Shown here: positions 1 to 64,000 of the stretch, piece after piece | How the letters are laid out: every line of letters begins with the position of its first letter | Numbering within the stretch: position 1 is the first letter of the stretch | Assembly (NCBI GenBank): GCA_002327305.1 | Contig: DCUZ01000016.1 | Location: 7,873-71,872, forward strand | Length of the DNA stretch: 64,000 nt | Reading direction: 5' to 3' | Source: Holophagales bacterium UBA2201 | Lineage (GTDB): Bacteria; Acidobacteriota; Thermoanaerobaculia; UBA2201 | Position numbers and translations under genes: made by a program | Notes under the pieces: model-generated | What the model was told of the DNA's origin: nothing | Databases searched by the model: none | What the model saw: only the letters and a program-made list of their open reading frames with translations

Positions 1-485
1 GCTTCCAGTTCGTGGGCGTGCTTTTGGATGGAAAAGATGGTCATCAATGCGCCCAGGCCGTAGCCCAAGGTGGTGGACATGTCTTCTTTCAACAGAATCT
101 TGTCGAGCCAGCGGACGGATCGCCGGTGCTTATAGGGGCAAGCCCCTTTGGGATGCTCTTCGTAATAGTAGGCGCCCACTTCGCCCACCAGGTAGCGGCC
201 CTCGCCCAGCGGCGCAAGAACGCGGTCGCCCTCCTGCATCTCGAATCCGAACCGGTAGACCTGTCCCGCCTGCCCCGCCACCGACGCCACACTCGCCCCT
301 TCCGCCTTCAGTTCCTTCTTTATGTCTTTAAGTATTATTTCTTCTTTTCTTAATTCATAATTCTTAATTTTTAATTTGGAGGTGAGGTCGGGTATCTGGT
401 TCCACCCGATGGCAATGAAGCCTTCTTTGCGTGCTTCTTCAATGTATTTGGAACCTTCGCCGAGGCGGATCAGATAATAACTCAC
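1..485 (-). CDS. hypothetical protein, partial (N-terminus in window, C-terminus beyond position 1)
   Basis: The minus strand is open from a GTG at 485 (preceded by GGAGGGG 4 nt upstream) to the window edge with no stop. Translation starts VSYYLIRLGEGSKYIEEARKEGFIAIGWNQIPDL, then a Lys/Glu-rich linker, then ...GEGRYLVGEVGAYYYEEHPKG. It is absent from the ORF track because its stop lies outside the window. Family not recognised. Confidence 0.4.
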   Translation of the reverse strand, partial: MSYYLIRLGEGSKYIEEARKEGFIAIGWNQIPDLTSKLKIKNYELRKEEIILKDIKKELKAEGASVASVAGQAGQVYRFGFEMQEGDRVLAPLGEGRYLVGEVGAYYYEEHPKGACPYKHRRSVRWLDKILLKEDMSTTLGYGLGALMTIFSIQKHAHELE

Positions 486-561
486 TATCCCCTCCAGATA
501 TTAATCATTGACATGTGACTGCCAAAGGACATTCTATTATATTTGTTCTCGGCATTCCCAT

Positions 562-2223
562 TCATGCTTGTGCAAGATGCCATAATTCAAGGATAAATGT
601 CCTAGTCAGATTGAAATCGGAGGGCCTGAGTCCTTTTCGAACTACTTCATTGCATTTCTTCTTAAAACTCCCATAATTCTCTTTTTCAATTACTCCAACA
701 CCATCAGCGTCACGAGCTACTGTCACTCCTAACTTCTCCGCTTCGGAGATCATTCGATCAGAATAATGTCGTTCGATGCCTCGAAAGGACCGTCCTAGTT
801 TAGGATTAAAAGCACTATCAGGCCAAACACAGACTTTGCAGGGATCATGCTTTGAGAATAGCTTTTCGAATTGTGCTTTCTTGGATGCAACATCCCAGTC
901 TAATAGTATGATCACTGGAGATGCAATATTGCGTGCACGCAATGCTGATTTATTCGACTTTAAATATGCGTAAAGTGCATCAACTCCCCCCGCATCTTCT
1001 TCTTCATCCATCTGCGCGAGATATTGGATTCTAATGCATCGCTGTGGCTTAATCAGTGCAAGGGCTTCATTCAAATATGCAGCATCGAATTTCCCTTCTA
1101 CTAATATCAGCGGATCAAGAGGGCAAAATAGAAGAGGATGTGTCCATCTTGAGACACCTGCCGAGGCTGAAAGATCAATGATAGCCCGTTTGTCTCGCTC
1201 TGGATTCAAATTTGTACCGCTTGTTCCTTTCTCTAAGAATGCAGCAGAATCTGCATGTTGAATTATCATATCAGAGTGCGTGGTAGCGAATATCTGCAGG
1301 CGACCACCTTGTTCAGAAGCAATTTCAGAAAGGTACGATGCTAGATGAGCTTCTAAAGATGTATGCAAAGACGACTCCGGCTCTTCTGCAAGCCAGACAG
1401 CAGCTTGTCGCCAGCCAAATTGTTGGAAATAGTCACGGTCAATCAGCGCCAATGTTTCAAACATAAGTAGGCTTTGGATACCAGACCCTTGAAATATATC
1501 GTCGACATCTATACCGAGGTCCTTAAGCCTGTATCCTAGCGCGAAAACAATGTTAGCCCAGTTGTCCGGAGTTTTTAATTGAACTCCCTCAATCCCTGGG
1601 CAGAGATCCTTTACATGCTTTGACATTGGCTCCAGTAATGTATTTGACGTTTCTTCAATTGCTCCAAACAATTCAGTCGGTCTTGGTGCTTTCTTTCCAA
1701 GGCGTCTGACAAGTGCGTCGCGAAGGGCGCTGTGCTGCTGTTGGATAACATCTATTGGAAGAACCCTGTTGGGCACATAACGGATTGGGATAAGTGATAA
1801 GAATTGTTCAATACGCTGAGAATTTTCATAGTCTAAAGGCTTAGTGCTATTATTAATATAATATTGGGTATTTATAGAAGCACGCTCCCATACCTTTGTG
1901 ATAGTGGTCCCGCTTGCAATAAGATGCTTTACCTCCTCCAGGCCCTTCCGAAAAGAGAAATTTCCCGGGATATTAAACTTGACGGAAACAGAAATCTGCT
2001 TCTTCCTATGCTTCTTTGCATGGGGGAGGTGAAAATCCCGGTCTATTTCAAGGGGAATGCCCGGCTCACAGTTATCTGTAAAATACGCATAGATCGCACG
2101 CAATACGTTCGACTTGCCTGAATTATTCAGCCCACATAAAACATTGAAGTTCCCGAATTCATTTAACTCCAGATCAGCAATTGATCGGAATCCTTTAATG
2201 CGTGCAGCGCTTATCAATTCCAT
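562..2223 (-). CDS. OLD-family ATP-dependent endonuclease (ABC ATPase + Toprim)
   Basis: N-terminal Walker A GLNNSGKSNVL, Walker B-like AVWLAEEPE and an ATTHS H-loop. The C-terminal Toprim region has LILVEGKFDAAYL and LLDWD motifs. The gene is AT-rich relative to the backbone. Confidence 0.75.
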   Translation of the reverse strand: MELISAARIKGFRSIADLELNEFGNFNVLCGLNNSGKSNVLRAIYAYFTDNCEPGIPLEIDRDFHLPHAKKHRKKQISVSVKFNIPGNFSFRKGLEEVKHLIASGTTITKVWERASINTQYYINNSTKPLDYENSQRIEQFLSLIPIRYVPNRVLPIDVIQQQHSALRDALVRRLGKKAPRPTELFGAIEETSNTLLEPMSKHVKDLCPGIEGVQLKTPDNWANIVFALGYRLKDLGIDVDDIFQGSGIQSLLMFETLALIDRDYFQQFGWRQAAVWLAEEPESSLHTSLEAHLASYLSEIASEQGGRLQIFATTHSDMIIQHADSAAFLEKGTSGTNLNPERDKRAIIDLSASAGVSRWTHPLLFCPLDPLILVEGKFDAAYLNEALALIKPQRCIRIQYLAQMDEEEDAGGVDALYAYLKSNKSALRARNIASPVIILLDWDVASKKAQFEKLFSKHDPCKVCVWPDSAFNPKLGRSFRGIERHYSDRMISEAEKLGVTVARDADGVGVIEKENYGSFKKKCNEVVRKGLRPSDFNLTRTFILELWHLAQA

Positions 2224-2348
2224 TCTTATCCTCTTTTCACATAAAGAAAATACTGCTTCTGATATAAGACAAGCCGATTCTGTGCCCCTAACATTCTATG
2301 TAGCAGCAGACAAGATATTATTTAAGTGACAATTTTAAGACACTACGC

Positions 2349-4508
2349 TTATTCATGGCTTTTCCCCTCAACTATATATATCTCTTCATCATTCAGACCA
2401 TAGAGCTCATAGACCAACTTATCGATCTGCCGGTCGGTTGCGTCTATTTGGCGCTGAAACAGATTCTTTTGCTCCTCCAACTTTGCGGCCGATATTTTCT
2501 TATGCAAGGTGAGCATAGTACCTACCAAATCTACTATCTGCCCATGCCGCACCTTATCATCATTATTTGTAAAATCAATGATTCGAACAGGCACTTTTTC
2601 CATGTACTGGTAGATCAAACGATATCGGTACTGCCCAGCACGAACGCCGAATGGAATGCTGATATTGCTAATTGCAAACCAGAAGAGTTTACTGTTAAGC
2701 AACCCCAGAAGATACGGATCATTTACCCCAATGCAATAAGCGGTATTGGATAGGTAATGCCCCTCCCTATCAAGGCAGAAGCGCGGCCCTTTGGCAATAT
2801 CTGGATAAATGATTTTTGCCTGATCAAAAACCTCCCAATAGGCCACATCATCTTGGATCTCATACCACTCATATCGGCCTGGTTTTCGTCCGCGCTTTGC
2901 GTTTTTATCGCGCTTGGGTGTCAGATCTTCTTTCCATTTTGAAAGATGCTCCATAATTGCAGGATAGTCCTTGATCCGTACACCACGCCGCGTGAAAATG
3001 AGCCATTGATCTGCTTCATGAAATACATATCGCCTGATATCTTCGCCGCCGAGCATCGGATGAATTAACTCCGCACTATTGGCATCCTTTCTAATGAGGT
3101 CAGTCCTTGTTTTGCTGTCGATAATGAAGGCTTCGTTAAGCCCTGTTTTAATTCCATAGCATATTTTATCTTTTGCAAAGTCGCAAAGAGGGATACCCGC
3201 CTTTGTTATCTTCTCGAATACATGGGCTTCATCATCGGATTTTAGCGACCAAGCATCTGGCTCCAATCTGACATGTGGGATAAAGTAATGATTGGCTTCG
3301 ACAAACGACTTTAAGTCTTGAATTTGCAGGGAAGGGATTCGGCTAACTTCCACGCTCTGGGGCTGTTCTGTTTTAACGAAAAGAGGAATGCATACATAAG
3401 TGTCTTTCGCGTTTTCAAACACGGCCAAGCCACCAAAGTCCACTATGCGAAGCACGCCTGCATGCTTTTTGATCTGACGACGTAGTGACTCACCATAGGT
3501 AGCCCGCAAGAAACTGCTTGAAACAATGATGCTGAAACGACCATTAGCGCGGAGGAGATCAAGGCCCCGTTCTATAAAATATGCGTAGAGGTCTGCCACC
3601 CCATGATAAGCTTCGTACTGCTTGGAGAAATAGTCTTTGAATTCTGATAGAGTTTCCTGTCTGACATAAGGCGGATTCCCGATCACCACATCAAACCCGC
3701 CGCCCTTCATGATCGCCGGGAACTCCCGATCCCAATCGAAGGCGTTGATCCGCTTCCGGTCCTCGTCCGAAAACATGTCCAGTTGCCTGCCCTGGTAGAA
3801 GTCCTGCCCGATGAGCGAATTCCCGCACTTTATATTGGCCGTGAGATCGGGGAGGACAAGCCCCCTCATATAAAGCATCATCTGCCCCTTGTCGAATCCC
3901 TTGTCCAATAGTTTAAGGTAGAGCGACATGATGGCCACTTCGGTGGCCTCGCGGTCGATGTCCACACCGAAGAGGTTGTTCTTGAGGATCCTCCCCTTCT
4001 TCTCCACGGTGAGGCGGACGTCGCCCTCGGCGGTCTGGTACCAGTCGCGGGCGTGGGCCTTGTCCTTTTTGTGCTCCGCGTACCACTCTTCATGGTATCG
4101 GATGAGCCGATCGAAGGCGCCCAGGAGGAAGGAGCCGGAACCGCACGCCGGATCGAGGATCTTGAGGGTTTCGATCTCCGCGGGGGTCTTGCCCTTGATC
4201 TTTTCGCCCACGGTGTGCTCGACTATGTAATCCACCACCCACTGCGGGGTGTAATAGACGCCGCCGGCGTGGCGGACCTCGGGCTTTTCCTCCACCTTGG
4301 CGCGGTGGCCCTCGGTCAACCAGATCTTGGAGCCCAGGAACCGCTCGTAGATGCGGCCCAGGATCTCCGGCTCGATGATGTCGAACTGGTAGGGGCTGGC
4401 TGGAGCCACCTCCCGCCCTGCCGAAGGATGAAGTATGAAGGAAAAATTATGAAGGAGGGGCAGAAGGGGGACAGGGGTGGGACGAGAAAAAGCTTCAAGA
4501 TAGGTCAT
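2349..4508 (-). CDS. Type IIG restriction-modification enzyme, C-terminal fragment (gamma-class N6-adenine MTase + target-recognition region); nuclease/helical N-terminal part missing
   Basis: The fragment aligns to residues ~310-994 of the intact paralog at 21694-24678 (YERFLG, AKVEEKPEV, YYTPQWVVDYIVEHTVG, LDPACGSGSFLLGAF, VIGNPPYVRQE). The first ~35 codons (4395-4508) show no homology to the paralog. It overlaps the 3' end of the four-helix-bundle gene by 14 nt. Confidence 0.7.
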   Translation of the reverse strand: MTYLEAFSRPTPVPLLPLLHNFSFILHPSAGREVAPASPYQFDIIEPEILGRIYERFLGSKIWLTEGHRAKVEEKPEVRHAGGVYYTPQWVVDYIVEHTVGEKIKGKTPAEIETLKILDPACGSGSFLLGAFDRLIRYHEEWYAEHKKDKAHARDWYQTAEGDVRLTVEKKGRILKNNLFGVDIDREATEVAIMSLYLKLLDKGFDKGQMMLYMRGLVLPDLTANIKCGNSLIGQDFYQGRQLDMFSDEDRKRINAFDWDREFPAIMKGGGFDVVIGNPPYVRQETLSEFKDYFSKQYEAYHGVADLYAYFIERGLDLLRANGRFSIIVSSSFLRATYGESLRRQIKKHAGVLRIVDFGGLAVFENAKDTYVCIPLFVKTEQPQSVEVSRIPSLQIQDLKSFVEANHYFIPHVRLEPDAWSLKSDDEAHVFEKITKAGIPLCDFAKDKICYGIKTGLNEAFIIDSKTRTDLIRKDANSAELIHPMLGGEDIRRYVFHEADQWLIFTRRGVRIKDYPAIMEHLSKWKEDLTPKRDKNAKRGRKPGRYEWYEIQDDVAYWEVFDQAKIIYPDIAKGPRFCLDREGHYLSNTAYCIGVNDPYLLGLLNSKLFWFAISNISIPFGVRAGQYRYRLIYQYMEKVPVRIIDFTNNDDKVRHGQIVDLVGTMLTLHKKISAAKLEEQKNLFQRQIDATDRQIDKLVYELYGLNDEEIYIVEGKSHE

Positions 4509-4875
4509 TTTGGGCCTTCACCTTCTTGATTATAGTAGCAAAGATGGCCGTAAGCTCATCGCATTCCTTCATTAGAGGCTTAAGTGTGTCTACGGGGTGG
4601 ATTCCGCTATCGCGTAAAAGTTCCAACCAATAGGCCGTTTCTTCAAGTTCTTTAAGGCTATCGCCCACCTTGGCCGAGAATTCGGCCTTGCTCCGGCTCC
4701 GATAGGCTTCGCGATAATTGGCTCCGATGGAAGTCCCTGATCGAAGGACCTGCTTTCCGATCATCCGCGCTTCAGGGCTTTTAGGTAGCCCGCTCGACAG
4801 GCGGATGATCTGGAGAGCGAAGCCCTTCGTCCTATCCCTCAAATCCTTCCCTTCGGCCCTGACTTCATCCCTCAT
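4495..4875 (-). CDS. four helix bundle protein (23S rRNA intervening-sequence protein family, TIGR02436-like)
   Basis: 126 aa with the family pattern DLRDRTKGFALQIIRL...LPKSPEARMIGKQVLRSGTSIGANYREAYRSRSKAEFSAKVGDSLKELEETAYWLELL. Its ATG overlaps the stop of the upstream fragment (ATGA). Confidence 0.8.
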   Translation of the reverse strand: MRDEVRAEGKDLRDRTKGFALQIIRLSSGLPKSPEARMIGKQVLRSGTSIGANYREAYRSRSKAEFSAKVGDSLKELEETAYWLELLRDSGIHPVDTLKPLMKECDELTAIFATIIKKVKAQNDLS

Positions 4876-5225
4876 ACTTCTGCCTTCATCCTTTTAGTGA
4901 GCGTGAAGACGGGCCGCTTGTCCGTGAGGGGCACATGGGGGGCCTTGGCCTCCACGAAGAACCGGGGCTTGCGCCGGACGCGGAAGGCGTAGTCGGGCTT
5001 TTTGATGGTGTCGCGTTCCTTCTGGCTATACTCGCGGTGGACGTCCCATTCGTCGCGGGGGAGGTGGGTTTGCTCGAAGTCCCAGCCGAGGGCCTGGAAG
5101 AGGGGGTCTATGAAGCGGTTTCTTGTTTCCGTTTCTTGGAAGGCTTTGGTTAGGTAGTGGGGTTCGTTTTTGTGGAAGTCTTCCACCTTTTGTTCGACGA
5201 GGGATTTGCCTTGGGAACGTTTCAT
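4872..5225 (-). pseudogene. N-terminal PD-(D/E)XK nuclease-domain fragment of a Type IIG R-M enzyme (truncated after the catalytic EAK motif)
   Basis: The 117-aa product is homologous to residues 1-~110 of the 994-aa paralog (FIDPLFQALGWDF, PDYAFRV..RFFVEAKAP versus FLDPFFKALGWDV, PDYCFRIGGVRKFFVEAKKP). It diverges and stops right after the EAK motif. It is in the same frame class as the C-terminal fragment. Confidence 0.65.
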
Positions 5226-5619
5226 GCCGCCACCCTACCAGCGGGCGACCCACCGGGTCGCCCCTACCAATACCCGCCGGCCACCTGCCTGGAGGGATTG
5301 CATCCCTCGCCTGCTTTCCTGCCGGCAAACCATCTGAACGCCATTACTGCTGATCGATACGGCCACTAATACCCCCTAAACCCTTTGAATGGCCCGAAAC
5401 ACTGGATAGGACTATACTCCCTTGAATGGGGCAGGGTCAAGGGCATGGCCGGGCTCCCGCGGCCGCTCAGTCCGGAAGGAATCGTTCAGATCTTTGTCTC
5501 CCGGGGCGTTGCCCCAAGCAGACGGTAAACCGGGCCTTGGGCCATCGAATAGTCAACGGCGGACAACGACCTGATTCCTTCAATGATATTGCAAAGGCAT
5601 GCGCTTTTACCAAGCGTGG

Positions 5620-6423
5620 CTAAGCGGCATGCGAAAGCCATGACACGATAAGAGATACGAGATGATCAGCGGCTTGCAGGCGGGCAGGCCATATGGAGAT
5701 CGCCCCAAAGATAGCCGCCAGGGCAAGCGCGACAGCGTTGGCACGGAAGACAGGATCTATAAACGTACCCGGGGCGCCGGAACCGGAAGCAAGACTCGCG
5801 ACCGCCCATTCTTCCCAAAATACTGTAATAAGAAGGCTGATACCGAGCGCAATCCAGATATAAAGGACCTTGAGGAGCCAGTAGAGGACCAACTGATTGG
5901 ATCCCGCCGCGCCTTGGCCGAGCCAGAACACGAAAGCACTCGCGACGAGCAGGATCGTCATGATTGCCGCGAGCGCCGCCGTCGGGCATGCCCGAATCCG
6001 GCTGTTGACGGCGACAAGCCGGAGCCGTTTGGCCGGAAGCAGGGAAAGGCCCCATATCACCGGAATGAAAATCAGCCAAAGAACGGGGACGCCTCCGAGG
6101 GCGACCGCCACAACGATTCCAACCACTGTGGAAAGGACATTCGCCAAAAACATGTAGATGACGGCCAGCCATCGCTTGAGGCCGCGCTGCAACACAGCGA
6201 ACAGCAATGCCTTGATGAGGACGATGACGCAAAGCACCTGGAGCGATGGGACAAGCCAGGACGGACCGGCAACCACCTTCATGAGTGGAAATATCGGTTC
6301 GCAGCCCATCAGGGCGCCGGAGGGGCACAGGGCGAGCAAGAAAGCAATGCTGGCCACGAGCAATGATCGTTTCGAGAGGGTCATGCGGCGCCTCCTGTGG
6401 ATGTCTTCATTTTGTGCATTCAT
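5620..6423 (-). CDS. hypothetical polytopic membrane protein
   Basis: 267 aa with multiple hydrophobic helices and no recognisable catalytic motif. The start may be the internal M of MTLSKRS. Confidence 0.45.
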   Translation of the reverse strand: MNAQNEDIHRRRRMTLSKRSLLVASIAFLLALCPSGALMGCEPIFPLMKVVAGPSWLVPSLQVLCVIVLIKALLFAVLQRGLKRWLAVIYMFLANVLSTVVGIVVAVALGGVPVLWLIFIPVIWGLSLLPAKRLRLVAVNSRIRACPTAALAAIMTILLVASAFVFWLGQGAAGSNQLVLYWLLKVLYIWIALGISLLITVFWEEWAVASLASGSGAPGTFIDPVFRANAVALALAAIFGAISIWPARLQAADHLVSLIVSWLSHAA

Positions 6424-6607
6424 GGCTTCTCCTGCAACTGCACTGAATTCCAGGCGGCCGTGATCCAGACGACGCGGCCCTTCCCCGCTGGGTGTGCCGA
6501 AAGCCCTGGAAATGGACAGAAATCGGCAAAGCCTCCAAAATCATATTCCCATGCTTCCGCATCATCCGCATCCTTCCTTCGCTAATTCCCGCCTTTCCCG
6601 CGGACTT

Positions 6608-6907
6608 TTACCCTTTCACCCCGCGGCCCCGCCAATAGCGTGGCCGACGGTGAAGATGGGCTACCGCTACAATAACGAGGCTCTGTTCATCCCGGCCATA
6701 AATGAGGCCATACGGGAAGCGGGCGAGAAAACAGCGTCGCAATTCAGGACCGATTTCGCTTCCGGAAGATGGGTAGACACTGATTCTTCGGACCGCCCGG
6801 TCCAACTCATCAAGGAATTCCATCCCCAATCCCGGCACCTGTACCTCGTACCATGCTACGGCATCGTCCAGTTCGCGTCGGGCGCGAATGGTGAACCTTA
6901 CGGTCAT
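6608..6907 (-). CDS. ParE/RelE-family type II toxin
   Basis: 99 aa with the ParE-like N-terminus MTVRFTIRARRELDDAVAWY, overlapping the upstream antitoxin by 4 nt. Confidence 0.75.
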   Translation of the reverse strand: MTVRFTIRARRELDDAVAWYEVQVPGLGMEFLDELDRAVRRISVYPSSGSEIGPELRRCFLARFPYGLIYGRDEQSLVIVAVAHLHRRPRYWRGRGVKG

Positions 6908-7126
6908 GACCTGCTGTACTTTTCCATGACGGCCCGATAGGACACGGTTTTAAGGCGGCCCGCCTTGTAGGCCTTCCACCGGCGATGCGCTTCCTGTGCC
7001 CAGGCACGGTCAATTTCCGGATCCGGCTGGTCAAGATCGGCCAGGATTGAATCCACCAGTTGAAGTTTTTCCATATCCGACAGGGATCGGATTTGTATGG
7101 CGAGTTTTTCCGCTTTGGCGCTCATA
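6904..7126 (-). CDS. type II antitoxin (putative addiction module component, ParD-like/CHP02574-like)
   Basis: MSAKAEKLAIQIRSLSDMEKLQLVDSILADLDQPDPEIDRAWAQEAHRRWKAYKAGRL. The start is placed at the internal ATG preceded by GGAGGTG; the longer track ORF is an N-terminal over-extension. Confidence 0.7.
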
Positions 7127-7330
7127 ATACGCACCTCCTGTGTTCGATTATAGTGTAGCACAGTGGTTTTCCACTCCCTCGTCACCGGCTCGTCGTTCGT
7201 CTTCCGCCCCGAGTCCGTTGGAAAAGCGAATCGGAGGGATTTGCCGAAAGCGAACGCCGGCTCGAAGAAGTCATCCCAGGAGCGGGACGCGCGGATGAAG
7301 CGGTCAACGGCGGTCGGGGGCATGGGGGGC

Positions 7331-7699
7331 TCATTCGGCCGCGAGGTTCCGGATGTAGTGGTTCAACTCCCTGGCCTTGCCGTCGAAGAACAGGGTGACG
7401 CAGGCCAGCACTTTCAACATCGACTGGACGCCGTCGGCCCTGGCCTCCGCGTCCGGTTGCCAGACGGCGTACCGGCCGGGGGCTTCGCTCCGGACCGCCA
7501 GATACCGCCGCGTCATGCTGTCATGGAAGATGATCGTCGGGGCCACCAGGGAGGGGTCCCGCTCCCGCTTGGCCAGCTCCCTCTTGAACGGGAAGGTCTT
7601 CACGAAGGAGAGGGCCGCGCTTTTTTCTATGGCCCCCATCTTCACCACATCGTCCGGCGACGAGGTGTCGAACAGAATCTTGTAGGTGAACCGGCTCAC
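7331..7699 (-). CDS. hypothetical protein
   Basis: 122-aa ORF in a plausible gap with no recognisable motifs. Confidence 0.35.
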   Translation of the reverse strand: MSRFTYKILFDTSSPDDVVKMGAIEKSAALSFVKTFPFKRELAKRERDPSLVAPTIIFHDSMTRRYLAVRSEAPGRYAVWQPDAEARADGVQSMLKVLACVTLFFDGKARELNHYIRNLAAE

Positions 7700-8004
7700 G
7701 GGCGCCCTCCGCCCCCCGCTCGCCGGCCTTTTCCAGGGCCGTTGCCGGGCGCCACTCGATTCCTCCGTGCCGGCGGGTCGGGGCCGCGCATTCCGCCACT
7801 ATACTCCCGCCTGGGAGAGGGGGTCAAGGGGGGGAGGAGGCCCCGCAAACGCATGCGCCGACCCGCACGCACGGGCGCTTGGGGCGTCCGCGGCAGGAAA
7901 GGACGCGGGGGGAACGGCCCGGCCCGGAAGGATGGACCCGGATCAAGCCGGCCGGGGATGCGAAGGGGCGGCTCCGCTCGGCGGAAGACGGCCCCACCGT
8001 CCCC

Positions 8005-9075
8005 TCACAGCTTCAGCGTCACCGCCAGGGTGGATTTGATGCGGGCGCCGGAGTCGGAGAAGAAATCCTCGCGCACATCGTGGAGGTAGCGCCCCAGGCC
8101 CGCCTCCACCTCGAGGTCCCGGCCGAGGGAGCGCCTCAGGCGCAGGGCGACGAAGTTCGTCGCGGCCTCGGTGAGGACGCGGGGATCGAAGAGGAGGTAG
8201 GAGCGCTCCAGCCGCCGGTCCTCGAACCGGAAGGAAAGGAGGAGGGTCCATCCCGGAGCGGGGGCGGCGGAGAGGGTGCCTTCGATCCCCCACCCCGTGT
8301 GCCCGAAGTCGGGGATGGATGAATCGGTCTCCTGGTAGAACAGCGCCGCCTGGACCAAAAACGGCCCCGCGACCTCCCACCCCAGGGAGACGAGGCGGAG
8401 GGTGTCGCGGTGGTCGCGGAACGAGGGGGGGGTGGGGGGCCCGCCGGAACCGCCCCCCGCGGGGATGACCAGAACGGGCTGGTCGAAATCCTGCACGGCG
8501 TAGGCGGCGGTGGCGCGAAGGCGGTGCCGCCCCCCCAGGGGCTGATCGGCCGCGAGGGAGGCGCGGGTCTGCCGGTGGGAAAAGACGGTGCGGTCCTGCA
8601 CCTCCAGGTCGCTCCAGTCGAGGGCGAGGCGGAGGCGGTCGTGCCACCGCAGGGCCGCCTCGGCGCCGAAGCGGGTGTAGGGGTCCTCCTCCACGGGGAA
8701 CCGCTCCTCCCTCCCCTGGGCGTCGCGGAACTGGTAGCGGGCGGAGCCGTCCAGCACCAGGCCGGCCCCCAGGGCTGCCCCGGCGCGGTATTCGAGGCCG
8801 CCGTAGAGCATCCGCGCGGGAGGGGGATCGGCGGACGAGCCCCCCCAGGGGTCCAGGACCGTGAAGTGGTAGGCGACGCTCTGCCGCGCCTTCGAGTACC
8901 CCCCCCCGACCCGCAGGGCCGAGAAGACGGCGCCGGCGTCGCCGGGTTCGAATTCATAGAGACGGGAATGGTGTTCGAGGCCGAGAGAGAACCGGCTCTC
9001 GCCCGCCCATTCCTCCGCCCCCCAGGCGCCGGCGGCCCAGAGGATGGCGCACAGGAGCGCGGTCAGACGGGTCAT
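8005..9075 (-). CDS. putative outer-membrane beta-barrel protein
   Basis: Signal peptide MTRLTALLCAILWAAGAWG followed by alternating amphipathic beta-strand-like sequence (start trimmed to this Met). Family unknown. Confidence 0.45.
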   Translation of the reverse strand: MTRLTALLCAILWAAGAWGAEEWAGESRFSLGLEHHSRLYEFEPGDAGAVFSALRVGGGYSKARQSVAYHFTVLDPWGGSSADPPPARMLYGGLEYRAGAALGAGLVLDGSARYQFRDAQGREERFPVEEDPYTRFGAEAALRWHDRLRLALDWSDLEVQDRTVFSHRQTRASLAADQPLGGRHRLRATAAYAVQDFDQPVLVIPAGGGSGGPPTPPSFRDHRDTLRLVSLGWEVAGPFLVQAALFYQETDSSIPDFGHTGWGIEGTLSAAPAPGWTLLLSFRFEDRRLERSYLLFDPRVLTEAATNFVALRLRRSLGRDLEVEAGLGRYLHDVREDFFSDSGARIKSTLAVTLKL

Positions 9076-9175
9076 CCCCCCCATTATCCCCGATGGGAGG
9101 GGCAAAAGCAATCCCGGAACCGCGCATTTGCTATAATCCGAAGATGCGTTCGCCAATCCCGCCCCGGACCGCCGG

Positions 9176-9943
9176 ATGCGCTTTCTCCTGACCAACGACG
9201 ACGGCATCTATTCGGAAGGGCTGAAGGTCCTCCACGACGCCCTTCTCCCCATGGGCGAGGTGTGGGTGTTCGCCCCCGACCGGGAGCGGAGCGCCGTCTC
9301 CCACGCGCTGACGCTGGACCGCCCCCTGCGCGCGGAGGAGCTCCGTCCCCGCTGGTGCGCCGTCTCGGGGACCCCCACCGACTGCGTCAACCTGGGGGCG
9401 ATGCACTTCATGAAGGGCTTCCCCCCCGACCTGGTGGTCTCCGGCATCAACATCGGCCTCAACCTGGGGGACGACGTCACCTATTCCGGCACCGTCTCCG
9501 CCGCCTTCGAGGCCTCCATCCTCGGCCTCCCCGGCTTCGCCTTCTCGCAGGAGATGGGGCGCGGCGTGGACCTGGCGGCCTCCGCCGCCGCGTGCGTCCG
9601 CATCGTGGCCTTCTTCGCACAGCGCGGCCTGCTCCGCCCCGGCGCCATCTACAACGTCAACATCCCCGCCGGCCCCTTCGGCCGGCCCCTCTTCGCCCGG
9701 CTCGGCAAGCGGCACTACCAGGAAAGCATCGTGGAGAAGCTGGACCCCCGCGGCCGGAAATACTACTGGATCGGCGGCGAGCCCATCCCGGGCCGGCCCG
9801 ACAAGGGAACCGATTTCGAGGCCCTCCACCGCCAGCGCATCAGCATCACCCCCCTCCATCTCGACCTGACGGAATATCCCGTCCTGCAGGACCTGCGGTC
9901 CCTGCAGGGGGAGTTGGAGGCCCTCTTCGATGCCCGGGAGTGA
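9176..9943 (+). CDS. surE: 5'/3'-nucleotidase SurE
   Basis: MRFLLTNDDGIYSEGL...SGINIGLNLG hallmark motifs. It is upstream of pcm as in the classic surE-pcm pair. Confidence 0.9.
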   Translation: MRFLLTNDDGIYSEGLKVLHDALLPMGEVWVFAPDRERSAVSHALTLDRPLRAEELRPRWCAVSGTPTDCVNLGAMHFMKGFPPDLVVSGINIGLNLGDDVTYSGTVSAAFEASILGLPGFAFSQEMGRGVDLAASAAACVRIVAFFAQRGLLRPGAIYNVNIPAGPFGRPLFARLGKRHYQESIVEKLDPRGRKYYWIGGEPIPGRPDKGTDFEALHRQRISITPLHLDLTEYPVLQDLRSLQGELEALFDARE

Positions 9944-10568
9944 CGACCGCCGCCGGGCCCTCCTCGACCACCTGCGGGAAACCGTCCCGTTCCTCCCCGC
10001 GACGGTGCTGGAGGCCCTGGACAAGGTGCCCCGCGACCGTTTCGTCCCCGGGGACTTCGCGGACCACGCCTGGGAGGACCAGGCCCTCTCCATCGGCCTG
10101 GAGCAGACCATCTCCCGCCCCTCCACCGTGGCGCGGATGCTCGCCGCCATCCAGCCGACGAAGAAGGACACGGTGCTGGAGGTGGGGACGGGGACCGGCT
10201 ACCAGACGGCCCTCCTGGCGGAACTGGCCCGGTTCGTCTTCTCCATCGAGCGGCTCCACGACCTGGGAAGCGCCGCCGCCGAGCGGCTCAAGGCCCTGGG
10301 CTATTCCAATTTCTCCATCAGTATCTTCGACGGCGGGTACGGGTGGCCCCAGTTCGCCCCCTACGACTGCATCGTGGCGGCCTGCGCCTCCCCCAAGCCG
10401 CCGCGGGCGCTGTTGACGCAGTTGAAGGAGGGGGGGCGGATGGTCATGCCGGTGGGGACGGGGCGCCACCAGCACCTCCTTTTCATCACCCGGGACGAGA
10501 AGGGATTCATCTACACCCATCTGGACAAAGTCACCTTCGTCCCCTTCATCACGGACGGGGTGAAGTGA
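9930..10568 (+). CDS. pcm: protein-L-isoaspartate O-methyltransferase
   Basis: VLEVGTGTGYQTALLA SAM-binding motif and PIMT-like length. It overlaps the surE end. Confidence 0.9.
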   Translation: MPGSDDRRRALLDHLRETVPFLPATVLEALDKVPRDRFVPGDFADHAWEDQALSIGLEQTISRPSTVARMLAAIQPTKKDTVLEVGTGTGYQTALLAELARFVFSIERLHDLGSAAAERLKALGYSNFSISIFDGGYGWPQFAPYDCIVAACASPKPPRALLTQLKEGGRMVMPVGTGRHQHLLFITRDEKGFIYTHLDKVTFVPFITDGVK

Positions 10569-10588
10569 CCGCCCACCCGTCCCCCCGG

Positions 10589-10696
10589 CGGGAAGGCGGG
10601 AAGGCGGGAAGGCCGGAAGGCCCCCCATCTGCCGACTGCCAACTGGAAACTGCCCACTGCCCACTGCCATCTGCCGACTGGAAACTGCCGACTGAA
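10589..10696. repeat. short tandem repeats: (GGGAAGGC)x4 followed by ~9 copies of the heptamer CTGCCNA
   Basis: Read directly in the pcm-apt intergenic region: gggaaggcgggaaggcgggaaggccggaaggcc, then ctgccga ctgccaa ctggaaa ctgccca ctgccca ctgccat ctgccga ctggaaa ctgccga. Confidence 0.75.
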
Positions 10697-10710
10697 TTGA
10701 AGGAGACCCC

Positions 10711-11223
10711 ATGGACCTGACGACCTACATCCGCGACATCCCCGATTTTCCCAAGCCCGGGATCCTGTTCAAGGACATCACCCCCCTGCTGGGGGACCCG
10801 CCGGCCTTCGCCTGCGCCATCGAGGCGATGGCAGAGGCCGTGGCCGAACTGACGGTGACCAAACTGCTGGGCATCGAGAGCCGCGGGTTCATCTTCGGCG
10901 GGGCGCTGGCCCTTCGGACGGGGCTGGGGTTCGTCCCCGTGCGCAAACCCGGCAAACTGCCCTTTACCACCATCCGCGAGACCTACGCCCTCGAATACGG
11001 CCAGGACTCCCTGGAAATCCACCATGACGCCGTGAAACGGGGGGAGCGGGTGGCCGTGGTGGACGATCTTCTCGCCACGGGGGGGACGGCCCTGGCGGCG
11101 ATCCGGCTGGCGGAGAAACTGGGGGCCGAGGTGGCCGGGGTGGTGTGCCTTGTGGAACTCGACTTCCTGCACGGCCGGGAAAAACTGGAGGGCTACCGGG
11201 TCCGTTCGCTGATCCATTTCTGA
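10711..11223 (+). CDS. apt: adenine phosphoribosyltransferase
   Basis: PRT motif VAVVDDLLATGGT and the IPDFPKPGILFKDITPLL N-terminus. Confidence 0.9.
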   Translation: MDLTTYIRDIPDFPKPGILFKDITPLLGDPPAFACAIEAMAEAVAELTVTKLLGIESRGFIFGGALALRTGLGFVPVRKPGKLPFTTIRETYALEYGQDSLEIHHDAVKRGERVAVVDDLLATGGTALAAIRLAEKLGAEVAGVVCLVELDFLHGREKLEGYRVRSLIHF

Positions 11224-11260
11224 ACCCGGGCCCCGGGCGCTTCCTCCCCCCCTCCTCCGC

Positions 11261-12208
11261 ATGCCCGACCCGCCGGCGCGCCTCTGCTTTTTCATCCAGA
11301 ACCACCGCCCGCCCGCCCAGGCGGCGCGGCTGATCTCGGCCCTGCGGCGGGGGGCCGGCGACCCCTTCGTCCTCGTGGGACACGACCCCTTCGCCGGGGC
11401 CGGGACGGCGGAGGAGGCGGAACGGACGCTGGGCGTCCCGGTCTTCGGGTTCCCTCATCCGGCGCGGCGCGGCTACTTTTCCCTCATCCGGCCCTGGTTC
11501 GAGGCCGTCGAATGGCTGGCCGGGCGCGGCATCCCCTACGACTGGCTGGTCTACCTTTCCGCGCAGGATTATCCCACCCGCCCCGTTGCGCAACTGGCCG
11601 CCCTGCTCGGCTCCACCCGCGCCGACGGATTCCTCCGCCATTGGCCGGCCTACGGACCCGGCGGTCCCTGGAGGAAACGGCAGGGGCGGCGGCGCTACGC
11701 CCTGCAGTATTTCGACGCTCCGCCGGCGCTTGCGCCCCTCCTGTGGGCCCTGCGGTGGATCAACGGCCTCCAGCCGTTCGTCCATCTGCACCGGGTCTAC
11801 GGCCCCCGCGTGGGGGTGTGGAGGGGGGAGGGCCCCTTCACCGGGGGGCGCGTCCCGTACGGGGGGACGCAGTGGAGCGTCCTGCGCCGCGCCTGCGCGG
11901 AATTCGCCGCGGGGCGGGCCCGCTCGGGCGACCCCGTGGTCCGCTGGTTCGAACGGACGGTGTGTCCCGACGAGGCGGTGGTGCAGACACTGCTGGTCCA
12001 CGACGGGCGCTTCCGTCTCGACGACGACGACCTCCACTTCACCGCCATGGCCGGGAGCCGGACCGGACGGCCGCGCGTCCTGGGAATGAAAGACCTGCCC
12101 TCCCTTCTGACGGGCCGGCACTTCTTCGCCCGCAAGTTCGACGCGGAAACGGACTCCCGGGTCCTGGACGCCCTCGACCGGCATCTTGCCGCGGGGGGCG
12201 AAGTTTGA
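11261..12208 (+). CDS. glycosyltransferase family 14-like (Core-2/I-branching enzyme domain)
   Basis: Pattern LCFFIQNH..RLISAL, YLSAQDYP, GGTQWSVL and a C-terminal HFFARKFD resemble the Branch domain. Confidence 0.55.
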   Translation: MPDPPARLCFFIQNHRPPAQAARLISALRRGAGDPFVLVGHDPFAGAGTAEEAERTLGVPVFGFPHPARRGYFSLIRPWFEAVEWLAGRGIPYDWLVYLSAQDYPTRPVAQLAALLGSTRADGFLRHWPAYGPGGPWRKRQGRRRYALQYFDAPPALAPLLWALRWINGLQPFVHLHRVYGPRVGVWRGEGPFTGGRVPYGGTQWSVLRRACAEFAAGRARSGDPVVRWFERTVCPDEAVVQTLLVHDGRFRLDDDDLHFTAMAGSRTGRPRVLGMKDLPSLLTGRHFFARKFDAETDSRVLDALDRHLAAGGEV

Positions 12209-12222
12209 TAAGGTAGAGGGTC

Positions 12223-14052
12223 ATGCCCGCCTTCCATCGCGTCGCCCTCATGCAGGCCTACCCCACCATCCCGGTCTGGCATGAATACTACATCCCCGAC
12301 CTGGTGGAACTGTGCATGCTGGCGGCGTCCCTCCGGCCCCTCGGATGCGCGGTGGACATCCCCGTCCACCCCAACGGCCGCGACCCCCTGGGGGAGTTCG
12401 AGCGGTACCTGGACCGATGCAAGCCGGACCTGGTGGGCCTCTCCGTCTTCACCTGCGGGGTCCCCTCCGCCCTGCGGTGCGCCGAGGCCGCCAAGCGGGC
12501 CGGGGCCGTGGTCGTCGCGGGGGGCTACCACCCCTCCGCCCGGCCGGAGGAGATGCTGGCCTCGCCCTTTGTGGACTGGGTGGTTCGCGGCGAGGGGGAG
12601 ATCACTCTGGCCGAGCTGGTCCGGACGGGTTCACCGGAGGGGGTGGAGGGGGTGTCGTTCCGCCGGGACGGAAGCGTGGTCCACAATCCGCCGCGCCCCC
12701 TCATCCCCGACCTCGACGCCCTGCCGGCGCCGTGGCGCGAGCTCCGGCCCGAGCGGGCCGGCCGCCGGGGCCTCGACTACCACACCGACACCATCTACGC
12801 CTCGCGCGGCTGCCGGGGGAAGTGCGTCTTCTGCGCCAACCACCTCGTGGGCGGGGCCTGGCGGGAGCGGGACATGGAGCACATCCTGGCCGAACTGCTC
12901 TCCCTTCCGCGCCCGCGCCGCAAGCGCCCCAAGAAGATCAAGTTCTGGGACTCCTCCTTCCTCGCCGACGCCCCCCGCGTGGAACGGCTGTGCCGGGGCA
13001 TTTTGGAGCACGGGCTCCAGCGCCCATTCCGCTTCATCGCCGAGAGCCGGGCGGAGGACATCGTCCGCGCCGCGGAGATCATTCCGCTGATGAAGGAGGC
13101 GGGGTTCGTCCGGATCGGGTGCGGCATCGAGAGCCCCCACAAGAAGACCCACGCCACGCTGAAGAAGGGGCTCAACCCCGACCACCTGCTCCGCGCCGTC
13201 GCCCTCCTCCAGGCCGTCAACATCCAGTTTTCCAAGTTCTACATCCTCGGACACGAGGGGGAGAGTGAGGAGGAGATCCGGGCCTACCCGGAGGAGGCGC
13301 TGAAGGTGGGGTTCAACCGCCAGCACACCACCTTCTTCATCATGACCCCCTATCCCGGCACGGAGCTGGCGCGGCGCTACGAGGAGCGGGGCCTCATCGC
13401 CAGCCGGGACTGGTCGCTCTACAACAATCTCGTGGCGGTGGTTTCGCCGGAGGGGATCCCGCCCCGGCGTTTGCAGGTGCTCCACGCCGGCGTGGTCCTG
13501 CGGCACAAGGGCTTCCGCCGGTTCCATGACGGCACCCCGGCGGCCGCCTGCCTGGGGGGGCTGTGGGAGCCGCTGTTTTTGCTCGCGCTGGTGGAGCGCC
13601 GCCGCGACCCCCACCGCACACGGCGGGAGCTGGCGGAGGACCTGCACGACGCCCTGGTCTCCGCAAGCGGGGAGGCCTCGCGTCCCACACGCCCGGACCG
13701 CCCCACCAGGTTCAAAGACCGCTTGGCCCTGCGCTTCCACCTGAAAGGCCGGCCCAGCGTCTGGGTGGGCGGGGGGGACGACGGGACCACGGCCACCATG
13801 GGGATCCGGCCGGGCGCCCCACCCCTGCCGGGCCGGTGGGAGGTGCACATCGACCTCCAGCGCCTGGCGGACCTGGCCGACCGGACCGACCAGCGCCTCC
13901 TCTCCAGCGACGCCCTCACCCTCTTCTGGACGCCGCGGGCCTTCCGCCTCCGGTGGGCGCCGTTGTTCGTCCGTGAAGTTTCGAAGGCCCTCTTCGGTCT
14001 GGCTCAAATGGCGTGGTTTCATTGCCGTGCGGCTCTGCGGCGGCGGCCCTGA
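12223..14052 (+). CDS. B12-binding domain radical SAM protein
   Basis: N-terminal cobalamin-binding-like region and radical SAM cluster motif CRGKCVFC (CxxxCxxC). Confidence 0.75.
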   Translation: MPAFHRVALMQAYPTIPVWHEYYIPDLVELCMLAASLRPLGCAVDIPVHPNGRDPLGEFERYLDRCKPDLVGLSVFTCGVPSALRCAEAAKRAGAVVVAGGYHPSARPEEMLASPFVDWVVRGEGEITLAELVRTGSPEGVEGVSFRRDGSVVHNPPRPLIPDLDALPAPWRELRPERAGRRGLDYHTDTIYASRGCRGKCVFCANHLVGGAWRERDMEHILAELLSLPRPRRKRPKKIKFWDSSFLADAPRVERLCRGILEHGLQRPFRFIAESRAEDIVRAAEIIPLMKEAGFVRIGCGIESPHKKTHATLKKGLNPDHLLRAVALLQAVNIQFSKFYILGHEGESEEEIRAYPEEALKVGFNRQHTTFFIMTPYPGTELARRYEERGLIASRDWSLYNNLVAVVSPEGIPPRRLQVLHAGVVLRHKGFRRFHDGTPAAACLGGLWEPLFLLALVERRRDPHRTRRELAEDLHDALVSASGEASRPTRPDRPTRFKDRLALRFHLKGRPSVWVGGGDDGTTATMGIRPGAPPLPGRWEVHIDLQRLADLADRTDQRLLSSDALTLFWTPRAFRLRWAPLFVREVSKALFGLAQMAWFHCRAALRRRP

Positions 14053-14153
14053 CCCCCGCCGGTCCATTTCCCGTCTCTTCTCCCCCGACTCCCTGTTCCC
14101 GGCCCCCTCTCCGTTCCATTGACGCGGGGGGGGCGTTGTGATAGGTTTGCCCC

Positions 14154-15641
14154 GTGGCCGAGCCCCCGCCCCCCGGCGCTTCCCCGGTCCCTGACCCGGA
14201 ACCGAAGGTCCCTGAAAAGGGTCCGGTGGTCCGTGCGCCGCTGGTGGCCGGATTGATGTTCGCCCTGATGACCGCGGCGCTTCTGCACCGGGTGCTCTCC
14301 TTCGCCCCCGCCACCATCGACGAACCCTACTGGATCTCGAGCGGCCACCTGGCGTGGCAACTCGTCAAGACGGGGGCGCCGCCCCATCGGTGGGCCGAGG
14401 CGTTCGACGAGGCCGGCCTGGGTCCCTTCGGCAACCAGAACCCCCCGGTCGGGAAGGTCCTTGTCGGGATGGCGGCGGATGTGGCCGGGGAGCCCGGCGA
14501 CCCCATGCGCTACCGGTGGGTCTGGCCGCGCAGTTATGCCTACAATCTGGCGGCGGGCAACCTGCCTCCTCCCGCCCTCCTGGCGGGGGTGCGGGGAATG
14601 ATCGCCCTCCTGGGCCTGGGCTCCCTGGTCTTGGTCTATCTGATCGCGCGCGAGGCGGCCGGGCGGGCGCGGTGGGCCCCCCTGCTCGCCCCCGCCATCC
14701 TGTTCTCCGACCGCGCCTTCCAGGACAGCGCCACGCGCGTTTTCATGGACGTGCCGCTGATGTTCCTGACCCTTACGGGGATATGGCTGACCCTGCGATG
14801 GATCCGCCGGGGAGGCATGGGCGCGCTGACCGGGGCGCTGGTCTTCGTGGGGCTGGCGTGCGCCACCAAGTTCAGCGCGGGCTCCCTGGCGGCGGCGACG
14901 GCGGCCCTGGTCGGCCTGGTCCGGGCCCCCTTCCGGAAGAGGGTCCTCCATGTCCTGCTGGCGGCGGCCGTTCCCGCGGCCGTCTTCGTCGCGGTCAATC
15001 CGTTCCTGTGGCCCCAACCGGTGAAGGGGACGCTGGCCCTCCTGCGGGAATGGTCGGCGATCATGCACGGCCAAAAGGCCGATCCCGCGCTGGCCGCCGA
15101 CGCCGTGACGGACCGGTGGAAGGCGGCCCGCCTCGTTCTTCGCAACGGCTGCGTGCCGGTGCGGCACGGCCCCGACGTGGTGGGGACGCCCGCCCCGTGG
15201 CACAACGCCCTCGCGGCGGCCCTCGCCTTCGCGGGGGTCGGCGGCCTGGCCCTGGCCGCCTTCCGCCGGGGGCGCGCCCCCGTCCCGGGGAGGGGGCGGT
15301 TCGCCGCGGCGCTCGGCCTGGGGACGGCGGCGGCCCTGGCGGCGGCCGGAACGCCGAAGGGGGCGGTGCTGACGGCGGCCGTTCTGGCCGTCGGGGCGTG
15401 GCGGACGGCGCGCCGGCTCCGGACCGCGCGCAGGTTCGAGGCCCCGGAGTATCTCGGCGCCCTGTTCTTGGCGACCCTGGCGGCCACGGTGGCGTGGCTG
15501 CCTTTCGACTGGCCCCGATTCTACCTGCCCGTGTTCAGCCTCTCTGCCGCATTCGCCGCCTGGGGGGCCATGGAGATGGAAGAGAACCTGAGCCGCTGTG
15601 CTGAACCGGACGCAGGGGCCGGGGGGACGAGACAAAGGTAA
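14154..15641 (+). CDS. polytopic membrane protein, possible ArnT/PMT-like glycosyltransferase
   Basis: At least 10 hydrophobic helices after a low-complexity N-terminus. It is adjacent to GT14 and radical SAM genes. The start is uncertain. Confidence 0.4.
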   Translation: MAEPPPPGASPVPDPEPKVPEKGPVVRAPLVAGLMFALMTAALLHRVLSFAPATIDEPYWISSGHLAWQLVKTGAPPHRWAEAFDEAGLGPFGNQNPPVGKVLVGMAADVAGEPGDPMRYRWVWPRSYAYNLAAGNLPPPALLAGVRGMIALLGLGSLVLVYLIAREAAGRARWAPLLAPAILFSDRAFQDSATRVFMDVPLMFLTLTGIWLTLRWIRRGGMGALTGALVFVGLACATKFSAGSLAAATAALVGLVRAPFRKRVLHVLLAAAVPAAVFVAVNPFLWPQPVKGTLALLREWSAIMHGQKADPALAADAVTDRWKAARLVLRNGCVPVRHGPDVVGTPAPWHNALAAALAFAGVGGLALAAFRRGRAPVPGRGRFAAALGLGTAAALAAAGTPKGAVLTAAVLAVGAWRTARRLRTARRFEAPEYLGALFLATLAATVAWLPFDWPRFYLPVFSLSAAFAAWGAMEMEENLSRCAEPDAGAGGTRQR

Positions 15642-15662
15642 TCCTCCCCCACACCCTACGCA

Positions 15663-15737
15663 CTACGGTCTACGGTCTACGGTCTACGGTCTACGGTCTA
15701 CGGTCTACGGTCTACGGTCTACGGTCTACGGTCTACT
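15663..15737. repeat. heptanucleotide tandem repeat (ACGGTCT)x~10
   Basis: ctacggtctacggtctacggtct... read directly in the gap between two convergent genes. Confidence 0.85.
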
Positions 15738-15738
15738 T

Positions 15739-16212
15739 TTATTCTATGGGTTCCGCCACCGTCGTGAACGCGAGGGTCCGCGCCAGCTCCTCCAGCGTTT
15801 TCCCCGCGGCGGGGTGGACCCAATCCGGCCACACCTCGGCGGCGGGCAGGAGCGCGAAGGAGCGCTCCAGGAACCGGGGATGGGGGAGGGTGAGGCGCGG
15901 GGTGTCCATGACGGCGCCCTCGCAGGCGAGGAGGTCGAGGTCGATGCGGCGCGGCCCCCAGCGCGGCCCCGGGACGCGGCCCAGGGCCGCCTCGATCCCC
16001 TGCAGTTCATCCAGGAGAACCTCGGGCGCCAGCGATGTCCGGACGAGGCAGGCGGCGTTGATGAAGTCGGGTTGACGGGGATCGCCCCATGGCGCCGAGC
16101 GGTAGAGGCGCGACCGCGCCGGCACCGAGGTGCCGCGCAATGCCGCGATCATGCCGATGGCTTCGGAAATGCGGCCGGCGGGGTCTTCGAGATTGCCGCC
16201 CAGGCCGACCAG
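15739..16212 (-). CDS. folK: 2-amino-4-hydroxy-6-hydroxymethyldihydropteridine pyrophosphokinase (HPPK)
   Basis: VGLGGNLEDP...YRSAPWGDPRQPDFINAACLV...RWGPRRIDLDLL..TPRLTLPHPR motifs. An ATG start is absent; the likely start is an in-frame CTG/alternative codon right after the upstream TAG, so the 5' end is uncertain. Confidence 0.65.
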   Translation of the reverse strand: MVGLGGNLEDPAGRISEAIGMIAALRGTSVPARSRLYRSAPWGDPRQPDFINAACLVRTSLAPEVLLDELQGIEAALGRVPGPRWGPRRIDLDLLACEGAVMDTPRLTLPHPRFLERSFALLPAAEVWPDWVHPAAGKTLEELARTLAFTTVAEPIE

Positions 16213-16222
16213 GGAGCGGAGG

Positions 16223-16531
16223 CTACTCCTCGTATTCGTGCTCGTAATCTTCGAAACTGCCCCGCTGGTCCTCCACCAGCTCCTCGTCAAGGTTTTCGTC
16301 CACCTTCTCCTCCCCCTCGTCGTCGGCGGGCGCGGCGGCCGGCTTCTCCTCCGGGGCCTCCTCCTCTTCCTCCACGGGGCGCACGCGCTTCTTCTCCCAG
16401 GCCTCCTTCTCCTCCGACTCGTTGACGCGGTGCTTGCACTTGGGGCAGATGGGCTCCGGCTTCCCCAGATCGTAGAACTTGATCCCGCAGTCGGGGTTGG
16501 TGCAGATATGTTTTTTACCGAGATCGGCCAT
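16223..16531 (-). CDS. zinc-ribbon protein with acidic C-terminal tail (FYDLGK family, TIGR02300-like)
   Basis: MADLGKKHICTNPDCGIKFYDLGKPEPICPKCKH followed by a Glu/Asp-rich tail. The start is placed at the ATG with AAGGAG 6 nt upstream. Confidence 0.55.
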   Translation of the reverse strand: MADLGKKHICTNPDCGIKFYDLGKPEPICPKCKHRVNESEEKEAWEKKRVRPVEEEEEAPEEKPAAAPADDEGEEKVDENLDEELVEDQRGSFEDYEHEYEE

Positions 16532-16621
16532 GGGCGCTCCTTGGGGGCGGAAAATGGAGGCCAATTAAACCAGAAGGAGGAGCGCTTGTCAAGCCGAGGG
16601 ACACAAGGGTACAATGCGCCG

Positions 16622-17275
16622 ATGCGCCTTCTCCTTTTCGTCGCCCTCCTGGCCGCCTCCCCGCCGCCTCCCGACACCATGGACGACCTCTTCGTGCGGA
16701 TGCGGACCGCGCAGGAGAAGGTCCGCACGCTGGAGGCGCGCTTCGAGCAGGTGAAACGGTCGTCCCTCCTGGCGGAGGAGGCGGTTTCCAGCGGGGTGAT
16801 GGTCTATCAACAGCCGGACCTCATCCGGTGGGAGTACCTCGCCCCCGACCCCCATGTCATCCTCATCCGGGGCGACGCGTTCAGCGCCTACTACCCGCAA
16901 TTGCAGAAACTCAAGACGGCCCGCGTGGCCCGCCTGCGCCACCGCCTCTTCAACTTCATCGTGGCCACCGAACCCCTGGAGAAACTGAAGTCCCATTTCC
17001 AGGTGGAGTTGCGGGAGGGGGGGGACCGCCCCACCCGGACCCTCGTCCTCACCCCCCTGACCCGGCAGATCCAAAAAACCCTCGCCCGGGTGACGATCCA
17101 GGTGGACAAGACCTCGTTCCTCCCCCTGGAACTGCTCATCGAGGAGGCCGACGGCGACTCCACCCGCATCCGGTTCACCGCCGTCACCGTCAATCGGGAA
17201 CTCCCCGCCGAACTCTTCCGCCTTCAGGTCCCCCCGGGGACCGTGGAAGAGACGTACGCCCCCGGCGGGCGATGA
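16622..17275 (+). CDS. LolA-like outer-membrane lipoprotein carrier protein
   Basis: Signal peptide MRLLLFVALLAASPP, a LolA-sized product (~217 aa) and a conserved central region. It overlaps the tgt start (ATGA). Confidence 0.55.
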   Translation: MRLLLFVALLAASPPPPDTMDDLFVRMRTAQEKVRTLEARFEQVKRSSLLAEEAVSSGVMVYQQPDLIRWEYLAPDPHVILIRGDAFSAYYPQLQKLKTARVARLRHRLFNFIVATEPLEKLKSHFQVELREGGDRPTRTLVLTPLTRQIQKTLARVTIQVDKTSFLPLELLIEEADGDSTRIRFTAVTVNRELPAELFRLQVPPGTVEETYAPGGR

Positions 17276-18336
17276 GCGCCCCGTTCACCCTCCTGGGACA
17301 AAACGGCGCCGCCAAGGGACGCCGGGGGTGCCTCCACACCGCGCACGGGGTCATCGAGACGCCCAACTTCATGCCGGTGGGGACCTACGGCACCCTCCGG
17401 GGCGTCCCCTCGCACCTCCTGCCGGACCTCGGCGCCCAGGTGATGCTGGTCAATTTCCTCCACCTCTTCTTCTATCCCGGCCCCGAGGCCCTGGCCCGCG
17501 CCGGGGGGGTCCACCGATTTTTCTCCATCCCCGTTCCGGTGCTGGCCGATTCGGGGGGATACCAGGTCTTCTCCCTCGGCTCCCACCGAAAGGTCGGGGA
17601 GGAGGGGGTGCCCTTTCAGGACCCCCGCTCCGGCCGCAAAGAGCTGTTCACCCCGGAGAAGGTGACGCAGTTCGAGGAGTCCATGGGGATGGACATCGGG
17701 ATGGTCCTGGATGTCTGCCTCCCCCACGATGCCGGTCGCAAAGCCCACGAAAAAGCCGTCGCAGTGACCCACCGGTGGGCGGAACGGGCCCTTGCCGCCG
17801 CCTCGCGCGAACGGATGCTTGTATTCGGCATCGGGCAGGGGGGGACCTTTCCCGACCTGCGCCGCCGCTCGGCCGAGGGGCTGGCGTCCCTCCCCTTCGA
17901 CGGCTACGGCATCGGGGGACTGGGCATCGGAGAGGAGCCGGAGCGCACCTTCGAGGCGCTGGAGGCCTCCCTCGAAGGATTGCCGGAGGACAAGCCCCGA
18001 TATTTCATGGGGATGGGGTACCCTCAGGACATCGCCCGGGCCGTGGCGATGGGGGTGGACCTCTTCGACTGCGTCCTCCCCACCCGCAACGCCCGCAACG
18101 GCCAGCTCTTCACCTCGCGGGGGGTCATCAACTTCAAACGCAGTGTTTTCAAGGAAGTACATGCCCCCCCCGATCCCGCCTGCGCCTGCCCCGTCTGCCG
18201 CCACTACTCCCTGGCCTACCTTCACGCCATGTTCCGACAGAGGGAAATGAGCGCCGCGGTCCTGGCCACCGTCCACAATGTGGCCTACTACCTTGACTTT
18301 TTGGCCAAAATCAGGGAAAATACCGCCTCCATTTAA
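17272..18336 (+). CDS. tgt: queuine tRNA-ribosyltransferase
   Basis: FMPVGTYGT, ADSGGYQV and the zinc motif CACPVCRHYSLAYLHA. The long track ORF 16828-18336 has a spurious N-terminal extension. Confidence 0.9.
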   Translation: MSAPFTLLGQNGAAKGRRGCLHTAHGVIETPNFMPVGTYGTLRGVPSHLLPDLGAQVMLVNFLHLFFYPGPEALARAGGVHRFFSIPVPVLADSGGYQVFSLGSHRKVGEEGVPFQDPRSGRKELFTPEKVTQFEESMGMDIGMVLDVCLPHDAGRKAHEKAVAVTHRWAERALAAASRERMLVFGIGQGGTFPDLRRRSAEGLASLPFDGYGIGGLGIGEEPERTFEALEASLEGLPEDKPRYFMGMGYPQDIARAVAMGVDLFDCVLPTRNARNGQLFTSRGVINFKRSVFKEVHAPPDPACACPVCRHYSLAYLHAMFRQREMSAAVLATVHNVAYYLDFLAKIRENTASI

Positions 18337-18359
18337 ATCCCCAAGGAGGGAATCCGGTT

Positions 18360-18650
18360 TTGAGCCAGAATCCGAACCCTATCATCAGTCTGCTTCCGCT
18401 CGTCGTCATCTTCGGCATCTTCTATTTTATGCTCATCCGCCCCATGCAGAAGAAGCAGAAGGCCCACGCCAACTTCCTCAAGGAGTTGAAGAAGGGCGAC
18501 AAGGTGGTCACCAACGGCGGACTCTACGGCGCCATCCTGGCCGTGGAGGACGACGCGGTGGTCCTTAAACTGTCGGAGAACGTGAAAGTGCGCGTCGCCA
18601 AGTCGGCCGTCGCGGGCGCCCAGCCCGGCGAGGGCAAGACCGAGTTGTAG
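18360..18650 (+). CDS. yajC: preprotein translocase subunit YajC
   Basis: Single N-terminal TM helix plus the GDKVVTNGGLYGAI motif, between tgt and secD. TTG start as in the track. Confidence 0.8.
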   Translation: MSQNPNPIISLLPLVVIFGIFYFMLIRPMQKKQKAHANFLKELKKGDKVVTNGGLYGAILAVEDDAVVLKLSENVKVRVAKSAVAGAQPGEGKTEL

Positions 18651-18670
18651 GCGGCGCCAAGGAGACCCCC

Positions 18671-20224
18671 GTGAAAAAAGAACTGCTCTGGAGACTCATC
18701 CTCATCGTCGCCATCACCGCCGGCTGCCTCTGGTCCATGTTCCCCCTGAAGGAACGGATCAACCTGGGGTTGGACCTGCGGGGCGGCAGCCACCTGGTCA
18801 TGGAGGTGCAGACGGGCGACGCCATCCGCGCCGACCGCAACGACGCCCACGACTTCCTGGTGGAAAAACTCAAGAAGGAGGGGATCACGGCCGGCGAGGC
18901 GCAGTTCCCCGCCGACAACACCTTCTCGATCATCGTGCCCGCCGATTCGATCAAGGAGGCGCGCGTCCAGGCCGAGGACGACCTCCCCGGCTGGAGCGCC
19001 GACTACTCCGGGACCACCCTCACCCTGAAAATGGCCGGCAACATGCTCAAGGACCGGGAGGACAAGGCGGTCCAGCAGGCCCTGCAGACCATCAGCAACC
19101 GCGTGGACGCCCTCGGCCTGGCCGAGCCGATCATCCTGCGCGAAGGGACCTCCAACCGCATCGTGGTCCAGCTCCCGGGCGTGGACGATCCGGAACGGGT
19201 CAAGGACATCATCAAGGCCACCGCCGTCCTGGACCTCAAACTCGTGGACAAGGGGCCCGCCGAGAACAGGGAGGACCTGATCCAGGCCTACGCCGGCAGC
19301 GTCCCCGCCCATGTCGAGATCATCGGCGGCAAGTACAAGGACGAATCGGGGCGCACCATCCGCAATTTCTACGCCGTGGAGAAGAAGGCCGCCGTCTCCG
19401 GGCGCGACCTCAAGAACGCCCGCCGCTCCATGGACCGCTACAACCAGCCCGCCGTGGAGTTCTCCCTCAACGCCCAGGGGGCCAAGAAATTCGCCAAGGT
19501 CACCGGGGAGAACATCAACCGGCGCCTGGCCATCATCCTGGACAACCAGGTGATGTCGGCCCCCAACATCAAGGCGCAGATCTCCGATTCCGGCATCATT
19601 GAGGGGAGTTTCGACATCCAGGAGGCCGAGGACCTGGCCCTGACCCTGCGCTCCGGCTCCCTCCCCGCCTCGGTCATCTATCTTGAAGAGCGGACGGTGG
19701 GCCCCTCCCTCGGACAGGATTCCATCAACCGGGGGGTCAAGTCCGGCCTCATCGGGCTGCTCATCGTCGCCGTCTTCATGCTGTTCTATTACCGCCTCGC
19801 CGGCGTCAATGCCGTCACGGCCCTGTGCCTCAACATCGTCATCCTCCTCGGCGTGATGGCCTACTTCCGCGCCGTCCTCACCCTCCCCGGCATCGCCGGC
19901 GTGGTCCTGACCATCGGCATGGCGGTGGACGCCAACGTCCTGATCTTCGAGCGCATCCGGGAGGAGATCCTCCTGGGCAAGTCGGTCAAGGCGGCCATCC
20001 AGCTCGGGTTCTCGCGGGCCATGTCGGCCATCGTGGACTCCAACCTCACCACCATCATCTCGGCCCTGTTCCTCTTCCAGTTCGGAACGGGCCCCATCAA
20101 GGGTTTCGCCGTGACGCTCATCATCGGCCTCTGCGCCTCCATGTTCACGGCCATCTTCGTTTCGCGGTCCATCTTCGACTTCTTCTTCAAGTACCGCGAA
20201 CGCGTCGAGACCCTGAGCATATAG
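18671..20224 (+). CDS. secD: protein translocase subunit SecD
   Basis: LGLDLRGGSHLVMEV... with a 6-TM C-terminal domain, in tgt-yajC-secD-secF order. Confidence 0.9.
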   Translation: MKKELLWRLILIVAITAGCLWSMFPLKERINLGLDLRGGSHLVMEVQTGDAIRADRNDAHDFLVEKLKKEGITAGEAQFPADNTFSIIVPADSIKEARVQAEDDLPGWSADYSGTTLTLKMAGNMLKDREDKAVQQALQTISNRVDALGLAEPIILREGTSNRIVVQLPGVDDPERVKDIIKATAVLDLKLVDKGPAENREDLIQAYAGSVPAHVEIIGGKYKDESGRTIRNFYAVEKKAAVSGRDLKNARRSMDRYNQPAVEFSLNAQGAKKFAKVTGENINRRLAIILDNQVMSAPNIKAQISDSGIIEGSFDIQEAEDLALTLRSGSLPASVIYLEERTVGPSLGQDSINRGVKSGLIGLLIVAVFMLFYYRLAGVNAVTALCLNIVILLGVMAYFRAVLTLPGIAGVVLTIGMAVDANVLIFERIREEILLGKSVKAAIQLGFSRAMSAIVDSNLTTIISALFLFQFGTGPIKGFAVTLIIGLCASMFTAIFVSRSIFDFFFKYRERVETLSI

Positions 20225-20233
20225 GAGCGGGCC

Positions 20234-21376
20234 ATGCTGCGCATCTTACGCAATCCCCAATTTCCCTTCATGAAGTACCGGCTCCACTGGCTGGCCTTCT
20301 CCGCCCTGCTCATCCTGGCCGCCGTCGTCGCCTTCTTCGTCCGCGGCGGGTTCAACTTCGGCATTGATTTCGCCGGCGGGACCCAGGTGGCCGCCAAGTT
20401 CCGCGAGCCGATGGACATCGCCAAACTGCGTGCCATCCTGGAGGCCGCGGGCTTCAAGGACACCACCATCCAGCATTTCGACGATCCGGCCCTCAATGAG
20501 TTCCTCATCCGCGTCCAGAACATCGAGGGGCGCGAGGGCGAGACCGTCAGCCAGCTCCTGGGCGTCCTCGGCCGGTCGCTCAACGCCCCCCCTCCGGAAT
20601 CCGACCTCAACCTCCTCGGCACCAAGGCGGTCGCCGAGATCCTCTCCTCCGGCCCCTCCGAGAGCCCCGAGACCGTCCAGTCCGTGGCCGCGGCCATCGC
20701 CGCCCTCAAGAAGGACAAGGGGATCCTGGCCTCCCACGCCGACCTCAAGGACATCGACGGCCTGAGCCCCGCGATGTTCGACACCCTCAAGCAGAAGACC
20801 GCCGTGGGGCCCTACAGCGTCCTCTCTTCCGAGAGCGTCGGCCCCAAGGTGGGGAAGGACATCCAGAAAAAGGCCGTCTGGGCCGTCCTGGGGTCCCTCG
20901 CCGGAATGCTGGTCTACATCGCCTTCCGGTTCAAGCACTTCTCCTGGGGCCTCGGCGCCATCGCGGCGATCTTCCACGACGTCCTGATCATCCTCGGGTT
21001 CATGCTCTTCACCAACCGCCCCCTCGACCTCACCGGCGTCGCCGCCCTCCTGACGCTGATGGGCTATTCCATGAACGACACCGTCATCGTCTTCGACCGC
21101 ATCCGCGAGAACATGCGCCTCCGCAAACCCGGCACCCTGCTGGAGATCATGGACCGCTCCATCAACGAGACCCTCTCCCGCACCATCATCACCTCCGGCA
21201 CCACCTGGACCGTGGTGGCCTGCCTCTTCTTCCTCGGCGGCGACGTCATCAACAATTTCGCCTTCATCCTCTTCTGGGGCATCCTCATCGGCACCTACTC
21301 CTCCATCTACATCGCCAGCCCCCTGGCCTGGGCCTTCACCCGCAGGGCCTACGACCGGACCGCGAAGAAGAAGTAA
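20234..21376 (+). CDS. secF: protein translocase subunit SecF (with an expanded periplasmic domain)
   Basis: GIDFAGGTQV... and C-terminal TM bundle. It is ~80 aa longer than typical SecF because of an insert between TM1 and TM2. Confidence 0.9.
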   Translation: MLRILRNPQFPFMKYRLHWLAFSALLILAAVVAFFVRGGFNFGIDFAGGTQVAAKFREPMDIAKLRAILEAAGFKDTTIQHFDDPALNEFLIRVQNIEGREGETVSQLLGVLGRSLNAPPPESDLNLLGTKAVAEILSSGPSESPETVQSVAAAIAALKKDKGILASHADLKDIDGLSPAMFDTLKQKTAVGPYSVLSSESVGPKVGKDIQKKAVWAVLGSLAGMLVYIAFRFKHFSWGLGAIAAIFHDVLIILGFMLFTNRPLDLTGVAALLTLMGYSMNDTVIVFDRIRENMRLRKPGTLLEIMDRSINETLSRTIITSGTTWTVVACLFFLGGDVINNFAFILFWGILIGTYSSIYIASPLAWAFTRRAYDRTAKKK

Positions 21377-21405
21377 CCGCCCCCCCCCGTCCCCATGATC
21401 GCCGC

Positions 21406-21436
21406 GGCCCCGGGGCAACCCGGGGCCGTTCGTTTT
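21406..21436 (+). terminator. putative rho-independent terminator downstream of secF
   Basis: GC stem GGCCCCGGGG-CAA-CCCGGGGCC followed by GTTCGTTTT, 30 nt after the secF stop. It is also convergent with the displaced 3' gene remnant on the other strand. Confidence 0.5.
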
Positions 21437-21455
21437 GGGGATCTCCCGGGGTTGG

Positions 21456-21621
21456 TCAGCGGTTCAGCGCCGGGAACGATGCCAGCGGGGGGGCGCCCCA
21501 GATGCGGACGGACGCGGGGATCCCGTTGACGACGCAGGTCCACGAACCGTCCGTGCCCAACCCCGACATCTCCGCCATCCACACCGCCCCCCAGCCGTCC
21601 CGCGACGGGGCCTCGATGCGG
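21456..21621 (-). pseudogene. displaced native 3' end (alternative C-terminus) of the secreted-protein gene now at 27580-28080
   Basis: Reading the minus strand through repeat copy A gives ...MAEMSGLGTDGSWTCVVNGIPASVRIWGAPPLASFPALNR*. This is homologous to the C-terminus of the 27580-28080 product (...DYTWACTVDGRHSSIRVWGTPPLSSFPALNQAK*). Confidence 0.55.
21549..21621. repeat. 73-bp direct repeat, copy A (att-like boundary)
   Basis: 72/73 nt identical to 27680-27752 (tccgtgccca[a/g]ccccgacatctccgccatccacaccgccccccagccgtcccgcgacggggcctcgatgcgga). Confidence 0.85.
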
Positions 21622-21693
21622 AGTGCCATCCGGTCCCGGAGCCGGTCGCCGGATGTCTGCCGTTTGGGGGAGCTTTCCTAACGTCGCTTCGGA

Positions 21694-24678
21694 GTGTACA
21701 ATAAGCGCATGGGCATTGAAACAATCAAAGGTCTCGTGGACCGGTTTGAAACCCATCGGGATTCCTATACCTCCGGCTCCTACAACGAAACCCAGCTCCG
21801 CCGCGAGTTCCTGGACCCCTTCTTCAAGGCCCTCGGTTGGGATGTCTTCAACGAAAAGGGCTACGACGAGGCCTACAAAGAGGTCATCCACGAGGATTCC
21901 CTCAAGATCGGCGAATCCACCAAGGCCCCCGACTACTGCTTCCGCATCGGCGGCGTGCGCAAGTTTTTCGTGGAGGCCAAGAAGCCCTCCGTCAACGTCA
22001 AAGAGGATGTCTCCCCCGCCTACCAATTGCGCCGCTATGCCTGGAACGCCGACCTCCCCCTTTCCATCCTCACCGATTTCGAGGAGTTCGCCGTCTACGA
22101 TTGCCGTGAAAAGCCGGCTCTGACCGACAAGGCCTCCAGGGCCCGCGTCCTCTACCTCCCCTTCCACGAGTACCCGGAGCGCTGGGAGGAACTGGCCGCG
22201 CTTTTCTCCCCCGAGGCCGTCCTCAAGGGCTCCTTCGACCGCTACGCCCGATCGGCCAAGGCCAAGCGGGGCACCGCCGGGGTGGACGACGCCTTCCTAG
22301 AGGACATCGAGCGGTGGCGGGAACTGCTGGCCAGGGGCTTCGCCCTGCGCAACCCGGCCCTCTCCACCCATACCCTCAACTTCGCCGTTCAGCGCACCAT
22401 TGACCGCATCATCTTCCTGCGCATCGCCGAGGACCGCGGCCTGGAGCCCTACGGCACGCTTCTGGGGCAAATCAACGGCGAAGGCGTCTATCCCCGCCTC
22501 GTCGAGCTCTTCCGCAAGGCCGACCAGAAATACAACTCCGGCCTCTTCCACTTCCAGAATGAGAAGGGCCAGCACGAACGGCCCGACGACCTCACCCCCC
22601 GCCTCCACCTCGACGACAAGCCGCTGAAGGCGATCATCCAAGGGCTCTACTACCCCGAGAGCCCCTACGAGTTCTCCGTCATGCCCGCCGACATCCTGGG
22701 GCAGGTCTATGAGCGGTTCCTGGGAAAAGTCATCCGCCTCACCGCCGGCCATCAGGCCAAGGTGGAGGAGAAGCCGGAGGTGAAAAAGGCCGGCGGCGTA
22801 TTTTATACTCCCACCTTCATCGTGGACTACATCGTCCGGCATACGGTGGGACGGCTCCTGGAGGGCAAGACCCCCAAACAGATTTCAAGCCTGCGCATCC
22901 TGGACCCCGCCTGCGGCTCCGGCTCCTTCCTTCTGGGAGCCTACCAGTGCCTTCTCGACTGGCACCGCGACTGGTACCTTGCCGACGGCGCCGCGATACA
23001 CCCCAAGGAGATTTACCGCGCCCACACCGGGCAGTGGCGCCTCACCACCCCGGAGCGCAAGCGCATCCTCCTCAACTCCATCCACGGCGTGGACCTGGAC
23101 CCGCAGGCTGTGGAGGTCACCAAGCTCTCCCTCCTGCTGAAAGTCCTGGAGGGGGAGACGGAGCAGACTCTCCAGCACCAGATGGACTTCATGCGCGCCC
23201 GCGCCCTGCCCGACTTGGGGCGTAACATCCAGTGGGGCAACTCCCTCATCGGGGGCGACTACACCCACGGCCGGCAGTTGGACTTCGTGCCGGAGGAGGA
23301 GCGGTACCGCGTCAACCCCTTTGATTGGGCCCGCCAGTTCTCCGCCGTCATGGAGGCGGGGGGCTTCGACGCCGTCATCGGCAATCCCCCTTATGTGCGG
23401 CAGGAGACCCTGGGCGACGACTTCAAAGCGTATGCCGGCACGCACTTCAAGACCTTCGCCGGCACCGCCGACCTCTATGTCTATTTCATCGAGCGGGGCA
23501 TCTCGCTCCTGAAGGATGGCGGGATCTTCTCCTACATCGTCGCCAACAAGTGGCTGAGGGCCGCCTATGGGAAGCCTCTCCGGCAGTGGCTCAAGGACAA
23601 GGCCGTCGAGGAGATCGTGGACTTCGGCGACCTCCCCGTCTTCCAGGGCGCCACCACCTACCCCTGCATCCTGCGCGTCGCCAAGAGCAAGGCCAAGAAG
23701 AGTTTCAGCGCCGCCAAAGTACCGGACTTGGAGTTCACCGATCTGGAGGAGAAGGTCAAGGACCTGCGATACACCGTAGAGAAGACGACCCTCTCTCCAG
23801 ACGGCTGGTCGTTGGCCGACGCCAAGGTTTCGGCCCTCCTGGGGAAGATCAAGGCCCAAGGAATCCCTCTGAAAGAGTATGTCAAGGGAAAGATCTATCG
23901 GGGCGTTCTGACCGGCTTCAACGAGGCCTTTGTTATTGACGAGGCGACAAAGAAACGGCTCATCCAAGAAGACCCCAAAAGCGCCGAACTCATCAAGCCC
24001 TTCCTCCAGGGGCGCGACATCAAGCGGTATCAGCCGCCCACCCCGACGCGCTATCTCATCTTTACGCGCCGGGGAGTGGACATCAAACGCTATCCCGCCA
24101 TCGAGCGGCATCTGCTCCAATATAAAGAACTTCTAATGCCGAAGCCGAAAAACTGGAAGGGGAAAGAGTGGAAGGGGCGCAAGCCGGGGGCGTATCAGTG
24201 GTACGAGATTCAAGACAGCACCGATTATTACTCGGAATTTGAGAAGCCTAAGATTCTCTGGCCTGAAATAGCAGGCGATGCACGCTTCACCTTTGACCCC
24301 GCAGGCTGCTATGCCAACAACAAAGTGTTTCTAATTCCCTCTGAGGATAAATACCTTCTTGGCTTGTTGAACTCTTCGTTGCTAAAGACCTTCATACACT
24401 CCGTATGCACTGATCTCCAGGGCAGTAGTTTCAACTTCAGTGCTGTCTTTGTGCAAAAGACGCCTATCGTTGTGCCTGATCTTAAGGACAAAACACGGGT
24501 GAAGGCCAAAGAAGAGATCCTCGCCCTGGTGGACCAGCTACTTAAGATGAATGCCGACCTGGCTACCTGCACAAGCAATCAGCAGCGGGTGCTATGCCAG
24601 CGATATATTCTTGCCCACGAGAAGCAGATAAATAATGCTGTCTGTTCAATATACCGAATCGATCATGATGATTGCTAG
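21694..24678 (+). CDS. Type IIG restriction-modification enzyme (PD-(D/E)XK nuclease + gamma-class N6-adenine MTase + TRD), intact
   Basis: 994 aa. N-terminal PDYCFRIGGVRKFFVEAKKP (PD..EAK), SAM motif LDPACGSGSFLLGAY and catalytic VIGNPPYVRQE. The size and order match MmeI-like Type IIG/IIL enzymes. An alternative start is at 21709. Confidence 0.8.
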   Translation: MYNKRMGIETIKGLVDRFETHRDSYTSGSYNETQLRREFLDPFFKALGWDVFNEKGYDEAYKEVIHEDSLKIGESTKAPDYCFRIGGVRKFFVEAKKPSVNVKEDVSPAYQLRRYAWNADLPLSILTDFEEFAVYDCREKPALTDKASRARVLYLPFHEYPERWEELAALFSPEAVLKGSFDRYARSAKAKRGTAGVDDAFLEDIERWRELLARGFALRNPALSTHTLNFAVQRTIDRIIFLRIAEDRGLEPYGTLLGQINGEGVYPRLVELFRKADQKYNSGLFHFQNEKGQHERPDDLTPRLHLDDKPLKAIIQGLYYPESPYEFSVMPADILGQVYERFLGKVIRLTAGHQAKVEEKPEVKKAGGVFYTPTFIVDYIVRHTVGRLLEGKTPKQISSLRILDPACGSGSFLLGAYQCLLDWHRDWYLADGAAIHPKEIYRAHTGQWRLTTPERKRILLNSIHGVDLDPQAVEVTKLSLLLKVLEGETEQTLQHQMDFMRARALPDLGRNIQWGNSLIGGDYTHGRQLDFVPEEERYRVNPFDWARQFSAVMEAGGFDAVIGNPPYVRQETLGDDFKAYAGTHFKTFAGTADLYVYFIERGISLLKDGGIFSYIVANKWLRAAYGKPLRQWLKDKAVEEIVDFGDLPVFQGATTYPCILRVAKSKAKKSFSAAKVPDLEFTDLEEKVKDLRYTVEKTTLSPDGWSLADAKVSALLGKIKAQGIPLKEYVKGKIYRGVLTGFNEAFVIDEATKKRLIQEDPKSAELIKPFLQGRDIKRYQPPTPTRYLIFTRRGVDIKRYPAIERHLLQYKELLMPKPKNWKGKEWKGRKPGAYQWYEIQDSTDYYSEFEKPKILWPEIAGDARFTFDPAGCYANNKVFLIPSEDKYLLGLLNSSLLKTFIHSVCTDLQGSSFNFSAVFVQKTPIVVPDLKDKTRVKAKEEILALVDQLLKMNADLATCTSNQQRVLCQRYILAHEKQINNAVCSIYRIDHDDC

Positions 24679-26002
24679 CGCCGCAAACCCAGGCGTCTTC
24701 AACATACGCAGCGAATTATCAGATAAAAGCATTAGAATTCTATCAAACCAAATTGATCAAGTATTTTCGAAGAAGGGATTGGCCTTTCCGAGAAGTGCAG
24801 AAGAATTGAAAAAGTATGCTTATAATCCTTACATTAAAATAGATGGCAATATTTTTCATTTAAGTGCAATCGGATCGCAAGCGCTTGAGCGCATATTGGC
24901 CATATTTCAAGGCATTAAACCGCTGAGCGATTTACTTAGCCCAAATGATTATTACCGGATCATCCTTGGCGAGATCGAGAATTGGATCAATCGCAAATTG
25001 GTACCAAGTCCTGATGTATTCATTGATTCGGTAGAAAAGCATATATTGACCTATATAGATTGGTATCAGTTTCTATGCAAAATAGATGGGTTAATCTTGC
25101 AAGGTGTTGATCAATTGCCAATAGGAGGAAAAATAATAAGTAAGTACACACCAGAAATTCTCGATAACATAATGCAAAAATCGGATGATTTTATAAAGAT
25201 CATCAATACTGAACATAATAATTCTATTGTTATTTCAGGGAAAGAAAGAGGATCGATTGATTCAGCTTCGAGAAAATTCTGCTTCAATGCAGAATTGTGC
25301 CTATCGCTGTTGCGATTGTATCACTGTATCGCAAGAGGAGGTGATATACTGCGCCCCAAAATTAGGTTAGTTAGCGAGTGTCATGGCGCTTATGGATCAG
25401 CTATTGTATTTGGATGGGATGAGAAAACAAAGAGCGAAACTTGGATAAGACATTTTAAGGAAGATTTAAGCCTTGTAATAGACAATGAAATGTTAACTTA
25501 CTTCAGAAAGCAATGTTATTGGGATCAGTTAGCGGGCCTTATCTTAAAAGAAGACAGAAGCGAAGTAGAGGAAGCGATAGTTAAATCACTTTATTGGTTT
25601 GGCGAAGCGCATAAGGAACGCACAATTGTTACAAAATGGATTCTATTGTGGACTTGCATTGAATGCTATTTTTCTATTGATGATGAGCGGATAACAGAAA
25701 ATAATGCAATGGGCGTTGCAACTTTCCTTAAATTTGGTGGATATTCATTTGACGAATATAATGATTATCGCAAATTAAAGAGCAAGATCAGGAAATATTA
25801 TGAACTTAGAAGTCTTGCTCTGCACAGAGCATCTTATCAACATATTGAGTCTGAAGCTCTCGAGACATTTGCTCAAATGGTTGCCTGGGTGATCATTATA
25901 ATGGTCTCATTGTCATTGAGAGGTTATAACAATTTAGTCCAGATAAAGAAAGAAGCAGAAAGATTAGATAGCCTGCACTATTCGGATCAGAAAAATGGAT
26001 AA
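24635..26002 (+). CDS. hypothetical protein (AT-rich; C-terminal Rx4H HEPN-like motif), candidate defence-associated partner of the Type IIG gene
   Basis: 455 aa. Its start overlaps the R-M gene stop (alternative ATGs at 24665/24668). The C-terminal helical region contains YELRSLALHRASYQH (Rx4H). No other recognisable motif. Confidence 0.5.
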   Translation: MLSVQYTESIMMIASAANPGVFNIRSELSDKSIRILSNQIDQVFSKKGLAFPRSAEELKKYAYNPYIKIDGNIFHLSAIGSQALERILAIFQGIKPLSDLLSPNDYYRIILGEIENWINRKLVPSPDVFIDSVEKHILTYIDWYQFLCKIDGLILQGVDQLPIGGKIISKYTPEILDNIMQKSDDFIKIINTEHNNSIVISGKERGSIDSASRKFCFNAELCLSLLRLYHCIARGGDILRPKIRLVSECHGAYGSAIVFGWDEKTKSETWIRHFKEDLSLVIDNEMLTYFRKQCYWDQLAGLILKEDRSEVEEAIVKSLYWFGEAHKERTIVTKWILLWTCIECYFSIDDERITENNAMGVATFLKFGGYSFDEYNDYRKLKSKIRKYYELRSLALHRASYQHIESEALETFAQMVAWVIIIMVSLSLRGYNNLVQIKKEAERLDSLHYSDQKNG

Positions 26003-26354
26003 AGCGCTTTACATTTCCCTGCTCGTTGCCGTTGCAACTCCCGTTGTAGCATTCGCCCTGCGGCTGGCCTGGAAGGCAATCCGGCTATGGCATGCCCGCC
26101 GTCTCTCAGTGGAGGAGAAGCATCTGCTCCACTATGCGGCCAAATCCCAAGGCATGATCCACCACATGGAGGCCGATCAAATCCCCGGCGGATGGGTCCG
26201 CGCCGGCGGGATGGATTTCGACACGGAGCCCCGCCGGGCGGGTCTTTACCTTGCGGCTCTCGAACGCCTGATCGCCCTGGGCTATGTGGAGTACAAGTCG
26301 GGAAACCTATTCACTTTGACCCATTCCGGCTGGAAAAAGGGGGAAAGGACATGA
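25995..26354 (+). CDS. small membrane-anchored hypothetical protein
   Basis: 119 aa with one N-terminal TM helix (LYISLLVAVATPVVAFAL). Its ATG overlaps the upstream stop by 8 nt. Confidence 0.4.
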   Translation: MDKALYISLLVAVATPVVAFALRLAWKAIRLWHARRLSVEEKHLLHYAAKSQGMIHHMEADQIPGGWVRAGGMDFDTEPRRAGLYLAALERLIALGYVEYKSGNLFTLTHSGWKKGERT

Positions 26355-26397
26355 TGGCCGCCCGTATCGCATTCTGGAAATCGCGGAGGATGTTCTG

Positions 26398-27408
26398 ATG
26401 GTCGTTCATGCATCCTATGTCTGCCCCCGTTGTCATGGAGGCATGGAGATCGGGCCAAGCGGACTGATCTGTCCGGCCTGCACAATCACTTATCCGGTGG
26501 CGGATGGTATCGCCGACTTCTCTGAAGGCCATTACTACGATCAGTTCGACCCCTCCTCCTCGCTCACCGTCGAACATCAGGCGGGGCTAAATCACGAGGT
26601 CGAGGGGTCCCGATGGCGCATCCAGGCCTATTATCTCCCCAAGATCGAAACGACTTTACGCAAATTTGCTCTGGAGCGCTCCAGGATACAGATCCTGGAT
26701 TGCGGCTGCGGCAACGGCTGGTCGGTGGACCTGCTAAACGACACGGGGCTCTTGACCTGGGGGGTTGACCTGTCCCAATTGCGCCGGTGGCAGTGGAGGG
26801 AGCGCAAGCACAAAGGCAACCTTGCGGTGGCCGACGCCCGCCGTCTTCCCTTCGAGGATGGCCGTTTTCATTTCATCCTCTGTTCCGGCGTCATTGAGCA
26901 CATCGGGGTCCAGGAGTACAAGCTGGGGGCCTATAGCGTGAAACCCCTGGAAAACCGCGACGCCATGCGAACAGCATTCCTTTCCGAACTCCTGCGGGTC
27001 CTCGCTCCCGGCGGCACGCTCTGGCTGGATTGTCCCAACGGGGCCTTCCCCATTGATTTCTGGCATGGCGATCGGGTGGGCCAGGCCCGCCGCCATGCGC
27101 TGAATGAGGGCTTCCTGGCCAAGACCGGCGAGATTCGGAGCTATCTATCGGCGATCAAGACGCCGGCTTCCTTGAAGCCGCGCAGCCCTCATCGCCTATT
27201 CCGCTTCCAGCAGGTGGGGCGGCATTGGTACGGTCGTGCGATCCGGCCTTTGATGGGTATATATTTCAACCTCATGCGTGTGTTTCCTTTCTCCATCTTG
27301 GCCGGCACGGGCCTCAATCCGTACTTGGTCCTGGAGATCAGCAAGGAGGCAGATCATGTGCATTCGAAGGAGCACTCTACGGCAATATTGCTTATCAAAC
27401 AACAGTAA
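26398..27408 (+). CDS. class I SAM-dependent methyltransferase with N-terminal Trm112-like zinc ribbon
   Basis: CPRCHGGM...CPAC zinc ribbon, then ILDCGCGNGWSVDLL (motif I) and ADARRLPFEDGRFHFILCSGVIEHI (Methyltransf_11-like). No DNA-MTase DPPY/NPPY motif. Confidence 0.7.
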   Translation: MVVHASYVCPRCHGGMEIGPSGLICPACTITYPVADGIADFSEGHYYDQFDPSSSLTVEHQAGLNHEVEGSRWRIQAYYLPKIETTLRKFALERSRIQILDCGCGNGWSVDLLNDTGLLTWGVDLSQLRRWQWRERKHKGNLAVADARRLPFEDGRFHFILCSGVIEHIGVQEYKLGAYSVKPLENRDAMRTAFLSELLRVLAPGGTLWLDCPNGAFPIDFWHGDRVGQARRHALNEGFLAKTGEIRSYLSAIKTPASLKPRSPHRLFRFQQVGRHWYGRAIRPLMGIYFNLMRVFPFSILAGTGLNPYLVLEISKEADHVHSKEHSTAILLIKQQ

Positions 27409-27579
27409 CACCGGCAAAACTCCGCTATGAACTTGTGCCTTCCAACGGCAACCATTATTATTTGATCACCGCTTATAGTGCCAATCAGGAAAGCAGCCCT
27501 GGAAATGGCACCAGCGGGCCCCGTCCTGTCTCGCAATGCACCTGCCCGCCATAAATACGGACGAGAAAAGCCCAGCTAT

Positions 27580-28080
27580 TTATTTTGCCTGATTCAATGC
27601 CGGAAATGAAGAAAGCGGCGGCGTGCCCCATACCCGGATTGAGCTATGCCTGCCATCAACGGTGCAAGCCCATGTATAATCCGTGCCCAGCCCCGACATC
27701 TCCGCCATCCACACCGCCCCCCAGCCGTCCCGCGACGGGGCCTCGATGCGGAACTCCAGGGGGTCCTTCAACGCGTGGCCGGGGACGCGGAGGAACCGGA
27801 CCTCGTCGGCCGGCAGGTCGCCGAGCTTCCCGCCGTTCAGGATGATCGCGCCGCCGGTCAGGGACCACGCCCGCAGGCGCATCTCCTGCCGCCCGGCACG
27901 GGCGAAGGCACGCACGAAAACGACGGTTTCCGGCTCCGCCGCCGGCAATTTCCCGTCCCGCCAGATCACTTGGCCTCCCGGTTCCGCGGCGCGGAGCTTC
28001 TCCGAGTGGAAGCGGTGGACGGATTGCCACAAAATACAAATGGCGAAAAGGGACAGGCCGGCAATCAATATCCGTTTCAT
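27580..28080 (-). CDS. secreted hypothetical protein (host gene carrying island-supplied 3' end)
   Basis: 166 aa with signal/TM MKRILIAGLSLFAICILW. Its last ~60 codons include repeat copy B and a lower-GC tail. Confidence 0.5.
   Translation of the reverse strand: MKRILIAGLSLFAICILWQSVHRFHSEKLRAAEPGGQVIWRDGKLPAAEPETVVFVRAFARAGRQEMRLRAWSLTGGAIILNGGKLGDLPADEVRFLRVPGHALKDPLEFRIEAPSRDGWGAVWMAEMSGLGTDYTWACTVDGRHSSIRVWGTPPLSSFPALNQAK
27680..27752. repeat. 73-bp direct repeat, copy B (att-like boundary, within coding sequence)
   Basis: See copy A. Here it encodes LEFRIEAPSRDGWGAVWMAEMSGLGT of the 27580-28080 product. Confidence 0.85.
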
Positions 28081-28085
28081 GGATA

Positions 28086-28470
28086 GTTTCGAGTTTCGAG
28101 TTTCGAGTTTCGAGTTGAGAAGCGGGAAACGCGGTTTCGAGTCTCGAGTTTAGAGTTTCGAGTTGTCAAACGGGAAACGCAGTTTCGAGTTTCGAGTTTC
28201 GAGTTTCGAGTTGAGAAGCGGGAAACGCGGTTTCGAAGTTCGAGTTCATAGTTTCGTGTTGAGAAGCAGGATGTAGAGAGAGTTGTGCTTTTAACTTTCA
28301 ACTCGCAACTCGCAACTTTGCTCTGGTTTTGTCTTTAATTCGGAACTCGAAACTCGAAACTCGCAACTTTGCTCTGGTTTTGTCTTTAATTCGAAACTCG
28401 CAACTCGCAACTCGCAACTTTGCTCTGGTTTTGTCTTTAATTCGAAACTCGCAACTCGCAACTCGCAACT
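28086..28470. repeat. composite tandem-repeat array: 4 units of ~48 bp built from (TTTCGAG)n + TTGAGAAGCGGGAAACGCGG, then 3-4 units of ~51 bp built from (AACTCGC/AACTCGA)n + AACTTTGCTCTGGTTTTGTCTTTAATTCG
   Basis: Read directly. It occupies the whole intergenic/promoter region between the ABC-2 permease stop and the start of the 27580-28080 gene. Confidence 0.85.
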
Positions 28471-28475
28471 GCATT

Positions 28476-29294
28476 TTAATACTGCCCCAACGACCCGTCC
28501 CGCTTGGCATTCCGGACGGCGGCGTTGAAGAGCCACAGGCTGAGGGGGACGAGGACGGCGGAGAAGGCGAGGAGGTAGAGATAGCTGCCGCCGAGGTCGG
28601 CCACCCCCTTCCCTTCGAGGATGGAACCCCGCAGGACGGCCAGGGCATGGGTGGTGGGGATGAGGTCGGAGAGGGTCTGCAGGGCCGGCGGCAGGATCTC
28701 CTTGGGGAAGAAGACGGTGCCGAAGAGGGCCGAGGCGGTGCCGAAGAAATAGGAGACCGGCTCGCCCCGCTTGAACAATAAAACCGAGGCGGCGGCAAGG
28801 TTGCCGATGGCACCGAAGGTGATCGAGCAAAGGAATAGCGGCAGAACGAAATTCATAACCTCGAGATCGGGCAGGGGGACGTCGAAAAGCAGGCGGGCCG
28901 CCAAGAGAAGAAGATAAAGACGCAGGATACCGGCGATAAAATCAGACACCATGCTCAGCGCCGGCATCTCGCAGGGCCATCGCAGCAAGTTCAGGGTGTA
29001 CTCCAGCGTGCCGTTCATCTGCTGTTCGCGGATACGGCTGGAGGAGCTGTACATGATGGTGGTGAGCATCCCCTGGAGGGCCAGCCCCAGGATGACATAA
29101 GGGAAGTAGCCTCCGGGCGAGGCGAAACCGCCCATTCCCTTGTCCATGAGGGTGGCGATGAAATACCAAAGAAACAGGGTGAAAAGCCAGGCTCCGGCCT
29201 GCAGAATGACATTCAACCGGTAGGAGAGGGCAAGGCGGATGTCCCGCTCAAGGAACAGGCCCATGCGACGGACGGTGTCCAGATGATTACTCAT
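28476..29294 (-). CDS. ABC-2 family transporter permease
   Basis: 6-TM permease pattern with a start ATG overlapping the ATPase stop (ATGA). The track ORF is trimmed to MSNHLDTV. Confidence 0.7.
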   Translation of the reverse strand: MSNHLDTVRRMGLFLERDIRLALSYRLNVILQAGAWLFTLFLWYFIATLMDKGMGGFASPGGYFPYVILGLALQGMLTTIMYSSSSRIREQQMNGTLEYTLNLLRWPCEMPALSMVSDFIAGILRLYLLLLAARLLFDVPLPDLEVMNFVLPLFLCSITFGAIGNLAAASVLLFKRGEPVSYFFGTASALFGTVFFPKEILPPALQTLSDLIPTTHALAVLRGSILEGKGVADLGGSYLYLLAFSAVLVPLSLWLFNAAVRNAKRDGSLGQY

Positions 29295-29946
29295 GCCAGC
29301 GTTTCCGTTCGCGTGCACGCCGACAGAAGGGCGTGCTCCTGCGGCGAGGCGATGATGACCGTCTTCTGCCCTTGAAATTTCTTAAGGATCTCTCTCAGGC
29401 AAGTGAGGCCGATGTCGTCGAGGGACCGGAACGGCTCGTCGAGGAGGTAGAGGGGAGCGTCCATGGCGAAGGCCCGAACAAGCGCCACCTTCTGCCGCTC
29501 GCCGGTGGAGAGAGAGTCGAACCGCCGGTGCAAGAACGGCCCGATTCCGAACATCTCCTCCCATTGCTTAGCGCTGTCCTCCTTCACAGGGTTGGGAAGG
29601 ATGGAAAGGAAGAATTTCAGGTTCTGGCGCACCGTGAGCCGGAAGTAGAACGAGCGTTCCTCCGGCCCGACATAGACGACGCGGCCCTTGATCTTCTCCT
29701 CGCCCCTCGGCAGGGGGTGGCCCAGCACCTCCACCGTCCCGCCGTCGGCGTAGAGGGCCCCGGCGACGATCTTGAGCAAAGTGGTCTTCCCGGCGCCGTT
29801 GCGCCCCTTCAATCCCACGATCTCTCCCGCCTCCACGCGCAGGGAGACGCCCTTGAGGGCATCCACTTGTGGCGAGGGGGGATTGAGGAGATTCCAGGCC
29901 CCGCGACGGGGGAAGATCTTGGTAACGGAGTCCAGCAGGACGGCCG

Positions 29947-29950
<4 letters not shown>
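29291..29950 (-). CDS. ABC transporter ATP-binding protein
   Basis: Walker A GRNGAGKTTLLK, signature LSTGERQKV and Walker B LYLLDEPF. The start ATG is preceded by a GGAG-like site. Confidence 0.85.
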
Positions 29951-30806
<856 letters not shown>

Positions 30807-30810
<4 letters not shown>

Positions 30811-31724
30811 TTCAGGGCGTCCTGGATGCGGCAGGCCACCTCGAGGGCGCGGCCGCCCTTGTCGCCGTCCACCCGCGGGGCCCGCCCCCCCTCGATGGCC
30901 CCGACGAAGTCGGCCAGCTCGGCCCTCAGCGGCTCCTGCTGGCGCACCTCCACCTTCCGCTCCTCGACGCGGGGCGCTCCGCCGCCGGTCTCCAACGCGA
31001 AGGCCTTGATGGACTTGTCGGCGTAGTCCACGGAGAAGTAGGCGCGCGGCTCGAAGATGCGCAGTTTGCGGACCCGCTCCAGACTGATGCGCGAGGCGGT
31101 GAGGTTGGCCACCACCCCGTTGTCGAACTCGAGGCGGGCGTTGGCGATGTCCACCTTGGGGGAGAGGACCGGGACGCCGGAGGCGCGCACCTCGCGCACC
31201 TCGGAGCGGGCCAGGTCCTGGACGATCTGGATGTCGTGGATCATGAGGTCGAGGATGACGTCCACGTCGAGGGAGCGGGGGGTGAAGACGGCGAGGCGCT
31301 CGACGGTGATGTAGCGGGGGTTCTGGACCATGGGGAGGACCGCCTCCACGGCGGGGTTGTGCCGCTCGATGTGCCCCACCGCCAGGACCAGCCCCTTCGA
31401 TCGGAAGGCCTCCGCCATCCGGCGCGCCTCGTCGAGGGAGAAGGCGATGGGCTTCTCCACCAGGACGTGCTTCCCGGCGTCGGCCGCCTCGAGGACGACC
31501 GCCTGGTGGTGGACGGTGGGGACCGCCACCACGACCGCGTCGCAGGCGGCGAGGAGGGCTTCGAGGGTGGGGTGGGCCGGAATGCCGAACTGGGCGGCCA
31601 CTTCCTTCGCCCGCTCGGCGTTCTGGTCATGGATGCCGATGAATTGCGCGCCGTCGAACCCGGCGAGGACGCGGGTGTGGTGATAGCCGAAGACCCCGGT
31701 CCCCACCACCCCGACGCGGATCAT
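30807..31724 (-). CDS. Gfo/Idh/MocA family oxidoreductase
   Basis: MIRVGVVGTGVFG Rossmann start and EKP motif (HVLVEKPIA). The start is trimmed from the longer track ORF. Confidence 0.7.
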
Positions 31725-32506
31725 CGCGCCACCACCCCGCGTTTGGCGGCCTTGACGAAGTCGAGGAAGTAGCGGGTGTGCTCGTCCATCGCCACCTCGG
31801 CCTCGGCCTGCCTGAGGGCATCCTCGCGGAGGGTGTTGGTCTGGAAGAGGATCCTGAAGAGCTTGCGGAGGTTCTCGATGGTCTCCTCGGGGAAGTTCTT
31901 CCGCTTGAGGCCGAGGGTGTTGATGCCGTAGGCCCTTGCGGGCCGGCCGCCCGCCGTCTTGACATAGGGGAGGACATCCTGCGTGGCCACGGTGAACCCG
32001 CCCATGAAGGCGTGGCGGCCGACGCGGCAGAACTGATGGACGGCGGAGAAGGCCCCGATCGCGGCCCAGTCGTCCACCTCGACATGGCCCGCCAGGGTGC
32101 CGGCGTTGGCGAAGATGCAATGGTCGCCGACGTGGCAGTCGTGGGCGACGTGGGCGTAGGCCATGAAGAGGTTGTCGCTTCCGACGGTGGTGTGGCCGCC
32201 CCCCCCGGGGGTGCCCCGGTGGAAGGTGGTGTACTCACGGATGAGGTTGCGGTCCCCGATGGTCAGGCGGGTGGGCTCGCCCGCGTACTTGAGGTCCTGC
32301 GGCGGGAACCCGATGTGGCAGGGCCCCTGGATGGTGTTGTCCCCGCCGATGGCGGTGAGCCGCTCCACCTGGACGAAGGCGACCAGTTTCGTTCCGCGCT
32401 TGATGGTGACATCGGGGCCGATGATGCAGTAGGGACCCACCGTGACGCCGTCTTCGAGGACGGCCCCGGGGTCCACGATGGCGGTGGGGTGGATCCAAGC
32501 GCTCAT
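31721..32506 (-). CDS. lpxA: acyl-ACP--UDP-N-acetylglucosamine O-acyltransferase
   Basis: Left-handed beta-helix hexapeptide repeats with a C-terminal helical domain, placed after fabZ. Confidence 0.9.
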   Translation of the reverse strand: MSAWIHPTAIVDPGAVLEDGVTVGPYCIIGPDVTIKRGTKLVAFVQVERLTAIGGDNTIQGPCHIGFPPQDLKYAGEPTRLTIGDRNLIREYTTFHRGTPGGGGHTTVGSDNLFMAYAHVAHDCHVGDHCIFANAGTLAGHVEVDDWAAIGAFSAVHQFCRVGRHAFMGGFTVATQDVLPYVKTAGGRPARAYGINTLGLKRKNFPEETIENLRKLFRILFQTNTLREDALRQAEAEVAMDEHTRYFLDFVKAAKRGVVAR

Positions 32507-32931
32507 TTATCCACCATCACGGAGGTGAGTTCGGCCTCGGCGCAGACCACCCCGTCCACCTTGGCCTCGCCCCAAAGTTTGCAGGTGGTGGCCCGCTTGT
32601 GGAGGACCTTGATCTCAAACCGGATCTGGTCCCCCGGAACGATGGGCTTGCGGAACCGGGCCCGGTCGATCCCCATGAAATAGACGAGTTTGGCGTCCTT
32701 GTCCTCCACCTCGCCCAGGAGCATGCAACCGCCCGTCTGCGCCATGGCCTCGATGATCAGGACCCCCGGCATGATGGGCTTGCCGGGGAAGTGCCCCTGG
32801 AAGAAGGGCTCGTTGATGGTGACGTTTTTGAGCCCCACCACGTGCTCCGGCCCCGATTCCAGGATGCGGTCCACCAGGAGAAAGGGGTAGCGGTGGGGGA
32901 GGTTCTGCAGGATTGCCTGGATGTCCATCAT
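32503..32931 (-). CDS. fabZ: 3-hydroxyacyl-ACP dehydratase FabZ
   Basis: LPHRYPFLLVDRI...HFPGKPIMPGVL hot-dog fold motifs (142 aa). Confidence 0.9.
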   Translation of the reverse strand: MMDIQAILQNLPHRYPFLLVDRILESGPEHVVGLKNVTINEPFFQGHFPGKPIMPGVLIIEAMAQTGGCMLLGEVEDKDAKLVYFMGIDRARFRKPIVPGDQIRFEIKVLHKRATTCKLWGEAKVDGVVCAEAELTSVMVDK

Positions 32932-33920
32932 GGATTCTCTCCTCCTTTGCGAAGCTTGTTCATGAGTTCCGGAAGGCGGGCCAGGGCGGCCTGCTCCTTG
33001 AGCCAGACCTTGTGGTTTCGGGATGGGAATCCCGATACCATCGTTCCGTCGGGGGTGTCCTTGGCCACGCCGGTCTTGGCGGTGACCGTGACCCCACGGC
33101 CGATGGTGATGTGCCCCACGGCGCCCGACTGGCCGGCGAAGACGCAGTGGTCGCCGATCGTGGTGGATCCGGCGATCCCCACCTGCCCCACGAGCACCGC
33201 GTGGCGGCCGATTTGGACATTGTGGGCGACCATCACCAGGTCGTCCAGTTTGGTGCCGTCGCCCACGACGGTGGGAGAGAGGGTGCCCGCGTCCACGCAG
33301 GCATTGGCGCCGATCTCGACGTCGTCGCCCAGCCGCACGCCGCCCACCTGCGGGATCTTGCAATACCGCCCTTCATGGAACGCGAACCCGAACCCGTCGG
33401 CCCCCAGCACCGCGCCGCCGTGGATGACGCACCGTTTTCCCACGGCCACGCGGGGGTAGAGGACGGCGTTGGGAAAGATGACCGTGTCGTCGCCCACCGT
33501 CACGTCGCGCATGAGGACGGCCCCCGAATGGACCGTGACCCGTTCCCCCAGGACGGTCCGGGGACCGACGACGGCGCCGGGATGGATCCGGGCGGAGGGG
33601 GGGACGACGGCCGAAGCGGCGATGGGGCCCGGCTCAGGGGGGTCCTGCGGCTCGGGATGGAAGCGGCCGACCAGGAGGGAGAGGGCATAGTAGGGGTCGG
33701 CGTGCCGCAGGAGGTGCCGGCCCGGCAGGAGGGTCTTTTCGTCGGCGAGGAAGGCCCGGGCGGGGCAGGCCGCGGCCCGGGCGGCGTACTTGGCCGAGGT
33801 GAGGAAGGCGAGGTCCCCCTCCTCCGCCTCGTCCACGGGCTTCAACCGCTCCACTTTCCATTCCCCGTCCCCTTCAACCCGGCCGCCGATCAACCGGGCC
33901 AGCTCCTCCAGGGTCGGCAT
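32928..33920 (-). CDS. lpxD: UDP-3-O-acylglucosamine N-acyltransferase
   Basis: LpxD N-terminal domain followed by hexapeptide repeats, in lpxD-fabZ-lpxA order. Confidence 0.85.
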   Translation of the reverse strand: MPTLEELARLIGGRVEGDGEWKVERLKPVDEAEEGDLAFLTSAKYAARAAACPARAFLADEKTLLPGRHLLRHADPYYALSLLVGRFHPEPQDPPEPGPIAASAVVPPSARIHPGAVVGPRTVLGERVTVHSGAVLMRDVTVGDDTVIFPNAVLYPRVAVGKRCVIHGGAVLGADGFGFAFHEGRYCKIPQVGGVRLGDDVEIGANACVDAGTLSPTVVGDGTKLDDLVMVAHNVQIGRHAVLVGQVGIAGSTTIGDHCVFAGQSGAVGHITIGRGVTVTAKTGVAKDTPDGTMVSGFPSRNHKVWLKEQAALARLPELMNKLRKGGENP

Positions 33921-33926
33921 GGAGGC

Positions 33927-34460
33927 CTATTTGCTGGTCTTGGGGGCCGGGAGGTTGACCTGGGAATTGAACCGCTTCAGGATCTCGTCGGTGATGTCCG
34001 AGGCATCGTCGGCGTACACCAGGCCGCTGTTGAATTTGTTGAACAGGAGGGCGAACCCCATCTCCTTCCCCGTCTGGTTGATGATGGGGAAGATCTTGTC
34101 CTCCAGTTTCTTCAGTTCCTCGTCCCGGACCTCCTTCAGTTCCCGTTCGGTGTCGTCCTTGAACCGCTTGTAGGTGATCTGGCTGTCCTCGAACTTCTTC
34201 TGGAGCTCCTTCATTTTCTGCTCGGAAAGGATGAACTTCTGCTCCTCGAGCTGTTTTTGGATGTCGAGGATGTTCTTCTCGTACGCCTTGGCCTCCTCCA
34301 CCTTCTTCTCCTGGATCCTCTTCAGTTTCAGGAAGGACTCCTTGCCGGCGGACGACTCGGAGACCACCCGCTCCACGTCGATGACGCCGATCTTGGGGCT
34401 TTGGGCCGCCGCGAGGGCGGGAAGGATCAGGGCCAGGACCAGGACCGTAATACGTTTCAT
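33927..34460 (-). CDS. skp: OmpH/Skp periplasmic chaperone
   Basis: Signal peptide then a Lys/Glu-rich coiled-coil of ~170 aa, immediately upstream of lpxD. Confidence 0.75.
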   Translation of the reverse strand: MKRITVLVLALILPALAAAQSPKIGVIDVERVVSESSAGKESFLKLKRIQEKKVEEAKAYEKNILDIQKQLEEQKFILSEQKMKELQKKFEDSQITYKRFKDDTERELKEVRDEELKKLEDKIFPIINQTGKEMGFALLFNKFNSGLVYADDASDITDEILKRFNSQVNLPAPKTSK

Positions 34461-34710
34461 AACATGCCTCCTCTGGGATTGGTGGGACGCGTTGAAGGAT
34501 TTATCATACCATAATCTTAAGCCGGTCGAACCCTCCGCGAGGGCGGTTCGGGACGGCCCATCCGCCCCCCGACGGCCGCGACGGGCGCCGGTCCGACCCC
34601 GCCGCCGCCGGGGTCGTCGGGTGCGTTGACTTCAGGGAGGGCTTGCTCTACCATTTCAGAGTGAACGACGCGCGGGAAGGGCCCATCCGGCCCCTTCCGG
34701 AAAGGCGACC

Positions 34711-35019
34711 ATGCATTATCTGTTGATCTACGATCTGGCGCCCGATTATCTGGGTCGGCGCGGCGAGTTCCGCGGGGAGCACCTTCGGCTGGCCTGGGAG
34801 GCCGCGGAAAGGGGTGAACTGGTCCTGGGGGGGGCCGTGGGCGATCCTCCCGACGCCGCCATCCTATTCTTTCAGGGAGATTCGCCGGACGGCGCCGAGC
34901 GGTTCGCGAAGGCCGACCCCTATGTGGCGAACGGCCTCATCAAGGCCTGGCGGGTTCGCCCCTGGACAACGGTGGTGGGCGCGGGGGCCGCGACGCCGGT
35001 GAAGCCGGAAGGTCGGTGA
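34711..35019 (+). CDS. YciI-like protein
   Basis: ~100 aa starting MHYLLIYDL, with an ...FQGDS...FAKADPYV... pattern. Confidence 0.5.
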   Translation: MHYLLIYDLAPDYLGRRGEFRGEHLRLAWEAAERGELVLGGAVGDPPDAAILFFQGDSPDGAERFAKADPYVANGLIKAWRVRPWTTVVGAGAATPVKPEGR

Positions 35020-35053
35020 ACGGGGGACCTGCGGCCCGCGGCGCCGAAACGAT

Positions 35054-35374
35054 TCAGGCGTCCTCGAGCTTGACGGCGGTGCCGTAGGCCAGCAGTTCGG
35101 CCGCCCCCTGCGTGATCATGGAGGTGACGAACCGCGTGTTGACGATGGCGTCGGCCCCGAGACCGCGCGCCTCCTCCACCATGCGGTCGAGGGCCTGCTC
35201 GCGCGATTCGGCCATCAGTTTGGTGTACTCGTGGATCTCCCCTCCCACGAGGTTGCGGAAAGCGGCCAGGATGTCCTTCCCCACGTGCCGGGCGCGGACG
35301 GCGTTGCCCCGGACGATGCCGAGGGTCCGGACCACCCGCTTGCCGGCGATCGAATCGGTCGAGACGACGATCAT
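35054..35374 (-). CDS. YbjQ/UPF0145 family protein
   Basis: MIVVSTDSIAGKRVVRTLGIVRGNAVRARHVGKDILAAFRNLVGGE... The start is trimmed to the family-typical Met. Confidence 0.7.
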   Translation of the reverse strand: MIVVSTDSIAGKRVVRTLGIVRGNAVRARHVGKDILAAFRNLVGGEIHEYTKLMAESREQALDRMVEEARGLGADAIVNTRFVTSMITQGAAELLAYGTAVKLEDA

Positions 35375-35814
35375 TTCTTCACCTCCCGGTAGCGGTCGGA
35401 CCGCGCCTCCCCGAGACGGTCCATCAGGATGGAGATCCCCAGCAGGACGACGCCCGTCAGGCCGCCGAAAACCAGCAGTTTGACGGCCAGCCCCTCGGGG
35501 CCCGTCGCCACCTGCCAGAGGGCGTAGCCCGACAGGGCCAGGGCCCAGACGATGGCCAGGAACCACCCGGTGAACCGCGTCGCGGCGCTGACGGGCCCGG
35601 CCGGCCGTTCGGTCCACTGCTCCTCCCTTGGTTCGTTGAATTGCGTGCTCATGGCGGTCTCCTTCACGGATCGGATTTGGTCGAACAGCGCGCGGCAGGC
35701 CGGGCACTCCTCCAGGTGGAGGCGCACCCGCTGGTCCGCCGCCTGGGTCAGTTCCCCGTCCAGGTGGCCGGAAAGCAGGGCCTGGTCGAAACCACGGGGG
35801 CAGGATTCATGCAT
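35371..35814 (-). CDS. anti-sigma factor (zf-HC2 type, membrane-anchored)
   Basis: HLEECPACRALFDQ zinc-finger motif plus a C-terminal TM helix, immediately downstream of the ECF sigma gene. Confidence 0.6.
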   Translation of the reverse strand: MHESCPRGFDQALLSGHLDGELTQAADQRVRLHLEECPACRALFDQIRSVKETAMSTQFNEPREEQWTERPAGPVSAATRFTGWFLAIVWALALSGYALWQVATGPEGLAVKLLVFGGLTGVVLLGISILMDRLGEARSDRYREVKK

Positions 35815-36418
35815 GGCCGACTCCCTTCATCCGCCGGCGGAGGTGCCGGGCCATCAATGCCCGGGCCGCGTGCAGGCGGGACATGACCGTCCCCACGGGG
35901 ATCCCCAGGACCTCGGCGATCTCGCGGTAGGGCAGGTCGTGGTACTCGCGCAGGATCAGGATCTCCCGCGCCGCGGCATCCAATTCCCCCAGGGCCTCCC
36001 AGACCATCCGGCGCGTCTCCTGGCGCTCCGCCTCCCCGTGCGGGTCCTCCGGGGAGCGCCCCCCTCCGGCGGCCAGGACGGTCTCCGCGGCCCGTCTCCG
36101 CACGGCGTCCCTCCGCCGGGAGTCGGCCACCGTGTTGCGGACGATCTTCAGGAGCCACGGCCGCAGGGGCCGGGCGGGATCGAACCGGCCGCGGTGCCGG
36201 AAGAGCCTGAGGAGCGATTCCTGGGCCGCGTCCAACGCCTCGTCGGGATCGCCCGTCAACTGCAGGGCGAAGAGGTAGGCCGTGCGCCGGCACCGCCGCA
36301 GGAGGGCCTCCCACGCGCCGGCATCCCCGGCGAAGGCGGCCCGGAGGAGGACGGCCTCCTCGGGTTCGGGAGGGGCGGGGGGGATGGGGGGCTCGATCAG
36401 GGCCATAGCGCTGTTCAC
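35807..36418 (-). CDS. RNA polymerase ECF-subfamily sigma-70 factor
   Basis: Region 2 (LRLFRHRGRFDPARPLRPWLLKIVRN) and region 4 (LPYREIAEVLGIPVGTVMSRL) signatures. Confidence 0.8.
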   Translation of the reverse strand: MNSAMALIEPPIPPAPPEPEEAVLLRAAFAGDAGAWEALLRRCRRTAYLFALQLTGDPDEALDAAQESLLRLFRHRGRFDPARPLRPWLLKIVRNTVADSRRRDAVRRRAAETVLAAGGGRSPEDPHGEAERQETRRMVWEALGELDAAAREILILREYHDLPYREIAEVLGIPVGTVMSRLHAARALMARHLRRRMKGVGHA

Positions 36419-36533
36419 ATGATACCCTACGCGCGTCCCCGCCGTTTATTCGACCTTTTCGCGGTCCCGTCCGGGCGGGCGGGGAGGAAAGAGGGTACAA
36501 TAGCCCGGATCGTTCATCGTTCGGAGTGTCCCC

Positions 36534-37796
36534 ATGCCCTCGCTCGGCCATCAACTGCCGCTCTGGTCCGTCGTCCCGTTCGCCTCCCTCCTGCTCTGCA
36601 TCGCCTTTTTCCCCCTGGCGTTCGGGCACTGGTGGGAGAAGAACCGCCACAAGGCCCTCGTGGCCGCCCTCCTCGCGCTCCCGGTGGTGGCCCTGTTCTG
36701 GCATTTCGGCGATTTCCGGCCCCTGCTCCACGAGGTGACGGAGTATTTCTCGTTCATCGTCCTCCTGGGCTCCCTCTTCGTCATCAGCGGCGGCATCTAC
36801 GTCCGCGGCGACATCCTGGCCACGCCGCGCAACAACACCCTCTTCCTGGCCCTGGGGGGCCTGATGGCCAATTTCTTCGGCACCACCGGAGCGGCCATGC
36901 TCCTCATCCGCCCCCTCCTGCGCACCAACGCGGAGCGCAAACACATCCGCCATATCCCCATTTTTTTCATCTTCGTCGTCGCCAACGTGGGAGGGTGCCT
37001 CCTTCCCGTCGGCGACCCGCCCCTCTTCATGGGCTATCTCCGCGGCGTCCCCTTTTTCTGGACCCTCCGGCTCCTTCCCCAATGGCTGTTCATGATGGCC
37101 CTTCTGCTGACCACCTTCTACCTGGTGGACCGCCATTTCTGGAACAAGGAGCCCCGGGAGGCCCTTCTCGCCGACCGCCTCCACTACCGCCCCGTGGGGA
37201 TCTTCGGCCGCATCAATCTGTTCCTCATCGCGGGAGTGCTCATGTGCGTGGTGTTCCTCGAGGCCCCCGTGCGCGAGATCGTCATGCTGGCCCTGGCCGG
37301 CCTCTCCCTGCGCTTCACCCACCGGCGGGTCCGGAAGAGGAACCAGTTCAATTTCGCCCCCATCGTGGAGGTGGCGGTCCTCTTCGCCGGCATCTTCGCC
37401 ACCATGGTCCCCGCCCTCCTCATCCTGGAGGCCCGGGGGTCGGCTTTGGGCGTGACGGAGCCGTGGCAGTTTTTCTGGGCCACCGGGCTCCTCTCCTCCT
37501 TCCTCGACAACGCCCCCACCTACCTGACCTTCCTGGCCCTCGCGCAGGGGCTCTCCGCCGCGGGCGGCCTGGCCCGTGAGGTGGTGGGGGTCCCCGCGGA
37601 ACTGCTCGCCGCCATCTCCCTGGGGGCGGTCTTCATGGGGGCCAACACCTACATCGGCAACGGCCCCAACTTCATGGTGAAGGTGATCTGCGAGCACCAG
37701 AGGGTGAAGATGCCCTCCTTCTTCGGCTACATGCTTTGGTCGGGGGCGGTGTTGCTCCCGCTCTTCCTGCTCGTGACCCTGGTTTTTTTTCGCTGA
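36534..37796 (+). CDS. polytopic permease, putative Na+/H+ antiporter (ArsB/NhaD-superfamily-like)
   Basis: 420 aa with ~11 TM helices. Family assignment is tentative. Confidence 0.45.
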   Translation: MPSLGHQLPLWSVVPFASLLLCIAFFPLAFGHWWEKNRHKALVAALLALPVVALFWHFGDFRPLLHEVTEYFSFIVLLGSLFVISGGIYVRGDILATPRNNTLFLALGGLMANFFGTTGAAMLLIRPLLRTNAERKHIRHIPIFFIFVVANVGGCLLPVGDPPLFMGYLRGVPFFWTLRLLPQWLFMMALLLTTFYLVDRHFWNKEPREALLADRLHYRPVGIFGRINLFLIAGVLMCVVFLEAPVREIVMLALAGLSLRFTHRRVRKRNQFNFAPIVEVAVLFAGIFATMVPALLILEARGSALGVTEPWQFFWATGLLSSFLDNAPTYLTFLALAQGLSAAGGLAREVVGVPAELLAAISLGAVFMGANTYIGNGPNFMVKVICEHQRVKMPSFFGYMLWSGAVLLPLFLLVTLVFFR

Positions 37797-37811
37797 CCGC
37801 GCCGGCTTGTT

Positions 37812-38204
37812 TCACCCCACCTCGACCTCGATGTCCGGGGGCGTTTCGAGGGTCCGGTGGACGGGACAGCCGTGGACGAGGCGCTTGATCAGCGCGTGTT
37901 TGGAGGCCGGAACGTCGCGCGGCAGTTCGATGTCGAGGGTGAAGCGGGTGACGCGGCGGGGCAGATCGCCCTTGACATAGGTTAAGTTCACCGTCACCGG
38001 ACCGTCGGCGTACCCGCGGGCCCGGCACCAGGCCTCCACCGTCATCCCCACGCACGCCCCCAGCGAGGCGGCCAGCAGTTCGACGGGCGAGGGTCCGCGG
38101 TCGGTCCCCCCCGCTTCGGGGTCGGGGTCCACGGCCAATGCGTGCTTCCGAAGGCGCAGGGTCCAGCCGCTCCCCGGTTCGTTCCTGGCGGTGATCAGGT
38201 CCAT
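37812..38204 (-). CDS. OsmC/Ohr family peroxiredoxin-like protein
   Basis: PVELLAASLGACVGMTV...VHGCPV pattern with conserved cysteines. Confidence 0.75.
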   Translation of the reverse strand: MDLITARNEPGSGWTLRLRKHALAVDPDPEAGGTDRGPSPVELLAASLGACVGMTVEAWCRARGYADGPVTVNLTYVKGDLPRRVTRFTLDIELPRDVPASKHALIKRLVHGCPVHRTLETPPDIEVEVG

Positions 38205-38284
38205 GGGACACCTCGTTCGGCAGGGATCGGGTCATTATCGCAGAAATCGCGGGGGCCCGCTTCGGGTACAATGGGTGGCGCGCC

Positions 38285-39667
38285 ATGAGGTCCCCCACCC
38301 GCCTTCTTCTGATCATCGGCCTCGCCGGTCTGGCCCTGACCGCGCTCTTGTTCTGGCGCGGCCAGGCGTTCGGCGACCAGCTCTCTCTCCTCGCCCGCGG
38401 GTGGCTCCTGGCGGCGCGGGGGGAACTGGTCCCCTACGGCAATCCCCTCTCCACCGGCGGGCACGAACCGGGGGCCCTGACCAGCCTGCTCGTCGGCCTC
38501 CCCCTTTTCGCGTGGATGGACTACCGCGCCCCCGTCGTCCCCATCGTCCTGGCGCATCTGCTGGCGTGGTGGCTGTTGGACCGGGTGGTGCGGGAGGCCC
38601 TGGACGGCCGGGCGCGGGTTTTGCTCGGGGTCCTCTTCTGGCTGAGCCCCTGGCGCCTCTATTTCTCCGGCTTCCTGTGGAACCCCAACTACCTCTTCCT
38701 TTTCGGGGCCATGCACCTGTGGTCGGCCTGGCGGCAGGCGGAGCGTCCCCGGTTCTGGGCCAGCGCCGTCCAGGCCCTGGCCATCGGCCTCACCTTCCAA
38801 TTGCACGCCTCCTTCATCCTCCTCGCCGCGGCCTCGGCCCTTCTCTGGTGGCGGGGCTGGCAGCGCCTCCACTGGGGCGGCCTGGCCTTCGGCGGCGCCC
38901 TGGCCTCCCTCACCCTCGTCCCATGGCTCCTGTCACTGGGGACCCACCCGGAGATCACCGCCGCTTCCAAAGGGTTCCTGGGACGGGGCCTGGTGGAGGT
39001 CTACCCGGTCATCCGCGGCCTGGCCTATTGGGTGCGCTACGCCTCCCTGGCGGTGAGCCACAAGATGCTGATCCTCGATTTCTCCCCGTCCCTCGGCCCC
39101 CGGATCGATGTCTGGCTGGCCCCCGCCGTCTCCTGGACAGCCACCGCCGGGGCGGTCCTTACCCTCCCCTTCTCCGCCTGGGCCGACTGGCGCCTCCTGC
39201 GTGAAAGAGGACGCGGTTGGTTTCGCTCCCTGCGCCGCCCCGGCCTGGAGGCCCCGGAGGGGCGCGCCTGGTTGGGCGGCTACGCCGTCCTTTCCCTGGC
39301 CGCGGCGTTCCTGGTCTTCTGTCTCTCCCCCACCACCATCATGTTCTGGCAGGGGATACCCCTGTTCCACGCCGCCCTCCTTCCCCTCCTGCTCTGGGCG
39401 GCCGCCCGCCTCGACGGCCGCCGAGCCCCCTGGATCCGGCGGGCCGCCGCCGCCCTCGCCGTGGCCTCCCTCCTGATGGGAATGGCCATGGCAGCCGGAG
39501 CCCGCCAGTACCGGTGCGAGGGGCGGGGCCACGGCCGGTGGCCCCTGCGGTACGATTCCCGGATGTTCGACGACCTGGGGATGCGGGAGAAATGCCCTTG
39601 GCCGGTCAACGTCCCCGGGGCCGGCTGGCCCGACGGCCTGCCTCCGGAGGGGCCCCTGGCGCCGTGA
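38285..39667 (+). CDS. hypothetical polytopic membrane protein
   Basis: 460 aa, Trp/Leu-rich TM helices. It overlaps the next gene (GTGA). Confidence 0.4.
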   Translation: MRSPTRLLLIIGLAGLALTALLFWRGQAFGDQLSLLARGWLLAARGELVPYGNPLSTGGHEPGALTSLLVGLPLFAWMDYRAPVVPIVLAHLLAWWLLDRVVREALDGRARVLLGVLFWLSPWRLYFSGFLWNPNYLFLFGAMHLWSAWRQAERPRFWASAVQALAIGLTFQLHASFILLAAASALLWWRGWQRLHWGGLAFGGALASLTLVPWLLSLGTHPEITAASKGFLGRGLVEVYPVIRGLAYWVRYASLAVSHKMLILDFSPSLGPRIDVWLAPAVSWTATAGAVLTLPFSAWADWRLLRERGRGWFRSLRRPGLEAPEGRAWLGGYAVLSLAAAFLVFCLSPTTIMFWQGIPLFHAALLPLLLWAAARLDGRRAPWIRRAAAALAVASLLMGMAMAAGARQYRCEGRGHGRWPLRYDSRMFDDLGMREKCPWPVNVPGAGWPDGLPPEGPLAP

Positions 39668-40881
39668 TCGAAGGCCTCTTCGCTCTCACGATCATGGCGG
39701 TCGGGATGGCGGCCGCGGGCCTGTACCTCCAGCGGGTGCTGCGCTTGGAGAAACACCATCGGACCGTATCGCTTGCCCGACAATTCAATCTCTCCATGGA
39801 TGGAGGCACGGCCCGCGGGATCTGGAACGGGCATCCGATGGAGGTGAGAGTGCGTGACCTGCACAGATATGGAGGAATGGATCTTGACCTGCGTGTGGGA
39901 GGAGCGAACCCCAGAATAGCCATCACCCGGGAACCGGTCTTATTAATCCGCCGTCTCCCCCCTCCACCCGGCCCTTTTCTGCCCGTCGCCTTGAGCGCCG
40001 GCTACCGGGAACCCGACGACATCGTGACGGGAGACGGGGAGTTCGATGCATTGATTCGTGTTAAGGGCCCCATCGGATTCGGCGTGGGGATTTTGGATCG
40101 GGAAACGCGACGCCTCATCCAAGCGGTGGACGGATTGGGATCCGACACCACCAGAGTGTGGTCGAACGGGACAGGGATACAGGTGAAGGAGGGATGGATT
40201 ACCCTGCGACAGCGGGATCACCGAGCCGGCCCTGACACCGACATCGGATACTGGTTGAAATTGATGGTCGAGCTGGCGGAGGCGCTGGCCAAGCGCGGCC
40301 GGGCCCGTCCCCTTGACAACCTGCTGGAGAACTTCCGCTCCGAACGGGACCCGGAGGTGCGGCGGGTCAACCTGGCCTGCCTGGGCGCCTACTATCCCGT
40401 CGCCCCGGAGACCCTCGAAGCGAGCCGCGAGGCGCTGGGGGACCCGGGGAGCGACTGGCTCCGCCTCCAGGGCGCGGTCAACCTGCGCCGGGAAGGATGG
40501 CCGGCCCTCCAGGCCCTCGCGGACGACTCCACCCGGCTGGACGGCGTAAGGGCCGCCGCCCTGCGGGCCCTGGGGCTCTCCCTTCCACCCGGCGAGGCGG
40601 AGCCCCTGCTCCTCGCGCATCTGGATTCGCCGGATCCCGGCCTGGCCCTTTCCGCCGTGGATACATTGGGCGACGTCGGCCGCACGGCCGCCATGGCGGC
40701 GCGCCTGGACCGGTGGGCCGGGGGCCGCGAGGAAAAGGCGGAGATGAAAATCGGACGGGAGGCCGCGGCGAAGGTGCGGGCGCGGCTTTCGGGGGCCGGG
40801 CCGGGCCGCCTGTCGCTGGAGGAAACGGTGGAGGAGGGGCGCCTCAGCCATCCGGGGGAGGGGCCCGACCCGCGACCCTGA
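39664..40881 (+). CDS. hypothetical protein with N-terminal TM helix and helical-repeat (HEAT-like) C-terminal region
   Basis: GTG start overlapping the upstream stop. Features TM helix LFALTIMAVGMAAAGLY then repeats like VRRVNLACLGAY.., VRAAALRALG.., LALSAVDTLG. Confidence 0.35.
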   Translation: MIEGLFALTIMAVGMAAAGLYLQRVLRLEKHHRTVSLARQFNLSMDGGTARGIWNGHPMEVRVRDLHRYGGMDLDLRVGGANPRIAITREPVLLIRRLPPPPGPFLPVALSAGYREPDDIVTGDGEFDALIRVKGPIGFGVGILDRETRRLIQAVDGLGSDTTRVWSNGTGIQVKEGWITLRQRDHRAGPDTDIGYWLKLMVELAEALAKRGRARPLDNLLENFRSERDPEVRRVNLACLGAYYPVAPETLEASREALGDPGSDWLRLQGAVNLRREGWPALQALADDSTRLDGVRAAALRALGLSLPPGEAEPLLLAHLDSPDPGLALSAVDTLGDVGRTAAMAARLDRWAGGREEKAEMKIGREAAAKVRARLSGAGPGRLSLEETVEEGRLSHPGEGPDPRP

Positions 40882-40945
40882 CGGCCCCCCTTGTCATGAT
40901 CAGGGAATACGGGGGCATATCGGTTATAATATCCGCTCATGCACC

Positions 40946-43012
40946 ATGAAAGACGGACTCCGGAAACTGGCGGCCATCCTGTTCACCGACATCGTCGGGT
41001 ACAGTTCGCTCGCGGAAGCCGATGAACGGCTGACGCTGGAACTGCTGGAAGAGCACCGTCAACTCATCCGCCCCATCCTTTTACGCCACAACGGACGCGA
41101 GATCAAGACCATCGGCGACGCCTTCATGGTGAAGTTCGCCTCCGCCGTCGAGGCCGTGCAGTGTGCCCTCGACATCCAGGTGCGCCTGCGGAAGCGGAAC
41201 CTCAAGGAGCCCCCCCGGCGGCAGGTCCGGGTGCGCGTGGGGATCCACCTCGGGGATGTCGTCCACGAGGACAACGACCTCTTCGGCGAGGGGGTGAACA
41301 TCGCCTCGCGCATCGTCCCCCTGGCCGAACCGGGCGGGGTGTGTCTGACGGAGGCGGTGAGGGCCCAGGTGCACAATAAACTGGCCTACCCCCTCGAACC
41401 GCTCGGCCGCCGGAAACTGCGCAACCTTCAGGTCCCGGCGGAGCTCTACCGGGTGGTCTTCCCCTGGTCGGAGGCCGAAGCGCCGGAGGCGGGCCTGCGG
41501 CGCTGGCTCAAGCCGTTCATCCTCATCCCGACCGTCCTGGCCCTGGCGGGACTGGCCGGGGGCGCCTTCCTCCTCCTTCACGGGAAGCGCCCCGCCGCCA
41601 CCCCGCCCTCCCCTGTCCCGGCCCCCGTACGGTCCATCGCCGTCCTCCCCCTGGCCGACTTCTCCGCCCGCCCCGATACGGCGTACTTCGCCGACGGGAT
41701 GACGGAGGCGCTCATCACCGACCTGGCCAAGGTGCGGGCGCTGAAGGTGATCTCCCGCACCTCGATGATGCGCTACAAGGGGACGGAAAAATCGGTCCCC
41801 GAGATCGCGCGCGAATTGGGGGTGGAGGCGGTCCTGGAGGGGTCCATCACCCGGGAGGGCCGCCGCGTGCGCATCTCCGCCAAACTGCTCGAGGCCAGGA
41901 CGGACCGCACCCTGTGGGCGGAATCCTACGAGCGGGAGACCCGCGACGTTTTGGCCCTCCAGCGGGAGGTGGCCCGCGCCATCGCCCAGGCGGTGCAGGT
42001 GCGCCTCACCCCCCTGGAGGAGGCCTCCCTCGGACAGGCGCGGCCGGTGGACCCCGCGGCCTACGACGCCTACCTGCAGGGGCTCTACCACTGGAACCGG
42101 CGCACCCGGACCGACCTGGAGGCGAGCGTCCGCCTCTTCAGGGAATCCATGGACGCGGACCCCGGCTATGCCCCCGCCTACGCCGGCCTGGCCGGGGCGC
42201 GCGTCGTGATGGCCGACTGGGGTTACGAGGATCCGGCGCGAATGTACGGCGAGGCCCGCGCCATGGCGGAGAAGGCCGTCGCCCTCGACCCCCTGCTGGC
42301 CGAGGCCCACACCGCCATGGGGGCCTGGCATGTCCACCGGTGGGAGTGGCGGGACGCGGAAGCGGCGTTCAAGCGGGCGCTGGAGATCAATCCCGGGTAC
42401 GCCACCGCCCACCAGTGGTACGCCGAGATCCTCCTCTCCATCGGCCGCTTCCCCGAGGCCCTCGCCCACGCCCGCACCGCCTGCGACCTCGACCCCCTCT
42501 CCCTCATCGCCCGGACCATCCTGGGCGTCACCCTCTACCAGTCCCGCCAGTACGACCCCGCCATCGCCGAACTTGAAAAGACCCTCGAAATGGACCCGGG
42601 GTTCTTCCTCGCCCGGCGCGCCCTGTGGTTCTGCCACATCATGAAGGGGGACGCCGGGCGGGCCGCGGCCGAGTACCGGCGCCTCCTGGAGGATACCGGG
42701 GCCGGCGGCGCGGCCCTGGCGGCCTTCGACGGGGCCTACGGCCGGGACGGCATCCGCGGCGTCTGGCGATGGCTCCTCGACGAAGGGATCCCCCTCGTCC
42801 CCCAGCCCTACAGCCAACCCTACTACTACGCCACCTACCATGCCTTCCTGGGGGAGAACGCGGCGGCGCTGGACCGGCTGGAGGAGGCCCTGGCCCTGCG
42901 CTCGTCCAACCTTTCCCAAGTGGCCACCGATCCCGCCATGGACGCCCTGCGGAACGAACCCCGGTTCCGGGACCTGCTCAGGACCATGGGCCTGGAAGGC
43001 GTCGCCCCTTGA
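40946..43012 (+). CDS. class III adenylate/guanylate cyclase domain protein with TM segment and C-terminal TPR repeats
   Basis: Cyclase homology domain motifs FTDIVGYS, IKTIGDAFM, GIHLGDVV, GEGVNIASRI. Then a TM helix and TPR-like repeats. Confidence 0.7.
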   Translation: MKDGLRKLAAILFTDIVGYSSLAEADERLTLELLEEHRQLIRPILLRHNGREIKTIGDAFMVKFASAVEAVQCALDIQVRLRKRNLKEPPRRQVRVRVGIHLGDVVHEDNDLFGEGVNIASRIVPLAEPGGVCLTEAVRAQVHNKLAYPLEPLGRRKLRNLQVPAELYRVVFPWSEAEAPEAGLRRWLKPFILIPTVLALAGLAGGAFLLLHGKRPAATPPSPVPAPVRSIAVLPLADFSARPDTAYFADGMTEALITDLAKVRALKVISRTSMMRYKGTEKSVPEIARELGVEAVLEGSITREGRRVRISAKLLEARTDRTLWAESYERETRDVLALQREVARAIAQAVQVRLTPLEEASLGQARPVDPAAYDAYLQGLYHWNRRTRTDLEASVRLFRESMDADPGYAPAYAGLAGARVVMADWGYEDPARMYGEARAMAEKAVALDPLLAEAHTAMGAWHVHRWEWRDAEAAFKRALEINPGYATAHQWYAEILLSIGRFPEALAHARTACDLDPLSLIARTILGVTLYQSRQYDPAIAELEKTLEMDPGFFLARRALWFCHIMKGDAGRAAAEYRRLLEDTGAGGAALAAFDGAYGRDGIRGVWRWLLDEGIPLVPQPYSQPYYYATYHAFLGENAAALDRLEEALALRSSNLSQVATDPAMDALRNEPRFRDLLRTMGLEGVAP

Positions 43013-43602
43013 ACCACCCCCCCGAGCCCCTCCCCCTCCTCCGTTTTCCCGGCGCCGTCACCGTGGTGGACACGACGGCGAAACTGGACGCCATGGCGGG
43101 CATGATGGCGGCCGAACCCCTTCTGGGATTCGACACGGAGACGCGCCCCGCGTTCCGGAAAGGGGAGAAACACCCCCCCGCCCTGGTCCAACTGGCGACG
43201 GACGGGATGGCCTGCATCGTCCAACTCCGGAAGACGGGATTTTCGGAAACCCTGGCCGCCCTGCTGGCCGACGGACGCGTCCTGAAGGCGGGGGTGGGGA
43301 TCCGGGACGACCTCAAGGCCCTGCAGGAACTGCGCCCCTTCGAACCGGCAGGGTTCGTGGACCTGGGCGAACTCGCCAGGCAGCGCGGCATCGCCGAACG
43401 GGGGGTCCGGTCCCTCGCCATGCGGTTCCTCGGCGGCCGGATCTCGAAGGGGGCGCAAACCTCCAACTGGGCCGCCGCCGTCCTCACCGAGCGGCAGTTG
43501 CGCTACGCCGCCACCGACGCGTGGGCGTGTTATAAACTATTTTTCCATCTTGGGGAAAAAAGTCGTTCCCTGCAAGCCGGGGACGCCGGGGGAAGACCCT
43601 AA
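43009..43602 (+). CDS. 3'-5' exonuclease domain protein (RNase D/DnaQ-like)
   Basis: LGFDTETRP (Exo I), VQLATDGMACIV, YAATDAWACYKLF (Exo III). TTG start overlapping the upstream stop (TTGA). Confidence 0.65.
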   Translation: MNHPPEPLPLLRFPGAVTVVDTTAKLDAMAGMMAAEPLLGFDTETRPAFRKGEKHPPALVQLATDGMACIVQLRKTGFSETLAALLADGRVLKAGVGIRDDLKALQELRPFEPAGFVDLGELARQRGIAERGVRSLAMRFLGGRISKGAQTSNWAAAVLTERQLRYAATDAWACYKLFFHLGEKSRSLQAGDAGGRP

Positions 43603-43608
43603 GAACGC

Positions 43609-43809
43609 TTAACGGGAATCGGTGAACCCCTGGTCCAGCGCCTTCGCGTACTCCTCGGGCGCGAACCCGGGGCACCGACGATCGAGCTCGTCCATCAGAA
43701 AATTCCACACTTGAGGCCATTCCTTTCGGCTTAATCCGGGCCAGCGATTGTCCCGATATTCATCCGCGACCGCATAGGCCTCGGACGAGAGCCGGTCCCG
43801 GCGGGGCAT
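43609..43809 (-). CDS. small hypothetical protein
   Basis: 67 aa with a start overlapping the phosphatase stop (TGATG). No recognisable motif. Confidence 0.3.
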   Translation of the reverse strand: MPRRDRLSSEAYAVADEYRDNRWPGLSRKEWPQVWNFLMDELDRRCPGFAPEEYAKALDQGFTDSR

Positions 43810-44846
43810 CACGGGAGGAGGGGCGGCGTGTCCGGCGCGGCCGGGGGAGCGACCCTCAGGAACGAGAGGCGGGGCGGGCGGCCGTAATCGGAAAACCACG
43901 CGCGATGTTCCTCCACCATATCCACCGCCATGAGGTAGAGTCCCGGGGCCGCGGGGGCCGCAAAAACCAGGGTCCAGTCCCGGCTCGCCCCGACGGCCAC
44001 CCCTCCCTCCTCCATCCCGGCGCGACAGGCGTCCCACCCCTCGTTGCGGTGATCATAGTAGTAGTCCTCCGGATCGGCGGGGGGCCCGATAAACGGTCCG
44101 TACAGCCGGACGCCGAGGCGGATGCCGCGTTCCGGTCCGGCCGAAAGGACCCAGGGCCGCGACCCGGTATTGGTGACCCGCACGGGGTGGCGCACCGGGT
44201 CGGATGCCGTCGCCTCGGCTGGAGGTTCCCCGGCTTCGAGGGCGAAACGGAACTCCTCCGGGCAATAGGCGCGCTCCACATAATCCACGAGGGCCGCGCG
44301 GTCCGGCGGCCGCCCCTCGTTGACGCACCAGGCCTCGAACCCGTCCACGAACCGTCTCTGCGGGTTCCCCTTCAGGCGGAGACGCTTGCCGAAATCGCGC
44401 ACCCAGGAGGCGGCCTCGTCGAAGGGCCGGTCCCACAGCATCAGGGCCAGGAATGCCCCGAGGGAGGACCGGTCGATGCCGGAATGGCAGTGGATGAGGA
44501 TCGGTTCGGGCAGGGAGGGGAAACGGCGGATGTACCGTTCGAGCATGTGCCTGGGCGGGTCCGTGGAGGCCATGAACGGGAGGTCGAGACGCATGATGCC
44601 GGCCCGGTCGGTGCAGGCCTTCTCCGCCAGATGATCGGCGCTTCCCTTCGCAGGGTCCCGCAAACTGACGATGGAGCGGATGCCGAGGTCGCGGATCCAG
44701 CGTTCACATTGGCCGCCGCGCGGCTGGCCCGACAGGTACAGATGACCGGGGACCACCGTGCGGGGAGTGATTACGGCGCAGGAGAAGAGGCCGAGCAGAA
44801 AAACACCCAAGCTTATTTTGCGTTCCACGGGGAGGAATTGTAGCAC
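43809..44846 (-). CDS. dual-specificity/tyrosine protein phosphatase domain protein
   Basis: CX5R active site HCHSGIDRS, an N-terminal signal/TM, and a C-terminal extra domain of unknown function. Confidence 0.6.
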   Translation of the reverse strand: MLQFLPVERKISLGVFLLGLFSCAVITPRTVVPGHLYLSGQPRGGQCERWIRDLGIRSIVSLRDPAKGSADHLAEKACTDRAGIMRLDLPFMASTDPPRHMLERYIRRFPSLPEPILIHCHSGIDRSSLGAFLALMLWDRPFDEAASWVRDFGKRLRLKGNPQRRFVDGFEAWCVNEGRPPDRAALVDYVERAYCPEEFRFALEAGEPPAEATASDPVRHPVRVTNTGSRPWVLSAGPERGIRLGVRLYGPFIGPPADPEDYYYDHRNEGWDACRAGMEEGGVAVGASRDWTLVFAAPAAPGLYLMAVDMVEEHRAWFSDYGRPPRLSFLRVAPPAAPDTPPLLP

Positions 44847-44948
44847 AGCGTCCGCGGCTCGCCGTCAGGCCCGCGGGATTGGAGCACCGGGTGCCGGAAC
44901 GGCCGCCTGTTCATTGACAGTCAAAGTCGCGGCCTATACAATACCGCC

Positions 44949-46844
44949 GTGCAACAAATCGGGCGCTACACCATCGAACGGGAAGCCGGCCGGGGGGCGA
45001 TGGGAATCGTCTACCTCGCCGTGGACCCCGTCCTGGACCGCCGCGTGGCCCTCAAAACCGTCCGCCTCCCCGAGGCGCTGGACGAGGGGGAGCGGGCGGA
45101 GTACATCAGGCGCTTCTACCGCGAGGCGCAGGCCGCCGGCAAGCTCTCCCACCCCGGCATCGTCACGATCTACGACGCGGGTTTCGACGAGACCTCCCGG
45201 TCCCATTTCATCGCCATGGAGTTCATCGCCGGGGTCACCCTCAAGCAGTTCATCTCCGACGGCCTCCGCCTCGCCCCGCGCCAGGCGGCCTTCATCGCCG
45301 CCGGCGTGGCCGAGGCCCTGGACTACGCCCACGCCCAGGGGGTCGTCCACCGCGACATCAAACCCGCCAACATCATCCTCACCGACCGCGGCGCCGTCAA
45401 GATCGCCGATTTCGGCATCGCGAAGGTCCCCTCGTCCCATCTGACGATGGAGGGCACCTACCTCGGGACCCCCGCCTACACCTCCCCCGAACAGGTGCTG
45501 GGGCGGGTGGTGGACGGGCGCAGCGACCTCTTTTCCCTGGGCATCGTCCTTTACGAGCTCCTCGCCGGGCGCAAGCCCTTCCCGGCGGACCATTTGGGCC
45601 AACTCTTCCACGCCATCGCCTACGAGCCCCACCCCCCCCTCGGGGAGATTCTGCCCGGCTGTCCCCCCGCCCTCGCCGCCGTGGTGGACCGCGCCCTCCA
45701 CAAGGACGCCTCCGCCCGGTACGCCGGCGGCCTCGACTTCGCCCGCGATTTGAAAGCCTTTCTCGGTCCCGGAGAGTCCGCCTCCCTGGAGACCGACGGG
45801 CCCTTGGATGCGGGAGGTGGGGCCCAAGAGGCCGGACACTTGGCGCAAAACCCCCTGGACGACCTCCTCGCCTACCTGGAGGAGACCACCCGCCGCCTGG
45901 CCCCGGAGAATACCCCCGTCTCCCCCGGCCGCAAGGCGGCCCCAGGGCTCGGGCCGGGGTTCCGCGGCCGCGCTCTCCAATGGCTTGGGGGGGGAAGGGG
46001 CACGGGTTGGCTGGCCAGGGAGTTGAAAGCTCCCCTCGCTCTCTTTCTCGTCGCCGGCACCACCCTCGCGGCGGCGGCGGGCCTGGGAACGCTCTGGATG
46101 GAAGCCCGGGAAAATTCCAGCGCGAATTACGCCTCTCTCGCGGAGCCCGTCCCGGCTTGGCGGGGCGAGATCCGGACGGGGCGGGCGGAATTGGAGGCGG
46201 GCGAGGCGGAGCGGGCCTTGGCGCGGTTTCAGGACCTCCGCCTCCGACGCCCCCAGTCGCCCGCCCTGGCCGACCTCACCGGAGCCGCCCTGGAAGGATT
46301 GTTGGAGTCCCTGGCGGCATCCCTCCCGCCGCAACAGCAGGTCCAGCGCCTCCAGGTGATGGGAGAGGTGGCCCGCCGGGAAGGCGACACCGCCAGCGCG
46401 GCGGAGTTCTTCCAGGCGGCCCTGCGGATCGAACCCCAGAACCCGGCCGCCGCCGCCGCCCTTGAGGCCGTCTCAGCCGTCCCTTCTCCGACCCCACCCC
46501 CTCCGGCCCCCGAGGGACCGTCATCCCCGGCCCTGCGGCTCAGGTTCGACAGCCCCGTCCCCAAGGGCTACATTCTCGTCCATGCCGACGAGGCACAGAT
46601 CCTGCGGAGGGCGTTCTCCTTCAACGGCAAGGATGCATTGGAGGGCGGAATCCGGGGCCGGCTGGACGAACCCCTCCCGCTCCAACCCGGCCGGCACACG
46701 GTGAAGGTGTGGGTCACGGTCAAAGGGAAGCCGGAGTACACGGTCCACGGGTCCCTGCCGGTGGACCTGGTCCCGGGCCGGACGGCCGTCCTGGCCGTCG
46801 GGCTCGACCAGGCCGAGCAGAAGCTTTCCCTCTCCCTGAAATAG
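44949..46844 (+). CDS. serine/threonine protein kinase
   Basis: Gly loop GRGAMGIVY, VALK, HRDIKPANIIL, DFGIA, and a long C-terminal non-kinase region. Confidence 0.85.
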   Translation: MQQIGRYTIEREAGRGAMGIVYLAVDPVLDRRVALKTVRLPEALDEGERAEYIRRFYREAQAAGKLSHPGIVTIYDAGFDETSRSHFIAMEFIAGVTLKQFISDGLRLAPRQAAFIAAGVAEALDYAHAQGVVHRDIKPANIILTDRGAVKIADFGIAKVPSSHLTMEGTYLGTPAYTSPEQVLGRVVDGRSDLFSLGIVLYELLAGRKPFPADHLGQLFHAIAYEPHPPLGEILPGCPPALAAVVDRALHKDASARYAGGLDFARDLKAFLGPGESASLETDGPLDAGGGAQEAGHLAQNPLDDLLAYLEETTRRLAPENTPVSPGRKAAPGLGPGFRGRALQWLGGGRGTGWLARELKAPLALFLVAGTTLAAAAGLGTLWMEARENSSANYASLAEPVPAWRGEIRTGRAELEAGEAERALARFQDLRLRRPQSPALADLTGAALEGLLESLAASLPPQQQVQRLQVMGEVARREGDTASAAEFFQAALRIEPQNPAAAAALEAVSAVPSPTPPPPAPEGPSSPALRLRFDSPVPKGYILVHADEAQILRRAFSFNGKDALEGGIRGRLDEPLPLQPGRHTVKVWVTVKGKPEYTVHGSLPVDLVPGRTAVLAVGLDQAEQKLSLSLK

Positions 46845-46885
46845 GCCGCTGTCGCGCGGCGGTCCGGAATGGGGCCCAGGCCGTA

Positions 46886-47866
46886 TCAGGACAGCCTTCG
46901 GATGACCAACACCGCCAGATCGTCGGTCCGGGGGGCGCCGGCCCGGTGCGCCCGCCAGGCGGCCAGGACGGCCCCCAGCACCGCGTCGGCCGGCAGTCCC
47001 GCCGTGGCCGCGATGATGGACTCCACCGGCGCCCGGCCGAACTCCTGCCCGGCGGGGTCGGCGGCCTCGGAGAGGCCGTCGGTATAGACGGCCAGAGCGT
47101 CCCCCGGCGCCAACTTGAGCGTCCGGACCGCGGCGCTCTCCTCGCAGAACACCCCCAGCGGGAGGCCCGTGGCCTCCAGCGCCGTCACCGCCCCGCCCAA
47201 ACGCGCCAGTACGGGGGGGTGCCCGGCGTTGCAGAGGGCCGCCGACCCGTCGGGCCTCACGCGCCCGCACACCAGCGTGGCGTAGTGCATGGGGAGGGTG
47301 ACCTGGCAGAAGAGGCGGCCGGCCTGCTCCACCATCCCCTCCAGCGGCAGGTCGAGCGGGGCGAGGGTGCGGAAGATGGCGTGCAGTTGGGACATGAGCA
47401 TCGAGGCGGCGATCCCCTTCCCCGAGACGTCCCCGAGGATGAAATAGAACCCGCCATCCGGCGCCGGGATGAGGTCGCAGTAGTCACCGCTGACGGCGCC
47501 GAGGGGTTCGTAATGATAGGCCACCTCCCAGCCGGGCGCGACGAAATCGCGCGGCGGCAGGAGCCCCCGCTGGACCTGGGCGGCCAGCGCCATGTCGGCC
47601 TCCAGGGCCCGGGCCGCCGCCGGCGGAAGATGGTCGAGGCAGAAGGTCTCCATGGGGTTGGCCAGCAGGCGGTCGGTCTCCACGGGATCGTGGCACACCT
47701 CGCAGAGGCCGTAGGTGCCGCCGTCCATCCGGGCCAGGGCGGCGTCCACCTGCTCGAGGAGGCGGGTCACCTCGGCGGGGGGACAGCAGTCCCCGGCCGG
47801 GCCTTTGAGCTTGCTCCGACGGTCCAGCAGTTCGGAGCGCAGGGTTTCTTCAATACGGACGCTCAT
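46886..47866 (-). CDS. PP2C/SpoIIE-family protein phosphatase with N-terminal TraR/DksA-like zinc-finger region
   Basis: GDVSGKGIAASMLM and DGLSEA PP2C motifs. The N-terminal has CEVCHDP...FCLDH. The start is at the ATG with GGGAGGA upstream (track ORF over-extended). Confidence 0.75.
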   Translation of the reverse strand: MSVRIEETLRSELLDRRSKLKGPAGDCCPPAEVTRLLEQVDAALARMDGGTYGLCEVCHDPVETDRLLANPMETFCLDHLPPAAARALEADMALAAQVQRGLLPPRDFVAPGWEVAYHYEPLGAVSGDYCDLIPAPDGGFYFILGDVSGKGIAASMLMSQLHAIFRTLAPLDLPLEGMVEQAGRLFCQVTLPMHYATLVCGRVRPDGSAALCNAGHPPVLARLGGAVTALEATGLPLGVFCEESAAVRTLKLAPGDALAVYTDGLSEAADPAGQEFGRAPVESIIAATAGLPADAVLGAVLAAWRAHRAGAPRTDDLAVLVIRRLS

Positions 47867-48233
47867 GCGGTCCTCCCGGGGATCATGGTTCCCCGATGAT
47901 ACCACGCCTGGAGGCGTGGATCTATTCGGTCGACCGCTCCGGCCCATCGGCGAGGAGATGCTTGTGGCCGCCTTCCCCGGTCTCCCGGGGGCTCTGCGCA
48001 AGCAGTGCCCCCGGGAGACCACTGGTCCCGACGCCGCTCCTCGTCTCGGGGGAGGGGGTATGGGGCTGGTTGCCCCCCGGGCCGCTCCGATCTTCACCGG
48101 GGCGGCTCCCAGGCCAGCCCCCACTGCGCTAATTATATTTCGCAAAGAAACGACCCTCCGTATCAATGCTATGCGAACTTATTGACCTGTCTTTTCACAA
48201 TGAAAATCTATTTTTCCACAGCTATATTGGCAT

Positions 48234-48911
48234 TTATAAATATTGCGGGAAGAATAAGCCTTCAGTGTCACCACTATGTGAACTAATCTCTTCTTCTTTT
48301 AGAAGACGGACATCACCGTATCTGCCAACAAATACCGTCTCTTTGAATATGGTTGGCATATATGCTTTAGGAATTGGCTTTATTACATATCGCGTTATTT
48401 CATAACCGTAACCAACGGGAACTACCCTGGCCTCTTGGAAGCGAAGCCACTTCCATTTGCTGGTGGGGAGGCACACACCAATGCAGCCGCTATGCCCTGT
48501 TCGAGGATAGATCTCTAATTTCTGCTCTTCAAACAAATGTACTGTATTAAAAGAAGAAAAGAATCTGAAATAAACTAAAGCGTCAGATGCACTCCATAAA
48601 AATATGCAGCCATGAAGGTCATTGGGACCTTTCACTTCATTTTCCAGCCCGTTCTTTTTAAGTACTACTTTTTCAGTGTACTCGGGGGGAATGCTGACGC
48701 CGGGAACGAACTCCACGTGACAGTCTTCTTTGAGCATCGTCAGTGTTATGCATGTGCTATCAGAAGTATAATCCAGACATCGATAGCTGGAGCCATTAAT
48801 GGAATGCCACCCTGCTCTGGAGGCGCAGCCGATTGTTGTAACGGCGACAAGCAGAAGTAATGATTGACTCAGCACGAGTTTATAGCTCTCTATGAGGTTC
48901 TTTGGCATCAT
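48234..48911 (-). CDS. putative lipoprotein, paralog 1 (possible orphan Rhs immunity protein)
   Basis: Signal peptide + lipobox-like TIGC. ~40% identical over ~150 aa to the 49068-49763 product. In a low-GC region. Confidence 0.45.
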   Translation of the reverse strand: MMPKNLIESYKLVLSQSLLLLVAVTTIGCASRAGWHSINGSSYRCLDYTSDSTCITLTMLKEDCHVEFVPGVSIPPEYTEKVVLKKNGLENEVKGPNDLHGCIFLWSASDALVYFRFFSSFNTVHLFEEQKLEIYPRTGHSGCIGVCLPTSKWKWLRFQEARVVPVGYGYEITRYVIKPIPKAYMPTIFKETVFVGRYGDVRLLKEEEISSHSGDTEGLFFPQYL

Positions 48912-49067
48912 GATTATTCCCCTGCCTTTCTACAATGGGATTCTTTCTTCTCTTGCTGAACTTTAACGGTTGCGTTGATGTATTTTATACATTTTAGACT
49001 ACCTATTCATATTTGCTATTTTGGGTTGCACCGCACCGGCACTCTTGATCATCGTGCCTGCCGGTCC

Positions 49068-49763
49068 CTAGATGAATCCAGCAAAGCCCACCCTTTCCGT
49101 ATATTTCGGGTCATCAGTAATCTTTTCTTCGCTTATTAAATCTACTCCACCATCCTTGCGTACGAGCACTATTTCTTTATATATCGTAGGCAAATATGCT
49201 TTTGGGAACGGTTTTATAATGAACCTTGTTATCTCAAAGCCATCATTCTTTGGAGTCACGACTGGATCGTGCAAATGAAGATTGTTCCAGCTCCTATTCG
49301 TCGTGCACACTAAGATGCATCCTCGATGGCCTTTAGGTGCAAATATTTCCTTCTTCTCGTCTTCAAAAAGGTGCGCGGTGTTTTCACTTGAAAAGAAGCG
49401 CAAATACTCTATTGCTTCCTCTGGCGTTTCAATATTTGCGCATCCTTTGAGATCGTTTGGGCCATTAACTCTTCTCATTTCATCTCCACGAATCAAAACA
49501 ACCCTTTCGCTTATCTGAGGGGGGATTGTATCTCCCTCAATAAATTGCAGCGAACACTCAGCATAAATCATTGGGAGATTAATGCACCTGCAATAAGGAG
49601 GGTATTTTCCCTTAAGATACCTGTCGCCGAGAAAACAGTTCAGTTTTTCATGATTAGCGCACGCCAATTCAAGCGATGCGAAGGACAGGAATATCAGAGC
49701 AAGAAAATACCTACGTGCGCGAGGGCAAATCATATTATTTACTTGCATCCGCGAAGTAATCAT
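49068..49763 (-). CDS. putative lipoprotein, paralog 2 (possible orphan Rhs immunity protein)
   Basis: Signal peptide + LELAC. Shared blocks RFFSS.NT.HLFE..K.EI..GH.GCI.VC and EITR.IIKP.PKAY.PTI.KE.V.V. Confidence 0.45.
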   Translation of the reverse strand: MITSRMQVNNMICPRARRYFLALIFLSFASLELACANHEKLNCFLGDRYLKGKYPPYCRCINLPMIYAECSLQFIEGDTIPPQISERVVLIRGDEMRRVNGPNDLKGCANIETPEEAIEYLRFFSSENTAHLFEDEKKEIFAPKGHRGCILVCTTNRSWNNLHLHDPVVTPKNDGFEITRFIIKPFPKAYLPTIYKEIVLVRKDGGVDLISEEKITDDPKYTERVGFAGFI

Positions 49764-49816
49764 ATATTATTCTCCTTCTATTTGTCAGGGCATTTTCCAC
49801 AAAAATCCTCTTTTGA

Positions 49817-50182
49817 TTATTTTTGACTCTCAAGATTCTTGTCCAAGAAATAATTGCAACTTCCCGAGCCAAATCTGGACCTAAGTCTGGCCTTCTCCAG
49901 ACAGGGAACCGAAACGCCATAGGCATAGCATTCAGTGCAGGGTGTGTCGCTTCCCTGCAACCCTGGGTTGCTATTGGGAGATCTGCCTTTGCACGCATTG
50001 GGCCTCTTCTGCGTGAACCATTCAATGTGCGCCACCTCATGTTTTTCAAAGCAATCCGGCGCACAATCCGGGCGCTCAAGCCATCTCCATTTGAATCCCC
50101 CGCAACCGTCGCACACTGTTATGGCGAAATCTGTTAAGACAGCGTGAGAATTGTTCTTTTCAAACACAGAATATTCAAGCAT
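49817..50182 (-). CDS. Cys-rich small hypothetical protein (possible orphan toxin module remnant)
   Basis: 121 aa with 11 Cys (VCDGCGG, CAPDC, CTECY), in the low-GC tract between lipoprotein genes. Confidence 0.3.
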   Translation of the reverse strand: MLEYSVFEKNNSHAVLTDFAITVCDGCGGFKWRWLERPDCAPDCFEKHEVAHIEWFTQKRPNACKGRSPNSNPGLQGSDTPCTECYAYGVSVPCLEKARLRSRFGSGSCNYFLDKNLESQK

Positions 50183-50256
50183 GCCTTCCAGGTCAATAAA
50201 ACCCGACGGATTGTTATGAGCATAATATTATACTGCGGCAAAGGTGTGAAATACTT

Positions 50257-50787
50257 TTATTTCCATCCTCCTCCTCGGAACATAATGCTGACTGCATGCA
50301 ACTTAAAAAATTCTTCTCCCGCCAATATTGTGATCTTTAGCGTATAACTATCCTTGCTTGCCGGGATAAAATAGGTGCCGGGATCATCGTTGAGTGACTC
50401 TGATTTCCTGCGATAGCCGAATGCATCTGCACAGTCAACGCTACAAGTCCAGACCCAATTCGCTAAATCGTCTTTTTGGGTGAAAATATTATTGCCATCC
50501 GATGTATTCAATGCAACTTCTACCCTGGCGGCTGTTCGTTTGGCTTCGGATACTGCACCAGCAGCATCAAGCGAAGCAACATGAAAGCCCATAACGAAGC
50601 GCGTTGAAGGCAGCCGCCCAATCATGTATTCCTTTGTCGGAACGCTATTAGGGCCTAGATCCAAAATATATTGATCAATTGCTTCTGCTGCTCCCCGATC
50701 AGCAAAAGTTCCATCTCCAATATAGCGCCATTCTTTGTTGCAAGAAACACTCAAAAACATGCAGAACAATAATAACTTTGCCTTCAT
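50257..50787 (-). CDS. putative lipoprotein, candidate immunity protein for the adjacent Rhs toxin
   Basis: Signal peptide + lipobox LSVSC, 13 nt downstream of the rhs stop on the same strand. Confidence 0.4.
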   Translation of the reverse strand: MKAKLLLFCMFLSVSCNKEWRYIGDGTFADRGAAEAIDQYILDLGPNSVPTKEYMIGRLPSTRFVMGFHVASLDAAGAVSEAKRTAARVEVALNTSDGNNIFTQKDDLANWVWTCSVDCADAFGYRRKSESLNDDPGTYFIPASKDSYTLKITILAGEEFFKLHAVSIMFRGGGWK

Positions 50788-50799
50788 GGTTTCTTCCTC

Positions 50800-53700
50800 T
50801 CATTTCTTGGGTGGCTTTGTGGGCGGAGCGGGTTGAGGCGGATTGTCGTCAATTCCAGGCGCACTACCCAAGCCTTCCGGCACACCCCCTTTGCAGCAAG
50901 CCCGTGCTACGGTTCCGGCATAAGTATTGCTATTAGGGCCGAGTAGACGATACTCTCCGCGTGGATAGTTGTCGGAAGCATCCTTGATACATCGGTCCTG
51001 ATCGCCTGCTGAACAATCTCGTGGGCAATCTTTGCATATTCCTCCTTGGTCACGTGGATCATCAGTGCGCGGTATGCCTATGGTTGATGAATTTTCTCCT
51101 CTTTTTTGAGGGTATAATCCATAAGTCGTGTTGCTATTAGCGACAATGTAACAATGACGCTTTCTAAAAATATCTCCTGCAACTGTGCTAGCAACCCGGC
51201 GACAGCACACTTTGGCACTTAGCCCCAGGAAATCAAAATTAGAAATCGGATTCAGGATAGAATATGCAAACGGATTTAGTCCACCCTCGATCAAGCCAGC
51301 CGGATCCGAAGTACTGTACCTCCCCAGCCTGCTCCCGTACCACCTATGGCCGTTGTAGTAGAGCGAGGCATTGTCCACGGCCGCATCGGCAACCTGCCCC
51401 GGGAACCTCAAGAGGTTCGTGACCGTGCCGCTTTCCCCATATAGCCTCCCAAAGGGGTAATAGACCCCTTCCCACACCGACGCTTGAGAGGAGTCTGTCA
51501 TGGCGAGCGGCGTCATGAGGTGGTCGGTGTGGTAATAGTAGACCGCATCCGTCGGGACACCCTTGAAGATTTTGTAGGCGTAGTTGTTGGAGTTGCCGAG
51601 CACATTGTCGTCGTAGATCTTGGGGGTGAGTTCCTGGATCATCGAGGGGCTGGAGAACGTGAAGTCGTTGGTGGAGCGGTAAACGCGGAAGTTCTCGTTC
51701 CCGCCGTAGAGGGTCCAATCCAGATGGACATACCCGCCGGTCTTGTCGGCCTTAAGGTAACTCCCAATGGTCATCCAAGGGGGCTGGTTCACGACCTGCG
51801 CCACGGGCTCCGTCCTGTTGTAAATGTAATCGGTCCAGAAACCGCTTGAAAGGTCCTTCTCGGCGATCAATTGACCTTCGAGGCCGTAGAAGAAAAGGAC
51901 GGTCTTCGAGGGATACACCGCCTCGCGCCTTCGCATCTGATAATCATAGAAGTAGCTGGCCGTGGCCCCCGAGTCCACGTTCACCATGTGCCCATGACTG
52001 CCGTAGCCGTAGACGTGGAGGGAATCCGCCGTGATGCTCCCGTCGGCGTTGAAGGTGAAGCTCTCCGGCTCATGGCCCGTGGTGCTGGTCAGCCTGTTCG
52101 TGCCGGATTGGTAGTTATACGAGGTAGAATCAGCGTTCTCGGTTTTCGTCAGGCGGTTTCCATTGCGATCATACGAGTAGCCCATGGAGCCCCACAGCCC
52201 CGAGGCCGAGGTCAGGCGGTAAAGGTCGTCATACCCGTAACTCCGGGAGTACGACCCGCTGATGGCGGTGATGTTGAACTCGTCGTCGTGGGTGTAGGTC
52301 GTCGAGATGGGGCCATTGGCGTTGGAGGAGGGCCGGTATTTGAGGTCGAAAGCCCTTGCGAGGGAGAGCCCATTGCCGAAGGTCCCGGCCGATTGCGGCC
52401 CGAAAGGATAGTAGCCCATCCCGGACAGAAGCGGCTGGGAGGACCCGTTCACCACGGCGGAGATTGCCGAAACCTTGCCGATCACGGTGTTGACGGTATA
52501 CGCCACCTGGCGGCCGTCGGGGTGGGTGAGGGTGGTCTGGTTGCCGTTCTTGTCGAAGGTATACGCTGTGGTGTAGGGCGTGGCTGAAATCGTGATTGTC
52601 TCGTTCTTCTCCCGTCCCGTCTTGAAGTAGTTGAAGGTGGTGGTCCCCGCTGAGTCCGCGACCATCGTCAGCCTGCCGATCCCGTAGGAGGTCGCGAGTT
52701 CATCATATGTCAAGGTCACGTTGTAGGAGCCGATGGGATAAACAATCGTTGAAAGACGGTTCAGCGCGTCGTAGGTCCGCGTCGTGGTGGCCGATAGGGC
52801 GTCCGTCTCTGTGAGCGTGTTTCCGGCCGGGTCGTAGGTGCGGTCGGTGGTCCCCGAGTCGGGCGAAACCGTGCGACGTAGGTCGCCGAAATCATCGAAT
52901 GTATACGTGGTGGCGTGCCCCTCTGGGTCGGTGACCTGCGTCAGATTGCCGTGCGAATCATAGCCGAATTGGGTGGTGACGGGAATGGCCCCATCTAAAA
53001 CGGTTGTGGACTGGAGGCGGTTCAGGGCATTGTAGACGTGGGTGGTGTAGTGGTCGCCACTCGTGTAGGGGTGGTTGGCGTCGTCGAGATATTGCAGATT
53101 TCCGGCGGGATCATAGAAATATTCCGTGTAGGTGGCGTCGGGGTTGATGGTCTTCCAAAGGCGGTTGTGATCGTCAAAGGCGTACTCGGTGATCTTGTCC
53201 TGCGTGTAACTCCCGCCCTGCCACTGGTAATATTCCTCCTTGGTTTTATTGCCGTGCTTGTCCCAGGTGTAGACGGACTTGTCCCCGTGGGCGCCCATGG
53301 AGGCTTCCAACTCGTACTCGGTGAGCCGCCCGGCGGCATCGAAGGTGTAGTTCACGACGTTCCCCTCGGGCTGGATGAGGTAGTCGAGGCGTCCATTGTC
53401 GTCAAAGAAGGTTTGCGTCGTAATGGTCTCCGTTTCGATCCCGTGGGGGAGAATGCTCTCCACCGTCACCCGCCCCAGGGCGTCGGTCGTCCGCTGGGTC
53501 TGGACTCCGTTGGGGTCGGTGGTCAGGAGGGCGGTTCCGAAAACGTCGTAATTCTCGAACTGCCGGATGTGGCCGCGGGCGTTAGTGATGCGGTACAGCC
53601 TGCCCCGGAGATTCAGGTTTGAATCGCCGTCCGGGTGATACTGCCAGGTCGTGAGGTCGGCAACATCCGTGCGGGGGCCGTCATGTTGGATGGGTCGGTG

Positions 53701-55701
53701 GGCCGAATCATAGGTGGTGGTTTCGGTGTGGACGGTCGGGGTGACATCGGTATCATAAAGCCACCCCGTGGTCGTTGTGGTGAAGATGGTATGGCTGGGG
53801 GTGGAGAGGTCGTATTCGATGGTCTTGGTCTCTCCGGTCTTGACGACGGAGGGATACTGGATTTTCGTGATCATTCCCGGAAGCTCGGTGTTTTCATAGA
53901 AATAGTTCGTGGTCTTTTCCAGGGCCGTCCCGAAGGCTTCGGTCAAGGTCGTCAGGCGTCCGGTGGTATCGTACTGCTTCTTCGTGATGTTGCTGTTGGC
54001 GTCGGTGATCTGCGTTGTTCGGTTGTGCTCATCGTATAGGAACGATGCATCCTGGAATCCGCACCCGCCCCCGCAGCTTCCTTGGATTTGGGTCACCAGC
54101 CCGCGCCCGCCCTGATATCTCCAGTCGTAGGTGGTGATGATATTAGTCGTGTCGTTCTGGTGTTCCGTTACAATGGTTGAGACATTGGAAGGGTAGGATA
54201 TTTGTAACCATTCCTGATTACCCTCTTTGTAGGATGATGTCGCCCGGCGGCTGGAGTCGTAGGTGTGGGCTTCGAGGATTTGTCCGGCCCGGTTCTTCGC
54301 CTGGAGGAGGTTCTTGGGGCTGGCGGAATCATAAACATATAGCCGGTCGGGATTGGCAGTGCCGTTGCCCGGAAAGAAGACCTGCGTCAGATAATTGTTC
54401 GTCCCGTCATAAAAGAACCGCCATGCCGTCGTGCCGTCCCAGAGGGTAATCTGATTGACGCGGTTGGAGGCATTGTAGGAGAGGGCGATGGTCCGGTTGA
54501 GAGGGTCCGTCACGCCCGTCAATCTTCCCCCCGTGTACGCGCCGGTGTAGCAGTTTCCGTAGAAATCGCATGACCGGTCCCACAAGCCTGAGCTTTTGGT
54601 GAAGCGCGTCGTGTTCCCGTTGAGGTCCGCGATTGTGAGCGTGCTCCCGTCGTCCATCATCGTGCCTTGCTGGTCATACGGCCAGTAGGCGGTGAAAGTG
54701 TTCGCGGAGGGGGCGTCTTCGAGGTAGTACCGTTTGCGCCCTTCGGCGTTGACGTGGCGGTAGATTCTTCGGGTGTCCGAAAGAGTGTTGGTGAGGGTGA
54801 GGCGTTGGTTGAAGGTGTGCGTCCAGCCGTACCCCATCCAGCCGCCCGTCGTCGCCAGCACCTTCTCCTGGTTGTTGTAGGCCCGCGTGAAGGTGAAGCC
54901 GGCGATGTCGTCGAGGGTGAAATCGCTCTCATCGTAGTGCATGTTGCCGGAGGATACGTTGATGGGCCCGCCCACGCATACACTGCCGCCGCCCTCATTG
55001 CAGCATTCCCAATCGGGGGAGGCCGTACAACCGCTCTCTAATGGTAGGGGGATCGGGACGCCCACAGAACCGCTGGTGAGGGACGAAGAGCAGCCTGAAG
55101 TCCCGGTGCACCGCTCCATGCGGGCGGAATAATTCAGCGTGGTGCCCGCGGCGGAGCACGCCACGCCGAACACGGGATACCACGTCCCCTGCTCGAAACG
55201 GGGCTCGCAGAAGATGTCGGCCACACGGGCGTTCGAGCAGTTCTTCGCCCCGGTGTAGTCCTGGATGACGCACATACCCCCCGCCGCGCACCCCCACGGG
55301 TTGGTCTGGCACCAGTGGCACGGCGCCTGGAAAGGGACCGTCGCGACGATAGTGAATCCCCCCGATTTGGGGACTACCGAAGCCGACAAATCAATGGAAT
55401 TGGAATATTGGGCGCTGGTACAGCCTGCGCAGGTGCCGGAACACATGCAACTGTAAGGGTAGCCGTAATCCTCAAGCTGTTTCTCACAAAGATGGCCCGG
55501 CACCGTGGCCGAGCCGTCATATCTACACTGAAGGAGTTCTGCTGCACCCGAGGGGCATTGGTAGCAGGCCGAGGTCGGATACCCGACCGTCTGGTCGCAG
55601 CCTTGGGCGCATCCGCTCGGCGGCGGGAAATCCACGGCCAAACCCACCGCCGGGCTGAGGACCGTACCAAAGGAAAAGAGCACCGATAGCACCGCCTTCA
55701 T
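50800..55701 (-). CDS. Rhs/YD-repeat polymorphic toxin (signal peptide, Cys-rich N-terminal region, RHS repeats, variable Cys-rich C-terminal domain)
   Basis: 1633 aa. Many YD repeats (YTYDALNRL, YFYDPAGNL, YGYDDLYRLTSA). The RHS core ends with the DPAGLIEGGLNPFAYS (DPxGL-like) motif, followed by a ~170-aa Cys-rich tail. Confidence 0.85.
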   Translation of the reverse strand: MKAVLSVLFSFGTVLSPAVGLAVDFPPPSGCAQGCDQTVGYPTSACYQCPSGAAELLQCRYDGSATVPGHLCEKQLEDYGYPYSCMCSGTCAGCTSAQYSNSIDLSASVVPKSGGFTIVATVPFQAPCHWCQTNPWGCAAGGMCVIQDYTGAKNCSNARVADIFCEPRFEQGTWYPVFGVACSAAGTTLNYSARMERCTGTSGCSSSLTSGSVGVPIPLPLESGCTASPDWECCNEGGGSVCVGGPINVSSGNMHYDESDFTLDDIAGFTFTRAYNNQEKVLATTGGWMGYGWTHTFNQRLTLTNTLSDTRRIYRHVNAEGRKRYYLEDAPSANTFTAYWPYDQQGTMMDDGSTLTIADLNGNTTRFTKSSGLWDRSCDFYGNCYTGAYTGGRLTGVTDPLNRTIALSYNASNRVNQITLWDGTTAWRFFYDGTNNYLTQVFFPGNGTANPDRLYVYDSASPKNLLQAKNRAGQILEAHTYDSSRRATSSYKEGNQEWLQISYPSNVSTIVTEHQNDTTNIITTYDWRYQGGRGLVTQIQGSCGGGCGFQDASFLYDEHNRTTQITDANSNITKKQYDTTGRLTTLTEAFGTALEKTTNYFYENTELPGMITKIQYPSVVKTGETKTIEYDLSTPSHTIFTTTTTGWLYDTDVTPTVHTETTTYDSAHRPIQHDGPRTDVADLTTWQYHPDGDSNLNLRGRLYRITNARGHIRQFENYDVFGTALLTTDPNGVQTQRTTDALGRVTVESILPHGIETETITTQTFFDDNGRLDYLIQPEGNVVNYTFDAAGRLTEYELEASMGAHGDKSVYTWDKHGNKTKEEYYQWQGGSYTQDKITEYAFDDHNRLWKTINPDATYTEYFYDPAGNLQYLDDANHPYTSGDHYTTHVYNALNRLQSTTVLDGAIPVTTQFGYDSHGNLTQVTDPEGHATTYTFDDFGDLRRTVSPDSGTTDRTYDPAGNTLTETDALSATTTRTYDALNRLSTIVYPIGSYNVTLTYDELATSYGIGRLTMVADSAGTTTFNYFKTGREKNETITISATPYTTAYTFDKNGNQTTLTHPDGRQVAYTVNTVIGKVSAISAVVNGSSQPLLSGMGYYPFGPQSAGTFGNGLSLARAFDLKYRPSSNANGPISTTYTHDDEFNITAISGSYSRSYGYDDLYRLTSASGLWGSMGYSYDRNGNRLTKTENADSTSYNYQSGTNRLTSTTGHEPESFTFNADGSITADSLHVYGYGSHGHMVNVDSGATASYFYDYQMRRREAVYPSKTVLFFYGLEGQLIAEKDLSSGFWTDYIYNRTEPVAQVVNQPPWMTIGSYLKADKTGGYVHLDWTLYGGNENFRVYRSTNDFTFSSPSMIQELTPKIYDDNVLGNSNNYAYKIFKGVPTDAVYYYHTDHLMTPLAMTDSSQASVWEGVYYPFGRLYGESGTVTNLLRFPGQVADAAVDNASLYYNGHRWYGSRLGRYSTSDPAGLIEGGLNPFAYSILNPISNFDFLGLSAKVCCRRVASTVAGDIFRKRHCYIVANSNTTYGLYPQKRGENSSTIGIPRTDDPRDQGGICKDCPRDCSAGDQDRCIKDASDNYPRGEYRLLGPNSNTYAGTVARACCKGGVPEGLGSAPGIDDNPPQPAPPTKPPKK

Positions 55702-56164
55702 AACTTCCCTCCTTTTCAGTCTATCATAGATAGACGCTGCGCCGGGGCTGAGCCCTTGAGGATCACCCCGGACGATTCACGCCCATGGGCTTCTGCCCTT
55801 GGGCCAAAGTCGGTTCCATCAAGTAGGTACAAAAACAGCGGTTCTTGCTTACCTTGACTTTGAGATGGGCTCTAAGCAAGGAGTCGCCGAAAGAGGGGGG
55901 GGGTGACTAAGCGGCTTGGGATTTCCATTCCATCATCTGCTAAAAGAGCGCTTGAAAAGGACCCTTTAGACATGCCTTTGGCGTCCCTCAGGGGTTCCTG
56001 GGCCTCGGCAAGGGGTGTCGCATGCCAACACACTACACCCTGATAGCTATATTTGCCAAGTATGGCCTATTGAAGATTCTATATTTACAGCATTATTGCT
56101 TTGGTAGCCAAGCAAATTTTCCGTTTATTAATTAATCGCCATAGCATATAAAAGCTCCTGAGCC

Positions 56165-56554
56165 TTGTACTACAGACTAACGAAGCGGTTTGGAGCGCGA
56201 ATCCGCCAATTGCGGCTGCAGAAGAAGCTGACCCAGGAGCGGCTAGCCGATAGGGCGGGACTGCATGTGACCTTTGTAAGCCTGGTGGAGCGGGGGCGAC
56301 ACAACGCGAACCTCAAGACGATCAACAAGCTTTCCAAGGGCCTGAAAGTGCCGGTATGGGAAATTTTCATTGGCATGGAGAGGGCGAGAGACCTTCCAAA
56401 GTATGAGCAGTTGAGGCTGAAGGGGTTTATCAGGAAAGGACCAGGCAAGCCTCCACTGGTGGATGAGAAGGGGCGAAGAATCCGGCCCATAAGAAGCCGG
56501 GCACGCAGGAAAACAGCCGCCCAGGCCACCGGGAAGGCCAAACGAAAACCCTGA
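56165..56554 (+). CDS. XRE-family HTH transcriptional regulator
   Basis: Cro/C1-type HTH LTQERLADRAGLHVTFVSLVERGRHNANLKTINKL plus a basic C-terminal tail. Confidence 0.7.
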   Translation: MYYRLTKRFGARIRQLRLQKKLTQERLADRAGLHVTFVSLVERGRHNANLKTINKLSKGLKVPVWEIFIGMERARDLPKYEQLRLKGFIRKGPGKPPLVDEKGRRIRPIRSRARRKTAAQATGKAKRKP

Positions 56555-56674
56555 AGCACCCCCCGAAGCCCCCACCCCAGACCCCCTTCCAGGCTATCTC
56601 CGGCATAGAGTCCTTCCGCCCCCCCCCTATCCCCCCGAGAGGCTTGGGGTGTTTGTTGAGACTGGCAGTGAACA

Positions 56675-57649
56675 CTACGCTTCTCCCACCCCCGTCCGGA
56701 CCATCCATCCCACCGCCCCCGCCAGCGCCGCCAGTTGGAGTACGAGCAAGAGCGGGTTGAAGGAGACGTGGGGCAGGAGGTGGAAGGTGCGGTAGGCCAT
56801 CAGGCCGGCCAGGATCACGCCGTCGAAGAAGAGGACCGCCCCGGCGATCCGCCGCAGGGGGTTGGCCAGGAGGGAAAAGAACGGGACGGCGAAAAGGAGG
56901 ACCACCGCGCCGTAGAACAGGGCGTTGCCCCAGGGGAGGTGGAACCGGGCCTGGAGGTAGTGCACCTCCTCGGGGATGTTGGCGTACCAGATGGTGAGGT
57001 ACTGGGCGAAGAAGAGGCCACCCCAGAAGAGCGCGAACCCGAAGGTGAGGGTGGCGGTGTCCTTGAGCGTGGCGGGGGGGCAGGCGCCGCGTCGGCTCAG
57101 GAAGAAACAGATGATGCCCGCCAGCGCCAGGCCGGCATAGAGGGCCTCGACCATGTAGAGGGCGGGGAACATGGTGGAGATCCAGGGATAGTCGAAGCTC
57201 ATCACCTGGTCCACCGCCATCACCGAGTGGGAGACCACGAAACTGAAAATGTAGGCCACGGCCCAGGCCCGGCGCCGTTCCGAACCCTTCCGCATGGCGC
57301 GGATGAACATCATGGCGATCACAAATGAGACGATGAACAGGATGTGGGAACGGAAGGCGACCCCCGCTGAATTCAGCCAGGCCGTGGGCTGGTGACTCCA
57401 AGCGTAGAGGGCGATGTCCGGATCGGCCAGGCAGGGGATGAAGAACAGGGGCCACATCCCCATCAACGGTTTGCGCAGGGGGGCGATCCATTGCGCGTTG
57501 GAGAGTTCGGCGGCCGCCACGAGGAGGATGCTCCCCTGCGCCAGCGCCGCGGCGAGGAGAAAGGTGAGCAGTTTAGAGGCGGAGGCGTCCAGATAATAGA
57601 ATAGCCCATAGACCAGAAGGGCCAGGATCCACGGTCCGTTCTTCTTCAT
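56675..57649 (-). CDS. polytopic membrane protein, possibly an accessory subunit of the adjacent ACIII-like complex
   Basis: 324 aa with ~8 TM helices and no CxxCH. It overlaps the ActD-like gene. Confidence 0.4.
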   Translation of the reverse strand: MKKNGPWILALLVYGLFYYLDASASKLLTFLLAAALAQGSILLVAAAELSNAQWIAPLRKPLMGMWPLFFIPCLADPDIALYAWSHQPTAWLNSAGVAFRSHILFIVSFVIAMMFIRAMRKGSERRRAWAVAYIFSFVVSHSVMAVDQVMSFDYPWISTMFPALYMVEALYAGLALAGIICFFLSRRGACPPATLKDTATLTFGFALFWGGLFFAQYLTIWYANIPEEVHYLQARFHLPWGNALFYGAVVLLFAVPFFSLLANPLRRIAGAVLFFDGVILAGLMAYRTFHLLPHVSFNPLLLVLQLAALAGAVGWMVRTGVGEA

Positions 57650-58077
57650 GCCTGCTCCTTCACGAAGATGGCGTAGGCGTTCCCGGTCTCCTCGGGGGCG
57701 AGGATGCTCCGGATGTCCGGGAACCGGTTCAAATGGAAGAACCCCAGGATGGAGGCGACGGCCCCCAGGAGGATGGTCAATTCGAAGGCGATGATCATGA
57801 AGGGCGGGAGGGAGATAAGGGGCTTGCCGCTGGTGATCAGCGGCCAGGCCAGGACGGCGTAAGTGGTGAGGCCGAACCCCATCGCCGCCCCCAGGACGGC
57901 CCCCGTGCCGGTGAACCAGCCCAGGGGCGATGGCGGCGTGCGGAGAATGTGAAACGCCTCGTGGACCGGGACGGGGGTCCGCACCTCGATCGAGGATGTC
58001 GGAACTCCGTCGTCCACGAGTTCCTTCAGCTTGGCCAGGAATTCGGTTTTATCGTCGCAGAGATATTTCTGGGTCAT
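57646..58077 (-). CDS. DUF3341/ActD-like membrane subunit of quinol:cytochrome c oxidoreductase
   Basis: Soluble N-terminal domain plus two C-terminal TM helices with PLISLPPFMIIAFELTILLGA, typical of ActD. Confidence 0.7.
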   Translation of the reverse strand: MTQKYLCDDKTEFLAKLKELVDDGVPTSSIEVRTPVPVHEAFHILRTPPSPLGWFTGTGAVLGAAMGFGLTTYAVLAWPLITSGKPLISLPPFMIIAFELTILLGAVASILGFFHLNRFPDIRSILAPEETGNAYAIFVKEQA

Positions 58078-58094
58078 GATCCCTCCTCGGCGGC

Positions 58095-58320
58095 AAAGGA
58101 AGAAGTAAGAATTAAGAAGTATGAAAAAATGAAACGAAGGCTTAATCCTACTCTGTACGTCTCTTCCTTCATAATTCTTACTTCTGCCTTCTGCCTTCTC
58201 ATTCGTGCTCCTCGACTGGAAAGGATGAATTAAAAATTAAGAAGTATGAATAAACAAGACAGAACGCCGCCTCCTTCTTAATTCTTACTTCTTCCTTCTG
58301 CCTTTTCATTGCTGCTCCTC
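58095..58320. repeat. tandem ~110-bp duplication of the actC 3' end plus AT-rich palindromic motif (TTCATAMTTCTTAATT)
   Basis: ...gagcacgaatgagaaggcagaaggcagaagtaagaattatgaag... and ...gagcagcaatgaaaaggcagaaggaagaagtaagaattaagaag... are direct repeats. The motif gaattaaaaattaagaagtatgaataa also matches 351-376 (24/26, opposite strand). Confidence 0.6.
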
Positions 58321-59610
58321 CTTGATCTCCGTGATCGCGAGGACGGGCAGGGCCTTGACGAAGAGGAGGAAGATGGTGAAGAAGAGGCCGAACGAGCCCA
58401 CGGTGATCCCCACCGCGATCCACGAGAAGGCCGGCTTGCCCCACGCGTAGGGCTCGAAGTCGTGCGCCAGAGAGGTGACGATGATGATGAAGCGCTCCAG
58501 CCACATCCCCACATTGACGAAGAGGGAGAGGACGAAGAGGTAGGCGATGCTGCGCCGCAGTTTCTTCACGAACAGGGACAGCGGCAGGAGGCAGTTGCAG
58601 AAGACCATCAGATAGTAGGCCCACTTGAAGTCGCCGAAGAGGCGGTAGGAGAAGTGGGCGGTCTCGAAGACGTTGCCGCTGTACCACGCCAGGGCGATCT
58701 CCATCACATAGGCGTAGGCCACGATCAGCGAGGTGAAGAGGAGGGTCTTGGCCAGGGCCTCGAAGTGGTCGATGGTGATGTACCGTTCCAGCCGCAGGAT
58801 CTTCCGCATCGGGATGACCAGCGTCATCACCATGGCGCAGCCGGAGAAGATGGCCCCGGCGACGAAATAGGGGGCGAAAATGGTGGTGTGCCAGCCGGGG
58901 ATGACGCTCATGGCGAAGTCCCACGAGACGACGGAGTGGACGCTGATGACGAGGGGGGTGGCGAAGGAGGCCAGGAAGATGTAGAGTTTTTCCCAATGCC
59001 TCCACTGCGTGTGCGTCCCCGTCCACCCCAGCGAGAGGATGCGGTAGGCCCAGTGACGGATGCCGGTGGTGCGGCGGCGGGCAATGGCCAGGTCGGGCAC
59101 CATGCCGACGTAGAAGAAGAGGAAGGAAACGGTGAAGTAGGTGGAGACGGCGAAGACGTCCCAGATCAGGGGCGAGCGGAAGTTGACCCACAGGAGGCGC
59201 TGGTTGGGGTAGGGCAATAACCAGTAGAAGAGCCAGACGCGCCCCAGGTGGATGAGGGGGAAGAGGCCGGCCGTCATCACCGCGATGACGGTCATCGCCT
59301 CGGCGGAGCGGTTGAAGGCCTTGCGGAACCGGGCGCGGAAGAGGAAAAGGACGGCGGAAATGAGGGTCCCCGAGTGGGCGATGCCGACCCAGAAGACGAA
59401 GTCGGTGATGTACATGTACCAACCCACCGGGTTGTTCTTCCCCGACAGGTGCATCCCGCCCCAGATCTGGAGCCCCCAGCAGGCCATCCCCACGGCGAAC
59501 ATCAGGGCGGTGAAGGCCAGGGCGGCCCAGTAGACCTTTCGCGGGCTCTGCATCCCCCCAAGGACGTCCACCTCCACCCGGTCGTGGAAGGAGAGGGGCT
59601 TATCGCTCAT
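58306..59610 (-). CDS. NrfD/PsrC-family quinol-interacting membrane subunit (ActC-like)
   Basis: 434 aa with 10 TM helices and the NrfD-family pattern. The start overlaps the actB stop (ATGA). Confidence 0.85.
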   Translation of the reverse strand: MSDKPLSFHDRVEVDVLGGMQSPRKVYWAALAFTALMFAVGMACWGLQIWGGMHLSGKNNPVGWYMYITDFVFWVGIAHSGTLISAVLFLFRARFRKAFNRSAEAMTVIAVMTAGLFPLIHLGRVWLFYWLLPYPNQRLLWVNFRSPLIWDVFAVSTYFTVSFLFFYVGMVPDLAIARRRTTGIRHWAYRILSLGWTGTHTQWRHWEKLYIFLASFATPLVISVHSVVSWDFAMSVIPGWHTTIFAPYFVAGAIFSGCAMVMTLVIPMRKILRLERYITIDHFEALAKTLLFTSLIVAYAYVMEIALAWYSGNVFETAHFSYRLFGDFKWAYYLMVFCNCLLPLSLFVKKLRRSIAYLFVLSLFVNVGMWLERFIIIVTSLAHDFEPYAWGKPAFSWIAVGITVGSFGLFFTIFLLFVKALPVLAITEIKEEQQ

Positions 59611-62453
59611 GGTTCCCCTCCACCAGTTTCGAGTTTCGAGTTTCGAGTTTCGAGTTTGCGTGGTCGGAACTCTGAGCTCCGAACTCCGAACTCCGAACTC
59701 CGAACTGTTTTCAAGTAGTACACCGCCGGCCTCGTCCCGAGCGATTCGAGGACCCGGTAGGCCCGGGGGGAGGCGGCCTGCTTCGAAACCGCCGATGCGG
59801 GGTCGAGGAGATTGCCGAAGGTGATGGCGCCGGTTGGGCAGGTCTGGGCGCAGGCGGTGGTGAGGTCGCCGTCGCGCACCTTTTGCCCTTTATCCTTCGC
59901 CTGGTCCTTGGCGCCGACGATGCGCTGGATGCAGAAGGTGCACTTCTCCATCACCCCCGCGGGACGGCGGGAGAGGTCTGGGTTGGTCATCTTCGGCAGG
60001 GGTTCCGGCAGGGGTTCGTCCAGCCAGTTGAACCGGCGCACCTTGTAGGGGCAGTTGTTGGCGCAGTAGCGGGTGCCGACGCAGCGGTTGTATACCTGCG
60101 CGTTGAGCCCCTCGGGATTGTGGTAGGTGGCCAGGACCGGGCACACCGCCTCGCAGGGGGCGTGGTCGCAGTGCTGGCAGAGCATGGGGAGGAATTCAAG
60201 GCGGCCGTCGCCGCCGAAATAGGGCTCCAGCCGGATCCACGCCATCTCGCGCCCCTTGAGGTGCTCGTCGAGGCCGGTGAGGCGGATGTTGTTCTCCAGG
60301 TAGCAGGCCGCCACGCAGGAGGAACAGCCGGTGCACTTGTCCAGGTCGATCGCCATCCCCCAGCGGTAGTCCTTGTGTTCGTGCTCGGGGTAGAGGGTGG
60401 CCTGGGTATGATTCGGCTTGTCGATTGGATCGCCCCGCCATTCCGCGCGCATGCCATCTTGCGCGCAAAATATTATCAATTCCCTTTTTTCCTGAAGGAT
60501 GCCCCGGCCCGTCGCGGTCATGCCGCCCGACAGGATGGGAAGGCGGACCTTCTCCCCCTTGGCCCTGATGGATTTCAGCGGGAAGATGGCGTCGGGTTCG
60601 GCTGCGGCAAACCTTGACAGGGGGAGATTCTCTCCCATGAGGAAGGGGCGCTGGATCATAAAGACCCCTTCGGCGAGGCCCATCTGGACCTTGACGGGAA
60701 GATCGAGCGAAACGCCGTCAATGTCCGCTGTGACGACATCCTTGTCCGCCACTCCCAGTTTGCGGGCATCCTCCGTGGAGACGGAGAGCCACCGGCCGTA
60801 GGTGATGGTGGAAAGGGGGTCGGGGATCTCGTGGAGGAGCGGCAGGGCCGCCGACCGGCCGTCGCCGGTCCGCACGGAGGGGGTGATCACGGCGACGGGG
60901 GTCTTGGCAGTAGGAGCAAACAAGATCTTGGGGGGAGATTCAAGCCTAATCTCCAGAGATTCCTCAACCTGTTGTTCAAAGCAAGCAAAGCCTTTATTCA
61001 ATGCAGTTGGAGAGATCCTCCATCTATTGCTGATCTCTTTCTGCATATCGTACTGCTCAACTATGAAGTCAAGCAATACATCACCTAAGGCGCGGCTGTC
61101 GTGAATTGGTGCAATTGCAGGGGCGTGAACGTTCGAAAGGCCTGTCCTGGGCAATTGATCTCCCCATGATTCCAGCGGAAGCGATAACGGCAGGACAATC
61201 GTGCAGGCTCGTATCGTCGGCGTGAGAGTGTCGCCAATTCCCACCACAAGAGAGGCGCGGCCGGTGGCATTGCGAAGTTCAGGGATATGGGCGTGGGGGT
61301 CGGCCCCGGCGGCGATGAAAATCCCGCCGCTACTGGCTTTGCGAGCCTCTGCCCAGGCCAGGAGTTCGGAATTCCCGCCGCCGTTGGGCCGCTTTATGAA
61401 GTGGCCGAAGTCCACCGTGCAATCGGTCATCCCCAGGGCAAACTGGTTGAGCGCCGTCATCATCGCTGCCGCCTCGCCTCCCGGCCCCGCCGTGCAGACG
61501 CCGCCGGCGATGAGGAGGGGTGCCTGCGCGGAGCCCAGCGCGCCGGCCAGCCGGTCGAGGGAAGCGGCGTCCATCCCCGTCTCGAAAAGCGCCTGCTCGC
61601 GGCTGACGAACGGCACGGCCGCCAGGACCGTCGGGGGCAGAGGTTTCCTCGCGGGCAGGGCCCGGATTAGGTGAGCGAGGAGGAACGCCTCGCTGCCGGG
61701 GCGGACCGTGATACGAAGGTCGGCGTTGGACCCGGTGAGGGAGAAGTGGGGCTCCAAGTGGAGCCACTCGAAGCCGCCACGCGTGCGGTTCTCCGCGACC
61801 TTCCGGGCGTACTCCACCGGGCTAACGAAGGTCTCCAGGATATCGGCCCCCAGAGTGACCAACAGGTCGGCCTTCTCCATGGCGTAGGAAGGAACGACGG
61901 GGCGACCGAAGAGTTTGTCATTGGCCTTGGCGATGGCAGAAGGAAAAAGAGGATCAAAGATGATATGTTCGATTCCGAACCTATCACAGAATGCCACCAT
62001 CAGCGTAGCTAACGCTCCGGTCGCTGTGTCGGTCACCAACAGGTGCGGCCCCTTCTCCTTGAGCGCGTTGCCGATGGTTTCGAGGGCGGTGTCCCAGGTG
62101 ACGGGCTGGAAGACCCCATCCCTCTGTTGGACGAGGGGTTCCTTGATCCGCTCGGGATTGTAGAGCCGCGAGAGCGAGGCCTGGCCGCGGATGCACAGCG
62201 CCCCGCGGTTGATCGGATGCTCGGGATTCCCCTCCAGCTTCACCGGCCACCCCTCGCGCACCCGGGCCAGGACGCCGCACCCGGCGGGGCATTCGGTGCA
62301 GATGGTCGGCACCCACTTTGCCTCGCCCGGCAGGACGCCGTCGTCCGGCGGTACGAGGGCCGGGATCAGTTTTTCCGGCGGCTTGCCCTGGCAGGCCACC
62401 GCCGCTGTCCCTCCGGCCAACCCCAATATGCGCAAGAACTGTCGTCTATTCAT
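59607..62453 (-). CDS. molybdopterin-oxidoreductase-like + 4Fe-4S ferredoxin fusion subunit (ActB-like), Tat signal
   Basis: Tat motif NRRQFLRILGLAGG, then a MopB-type domain (CTECPAGCG). The C-terminal 4Fe-4S region has CTGCSSCVAAC, CQHCDHAPC, CPYKV, CTFCIQRI. The start is trimmed to MNRRQFL. The final ~30 codons are encoded by heptamer repeats. Confidence 0.8.
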   Translation of the reverse strand: MNRRQFLRILGLAGGTAAVACQGKPPEKLIPALVPPDDGVLPGEAKWVPTICTECPAGCGVLARVREGWPVKLEGNPEHPINRGALCIRGQASLSRLYNPERIKEPLVQQRDGVFQPVTWDTALETIGNALKEKGPHLLVTDTATGALATLMVAFCDRFGIEHIIFDPLFPSAIAKANDKLFGRPVVPSYAMEKADLLVTLGADILETFVSPVEYARKVAENRTRGGFEWLHLEPHFSLTGSNADLRITVRPGSEAFLLAHLIRALPARKPLPPTVLAAVPFVSREQALFETGMDAASLDRLAGALGSAQAPLLIAGGVCTAGPGGEAAAMMTALNQFALGMTDCTVDFGHFIKRPNGGGNSELLAWAEARKASSGGIFIAAGADPHAHIPELRNATGRASLVVGIGDTLTPTIRACTIVLPLSLPLESWGDQLPRTGLSNVHAPAIAPIHDSRALGDVLLDFIVEQYDMQKEISNRWRISPTALNKGFACFEQQVEESLEIRLESPPKILFAPTAKTPVAVITPSVRTGDGRSAALPLLHEIPDPLSTITYGRWLSVSTEDARKLGVADKDVVTADIDGVSLDLPVKVQMGLAEGVFMIQRPFLMGENLPLSRFAAAEPDAIFPLKSIRAKGEKVRLPILSGGMTATGRGILQEKRELIIFCAQDGMRAEWRGDPIDKPNHTQATLYPEHEHKDYRWGMAIDLDKCTGCSSCVAACYLENNIRLTGLDEHLKGREMAWIRLEPYFGGDGRLEFLPMLCQHCDHAPCEAVCPVLATYHNPEGLNAQVYNRCVGTRYCANNCPYKVRRFNWLDEPLPEPLPKMTNPDLSRRPAGVMEKCTFCIQRIVGAKDQAKDKGQKVRDGDLTTACAQTCPTGAITFGNLLDPASAVSKQAASPRAYRVLESLGTRPAVYYLKTVRSSEFGVRSSEFRPRKLETRNSKLETGGGEP
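59626..59707. repeat. heptanucleotide tandem repeats (GTTTCGA)x4 then (CCGAACT)x5, inside the 3' end of actB
   Basis: cagtttcgagtttcgagtttcgagtttcgagtttgcg...ctccgaactccgaactccgaactccgaactg. Same heptamer as in the 28086-28470 array. Confidence 0.8.
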
Positions 62454-62565
62454 GCCGATTCTCCATGCGCGACCTTCCAATTGCTGAATGGTGCCGCAGG
62501 CTTCAGCCTGCGCGTTTTTAAAATTCCAAGGGCGCAGCATGCTGCGCCCCTACGAATGCTTTTCA

Positions 62566-63075
62566 TCATTTGTGGCACGCCCAACAGTCGGTCGGGGCGC
62601 CCTTCTGCCGGTGGCAGTTGACGCAGAACCCCATCTGCAATGAACGCACCTGGCGCACGCGCGTCTGCGCCTTGAGCTCCCCGTGACAGACGGCGCAGTC
62701 CACGCCGGCCCTGATGTGGCGCTTGTGGGTGAACCGGACATGCCAGGGGACGGCGTGCACCCTGACCCACGGAACGGGCTCCTTGCGCTCCCAGTAGCCG
62801 GCCAGCTGCCGGATCTCGGGCCGGTCGGCCGCGGCGCTCTCGTGGCACTCCATGCAGACGCTCATCGCCGGCACCCCCGCGCGCGGGGACTGGTCGGCGG
62901 TGGTGTGGCAATGGGCGCACGCGAGCCCCACGCTCAGGATGTGGGTGGGATGGGGGAACGCGATGGGCTGGACCGGGGCCTCGTGCTTCCGCCAATCCCA
63001 CGCCAGGGCTCCCACGGCGGCGAGGGCGGTCATGAAGTAGCCCGTCAGGAGGAGCGGGAGGATGATCTTCTTCAT
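62566..63075 (-). CDS. pentaheme cytochrome c (ActA/NrfB-like)
   Basis: 169 aa with signal peptide MKKIILPLLL and five haem motifs: CAHCH, CMECH, CAVCH, CVNCH, CWACH. Confidence 0.8.
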   Translation of the reverse strand: MKKIILPLLLTGYFMTALAAVGALAWDWRKHEAPVQPIAFPHPTHILSVGLACAHCHTTADQSPRAGVPAMSVCMECHESAAADRPEIRQLAGYWERKEPVPWVRVHAVPWHVRFTHKRHIRAGVDCAVCHGELKAQTRVRQVRSLQMGFCVNCHRQKGAPTDCWACHK

Positions 63076-64000
63076 CGCTGTGCCTCCCCGTGCTCCATGA
63101 GATATTTCGCCACCGACTTGACCTCGCCCAGCGACAACCCCAACGCCGGCATGGCCGGGTAGGCGGGGTCCACCTTCACCGGCTTGCGGATGAAGGCCTC
63201 CAGATCCCCGAGGCGGTCCCGGTACTTGGGAAGGACCTGGTTGTAGGGCGGCCCCACCACCTTGCGGTCGAATTGGTGACAGGCGGTGCACCGCTCGTTG
63301 AAGATCTGCTCGCCGAGGGCGACATCGACGACGATGGAGGCCGCCATCAGGTCCTCCCGCCGGGCCGTCTCCTCGGCACGCAGGGCGGCGGACTCCATGG
63401 CGGCGAGGATGGCGTGCTCCCGGTTGGCCGCCGCCTGCAGGTCCACGGTGCGGAAGGCCTGCAAGCCGAACAGGACCAGGGCCGAGCCGAAGACGCAGGC
63501 GGCGAACCGGGCGTGGGCGTTCTTCAACATGGTGAAGGCCAGAAGCGAAGAGAGCATGAGCAGGACCACCATCGCGGCGGCCAGGGCAAAGCCGCGGTCG
63601 GACAGCGCCTGGAACGGCAGGGTATAGAGGTCCCACACCAGGACCAAAGGCAGGAGGAGGCCGCCACCGAGCGCCATTCCGGCCCCCAGGTTGCGCAGGA
63701 AGATCAGGGAGCGCTCCTCCCCTTCCAGTTTCCGCTCGCTCCACCGGAAATAGAAGTAGAGCACGGCCCCGCCGGTGGCCAGGACCGACAGGAGGAGCAG
63801 GGCGGCCAGGTGCACGGCGACGGAGACGGAGAAGAGGTGGGGCAGGGGCGTCTCCACGAACCCCCAGTGCTCGGGGAGGAAACCGAGGTCCAGGACGGAG
63901 GTGAGCCCCGCCAGGGAGAGAAGGAGCACGGCCGCGCCGGCGCCGCCGAGCCGGGGGTCCAGCCCGCGCTGGTAGGCCAGCAGGAGGCCGAACGCCAGGA
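63072..64000 (-). CDS. membrane protein with C-terminal class I cytochrome c domain, 5'-partial (start beyond window end)
   Basis: CTACH haem motif near the C-terminus with several TM helices. The minus-strand frame stays open upstream of the track's GTG (63929) to the window edge. Confidence 0.55.
   Translation of the reverse strand, partial: LAFGLLLAYQRGLDPRLGGAGAAVLLLSLAGLTSVLDLGFLPEHWGFVETPLPHLFSVSVAVHLAALLLLSVLATGGAVLYFYFRWSERKLEGEERSLIFLRNLGAGMALGGGLLLPLVLVWDLYTLPFQALSDRGFALAAAMVVLLMLSSLLAFTMLKNAHARFAACVFGSALVLFGLQAFRTVDLQAAANREHAILAAMESAALRAEETARREDLMAASIVVDVALGEQIFNERCTACHQFDRKVVGPPYNQVLPKYRDRLGDLEAFIRKPVKVDPAYPAMPALGLSLGEVKSVAKYLMEHGEAQR

Follow-up and report, generated by a model that had tools for sequence, protein, structure and literature searches.

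The window, a 64,000-nt stretch of contig DCUZ01000016.1 from Holophagales bacterium UBA2201, carries at its left end a split type IIG restriction-modification enzyme, an OLD-family gene and an Mrr-type nuclease gene that runs off the edge (Table 1). A defence-island setting had been proposed in the preliminary description, and the position of the OLD gene between type IIG methyltransferase and Mrr-type nuclease genes bears this out. The 719-aa methyltransferase spans the equivalent of residues 288-962 in an intact relative of 968 aa (the type IIG enzyme of locus L091, 36% identity), with Pfam matches to Eco57I (2e-43), N6_Mtase and TaqI_C and a PADLOC match to REase_MTase_IIG (1e-128, profile positions 311-1003 of 1011). 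About 175 residues of the enzyme are missing, and the four-helix-bundle gene stands in their place. No terminator-like site was found on this strand in the spacer between the methyltransferase and OLD genes, and a promoter-like match at 525-498 was not above chance. Because the promoter and terminator scans performed no better than shuffled controls, we draw no statement on operon structure from them.

Table 1 Features at the left end of the window
Feature	Position	Strand	Characteristics and evidence
Mrr-type restriction nuclease (predicted), first 161 codons of 472 aa	1..485	-	Remainder beyond the left edge of the window
Spacer, OLD stop to Mrr GTG start	486..561	-	76 nt; GGAGG ribosome-binding site
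Low-GC exchangeable cassette	495..3660	.	3' ~60% of the methyltransferase ORF (specificity part), OLD gene and both spacers
OLD-family gene	562..2223	-	Intact, 553 aa; ORF list, Pfam, family alignment, PDB profile, Foldseek
Toprim core (predicted) of the OLD-type protein	724..1131	-	Residues ~365-500; invariant columns, spacing as in TsOLD
Spacer, methyltransferase stop to OLD start	2224..2348	-	125 nt, AT-rich; GAGG ribosome-binding site
N6-adenine methyltransferase and TaqI_C specificity part of type IIG enzyme	2349..4508	-	719 aa; Pfam, PADLOC
Cassette transition zone	3660-3830	.	GC/GC3 switch; L171 comparison
Four-helix-bundle gene	4495-4875	-	Pfam 23S_rRNA_IVP 4e-21; TIGR02436 1.7e-27
N-terminal nuclease fragment of the same type IIG enzyme	4872-5225	-	117 aa; PADLOC REase_MTase_IIG positions 3-111; L091 residues 3-113

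The combination of an ABC ATPase and a Toprim nuclease that had been read from the OLD-type gene is upheld by the open reading frame, its motifs (GLNNSGKSNVL, ATTHS, LILVEGKFDAAYL and LLDWD), a Pfam AAA_15 match (4e-21) and a fold match to the Thermus scotoductus OLD protein, TsOLD. The ATPase occupies residues ~1-335, with a helical insert at ~150-300, and the predicted Toprim domain (~365-500) is followed by a helical tail of ~70 residues in which K520 and D535 are invariant. No catalytic residue conserved in the family proved to be missing on alignment. In all 24 relatives at 44-50% identity, the Walker A lysine K36 (GLNNSGKSN), a signature-like QGSGxQS, the Walker B EEPE (AEEPESSLH; E279, E280 and E282), H286 and the H-loop H315 (TTHS) are invariant, as are E375, D379, D441, D443, E483, R484 and R489 of the Toprim core motifs (E375-G-x-x-D379, D441-x-D443, G481-x-E483-R484 and R489). 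The catalytic residues reported for TsOLD (K34, E276, H310, E377/D381, D431/D433, E480 and R487; PMC7049728) follow one another in the same sequence and at matching distances. E375, D441 and D443 make up the metal-A triad (Glu, Asp-x-Asp), D379, E483, R484 and R489 fit by spacing D381, E480 and R487 of TsOLD, and the metal-B serine of TsOLD (S478) is by spacing a glycine, G481. The ATPase motifs align to EEPEMYLH and THS of TsOLD, and E375 pairs with E379 of GajA in the PDB profile alignment. The OLD-family architecture is thus retained with an apparently intact catalytic set (ATPase residues and Toprim E/DxD), as judged from sequence. Since the isolated Toprim domain gave no significant match to curated Toprim or OLD models (Pfam at E<=10 returned only Toprim, E=0.15), its assignment is a prediction from motifs and fold. 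PADLOC profiles matched the isolated domain weakly (RT-Toprim_I-C, 2.5e-4; PDC-M38B, 0.012), and the isolated C-terminal domain, used as query against PDB profiles, returned only noise and retron Ec67, at E of about 1.

These data raise a question: where does the protein belong among the solved and classified OLD nucleases? The profile and structure searches that had been proposed for it both placed TsOLD, a class 1 protein, first among solved structures. The PDB profile search gave 6p74 (TsOLD, 1e-7) and then GajA (1.5e-6); Foldseek with an AF2 model (pLDDT 79, the helical insert at low confidence) likewise gave 6p74 (E=6e-13 over 609 columns), followed by the retron Eco8 OLD, GajA and Rad50/SMC heads. 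TM-scores were low (0.32-0.36), those to TsOLD (0.32-0.34) because the domain orientation differs. Sequence similarity to TsOLD is distant, with a phmmer E of 1.6e-4 and 15% of residues identical when aligned by Foldseek. [quoted passage not shown] The helical tail behind the Toprim domain sets it apart from them. GajA, of class 2, shares the ABC ATPase and Toprim domains and the fold match, and its profile alignment spans Walker B through the Toprim glutamate, with partial GajA matches in PADLOC (3.5e-16 at best). However, no GajB/UvrD-like helicase occurs in the window or beside any OLD homologue (29 homologue loci), in agreement with the earlier view that such a partner is lacking. The architecture of P2 Old, class 1 OLD and GajA that had been assigned to the protein is therefore shared, whereas the similarity to P2 Old and GajA is distant, resting on profile, fold and motifs and not on close identity. 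As to class 3, the retron effectors, no reverse transcriptase domain was found among the flanking ORFs, and window positions 1-7500 gave no Rfam match above noise for a retron or other RNA.

The gene downstream of the OLD-type gene, previously regarded as unplaceable, was assigned. Its frame begins VSYYLIRLGEGSKYIEEARKEGFIAIGW and contains LGEGSKYI, LGEGRYLV and a Lys-rich stretch; the first 161 residues hold no Walker A, as had been noted. Leftward extension, proposed at the outset, recovered the full 472-aa protein from metagenome contigs identical to the window (e.g. L001), and the PADLOC search on the extended locus matched it over nearly the full length to PDC-S02, a candidate defence nuclease of Mrr type (profile PDLC04806, 1.8e-76, residues 3-321 against positions 4-319 of 324; 4e-29 with the 161 residues of the window alone). 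Pfam Mrr_cat also matches (2.6e-26). The protein consists of an N-terminal DUF8426, an Mrr_cat PD-(D/E)xK core and an extra C-terminal domain (~355-470), which belongs to no Pfam family and is found in other proteins too. The PD-(D/E)xK residues D217, D221, Q239 and K241, which lie beyond the window edge and were read from L001, show no variation in 23 relatives. The core with these residues is shared with MspJI/AspBHI and E. coli Mrr, whereas the C-terminal domain, and DUF8426 in place of SRA, set the protein apart from them. A structure model of a relative (P0121, 95% identical to the L001 protein) matches EVE/YTH-type modified-base reader folds and MspJI/AspBHI. We conclude that the downstream gene encodes an independent Mrr-type nuclease with a predicted modified-base reader-like fold. 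The LGEG strings had been taken for an internally repeated segment; they are present, but both lie within one domain and are conserved in Mrr homologues. Alignment of the N-domain with the C-domain profile (hhalign) gave a probability of 0.2%, so the strings are not a repeat, and neither an internal duplication nor a relationship between the two flanking domains is detectable. Compared with the Mrr homologues, the Lys-rich stretch represents a lineage-specific insertion, ~12 residues long. These homologues often adjoin adenine methyltransferase genes, as does E. coli mrr, which adjoins hsd, and the neighbours that recur closest to them are type IIG enzymes resembling the split one of the window.

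Another important question is whether the low-GC stretch that includes the OLD gene is a single unit. GC content is 0.41-0.46 over window positions 500-3500, compared with 0.52-0.62 in both flanks and about 0.70 in the host core; the OLD gene has a GC3 of 0.38 vs ~0.9 in host genes, and within the methyltransferase ORF GC3 falls close to codon 300, where values of about 0.8-0.9 give way to about 0.45. To this we can add a sister locus, L171, compared with L001 by blastn and sliding identity. It is 88-98% identical to the window over 4311-3831 (the methyltransferase 5' half, 88% at the nucleotide level) and ~92% identical at the nucleotide level from 493 leftwards (the Mrr gene), whereas the sequence between these anchors is unalignable and contains another 3' half of the methyltransferase and another cargo gene, which encodes a TIR/deoxyribosyltransferase-like protein in the OLD slot. 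Since L171 shares both flanks and differs between them, in agreement with the GC3 drop, window positions ~495-3660 form one exchangeable cassette; at the sequence level, the comparison shows its exchange against the sister locus. The proposal of a single acquired block is supported by this comparison, and the GC drop is real, but the extent first given (560-3750) requires adjustment: the left end lies at ~495-560, not inside the Mrr gene proper, and the right end at ~3660. Among possible signs of a mobile element, no tRNA gene was found in L001, and no flanking direct or inverted repeats beyond chance were found in window positions 1-9000.

Do the OLD-type and Mrr-type genes form a two-gene system, cooperating as GajA does with GajB? 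They lie on the same strand, separated by the short spacer with no terminator-like site in it, and the same gene arrangement occurs on 12 contigs from several metagenomes. These contigs, however, represent one population and are not independent occurrences. An Mrr-type gene adjoins the OLD gene in none of the 29 other OLD-homologue loci, and no OLD-type gene was found in the searched Mrr-homologue loci (L087-L170); tblastn with the Mrr protein against 80 loci fetched with the OLD family found none adjoining, the sole match, in L020, being a distant Mrr_cat at a separation of 3.4 kb. In L171 the Mrr gene is retained beside another cargo, and PDC-S02 is a single-gene candidate in PADLOC. The homologue loci of both genes and L171 rule out a conserved pair, and cooperation of the two proteins is barely credible.

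The OLD-type gene belongs to a discrete, uncharacterised, class-1-like clade with no fixed partner gene. In a set of 1.84 billion representatives, it accounts for about 156 clusters at 50% identity (E<=1e-30), most of them from uncultured Acidobacteriota, Thermodesulfobacteriota, Planctomycetota, Bdellovibrionales and candidate phyla. No phage record matched the protein, and plasmid records gave no close relative, only AAA ATPases at 21-26% identity on four plasmids. DNA methyltransferase, type I or SNF2+DUF1156+DUF499 genes lie within 5 kb in 16 of 30 loci, and in ~10 of the loci these genes share the strand of the OLD gene and directly adjoin or overlap it. In the type I loci L036 and L029-L031, relatives stand between the M/S genes and the R gene; others lie within SNF2+methyltransferase+DUF499 loci, where the stop codon of one gene often overlaps the start codon of the next. 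Embedding in methylation-based loci is thus recurrent. It is a tendency and not a rule, because for about half of the homologues the neighbours are housekeeping genes, with no restriction genes within 5 kb, and it could simply reflect clustering in defence islands. Clustering of neighbours revealed no universal partner, the largest cluster (at most 9 of 30 loci) consisting of heterogeneous methyltransferases. The label "standalone" first given to the gene therefore fits insofar as there is no fixed partner, but about half of its relatives are inside or beside restriction-modification or BREX-related operons. Class 1 OLD genes are described as isolated, away from other defence genes (PMC10568477); the present gene is, across 30 loci, a single gene with no conserved partner, yet its clade, unlike that description, is often embedded in restriction-type operons, with defence genes within 5 kb at the 16 loci mentioned. 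Comparable cases have been published. Passages in PMC12839542 describe TOPRIM-linked OLD-ABC genes embedded in BREX or BREX-related operons as backup effectors, and the "Type-1 BR" systems, as presented there, resemble the SNF2 + N6-methyltransferase + DUF499 loci that hold OLD-type relatives. HEC-04 is a fused ABC-TOPRIM gene embedded in Hma systems; it protects against phage and requires Walker A and the E/D/D metal site (Payne et al., bioRxiv 10.1101/2024.01.29.577857). It resembles the present gene in being a single ABC ATPase-Toprim fusion nested in a multi-gene methylation or restriction-type system. However, the host system here is a type IIG methyltransferase with an Mrr-type nuclease and not Hma or BREX, and the HEC-04 profile is not among the best 25 of 99 PADLOC matches of the protein.

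In our view, with a probability of roughly 0.7, the OLD-type gene is cargo in an exchangeable methyltransferase cassette and encodes a functional-looking, ATPase-controlled Toprim nuclease of a class-1-like clade whose relatives are often found in RM or BREX-related operons. The gene would travel in the ~3.2-kb low-GC cassette together with the specificity-determining 3' part of the methyltransferase, and recombination between a pair of conserved anchors, the methyltransferase core on one side and the Mrr-type nuclease gene on the other, would have exchanged it; relatives appear to have been inserted often into RM or BREX-related operons, where the usual position is directly after the methyltransferase/specificity gene. 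The ABC ATPase would control a two-metal Toprim nuclease, which would be set free, via the ATPase, in response to a phage cue. From the analogous P2 Old, TsOLD, GajA and HEC-04, we infer that the protein would act alone as an ATP-regulated DNA nuclease in anti-phage defence, and the same analogues suggest that it is probably a second-line or abortive effector.

Alternatively, the protein could be a guard of the neighbouring restriction system, in the manner of PrrC or PARIS: it would be kept inactive by the adjacent methyltransferase or restriction proteins, or would monitor them, and would fire once a phage anti-restriction protein (of the Ocr, Stp or ArdA type) disables them. The positions of relatives in the type I loci and the overlapping genes in SNF2+methyltransferase+DUF499 loci point this way. 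According to passages in PMC1484252 and PMC2610378, PrrC, which has an ABC-like N-domain, is placed likewise within EcoprrI, and an inhibitor of that system encoded by T4 activates it. PrrC and RloC, as portrayed in such passages, likewise fuse an ABC-type N-terminal NTPase to a C-terminal nuclease and are encoded between modification/specificity and restriction genes, but their ribonuclease domain is not a Toprim. The best PADLOC match of the ATPase is AriA of PARIS (2.5e-23), and backup effectors have been proposed in the literature (passages in PMC12839542; 10.1101/2024.01.29.577857). Nevertheless, dependence on a specific partner is excluded by the roughly half of the homologues that lack restriction genes within 5 kb; the variety of host systems (type I, type IIG, N4/N6 methyltransferases, BREX-related) speaks against a specific protein-protein interface, and the type IIG enzyme next to the gene here no longer has its complete nuclease region. 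We therefore regard a guard role as unlikely. Quite unlikely is the wider proposal that a type IIG specificity half and the OLD-type backup nuclease form one exchangeable module, wired to the restriction pair and sensing anti-restriction proteins as a fused PARIS- or PrrC-like guard. If it were true, the slot would be a docking site for swapped guards, OLD-type here and TIR/deoxyribosyltransferase-like in L171.

A related possibility is a fused variant of PARIS, an OLD-type ABC and Toprim pair in which AriB cleaves host tRNAs (passages in PMC12839542 and PMC11464382); the protein would then cut host tRNA rather than DNA and abort infection by stopping translation. Apart from AriA, the PADLOC AriAB profile matches (1.1e-16, residues 273-396, Walker B to the start of Toprim). 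However, the AriA match covers part of the ATPase only, the Toprim part alone matched neither AriB nor AriAB models at E<=10, its nearest profiles being the RT-Toprim_I-C and PDC-M38B given above, and no PARIS chain is among the best 50 Foldseek matches, where TsOLD, Eco8 OLD and GajA are present. The protein has neither separate AriA and AriB chains nor a recognisable AriAB fusion, and a PARIS variant seems very unlikely. A passenger that is decaying or has no part in defence, either an ABC ATPase of DNA-repair type or a recent transfer with no role in the host, might be suggested by the foreign, unameliorated GC3 of the gene and by weak matches to RecF and SMC heads. This similarity is, however, confined to the common ABC head, and the full-length reading frame with every family-conserved catalytic residue, its own ribosome-binding site and the exclusively defence genes around it make such a passenger highly improbable.

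With cargo carried in an exchangeable cassette as the preferred reading, the data add a well-defined, uncharacterised group of OLD-type nucleases and leave current concepts unchanged, ABC-Toprim embedding in restriction-like operons having already been published. Whether a single-gene (class 1) OLD alone confers broad defence is an open question in the OLD review (PMC10568477), for which the clade is a candidate test case. The L171 comparison is an example of defence-gene movement in which cargo appears to hitch-hike with the target-recognition part of a methyltransferase between recombination anchors.

The ORFs, motifs and composition given in the preliminary description were confirmed when re-read from the window sequence, and the features concerned are collected in the table below. 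An exact look-up of the OLD-type protein (ABC ATPase plus Toprim) returned 12 contigs from several metagenomes, all with the window's gene order. One of these, L001, shares 12,223 bases with the window without a single difference and was therefore used as its leftward extension, a step that the preliminary description had proposed; on this contig, the gene downstream of the OLD gene was recovered whole. The earlier view that this gene cannot be placed was not borne out: residues 3-321 of the complete protein match PADLOC PDC-S02 (1.8e-76), residues 187-302 match Pfam Mrr_cat (2.6e-26), and DUF8426 is assigned to the N-terminal domain by precomputed annotation. The 243 relatives, called 'Mrr-cat superfamily restriction endonuclease' by their sources, are mostly 457-473 aa long, with an additional two-domain form of ~320 aa, and D217, D221, Q239 and K241 are invariant in the family alignment.

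Features of the window, its extension L001 and the loci of OLD homologues
Feature	Location	Strand	Remarks
OLD-type ORF	window 562-2223	-	553 aa; contains GLNNSGKSNVL, ATTHS, LILVEGKFDAAYL, LLDWD
Mrr-type gene, window part	window 485..<1	-	161 open codons; starts VSYYLIRLGEGSKYIEEARKEGFIAIGW
Mrr-type gene, whole	L001:11739-13157		encodes 472 aa
Methyltransferase part of type IIG gene	window 2349-4508	-	719 aa; after four-helix-bundle gene
Four-helix-bundle gene (23S rRNA IVS protein / TIGR02436)	within window 4495-5225	-	overlaps both neighbours
Type IIG N-terminal nuclease fragment	within window 4495-5225	-	117 aa; PD...EAK still present
Type I systems beside OLD homologues	L007, L029-L031, L036		HsdM/HsdS upstream, HsdR downstream
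SNF2 helicase, DUF1156 methyltransferase and DUF499 with OLD homologue	L010, L019, L021, L033
N4/N6 methyltransferases by OLD homologues	L009, L037, L038
Further N6 methyltransferases by OLD homologues	L012, L022, L024

A model of P0121, a 95%-identical relative used in place of the L001 protein, gave structural matches to many YTH domains (about 10-10.9) and further to VcaM4I, T. gammatolerans McrB-N, THYN1 and ASCH. On the strength of these matches, the downstream product is an Mrr-type nuclease that bears one or more predicted PUA-like (EVE/YTH) modified-base reader folds, the nuclease-plus-reader layout of modification-dependent restriction enzymes. The two domains flanking Mrr_cat have no detectable homology to each other. 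The Lys-rich segment, located in the N-domain, is a lineage-specific insertion of ~12 residues; it is encoded by an AT-rich patch (window 325-425, minus strand; GC 0.34-0.38) of an otherwise GC-rich gene, and it is present in P0121 and missing from homologues at 47-63% identity. The C-terminal domain (~120 residues, ~355-470; L001:12786-13154) is without a Pfam or PADLOC family. It is matched alone (query residues ~344-470 only) in many metagenome loci (L154-L170) and therefore appears to be separately mobile.

A sister version of the locus (L171/L172) was reached through P0121. The GC content is 0.41-0.46 over window ~500-3500, compared with 0.52-0.62 in the flanks and ~0.70 in the surrounding genome. 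In blastn, L171 3-651 corresponds to L001 7913-8561 (88%; methyltransferase 5' half) and L171 3138-4556 to L001 11731-13148 (92%; Mrr gene, from 8 nt ahead of its start), and between these anchors, similarity is confined to a single 60-nt patch close to the 3' end of the methyltransferase. Sliding identity to the sister is 88-98% from window 4311 to 3831, ~70% from 3831 to 3660 and at background level from 3660 to ~507, and it exceeds 90% from ~450 leftwards; overall, the sister and window methyltransferase proteins are 47.5% identical. The drop coincides with a GC3 switch near codon 300 of the methyltransferase ORF and with the low GC3 of the OLD gene (0.38). Therefore, the proposal of one recently acquired block is supported, with bounds of ~495-3660. 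This cassette carries the specificity part of the methyltransferase (TaqI_C domain, residues 483-640) together with a cargo gene: in the corresponding slot (L171:2016-3107), the sister locus has no OLD gene and encodes a 363-aa protein with weak TIR/nucleoside 2-deoxyribosyltransferase similarity. The comparison is thus direct evidence of cassette exchange. Type I loci of Bdellovibrionales in which OLD homologues are present as well contain distant relatives of the 363-aa protein (L030:2038-3120, L031:431-1537).

The cargo gene of the window belongs to a discrete clade of modest size. A database search found 483 relatives, almost all of 550-560 aa, with a top identity of only 50%; 'ATP-dependent endonuclease of OLD family' is the name given to them by several sources. 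When 1.84 billion representatives were searched exhaustively, 156 were found at E<=1e-30 and 316 at E<=1e-10. Pfam recognized the ATPase part only (AAA_15 at 4e-21, AAA_21, AAA_23, SMC_N), and NCBIfam gave no match above cut-offs. The PADLOC matches were many, partial and on the ATPase, including, among those listed, AriA (2.5e-23), NsnB, AriAB (1.1e-16), GajA (3.5e-16) and Old (4e-14). The Toprim domain alone reached only E=0.15 with Pfam Toprim, and 2.5e-4 with RT-Toprim_I-C and 0.012 with PDC-M38B in PADLOC, while its PDB profile search returned noise only; by itself, it is too divergent for curated models.

Loss of the catalytic residues, named in the preliminary description as evidence against an OLD nuclease, was looked for in a 24-member alignment and not seen. 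Invariant residues in the ATPase are K36 (Walker A), QGSGxQS, E279/E280/P281/E282 and H286 (Walker B region) and H315 (H-loop); in the C-terminal part, they are E375, G376, D379, D441, D443, G481, E483, R484 and R489. In Thermus scotoductus OLD (TsOLD), ATP hydrolysis is driven by K34, E276 and H310, and cleavage by E377/D431/D433 (metal A), D381/S478/E480 (metal B) and R487 (PMC7049728). The window protein has this set in equal order and at nearly equal spacing, the sole exception being a glycine at the serine position. A PDB search with the family profile placed TsOLD (6p74) first (1e-7), followed by GajA (1.5e-6). In the HMMER alignments, the family EEPESSLH and TTHS align to EEPEMYLH and THS of TsOLD, and LVEGKxD aligns to LIEGPSE of GajA, so that E375 pairs with GajA E379. 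TsOLD was also the top Foldseek match (6e-13, ~600 columns) of the AlphaFold model (pLDDT 79, pTM 0.70), before retron Eco8 OLD, GajA and Rad50/SMC heads. Judged from alignments and model, the protein shows the features that define OLD nucleases.

A key question is whether the OLD and Mrr-type genes form a two-gene system. In tblastn against the 80 loci fetched with the OLD family, the Mrr-type gene was confined to the contigs that carry the window's locus, apart from one match in L020 to a distant Mrr_cat at 3.4 kb; loci L087-L170, which were fetched with the Mrr family, gave no match to the OLD protein. Such a system is rejected, as neither gene recurs in the homologue loci of the other. The Mrr homologues have their own neighbours: in three long contigs, they directly adjoin a type IIG enzyme or an N6-adenine methyltransferase of the Eco57I/MmeI type, 11 of 26 loci contain a methyltransferase cluster, and 98 neighbours from 23 loci include 9 N6_Mtase, 3 N6_N4_Mtase and 2 D12. 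Over its full length, the window methyltransferase shares 36% identity with the type IIG enzyme that neighbours the Mrr homologue of L091, and it is only remotely similar to the methyltransferases beside OLD homologues. It is thus closer kin to the Mrr-neighbour methyltransferases, and the OLD gene therefore looks to have been inserted between the methyltransferase gene and the Mrr gene. The type IIG gene itself is interrupted, with ~175 residues absent (~114-287 of the intact L091 relative).

Neighbour clustering over 30 OLD loci, with Pfam run on cluster representatives and 108 further neighbours, revealed restriction-type neighbours in 16 and housekeeping contexts in the rest; in ~10, the OLD gene directly adjoins or overlaps a restriction-type gene of the same orientation. 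Embedding of this kind is already published: one study (PMC12839542) describes TOPRIM-linked OLD-ABC genes within BREX and BREX-related operons of >1,200 taxa, read as backup effectors, and HEC-04, a fused ABC-TOPRIM gene embedded in Hma systems, was validated by Payne et al. (10.1101/2024.01.29.577857). Hence, the architecture and embedding of the OLD-type gene are less novel than they first seemed; the gains lie in the identity of the downstream gene, the rejection of the two-gene system and the evidence of cassette exchange. By analogy with relatives already characterised, the ATPase would control a two-metal Toprim nuclease, probably as a dimer formed through its helical insert, and the protein may act as an anti-phage effector without a dedicated partner, probably a second-line or abortive one. 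That it guards the neighbouring restriction genes, following PrrC/PARIS logic, is an attractive idea given the position of the gene, but it is weakened by the heterogeneity of the restriction-type host systems and by the half of OLD homologues that lack restriction neighbours.

In the Bdellovibrionales type I loci (L029:7732-9722, L030:7962-9149, L031:7736-8581), a Fic-domain gene follows the OLD homologue, and L029 and L030 have a second ATPase paralogue (395 aa), also ahead of HsdR; one restriction operon can thus hold several inserts. In the rest of the window's island, a ParE-type toxin of 99 aa is paired with a 139-aa 'Unstab_antitox' antitoxin at the GC boundary (6608-7323, minus strand). 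Between them and the restriction genes lies a gene for a 267-aa predicted multi-pass membrane protein (5620-6423, minus strand) with no family match. On L001, the Mrr-type gene is followed by three small genes (13157-14767; 145, 167 and 164 aa), likewise lacking any family match; the first of them begins where the Mrr stop codon ends, sharing its final base, and L099 encodes, ~1.1 kb downstream of its Mrr homologue, a relative with 42% identity to the 167-aa protein. Further left, at L001:17908-19755, a second low-GC patch (~0.47) carries a 615-aa ORF with a marginal TIG-domain match only, which suggests another, independently acquired island piece.

What the first reader, a model, noticed from the sequence alone, without database searches (positions are those of the whole stretch)
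2349..5225. Second Type IIG R-M gene split into nuclease and MTase/TRD fragments with a 'four helix bundle protein' (23S IVS protein family) gene sitting between them in a tightly overlapping arrangement
4872-5225(-) encodes only the PD-(D/E)XK N-terminal ~110 aa (through the catalytic EAK). 2349-4508(-) encodes the region homologous to residues ~310-994 of the intact paralog. About 200 aa of linker are missing. Exactly in the gap lies a 126-aa four-helix-bundle protein gene. Its ATG overlaps the stop of the N fragment (ATGA), and its 3' end overlaps the start of the C fragment by 14 nt. The two R-M fragments are in the same frame class (codon starts congruent to 2 mod 3). Members of this four-helix-bundle family are known for sitting inside 23S rRNA intervening sequences and are suspected to be mobile. 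Finding one embedded in, and apparently disrupting, an R-M gene is unusual. The alternative is a deliberately split three-gene arrangement (standalone nuclease domain, 4HB protein, standalone MTase).
Basis: partly seen in the sequence, partly recalled or inferred. Interest (0 to 1): 0.65.

Follow-up and report, generated by a model that had tools for sequence, protein, structure and literature searches.

The report
rRNA-IVS-type gene cassette inside restriction gene
A small hairpin-bounded gene cassette, of the kind known from intervening sequences in 23S rRNA genes, has replaced the middle of a restriction-modification gene, leaving a dead nuclease stub and a possibly still active methylase; the same kind of cassette sits in operons of many bacterial phyla.

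Summary
4872-5225(-) holds the first 107 codons of a Type IIG nuclease domain. 4495-4875(-) is a clear TIGR02436/PF05635 four-helix-bundle (4HB) gene. 2349-4508(-) is the methyltransferase plus target-recognition half. About 200 codons are missing between the two R-M pieces.

Comparative data support insertion with deletion, not a designed three-gene system:
- Cassette-free relatives (93% nt identity) diverge exactly at 4905|4904 and continue into the nuclease domain.
- One relative (L012) shares both junctions but has since lost its methylase.
- None of 80 other relatives has a 4HB gene nearby.

The insert (~4424-4904) is a discrete cassette. The ORF is bracketed by inverted repeats built from tandem heptamers. 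The upstream arm supplies stop codons in all three frames, a ribosome-binding site and the ATG, which explains the ATGA overlap. This anatomy matches the Coxiella 23S rRNA intervening sequence.

Across 80 GTDB genomes the same heptamer arms flank 4HB genes, mostly in housekeeping operons and roughly one in eight in defence loci. The window also holds ORF-less hairpin copies.

The methylase ORF is itself a mosaic, with a recombination point near 3800-3850. The finding is ordinary as R-M decay. It is interesting as an IVS-type element caught in a protein-coding gene.

The parts
5411..5440 (-). Promoter-like site (TTGACC-18-TATAGT) about 185 nt upstream of the N-fragment ATG; a candidate promoter for all three ORFs
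   Evidence: Consensus scan only. No terminator-like site was found on the minus strand between here and 2349. Weak evidence.
4905..5225 (-). Native codons 1-107 of a Type IIG nuclease domain (PD-(D/E)XK through D78...E91-A-K93). GC3 is 0.79.
   Evidence: HSDR_N hit and PDLC03604 positions 3-111. 90-94% nt identical to cassette-free L005 and L101 up to 4905. 54-69% aa identical to intact ~1000-aa relatives.
4872..5225 (-). N-fragment ORF as called (117 aa). The last 10 codons (TLTKRMKAEV) and the stop codon come from the cassette's upstream arm.
4424..4904 (-). IVS-type 4HB cassette (~481 nt). The left junction is at 4905|4904. The right junction lies between 4424 and 4403.
   Evidence: Breakpoint against L005. 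Homology to intact relatives resumes at C-fragment residue ~36, which is window 4403. The RNA fold pairs the two ends (MFE -183.6 kcal/mol, z = -4.33). GC is 0.515 against 0.59-0.62 in the flanks.
4849..4893 (-). Upstream (5') arm of the cassette. It is purine-rich, made of degenerate tandem heptamers (GAAGKMW), holds an SD-like AAGGA and the ATG, and has stop codons in all three frames.
   Evidence: Inverted repeat I1/I2. TRF reports period 7 over 4863-4893. Three frames carry a stop.
4495..4875 (-). 4HB protein gene (126 aa, TIGR02436 / PF05635), intact.
   Evidence: PDB 2RLD at E = 8.7e-18. All 37 invariant columns of a 36-sequence alignment that includes the window sequence are kept. dN/dS is 0.30 against L012.
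4424..4468 (-). Downstream (3') arm of the cassette. It is pyrimidine-rich and heptamer-based, and is complementary to the 5' arm (45 nt at 71%; core 26 nt at 81%).
   Evidence: TRF reports period 7/14 over 4423-4456.
2349..4508 (-). C-fragment ORF (719 aa): 35 non-homologous leader codons, then a gamma-class N6-adenine methyltransferase (DPACGSG and NPPY motifs) and a TaqI_C-type target-recognition domain. The start codon and SD (GAAGG, 6-nt spacer) lie in the 3' end of the 4HB gene.
   Evidence: The first 59 codons evolve neutrally against L012 (dN/dS 0.84).
3830..4403 (-). Native part of the methyltransferase, from the same gene lineage as the N fragment. GC3 is 0.885 over C-fragment codons 36-200 and falls to 0.61 over codons 201-380.
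   Evidence: 64-75% identical (codons 36-200) to relatives whose N-termini are 54-69% identical to the N fragment, against 49-57% to the P0002 group. Sliding-window identity.
2349..3830 (-). Recombined-in part: methyltransferase C-part plus target-recognition domain of a different (P0002-like) lineage. GC3 is 0.45-0.6 and the low GC continues into the downstream gene.
   Evidence: 63-72% identical to the P0002 group against 21-56% to the N lineage. The crossover lies at C-fragment residue ~220-235. GC profile.
562..2223 (-). Context: an OLD-family-like ATPase (AAA_15 plus a Toprim-like C-terminus), low GC, directly downstream. It probably arrived with the swapped segment.
   Evidence: GC3 is 0.38. 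In L001 it is followed by an Mrr_cat/NA-iREase1 gene.
21694..24678 (+). Intact Type IIG paralog, used as the reference.
58078..58305 (-). Two tandem ORF-less hairpin modules whose arms are of the same type as the cassette arms (including AATTATGAAGGA). They fill the spacer between two minus-strand genes.
   Evidence: Repeat families D6-D8. Sequence. RNA fold z = -6.66.

Best explanation
A native Type IIG restriction-modification gene was hit by an IVS-type cassette, and codons ~108-307 were lost. Those codons encode the rest of the PD-(D/E)XK nuclease fold and the helical connector. The cassette is a 126-aa four-helix-bundle gene enclosed by inverted repeats built from tandem heptamers.

The cassette is built to sit inside a transcript. 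Its purine-rich 5' arm carries stop codons in all three frames, an SD-like sequence and the ATG. An incoming ORF is therefore terminated and the 4HB gene is translated by coupling, which produces the ATGA overlap. Its 3' arm pairs with the 5' arm into a long stem that encloses the ORF. In the 23S rRNA versions of this element that stem is the RNase III substrate.

Inferred consequences:
- Restriction activity is gone.
- The methyltransferase/TRD half remains an intact ORF that starts from an ATG and SD inside the cassette's 3' end. It probably acts as an orphan m6A methylase.
- That half was later remodelled by homologous recombination near 3800-3850, which brought in a foreign target-recognition domain and the low-GC downstream genes.

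Shown: the anatomy, the junctions, the lineage assignments and the family-wide cassette design. Inferred: RNase III processing, translational coupling, methylase activity, and how the cassette got there.
For: 1. Family membership and the missing ~200 model positions.
2. Left junction at nucleotide resolution. L005 and L101 are 93-94% identical up to 4905, then continue with ...VFQAKKYAFSSHGKVPVIVITDFQEFRVF, the rest of the nuclease domain.
3. L012 shares both junctions (92% identity over 5262-4332), but its methylase is replaced by Dcm plus Vsr.
4. None of 80 loci encoding N-fragment relatives carries a 4HB gene, and many of those loci hold intact 940-1025-aa genes.
5. The N fragment and C-fragment residues 36-~225 belong to the same lineage and share high GC3 (0.79 and 0.885). 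The remainder is P0002-like with GC3 0.45-0.6.
6. The foreign DNA is bounded by the inverted repeat.
7. In 77-80 4HB loci from GTDB genomes: 56 of 80 have flanking inverted repeats beating all 30 shuffles; period-7 autocorrelation is 0.46-0.49 against 0.28 in control flanks; heptamer arrays are 24-fold enriched next to 4HB genes; three-frame stops occur in 34 of 77 loci against 9 of 77 shuffled; cognate arms beat at least 23 of 25 non-cognate arms in 42 of 77 loci.
8. The Coxiella 23S IVS has a 28-bp terminal stem, an SD, tandem heptamers before the S23p ATG and RNase III cuts in the stem (PMC4990558).
9. ORF-less modules with the same type of arm occur in this window.
Against: - The right junction is known only to within ~20 nt and only at protein level.
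- No relative provides a complete empty site with both flanks.
- No target-site duplication exists, and no recent identical copies were seen. Active transposition is therefore not shown. A one-step replacement by recombination would look the same.
- The N-terminal stub evolves with dN/dS ~0.05-0.14. That is unexpected for a dead remnant.
- The window's arms are somewhat degenerate. Complementarity is 81% in the core, and 7 of 25 non-cognate arms pair as well as the cognate one.
- Neighbour annotation in the survey rests on a crude ORF caller.
Confidence: 0.78

Rival explanations
1. A functional, deliberately split three-gene system: a stand-alone nuclease stub, a 4HB accessory protein and a stand-alone methylase/TRD working together.
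For: All three ORFs are intact and tightly coupled. dN/dS of the stub is ~0.09-0.12 and of the 4HB gene 0.30 against L012. Two-ORF splits of this enzyme family exist elsewhere: 302+713 aa and 270+693 aa.
Against: The stub ends right after the E-x-K motif. It lacks the remaining strand and helix of the fold and the whole connector. L012 keeps the stub and the 4HB gene but has lost the methylase. None of 80 relatives has a 4HB gene. The natural two-ORF splits retain all residues and have no 4HB gene. The leader of the C ORF evolves neutrally.
Confidence: 0.06
2. The locus is a chimera of two different R-M genes joined at a 4HB cassette. On this view the cassette acted as a portable recombination site, and there was no insertion into one gene.
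For: The C fragment is 60-65% identical to the P0002 group, whose N-termini are only 33-41% identical to the N fragment. The locus clearly recombines, as the window mosaic and L012 show.
Against: Region-wise analysis places the crossover ~570 nt downstream of the cassette. The sequence on both sides of the cassette belongs to the same lineage and has the same GC3.
Confidence: 0.06
3. The N-terminal stub is itself a retained, functional small protein, with or without the 4HB protein. The R-M gene's decay is secondary to that.
For: Six members of one 90%-identity cluster are all truncated (117-208 aa), at four or more different points. Codons 11-107 show dN/dS 0.05-0.14 with dS 0.19-0.36. The stubs occur in different flanking contexts.
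Against: The star-like dS pattern conflicts with the shared cassette. N-region dS is 0.28 against cassette dS 0.15 for window versus L012. That points to recombination among alleles, so much of the divergence may predate the truncations. P0274 may be part of an intact allele. The fold is incomplete. No link to the 4HB gene exists, because cassette-free stubs are equally conserved.
Confidence: 0.1

Closest known systems
S23p-encoding intervening sequence of Coxiella burnetii 23S rRNA (also Leptospira and Brucella IVS ORFs)
   Same: The ORF is of the same protein family. The size is similar (~481 nt against 428-444 nt). Terminal inverted repeats form a stem around the ORF (26-45 nt against 28 bp). 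An SD-like sequence and tandem heptamers lie directly before the ATG (PMC4990558; window).
   Different: The host site is a protein-coding R-M gene within an mRNA, not helix 9, 25 or 45 of 23S rRNA. The insertion destroys the host gene, whereas the rRNA version is removed from the host RNA without loss of function. RNase III processing is not shown here.
ORF-less 23S rRNA IVSs (Salmonella, Yersinia and others; ~100-nt stem-loops)
   Same: The ORF-less hairpin modules at 58078-58305 look like the short form of the same element.
   Different: They lie in an intergenic spacer of an mRNA operon and occur in tandem. The relation to rRNA IVSs is by analogy only.
Type IIG R-M enzymes of the Eco57I/MmeI/BpuSI kind, and their frequent decay to orphan methylases
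   Same: The domain order and motifs match, and the MTase plus TaqI_C TRD are complete. Loss of the nuclease with retention of the methylase is the usual direction of decay (established knowledge).
   Different: The cause here is a gene cassette rather than a frameshift, as seen in L098, L099, L008 and L010.
Avd, the accessory protein of diversity-generating retroelements
   Same: It is a homologous four-helix-bundle family (PMC10053308).
   Different: No template/variable repeat pair was found in the window. PDB Avd was not hit by sequence search at E <= 0.01; the nearest solved structure is 2RLD. A reverse transcriptase was not looked for.
Cyanobacterial STRR heptanucleotide repeats, and REP/MITE-type intergenic palindromes (recalled from memory, not checked)
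   Same: Tandem heptamers in intergenic, transcribed DNA. One survey locus uses AATGACC, a cyclic permutation of the complement of STRR2. Heptamer arrays are frequent in this window.
   Different: Here the heptamers form paired, locus-specific inverted arms around a conserved gene. No link between STRR and 4HB genes was found in the searchable literature.

Membership tests
TIGR02436 / PF05635 four-helix-bundle (23S rRNA IVS protein) | HMM score above the curated cutoff | tested here: met
   TIGR02436 95.8 bits (cutoff 24) and PF05635 75.7 bits (cutoff 33.8).
TIGR02436 / PF05635 four-helix-bundle (23S rRNA IVS protein) | Length ~115-130 aa and the conserved core residues | tested here: met
   126 aa. 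37 columns are invariant across the 36 aligned sequences, which include the window sequence, so the window keeps them by construction of that count.
TIGR02436 / PF05635 four-helix-bundle (23S rRNA IVS protein) | Four-helix-bundle fold, pentameric ring | not tested
   Only sequence homology to PDB 2RLD (E = 8.7e-18). No structure was predicted.
S23p-type rRNA intervening sequence element | ORF enclosed by terminal inverted repeats that form a stem | tested here: met
   Arms 4849-4893 and 4424-4468. The MFE and centroid folds pair them, z = -4.33.
S23p-type rRNA intervening sequence element | SD plus tandem heptamers immediately upstream of the ATG | tested here: met
   TRF period 7 over 4863-4893. 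The feature is family-wide and is described for Coxiella.
S23p-type rRNA intervening sequence element | Located in 23S (or 16S) rRNA helices | tested here: not met
   It lies inside a Type IIG gene. There is no rRNA or any Rfam hit in the window.
S23p-type rRNA intervening sequence element | Excised from the transcript by RNase III | not testable with these tools
   Needs RNA-end mapping.
Type IIG restriction-modification enzyme (PADLOC PDLC03604 type) | Complete N-terminal PD-(D/E)XK nuclease domain and helical connector on the same polypeptide as the MTase | tested here: not met
   Model positions 112-310 are absent, and the remainder is split over two ORFs.
Type IIG restriction-modification enzyme (PADLOC PDLC03604 type) | Gamma-class N6A MTase motifs and a TaqI_C/MmeI-type TRD | tested here: met
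   Eco57I 148.8 bits, N6_Mtase, TaqI_C. DPACGSG and NPPY are present in the sequence.
DGR accessory protein Avd | Adjacent reverse transcriptase and a template/variable repeat pair | tested here: not met
   No suitable direct repeat pair near the gene, and the neighbours are R-M fragments. The reverse transcriptase was not searched for explicitly.
Transposable element / MITE | Terminal inverted repeats | tested here: met
Transposable element / MITE | Target-site duplication, and near-identical copies elsewhere | tested here: not met
   Only a 4-nt CTTC is shared at the two ends. There is no second 4HB gene in the window. The ORF-less modules are only 68-85% similar in their arms. The arm sequence differs between loci, which argues against a sequence-specific transposase.

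The most novel reading that the evidence does not exclude
The 4HB gene together with its heptamer arms is a distinct, phylum-spanning class of selfish 'transcript-resident' cassette. The 23S rRNA intervening sequences would be only the best-known landing site. On this reading:
- The cassettes enter transcribed DNA (operon spacers, rRNA, occasionally ORFs).
- They terminate and restart translation through their 5' arm, and are cut out of the RNA at the stem.
- They leave ORF-less hairpin derivatives.
- The Avd-like 4HB protein acts on the heptamer repeats, in their maintenance, spread or processing.

The R-M locus in this window would then be a rare filled site with empty-site relatives, which makes spread of the element directly testable.
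Probability: 0.3. Interest if true: 0.8.

Novelty: new variant of a known kind. Interest (0 to 1): 0.58.

Why it matters
IVS elements and their S23p/4HB ORFs have been known since the early 1990s, yet their origin, mobility and function remain unexplained (PMC4990558). This locus contributes three things:
- A filled site versus cassette-free site comparison at nucleotide resolution, in a non-rRNA gene.
- Evidence that the hairpin-plus-heptamer design is conserved around 4HB genes in many phyla and in ordinary operons.
- ORF-less derivatives in the same genome.

Together these turn 'are IVSs mobile, and what is the ORF for?' into concrete experiments.

For R-M biology the locus is a clear example of defence-gene turnover. 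It shows nuclease loss by cassette insertion, a swap of the target-recognition domain by recombination, and in a sister lineage replacement by Dcm/Vsr.

Tried and rejected
1. Chimera joined at the cassette. This was suggested by N/C identity discordance. It was rejected after region-wise identity and GC3 placed the crossover ~570 nt downstream of the cassette.
2. Shorter homologs of the C fragment (P0028 and P0067, 693-713 aa) as further 4HB-split genes. They are plain two-ORF splits with all residues present and no 4HB gene.
3. Target-site duplication or direct repeats at the junctions. Nothing beyond CTTC was found.
4. A 4HB gene specific to R-M loci. The neighbour survey of 74+74 ORFs shows mostly housekeeping genes. 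Defence genes are roughly one in eight, from a partial tally (ResIII in 6 of 74 upstream neighbours, plus Eco57I, BrxL, PglZ and DUF1156 cases).
5. PADLOC has no model for the 4HB protein. Rfam gives no hit in the window.
6. Phage carriage. Only 5 weak hits (42-51% identity) in 2.9 million viral contigs.
7. Literature. Searches for TIGR02436, PF05635, S23 or IVS protein with R-M terms, and for heptamer/STRR with four-helix bundle, found no description of such cassettes outside rRNA.
8. A DGR context. No template/variable repeat pair was found.
9. The first N-fragment homolog search returned only short proteins, which suggested a stand-alone family. The metagenome scan then found many intact full-length relatives.
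Full report
**Observation.** They are 4872-5225 (117 aa), 4495-4875 (126 aa) and 2349-4508 (719 aa). The overlaps are a 4-nt ATGA and 14 nt.

- The middle ORF is a clear member of the four-helix-bundle / 23S rRNA IVS protein family. It scores 95.8 bits against TIGR02436 (cutoff 24) and 75.7 bits against PF05635 (cutoff 33.8). Its nearest solved structure is 2RLD.
- The outer ORFs map to one 1011-position Type IIG model, PADLOC PDLC03604. The N fragment covers positions 3-111 and the C fragment positions 311-1003.
- The intact paralog at 21694-24678 covers the whole model.
- The arrangement recurs in at least four independent assemblies.

**Insertion or designed split?** Four lines of comparison point to insertion.

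1. Three relatives carry the N-terminal region without the cassette. L005 and L101 are 93-94% nt identical to the window; L181 belongs to the same 90%-identity protein cluster. In the two compared at DNA level (L005, L101), identity stops at 4905|4904. Their sequence continues in frame with the rest of the PD-(D/E)XK domain...VFQAKKYAFSSHGKVPVIVITDFQEF....
2. L012 shares the window's junctions on both sides, at 92% nt identity over 5262-4332. About 60 codons into the C fragment it carries a ~160-nt insert. After a further 36-nt match (window 4326-4291) a Dcm-Vsr module replaces the methylase. The methylase is therefore dispensable in the only other lineage that has the three-ORF junction.
3. 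A metagenome scan found 80 loci encoding relatives of the N fragment (46-88% identity). Many hold intact 940-1025-aa genes. None has a 4HB gene within 5 kb. Homology to the C fragment starts at its residue ~36 in nearly every locus with a hit.
4. Shorter homologs of the C fragment elsewhere are ordinary two-ORF splits with nothing missing and no 4HB gene.

**One gene or two?** At first the fragments looked discordant.

- The best full-length homologs of the C fragment (P0002 group, 60-65% identity) have N-termini only 33-41% identical to the N fragment.
- The relatives of the N fragment have C-parts only ~40% identical overall.

Splitting the C fragment into regions resolves this.

- The N fragment (54-69%) and C-fragment residues 36 to ~225 (64-75%) both belong to the same lineage and share high GC3 (0.79 and 0.885).
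- From residue ~226 onward the C fragment is P0002-like (63-72%, against 21-56% for the native lineage). GC3 falls to 0.45-0.6 and stays low in the downstream OLD-like gene (0.38).

The cassette therefore interrupts a single native gene and replaces codons ~108-307. A separate recombination near 3800-3850 swapped in a foreign MTase C-part, target-recognition domain and downstream genes. A syntenic but frameshift-riddled copy next to surE in L008 supports the view that this is an old resident gene.

**Anatomy of the insert.** The foreign DNA runs from 4904 to between 4424 and 4403 (~481-501 nt).

- An imperfect inverted repeat brackets the ORF. The arms are 4849-4893 and 4424-4468 (45 nt at 71% complementarity; core 26 nt at 81%).
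- Both arms are degenerate tandem heptamers.
- The RNA fold pairs them in the MFE and centroid structures (z = -4.33).
- The 5' arm is purine-rich. It contains an SD-like AAGGA, the ATG and stop codons in all three frames. This is why the truncated nuclease ORF ends in ATGA on the 4HB start codon.
- The C ORF starts at an ATG with a GAAGG SD inside the 3' end of the 4HB gene. Its first 35 codons are not homologous to anything in the enzyme family and evolve neutrally (dN/dS 0.84 over the first 59 codons).

**The same design elsewhere.** I collected 80 loci with close relatives of this 4HB protein from GTDB species genomes. Most are Verrucomicrobiota; Nitrospirota, Acidobacteriota, Chloroflexota, Planctomycetota and others also appear. 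Identity to the window protein is 49-72%.

- In 56 of 80 loci the flanking inverted repeat beats all 30 shuffles.
- The flanks show a period-7 autocorrelation of 0.46-0.49. The distal ends of neighbouring genes show 0.28, and random positions 0.25.
- Heptamer arrays are 24-fold denser next to 4HB genes than elsewhere in the same loci.
- The heptamer unit differs from locus to locus (GAATGCA, GAATGAA, GGATGAA, AAGTAAG, AATGACC, TTTGTAA and others), yet the two arms of a locus stay complementary. Cognate arms beat at least 23 of 25 non-cognate arms in 42 of 77 loci. This favours selection on the hairpin itself over recognition by a sequence-specific enzyme.
- Three-frame stops in the 5' arm occur in 34 of 77 loci, against 9 of 77 after shuffling.
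- Neighbours are mostly co-oriented (61 of 74 upstream, 49 of 74 downstream), closely spaced and functionally diverse. Examples are formyltransferase, the two transketolase subunits, sbcD|sbcC and tRNA synthetases.
- Defence genes are a minority, roughly one in eight. Examples are hsdR, an SNF2-PLD helicase next to an Eco57I-type methylase, BrxC|PglZ and a DUF1156 methylase.
- The two nearest relatives of the window's protein with usable context lie just upstream of an MmeI-family Type IIG gene.
- The subfamily is almost absent from viral contigs.

**Link to known biology.** The Coxiella burnetii 23S rRNA IVS is 428-444 nt. It has a 28-bp terminal stem and an SD followed by tandem heptamers (GACAGAT) immediately before the S23p ATG. 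RNase III cuts it inside the stem. Its origin is discussed as a possible mobile element (PMC4990558).

The window's cassette has every one of these sequence features except the rRNA location. I found no paper describing such cassettes in mRNA operons or R-M genes. The family is called 'functionally uncharacterized' in a recent preprint and is homologous to DGR Avd.

**ORF-less relatives in the same window.** The spacer 58078-58305, between two minus-strand genes, holds two tandem hairpin modules. Their arms resemble the cassette arms, down to the AATTATGAAGGA start region, but only a short loop lies between them. The RNA fold gives z = -6.66. Further heptamer arrays lie at 28081-28475 (nested arrays of AGTTTCG and its complement), 10625-10694, 15663-15736, 59625-59706 and 347-376.

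**Mechanism (inferred).**
- Restriction is lost. The stub ends just after the E-x-K motif and lacks the rest of the fold and the connector.
- The methylase/TRD ORF is complete, with the DPACGSG and NPPY motifs and a TaqI_C domain. It was even remodelled by recombination without being broken. I therefore consider an orphan m6A methylase likely, but unproven.
- The three ORFs are probably co-transcribed from a promoter-like site at 5440-5411. No minus-strand terminator-like site lies between them.
- By analogy with rRNA IVSs, the cassette stem would be cleaved by RNase III and would separate the transcript.
- How the cassette arrived is not resolved. It could be true insertion followed by deletion, or a one-step recombinational replacement. 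There is no target-site duplication and no identical second copy.

**Unexplained.** The N-terminal stub is unusually well kept.
- Six members of one 90%-identity cluster are all truncated, at four or more different points: after residue 107, ~152, ~158 and ~193.
- Pairwise dN/dS over codons 11-107 is 0.05-0.14 (p ~1e-6), with dS of 0.19-0.36.
- The dS pattern is star-like. The window and L012 are no closer to each other in this region (dS 0.28) than to cassette-free alleles, although their cassettes differ by a dS of only 0.15.

Either alleles recombine frequently and the truncations are young, or the stub has a function of its own. I cannot tell which.

**Limits.**
- The right junction is defined only at protein level.
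- Survey neighbours come from a simple longest-ORF caller and family counts.
- All functional statements are inferences from sequence.

**Verdict.** As a case of R-M decay the locus is ordinary. As an IVS-type 4HB cassette caught inside a protein-coding gene, it is a new variant of a known kind and moderately interesting. What makes it so are the cassette-free relatives, the conserved heptamer-hairpin design across phyla and the ORF-less derivatives nearby.

Noticed in passing
window 58078-58305 (-): Two tandem ORF-less hairpin modules fill the spacer between genes 58306..59610 and 57646..58077. Each has a purine-rich heptamer arm, a short loop and a pyrimidine-rich arm. The arms resemble the 4HB cassette arms, including the ATG region. 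The RNA fold gives z = -6.66.
   Followed up: partly
window 28081-28475: A 395-nt intergenic block between two minus-strand genes is made of three 48-nt units rich in AGTTTCG heptamers, followed by three 51-nt units rich in the complementary CGAAACT/CGCAACT heptamers. Together they form a large nested palindrome. The heptamer type differs from the 4HB arms and contains no ATG.
   Followed up: no
window 10625-10694, 15663-15736, 59625-59706, 347-376: Further tandem heptamer arrays: CCAACTG x10; CTACGGT x10.6 at 100% match; AGTTTCG x4.7 followed by GAACTCC x5.7; TTCTTAA x4.3. The genome seems rich in STRR-like heptamer repeats.
   Followed up: no
window 4905-5225 and loci L005, L101, L181, L012: N-terminal stubs of this nuclease domain occur with at least four different truncation points in a 90%-identity cluster and in different genomic contexts. 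They nevertheless show dN/dS of 0.05-0.14. Selection on the stub or frequent allelic recombination could explain this; it is unresolved.
   Followed up: partly
window 562-2223 (-), continuing below 485: A low-GC OLD-family-like gene (AAA_15 ATPase with a Toprim-like C-terminus; PADLOC hits to AriA, GajA and Old) lies directly downstream of the methylase. In L001 it is followed by a 472-aa Mrr_cat/NA-iREase1 protein. This may be a second defence module that arrived with the swapped target-recognition domain.
   Followed up: partly
window 24635-26002 (+): A 455-aa ORF overlaps the 3' end of the intact Type IIG paralog by 44 nt. It has no Pfam, NCBIfam or PADLOC hit and may be an uncharacterised partner gene.
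   Followed up: no
window 21463-21652 and 27593-27782: A 190-nt direct repeat (74% identity), 6.1 kb apart, brackets the intact paralog and its downstream genes. These may be the boundaries of an inserted island.
   Followed up: no
P0017 and P0046 (homologs of the C fragment): In some Nitrospira-type relatives the N-terminal nuclease domain of this MTase-TRD family is replaced by a Fic (AMPylation) domain, in proteins of 1006-1080 aa.
   Followed up: no
L013 5554-9993 (also L014-L017): From the same metagenome samples as the window: a 97-aa GIY-YIG protein, a 4HB cassette 73% identical to the window's, and an MmeI-family Type IIG gene that starts right after the 3' arm. An extra copy of the 5' arm follows the 4HB stop codon.
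   Followed up: partly
L005 5623-5745: The first ~14 codons of the nuclease gene are duplicated in tandem ~120 nt upstream of the real start. The upstream copy is closer to the window's N-terminus than the downstream copy is.
   Followed up: no
L098 1946-4997 and L099 2992-5988: Relatives of the enzyme are split into two adjacent ORFs (302+713 aa and 270+693 aa) at the nuclease-connector/methylase boundary, with no sequence missing. These may be frameshift pseudogenes or genuine two-subunit forms.
   Followed up: no
L012 ~964-1127: A ~160-nt insert with internal hairpin potential lies inside the methylase remnant, just before the Dcm-Vsr replacement.
   Followed up: no

Follow-up and report, generated by a model that had tools for sequence, protein, structure and literature searches.

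The window, i.e. the whole stretch of 64,000 nucleotides analysed in this study, contains two genes of one restriction-modification family, here called A and B. Both are located in regions with a GC content of 0.58–0.65, below the ~0.70 of the core genome, and are surrounded by defence and toxin-antitoxin genes. Gene A (21694..24678, + strand, with 21709 as the likely true start) encodes, by profiles and motifs, a complete single-chain Type IIG restriction-modification enzyme of 994 aa. It matched the Pfam profiles HSDR_N (2.4e-11), Eco57I (1.2e-45), and TaqI_C (1.2e-14), and its aa 10–993 matched the 1011-position PADLOC profile REase_MTase_IIG (PDLC03604) with an E value of 2.7e-207. The PD..ExK motif of the nuclease is represented by PDY at aa 79 and VEAK at aa 93, its E being invariant in an alignment of 22 sequences. 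In the methyltransferase (MTase), motif I (DPACGSGSF, aa 404) is located upstream of motif IV (NPPY, aa 564). The MTase regions of A and B were matched by the Pfam profiles Eco57I, N6_Mtase, and MmeI_Mtase alike, and in both proteins a C-terminal target recognition domain (TRD) of the TaqI_C type is fused to the MTase. With a nuclease, a gamma-class N6A MTase, and a TRD, gene A can be assigned to Type IIG on sequence grounds, its activity being predicted. For the predicted model of A, the closest solved folds were CamA, BpuSI, MmeI, DrdV, and BrxX.

Three parts can be distinguished in gene A. The host-like GC-rich part (21694..23856, + strand, codons 1–721; GC 0.631, GC3 0.875) comprises the nuclease, the helical linker, the entire MTase catalytic domain, and the first variable stretch. 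It is followed by an AT-shifted specificity cassette (23857..24498, + strand, codons 722–935), which is 68–73% identical to that of the nearest relative, P0122, where the same GC3 drop was found. The third part is an AT-shifted C-terminal helical tail (24499..24678, + strand, codons 936–994; GC3 0.58), predicted in the model as a helical hairpin (H928–953/H957–981 in the numbering of P0121). This tail is the most divergent of 240 family members (rank 1), with a median identity of 0.25 vs 0.55 for all pairs. The 3′ end of gene A is overlapped by ORF455 (24635..26002, + strand; alternative starts at 24665 and 24668), an AT-rich reading frame for a rare protein with a predicted C-terminal HEPN four-helix fold and a conserved R-x4-6-H motif. 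ORF455 is not a conserved partner of the Type IIG family; homologues were absent from the other 80 family loci. It was also considered as a homologue of ApeA, which is located downstream of the closest relative of B in locus L095, but was rejected as such because there was no sequence similarity.

Gene B (2349..4508, − strand) encodes a 719-aa MTase-TRD protein, which is derived from Type IIG according to Pfam and PADLOC profiles. Matches to Eco57I (2.1e-43) and TaqI_C (1.1e-10) were obtained and none to HSDR_N, and the protein covers positions 311–1003 of the PADLOC Type IIG profile. It aligns with aa 321–993 of A at 46% identity, preceded by a non-homologous leader of 35 codons, and bears DPACGSGSF at aa 119 and NPPY at aa 278. 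The GC-rich 5′ part (3678..4403, − strand, codons 36–277; GC3 0.86) represents the N-terminal half of the MTase short of NPPY and is unusually divergent, with a median family identity of 0.54 vs 0.71 for all pairs. The AT-rich 3′ part (2349..3677, − strand, codons 278–719; GC 0.445, GC3 0.46) comprises NPPY, MTase motifs V–VIII, the TRD, and the tail. The break of gene B is thus located within the MTase catalytic domain and not on the TRD boundary. Also, the two halves have discordant relatives: proteins up to 71% identical in the 3′ part are only 54–58% identical in the first core block (core1), below the 5th percentile for such pairs.

Upstream of gene B, a separate truncated reading frame (4872..5225, − strand, 117 aa; GC3 0.75) represents a remnant of the N-terminal nuclease domain with the PD..ExK motif kept; gene B is therefore classed as a Type IIG derivative and not as a Type IIG enzyme. 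The remnant aligns to aa 6–112 of A at 36% identity, matches HSDR_N (3e-08), and is only 29–45% identical to any family N-terminus. Between the remnant and the MTase, an element of ~470 bp (4424..4893, − strand) is bounded by imperfect 45-nt inverted repeats (4424–4468 and 4849–4893), the two arms of which pair in the predicted RNA fold (z −3.75). It carries a gene for a four-helix-bundle protein of the 23S_rRNA_IVP type (4495–4875; Pfam 4e-21, TIGR02436 1.7e-27), which had no homologues at the other 80 family loci. The element stands in place of the equivalent of A residues ~113–320, as homology to A stops at ~4898 and restarts at ~4403. Read from the sequence, the nuclease of gene B is lost by a deletion and the insertion of this inverted-repeat-bounded gene, leaving a nuclease-less methyltransferase remnant that would act at most as a solitary methyltransferase.

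In composition profiles, a continuous AT-rich block of ~3.36 kb (320..3677, − strand) comprises B codons 278–719, the gene of an OLD/GajA/AriA-like ABC ATPase, and ~55 codons at the start of the gene that follows; the block begins and ends within open reading frames. The ATPase gene (562..2223, − strand, 553 aa; GC3 0.38) matched Pfam AAA_15 (4.1e-21) and the PADLOC profiles AriA (2.5e-23), GajA, and Old. No TOPRIM profile matched; a C-terminal TOPRIM region may be present, supported only by a faint match to retron_Ec67_fus at aa 368–452 and a VEG...DWD pattern recognized by eye. Homologues of this ATPase were absent from the other family loci (80 loci examined). The next gene, of the Mrr_cat/NA-iREase1 type (472 aa; PADLOC candidate system PDC-S02, 1.8e-76), has its start codon at 485 and its 5′ end at 1..485 (− strand), and continues beyond the left end of the window. 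Its GC3 changes at codon 55 from 0.44 to 0.79 (0/500 shuffles). At other family loci, PDC-S02 gave two weak matches only. A conserved downstream partner gene of the family was considered and rejected, as the first downstream ORFs of 60 loci had little in common and extended from tRNA synthetases to various PADLOC defence candidates. The AT-rich blocks were also searched for flanking direct repeats and target duplications, and none was convincing. The 3′ part of gene B (GC3 0.46) and the OLD-like gene (0.38) differ in composition, so that they need not stem from one joint event.

An earlier note on this DNA had called A and B Type IIG paralogs, each with a GC-rich nuclease/MTase core, an AT-rich TRD, and only loosely similar C-terminal regions. 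Membership in the same family holds. With an overall identity of 46% and each protein ~65% identical to proteins of other phyla, however, A and B are, judged by their sequences, not recent duplicates, each having closer relatives elsewhere. The core description applies to A; in B, the nuclease is gone and the break lies inside the catalytic domain. Loose similarity was found for the last ~160 aa (34% and 21%), while B 437–560 is 56% identical to A. Since the variable stretches are 20–34% identical, different specificities of A and B are plausible. Within the population, no form of A or B with a different cassette was found; cluster members differ by ≤4 residues, and one divergent contig departs only at its end.

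The genome is GC-rich, and genes A and B each switch abruptly to AT-rich DNA mid-gene. The measured GC content of A was 0.624 in 21694–24099 and 0.480 in 24100–24678, and that of B was 0.592 in 3751–4508 and 0.453 in 2349–3750, in agreement with the earlier estimates by eye. Change-points in GC3 were located by maximum likelihood, with significance obtained from 1000 shuffles per gene, and highly significant discontinuities were found in both genes. In A, GC3 drops from 0.875 to 0.624 after codon 721 (LLR 36.7, 0/1000 shuffles; 2-log-likelihood support interval codons 711–724) and falls on from 0.70 in codons 722–850 to 0.54 in codons 851–935. The drop seen by eye was thereby recovered, but at window position 23857, ~240 nt upstream of the suggested ~24100. 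In B, GC3 drops from 0.81 (0.86 if the 35 non-homologous leader codons are left out) to 0.46 after codon 277 (support 268–282; 0/1000 shuffles). As NPPY begins with codon 278 (window 3677), the earlier placement near this motif turned out to be exact; codon choice visibly flips there. For comparison, the LLR was ≤9 for bona fide high-GC3 genes of the window. As spurious long ORFs in GC-rich DNA compromised the within-window null, the comparison was restricted to clearly genuine genes, among which only the RHS gene (50800–55701, 1633 aa) showed a comparable step, from GC3 0.79 to 0.37 at codon 1472, with AT-rich small ORFs following.

The signal of both mosaics resides in synonymous sites. A GC drop as by-product of TRD amino-acid composition or codon context would be in line with the richness of TRDs in Lys, Asn, Ile, and Tyr and with the slightly lower GC1 of the 3′ parts, but four-fold degenerate third positions show an equal step while GC1+2 is almost unchanged. 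Also, the AT-richness is not confined to the TRD region but extends past both genes into unrelated downstream genes (GC3 0.38 in 562–2223 and 0.35 in 24635–26002). Furthermore, in locus L096 from another GC-rich host, a cassette 71% identical to that of B has a flat GC3 of ~0.75, so that AT-richness is not intrinsic to this sequence type. An origin in protein composition is therefore extremely improbable.

As the window stems from metagenome assemblies of oil-sands tailings samples and the junction in B coincides with the most conserved motif of the family, a chimera of a GC-rich and an AT-rich organism joined at conserved motifs was considered as well. Independent assemblies from JGI, ENA, and Logan contained both mosaics at 99.4–100% identity, with the same junctions in eight contigs of separate assemblies, each covering 3.5–8 kb. 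Five of these contigs cover the B locus, a sixth does so only up to window position 5251, and two cover the A locus. Each AT-rich block is flanked by GC-rich DNA on both sides in the independent contigs, and mismatches were confined to one contig end. The compositional mosaic of A and B was thus confirmed as real, and the probability of an assembly chimera is negligible.

Another reading takes each whole gene with its neighbours as a recent island, the 5′ part of which became host-like by conversion with a resident homologue, e.g., between A and B. The lowered GC content of both regions and their defence and toxin-antitoxin surroundings fit such an island. Gene conversion between A and B was rejected, however, because blastn detected only two short stretches of DNA similarity with ~71% identity. 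Also, the window harbours no third family copy, and the 5′ parts differ strongly between A and B as well as from all database relatives, so that this scenario is very unlikely.

For the family as a whole, bacterial and archaeal loci were compared. Significant change-points were detected in 46 of 75 loci, all 46 from high GC3 in the 5′ part to low GC3 in the 3′ part; 34 of them are located at A-coordinates 500–599 (NPPY) and 8 at 700–799. With the cassette defined as NPPY to about codon 935, mean GC3 over 69 loci was 0.697 in the 5′ block, 0.525 in the cassette, and 0.690 in the tail. GC3 of the cassette was below that of the 5′ block in 69/69 loci and below that of the tail in 62/69. Conservation, the GC3 meta-profile with its rebound in the tail, and the modelled hairpin tail show a variable recognition segment with conserved coding flanks on both sides as a family-wide feature, from which gene A departs by its own aberrant tail. 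Members without a GC3 step are also present (L096, L031, L043).

The congruence of core and 3′ region was checked with pairwise-identity matrices of 240 homologues, i.e., by distance matrices and not by formal trees. Spearman correlations were 0.64–0.80 within blocks (N-terminal block with core1 0.70, core2 with TRD1 0.80) and only 0.12–0.20 between 5′ and 3′ blocks, also within each hit set; the two regions are not congruent. At the DNA level, P0151 and P0095 are 97–100% identical up to the NPPY codons, 30–70% identical for ~1.05 kb, and again 97–100% identical from codon ~933. For P0202 and P0213, identity breaks at codon ~780 and is restored at codon ~933. Both pairs represent double-crossover cassette swaps. 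Near-identical backbones with unrelated cassettes were found for P0151/P0095 and P0202/P0213/P0122 in DNA and for many further pairs in protein, and the swapped cassettes in the nearest clade of gene A have a GC3 of 0.2–0.65 vs 0.7–0.97 in the flanks. Shuffling of specificity modules by recombination, as suggested from the sequence at first, is thereby supported, but not with the TRD alone as unit: the commonest class and gene B start at NPPY, and the exchanged unit carries MTase motifs V–VIII in addition. The best relatives of A and B themselves are ~65% identical overall and 71–73% in the cassettes; direct evidence of swaps comes from the relatives only.

On the composition steps, the domain content, the family-wide modularity, and the DNA-level swaps in relatives we base the reading that A and B are members of a cassette-exchanging mobile Type IIG family and that their GC3 steps are the left junctions of exchanges, with a probability of about 0.78. 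In line with this reading, family members are also present on viral contigs, where their GC3 is mostly low throughout. A and B would have been acquired independently, as members of a single large family of single-chain enzymes of ~1000 aa that spreads horizontally. The family architecture consists of a PD-ExK nuclease, a helical linker, an N6-adenine methyltransferase of the gamma class, a TRD of the TaqI_C type, and a helical hairpin at the C-terminus. The region from NPPY to about 60 residues short of the C-terminus would act as one or more exchangeable cassettes. Homologous incoming DNA would recombine in the conserved 5′ block and the conserved tail, and thereby the DNA-recognition part would be replaced. 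Since a single TRD serves cleavage and methylation, one exchange would re-target both activities. The exchanged cassettes would be AT-richer than their flanks, and the left junctions, at the start of the TaqI_C region in A and at NPPY in B, would correspond to the two classes of breakpoints that recur in the family. Both right junctions would be unusual: in B, the foreign block would run through the OLD-like ATPase gene and end ~55 codons into the next gene, and in A, a highly divergent AT-rich tail would have replaced the conserved one and abut the HEPN-fold gene. We infer the same recombination for A's and B's own steps, and likewise the direction of transfer and the difference in specificity. 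No recent event in this genome can be dated from the step of A, which is a clade and family trait also present in P0122; it could be inherited and not created in this lineage.

The uniformity of the pattern also suggests a process without exchange in A and B, in which the cassette becomes AT-rich in situ in all family members, either by AT-biased mutation and inefficient selection in a fast-diversifying region or by GC-biased gene conversion limited to the conserved, still recombining flanks. The direction of the drop was the same in the 46 significant cases and in all 69 loci; the offset was ~0.13–0.19 where GC3 of the 5′ block was 0.5–1.0 and 0.06 below 0.5, and it was never reversed. Both 5′ block and cassette track the flank GC with a slope of ~1.3. 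In addition, both alleles of the swapped pair P0202 and P0213 are AT-rich, and A shares its step with its closest relative even though a protein identity of 65% implies saturated synonymous sites. However, the steps are abrupt and occur at junctions where the nucleotide identity of close relatives collapses and then recovers, and the members without a step named above do not fit. The step in B (0.40) exceeds the mean of family members in its GC class by 2.5 sd and is continuous with AT-rich neighbour genes. Moreover, adjacent parts of one gene should share their synonymous-site equilibrium unless recombination differs, which makes the in-situ idea a complement to exchange rather than an alternative. 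As a sole explanation it is unlikely; an in-situ process may nevertheless contribute to the composition of exchanged cassettes, because a roughly constant and never-reversed offset is unlike the expectation from random donors alone. The offset in 69/69 loci may thus be kept up by a process other than recent transfer, and its constancy across widely differing host GC represents a small, well-posed puzzle of GC evolution.

With ~1000 aa, A resembles Eco57I (997 aa), BpuSI (PDB 3S1S), the MmeI family (PDB 5HR4), and DrdV (PDB 7LO5), and shares with these Type IIG enzymes the order of parts, i.e., N-terminal PD-ExK, gamma-class N6A MTase with motif I before NPPY, and C-terminal TRD. In sequence, it is unlike the solved members (13–16% identity in fold alignments). 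While a companion DNA methyltransferase is adjacent in the Eco57I and BpuSI systems, A is without one, like the solitary MmeI type. B differs from the single-chain enzymes in having no nuclease. For the MTase and TRD portion, the best match in sequence and fold was CamA, the solitary adenine methyltransferase of Clostridioides difficile (PDB 7LNI, 8CXZ), with E 2.9e-36 for A 362–487 and 558–915 and a Foldseek E value of 2.6e-24, the DNA-recognition domain included. B and CamA have the same nuclease-less architecture, but CamA is a conserved orphan of one species, whereas B is a truncated Type IIG derivative preceded by a nuclease remnant and an inserted gene.

Allelic TRD diversity has been described for Type IIG genes of Campylobacter and Streptococcus thermophilus (Furuta 2010, PMC2853133). 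In Type III modA, a lower-GC recognition domain is flanked by conserved parts, the modA12 segment being significantly below both flanks (Gawthorne 2012, PMC3311624), and domain shuffling is known from HsdS of Type I enzymes (Loenen 2014, PMC3874165). As in those systems, a variable recognition segment between conserved 5′ and 3′ flanks is exchanged by recombination and horizontal transfer. In contrast to them, the commonest left junction here is the catalytic NPPY, so that half of the MTase fold moves with the TRD, the pattern spans phyla (69/69 loci) and not one species, and the AT-rich tracts in the window reach downstream genes. Exchange of the target-choosing part is a known way to change specificity, seen here across a whole enzyme family. 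Although the two restriction genes look alike, they are not the same in origin or status: A is one intact enzyme, B a nuclease-less remnant. Their target-recognition parts would come from a different source than the catalytic cores. Few natural cases of specificity-cassette exchange are as clean as this family. Chimeric Type IIG enzymes could be designed around its defined junctions, namely NPPY, the beginning of the TaqI_C region, and the point where the C-terminal helical hairpin starts.

In Rhs/YD-repeat toxins, the core is GC-rich, while the C-terminal tip is AT-rich and followed by an immunity gene; tip and immunity gene are replaced by C-terminal displacement. The RHS gene described above is an example within the same window. 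A and B show the same compositional signature, with an AT-rich variable 3′ module and AT-rich downstream genes. Protein family and function are unrelated, however, and the Type IIG cassette normally lies within the gene, followed by a conserved tail, and not at its end. By analogy, NPPY and the tail could serve as homology anchors, and downstream defence genes could be swapped together with the cassette, like the Rhs tip with its immunity gene, although we regard this as rather unlikely. The 3.36-kb block of B, in frame from NPPY to codon ~55 of the next-but-one gene, and the foreign tail-like sequence of A abutting the HEPN gene would then both be footprints of such a cargo exchange. If true, homology-anchored cargo exchange would be a route of defence-island diversification.

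All the parts expected of a single-chain Type IIG enzyme are present in gene A (21694-24678, + strand; 994 aa): a PD..ExK nuclease of the HSDR_N type (PDY at aa 79, VEAK at aa 93), a gamma-class adenine methyltransferase (DPACGSGSF at aa 404, NPPY at aa 564) and a TaqI_C-type TRD. The PADLOC Type IIG profile was covered end to end (E 2.7e-207). Using an AlphaFold model (pLDDT 76), CamA was found to be the best solved relative of the methyltransferase and TRD part, and the whole chain was matched by BpuSI, MmeI, DrdV and BREX BrxX. Database gene calls begin at Met6 (21709), and translation probably does not start as far upstream as the GTG annotated at 21694; GC at third codon positions (GC3) is lower in the first ~25 codons (21694-21768, + strand; 0.56 vs 0.89; log-likelihood ratio 8.0, 0/500 shuffles). 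Gene B (2349-4508, - strand; 719 aa), a member of the same family, corresponds to A residues 321-993 with 46% identity and contains both catalytic motifs, with the nuclease absent.

The earlier note had described a GC drop within both genes, located near NPPY in B, and both points were borne out. Raw GC agrees with its estimates, being 0.624 before and 0.480 after position 24100 in A, and 0.592 upstream and 0.453 downstream of 3750 in B. Synonymous sites carry the signal: past codon 721 of A (window 23857, support 711-724), GC3 drops from 0.875 to 0.624, and past codon 277 of B from 0.86 to 0.46 (0/1000 shuffles each). Codon 278 of B, at 3677, is the N of NPPY, and codon choice flips visibly directly past GNPPYV. 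The log-likelihood ratios of the steps were 36.7 (A) and 46.3 (B), compared with at most 9 for clearly genuine genes of the window; a comparable step is shown only by an RHS gene. Amino-acid composition as the source was ruled out, since the step is equally strong at four-fold degenerate sites and GC1+2 is nearly constant. The C-terminal regions, described before as only loosely similar, are so over the last ~160 residues alone (34% and 21% identity); the TaqI_C region starts out at 56%, and the methyltransferase N-half has 54%. Because the variable stretches are 20-34% identical, different predicted specificities of A and B are likely.

The same junctions recur with 99.4-100% identity on eight contigs of independent JGI, ENA and Logan assemblies (five for the B locus plus a sixth reaching only window position 5251, and two for the A locus), with mismatches confined to one contig end, which rules out an assembly artefact. 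Recent paralogy was also rejected, since A and B are each closer to relatives in other phyla (~65% identity) than to one another (46%); their common DNA consists of two short stretches only, with ~71% identity.

For the family-wide analysis, 80 loci were sampled from genomes that represent species of many phyla of Bacteria and Archaea. For 77 of the 78 loci compared, GC3 of the 5′ block exceeded that of the 3′ block (mean difference 0.145). A significant change-point was detected in 46 of 75 near-full-length genes, in all 46 as a drop, and lay at A-coordinates 500-599, around NPPY, in 34 and at 700-799, the TaqI_C start, in eight; B and A each stand for one of these recurrent classes. In the meta-profile, GC3 steps down at NPPY, stays low to about codon 935 and rebounds over the last ~60 codons, a zone corresponding to a C-terminal helical hairpin predicted in the model. 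The 5′ block averaged a GC3 of 0.697 and the conserved tail one of 0.690, against 0.525 for the cassette between NPPY and codon ~935; compared locus by locus, the cassette was below the 5′ block in 69/69 and below the tail in 62/69. Pairwise identities of 240 homologous proteins are correlated inside blocks (N-terminal block with core1, the methyltransferase half before NPPY, 0.70; core2, the half after it, with the first TRD block, 0.80), and only at 0.12-0.20 between 5′ and 3′ blocks, a weak correlation that each hit set shows on its own as well. Among the hits to B, the tail-containing segment correlates at 0.61 with the 5′ block and at 0.36 with core2.

Swaps can be followed at the DNA level in close relatives. 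The homologous genes P0151 and P0095 are 97-100% identical up to nt 1710 (NPPY codons at nt 1699-1710), mostly 30-70% until nt ~2770, and mostly 93-100% again from nt ~2798 (codon ~933), and the pair P0202/P0213 diverges at codon ~780 and is alike again from codon ~933. Together with the low 5′/3′ correlation, these swaps support the earlier proposal of domain shuffling of specificity modules. In the clade containing P0122, the nearest relative of A, swapped segments have a GC3 of 0.2-0.65 and flanks of 0.7-0.97; in P0122 itself, codon 733 marks a drop from 0.87 to 0.60, and the end is back at 0.82. A and P0122 share 68-73% identity in the cassette (codons 722-935) and 31% in the tail, and the tail of A is the most divergent of the 240 family members (median identity 0.25 vs 0.55 for all pairs). 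Thus, A has a second discontinuity at ~935, where the usual conserved GC-rich tail is replaced by AT-shifted tail-like sequence overlapping the start of the HEPN-fold gene ORF455. The 5′ remnant of B combines host-like codon usage with an unusually divergent protein (median core1 identity to the family 0.54, all pairs 0.71). Its 3′ part is mainstream, reaching 71% identity with members that have a core1 identity to B of only 54-58%, which is under the 5th percentile for such pairs. Another GC-rich genome (locus L096) carries a cassette 71% identical to that of B with a flat GC3 of ~0.75, so the AT-richness of B reflects history and not an intrinsic constraint.

Cassette exchange via homologous recombination in conserved flanks is the best-supported mechanism. 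As neither a donor nor a sister allele of A or B is present in the databases, we infer the recombination origin of their own steps from the family. One swap would re-target nuclease and methyltransferase together, since both use one TRD. Such exchange has been described for Type IIG alleles of Campylobacter and S. thermophilus (PMC2853133), Type I HsdS (PMC3874165) and Type III modA, whose recognition domain also lies below both flanks in GC (PMC3311624). Particular to the family studied here are the pattern across phyla and the catalytic NPPY motif as commonest left junction, by which methyltransferase motifs V-VIII move along with the TRD. The observation is therefore confirmed and its interpretation supported with corrections, as a well-documented further case of a known evolutionary process and not a new kind of system.

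The GC3 offset is never reversed and nearly constant in size for hosts with a 5′-block GC3 of 0.5-1.0, which would not be expected from random donors. The step of B (0.40) is about 2.5 sd over the mean of family members in its GC class. One possible source is a mobile pool of AT-rich DNA; 23 IMG/VR contigs (L101-L123) carry the family, mostly with uniformly low GC3. An in-situ process may contribute as well. These viral contigs are possible vehicles of cassette transfer; one of them, L103, has a GC3 step from 0.70 to 0.27 at NPPY.

The AT-rich stretch is not the specificity region alone, as had been assumed, since the tracts extend past the ends of both genes. On the B side, one block runs from 3677 to ~320, including an OLD/GajA/AriA-like ATPase gene (562-2223, - strand; GC3 0.38), and stops ~55 codons into a Mrr-like gene, where GC3 changes from 0.44 to 0.79 (0/500 shuffles). 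On the A side, the tract runs through ORF455 (24635-26002, + strand; GC3 0.35). Right-hand junctions outside the normal tail are particular to this window, and adjacent defence-like genes thereby share the AT-rich tract. The ATPase and Mrr_cat/NA-iREase1 genes lie directly downstream of B (window 1-2223, - strand; 12286-15442 in L001, the locus holding the window's left-end region), the latter matching the PADLOC candidate system PDC-S02 (1.8e-76). With a ParE/antitoxin pair (6608-7323), they form a small defence island. No conserved downstream partner was found in 60 family loci, whose downstream genes are heterogeneous, and homologues of ORF455 elsewhere stand alone. In other metagenomes (L091-L093), these homologues are preceded, at a distance of ~1.9 kb, by a gene for a 344-aa protein weakly matching DUF8426, a Pfam family that also matches the PDC-S02 protein beside B; the two defence candidates, not linked otherwise, may thus share a neighbourhood that recurs.

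Upstream of B, a 117-aa nuclease remnant ORF (4872-5225, - strand) aligns to A residues 6-112. Between the two lies a four-helix-bundle gene (23S_rRNA_IVP, TIGR02436; 4495-4875, - strand) within an element (4424-4893, - strand) bounded by imperfect 45-nt inverted repeats (4424-4468, 4849-4893), whose arms, rich in purines on the 5′ side and in pyrimidines on the 3′ side, are paired in the RNA fold prediction (z -3.75). Homology to A ends at ~4898 and restarts at ~4403, so the element has displaced the counterpart of A residues ~113-320. It resembles a discrete, IVS-like cassette inserted into a protein-coding gene, with no second copy in the window or the other 80 family loci. With its motifs kept, the nuclease gone and the element inserted, B is a nuclease-less derivative, which by its sequence would at most be a solitary methyltransferase like CamA. 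The N-terminal module of the family is variable too (P0017, P0046, P0011, P0028, P0037, P0045, P0067, P0072, P0098), with a Fic domain replacing the nuclease in some relatives of B; many are 690-810-aa forms without HSDR_N, so that nuclease loss as in B is recurrent.

The third AT-rich island of the window is the RHS region (48234-55701, - strand), a classic variable toxin tip with immunity genes. GC3 of the RHS/YD-repeat gene (50800-55701, - strand; 1633 aa) drops from 0.79 to 0.37 at codon 1472, and AT-rich small ORFs follow at 50257-50787, 49068-49763 and 48234-48911 (all - strand), the latter two being similar to one another.
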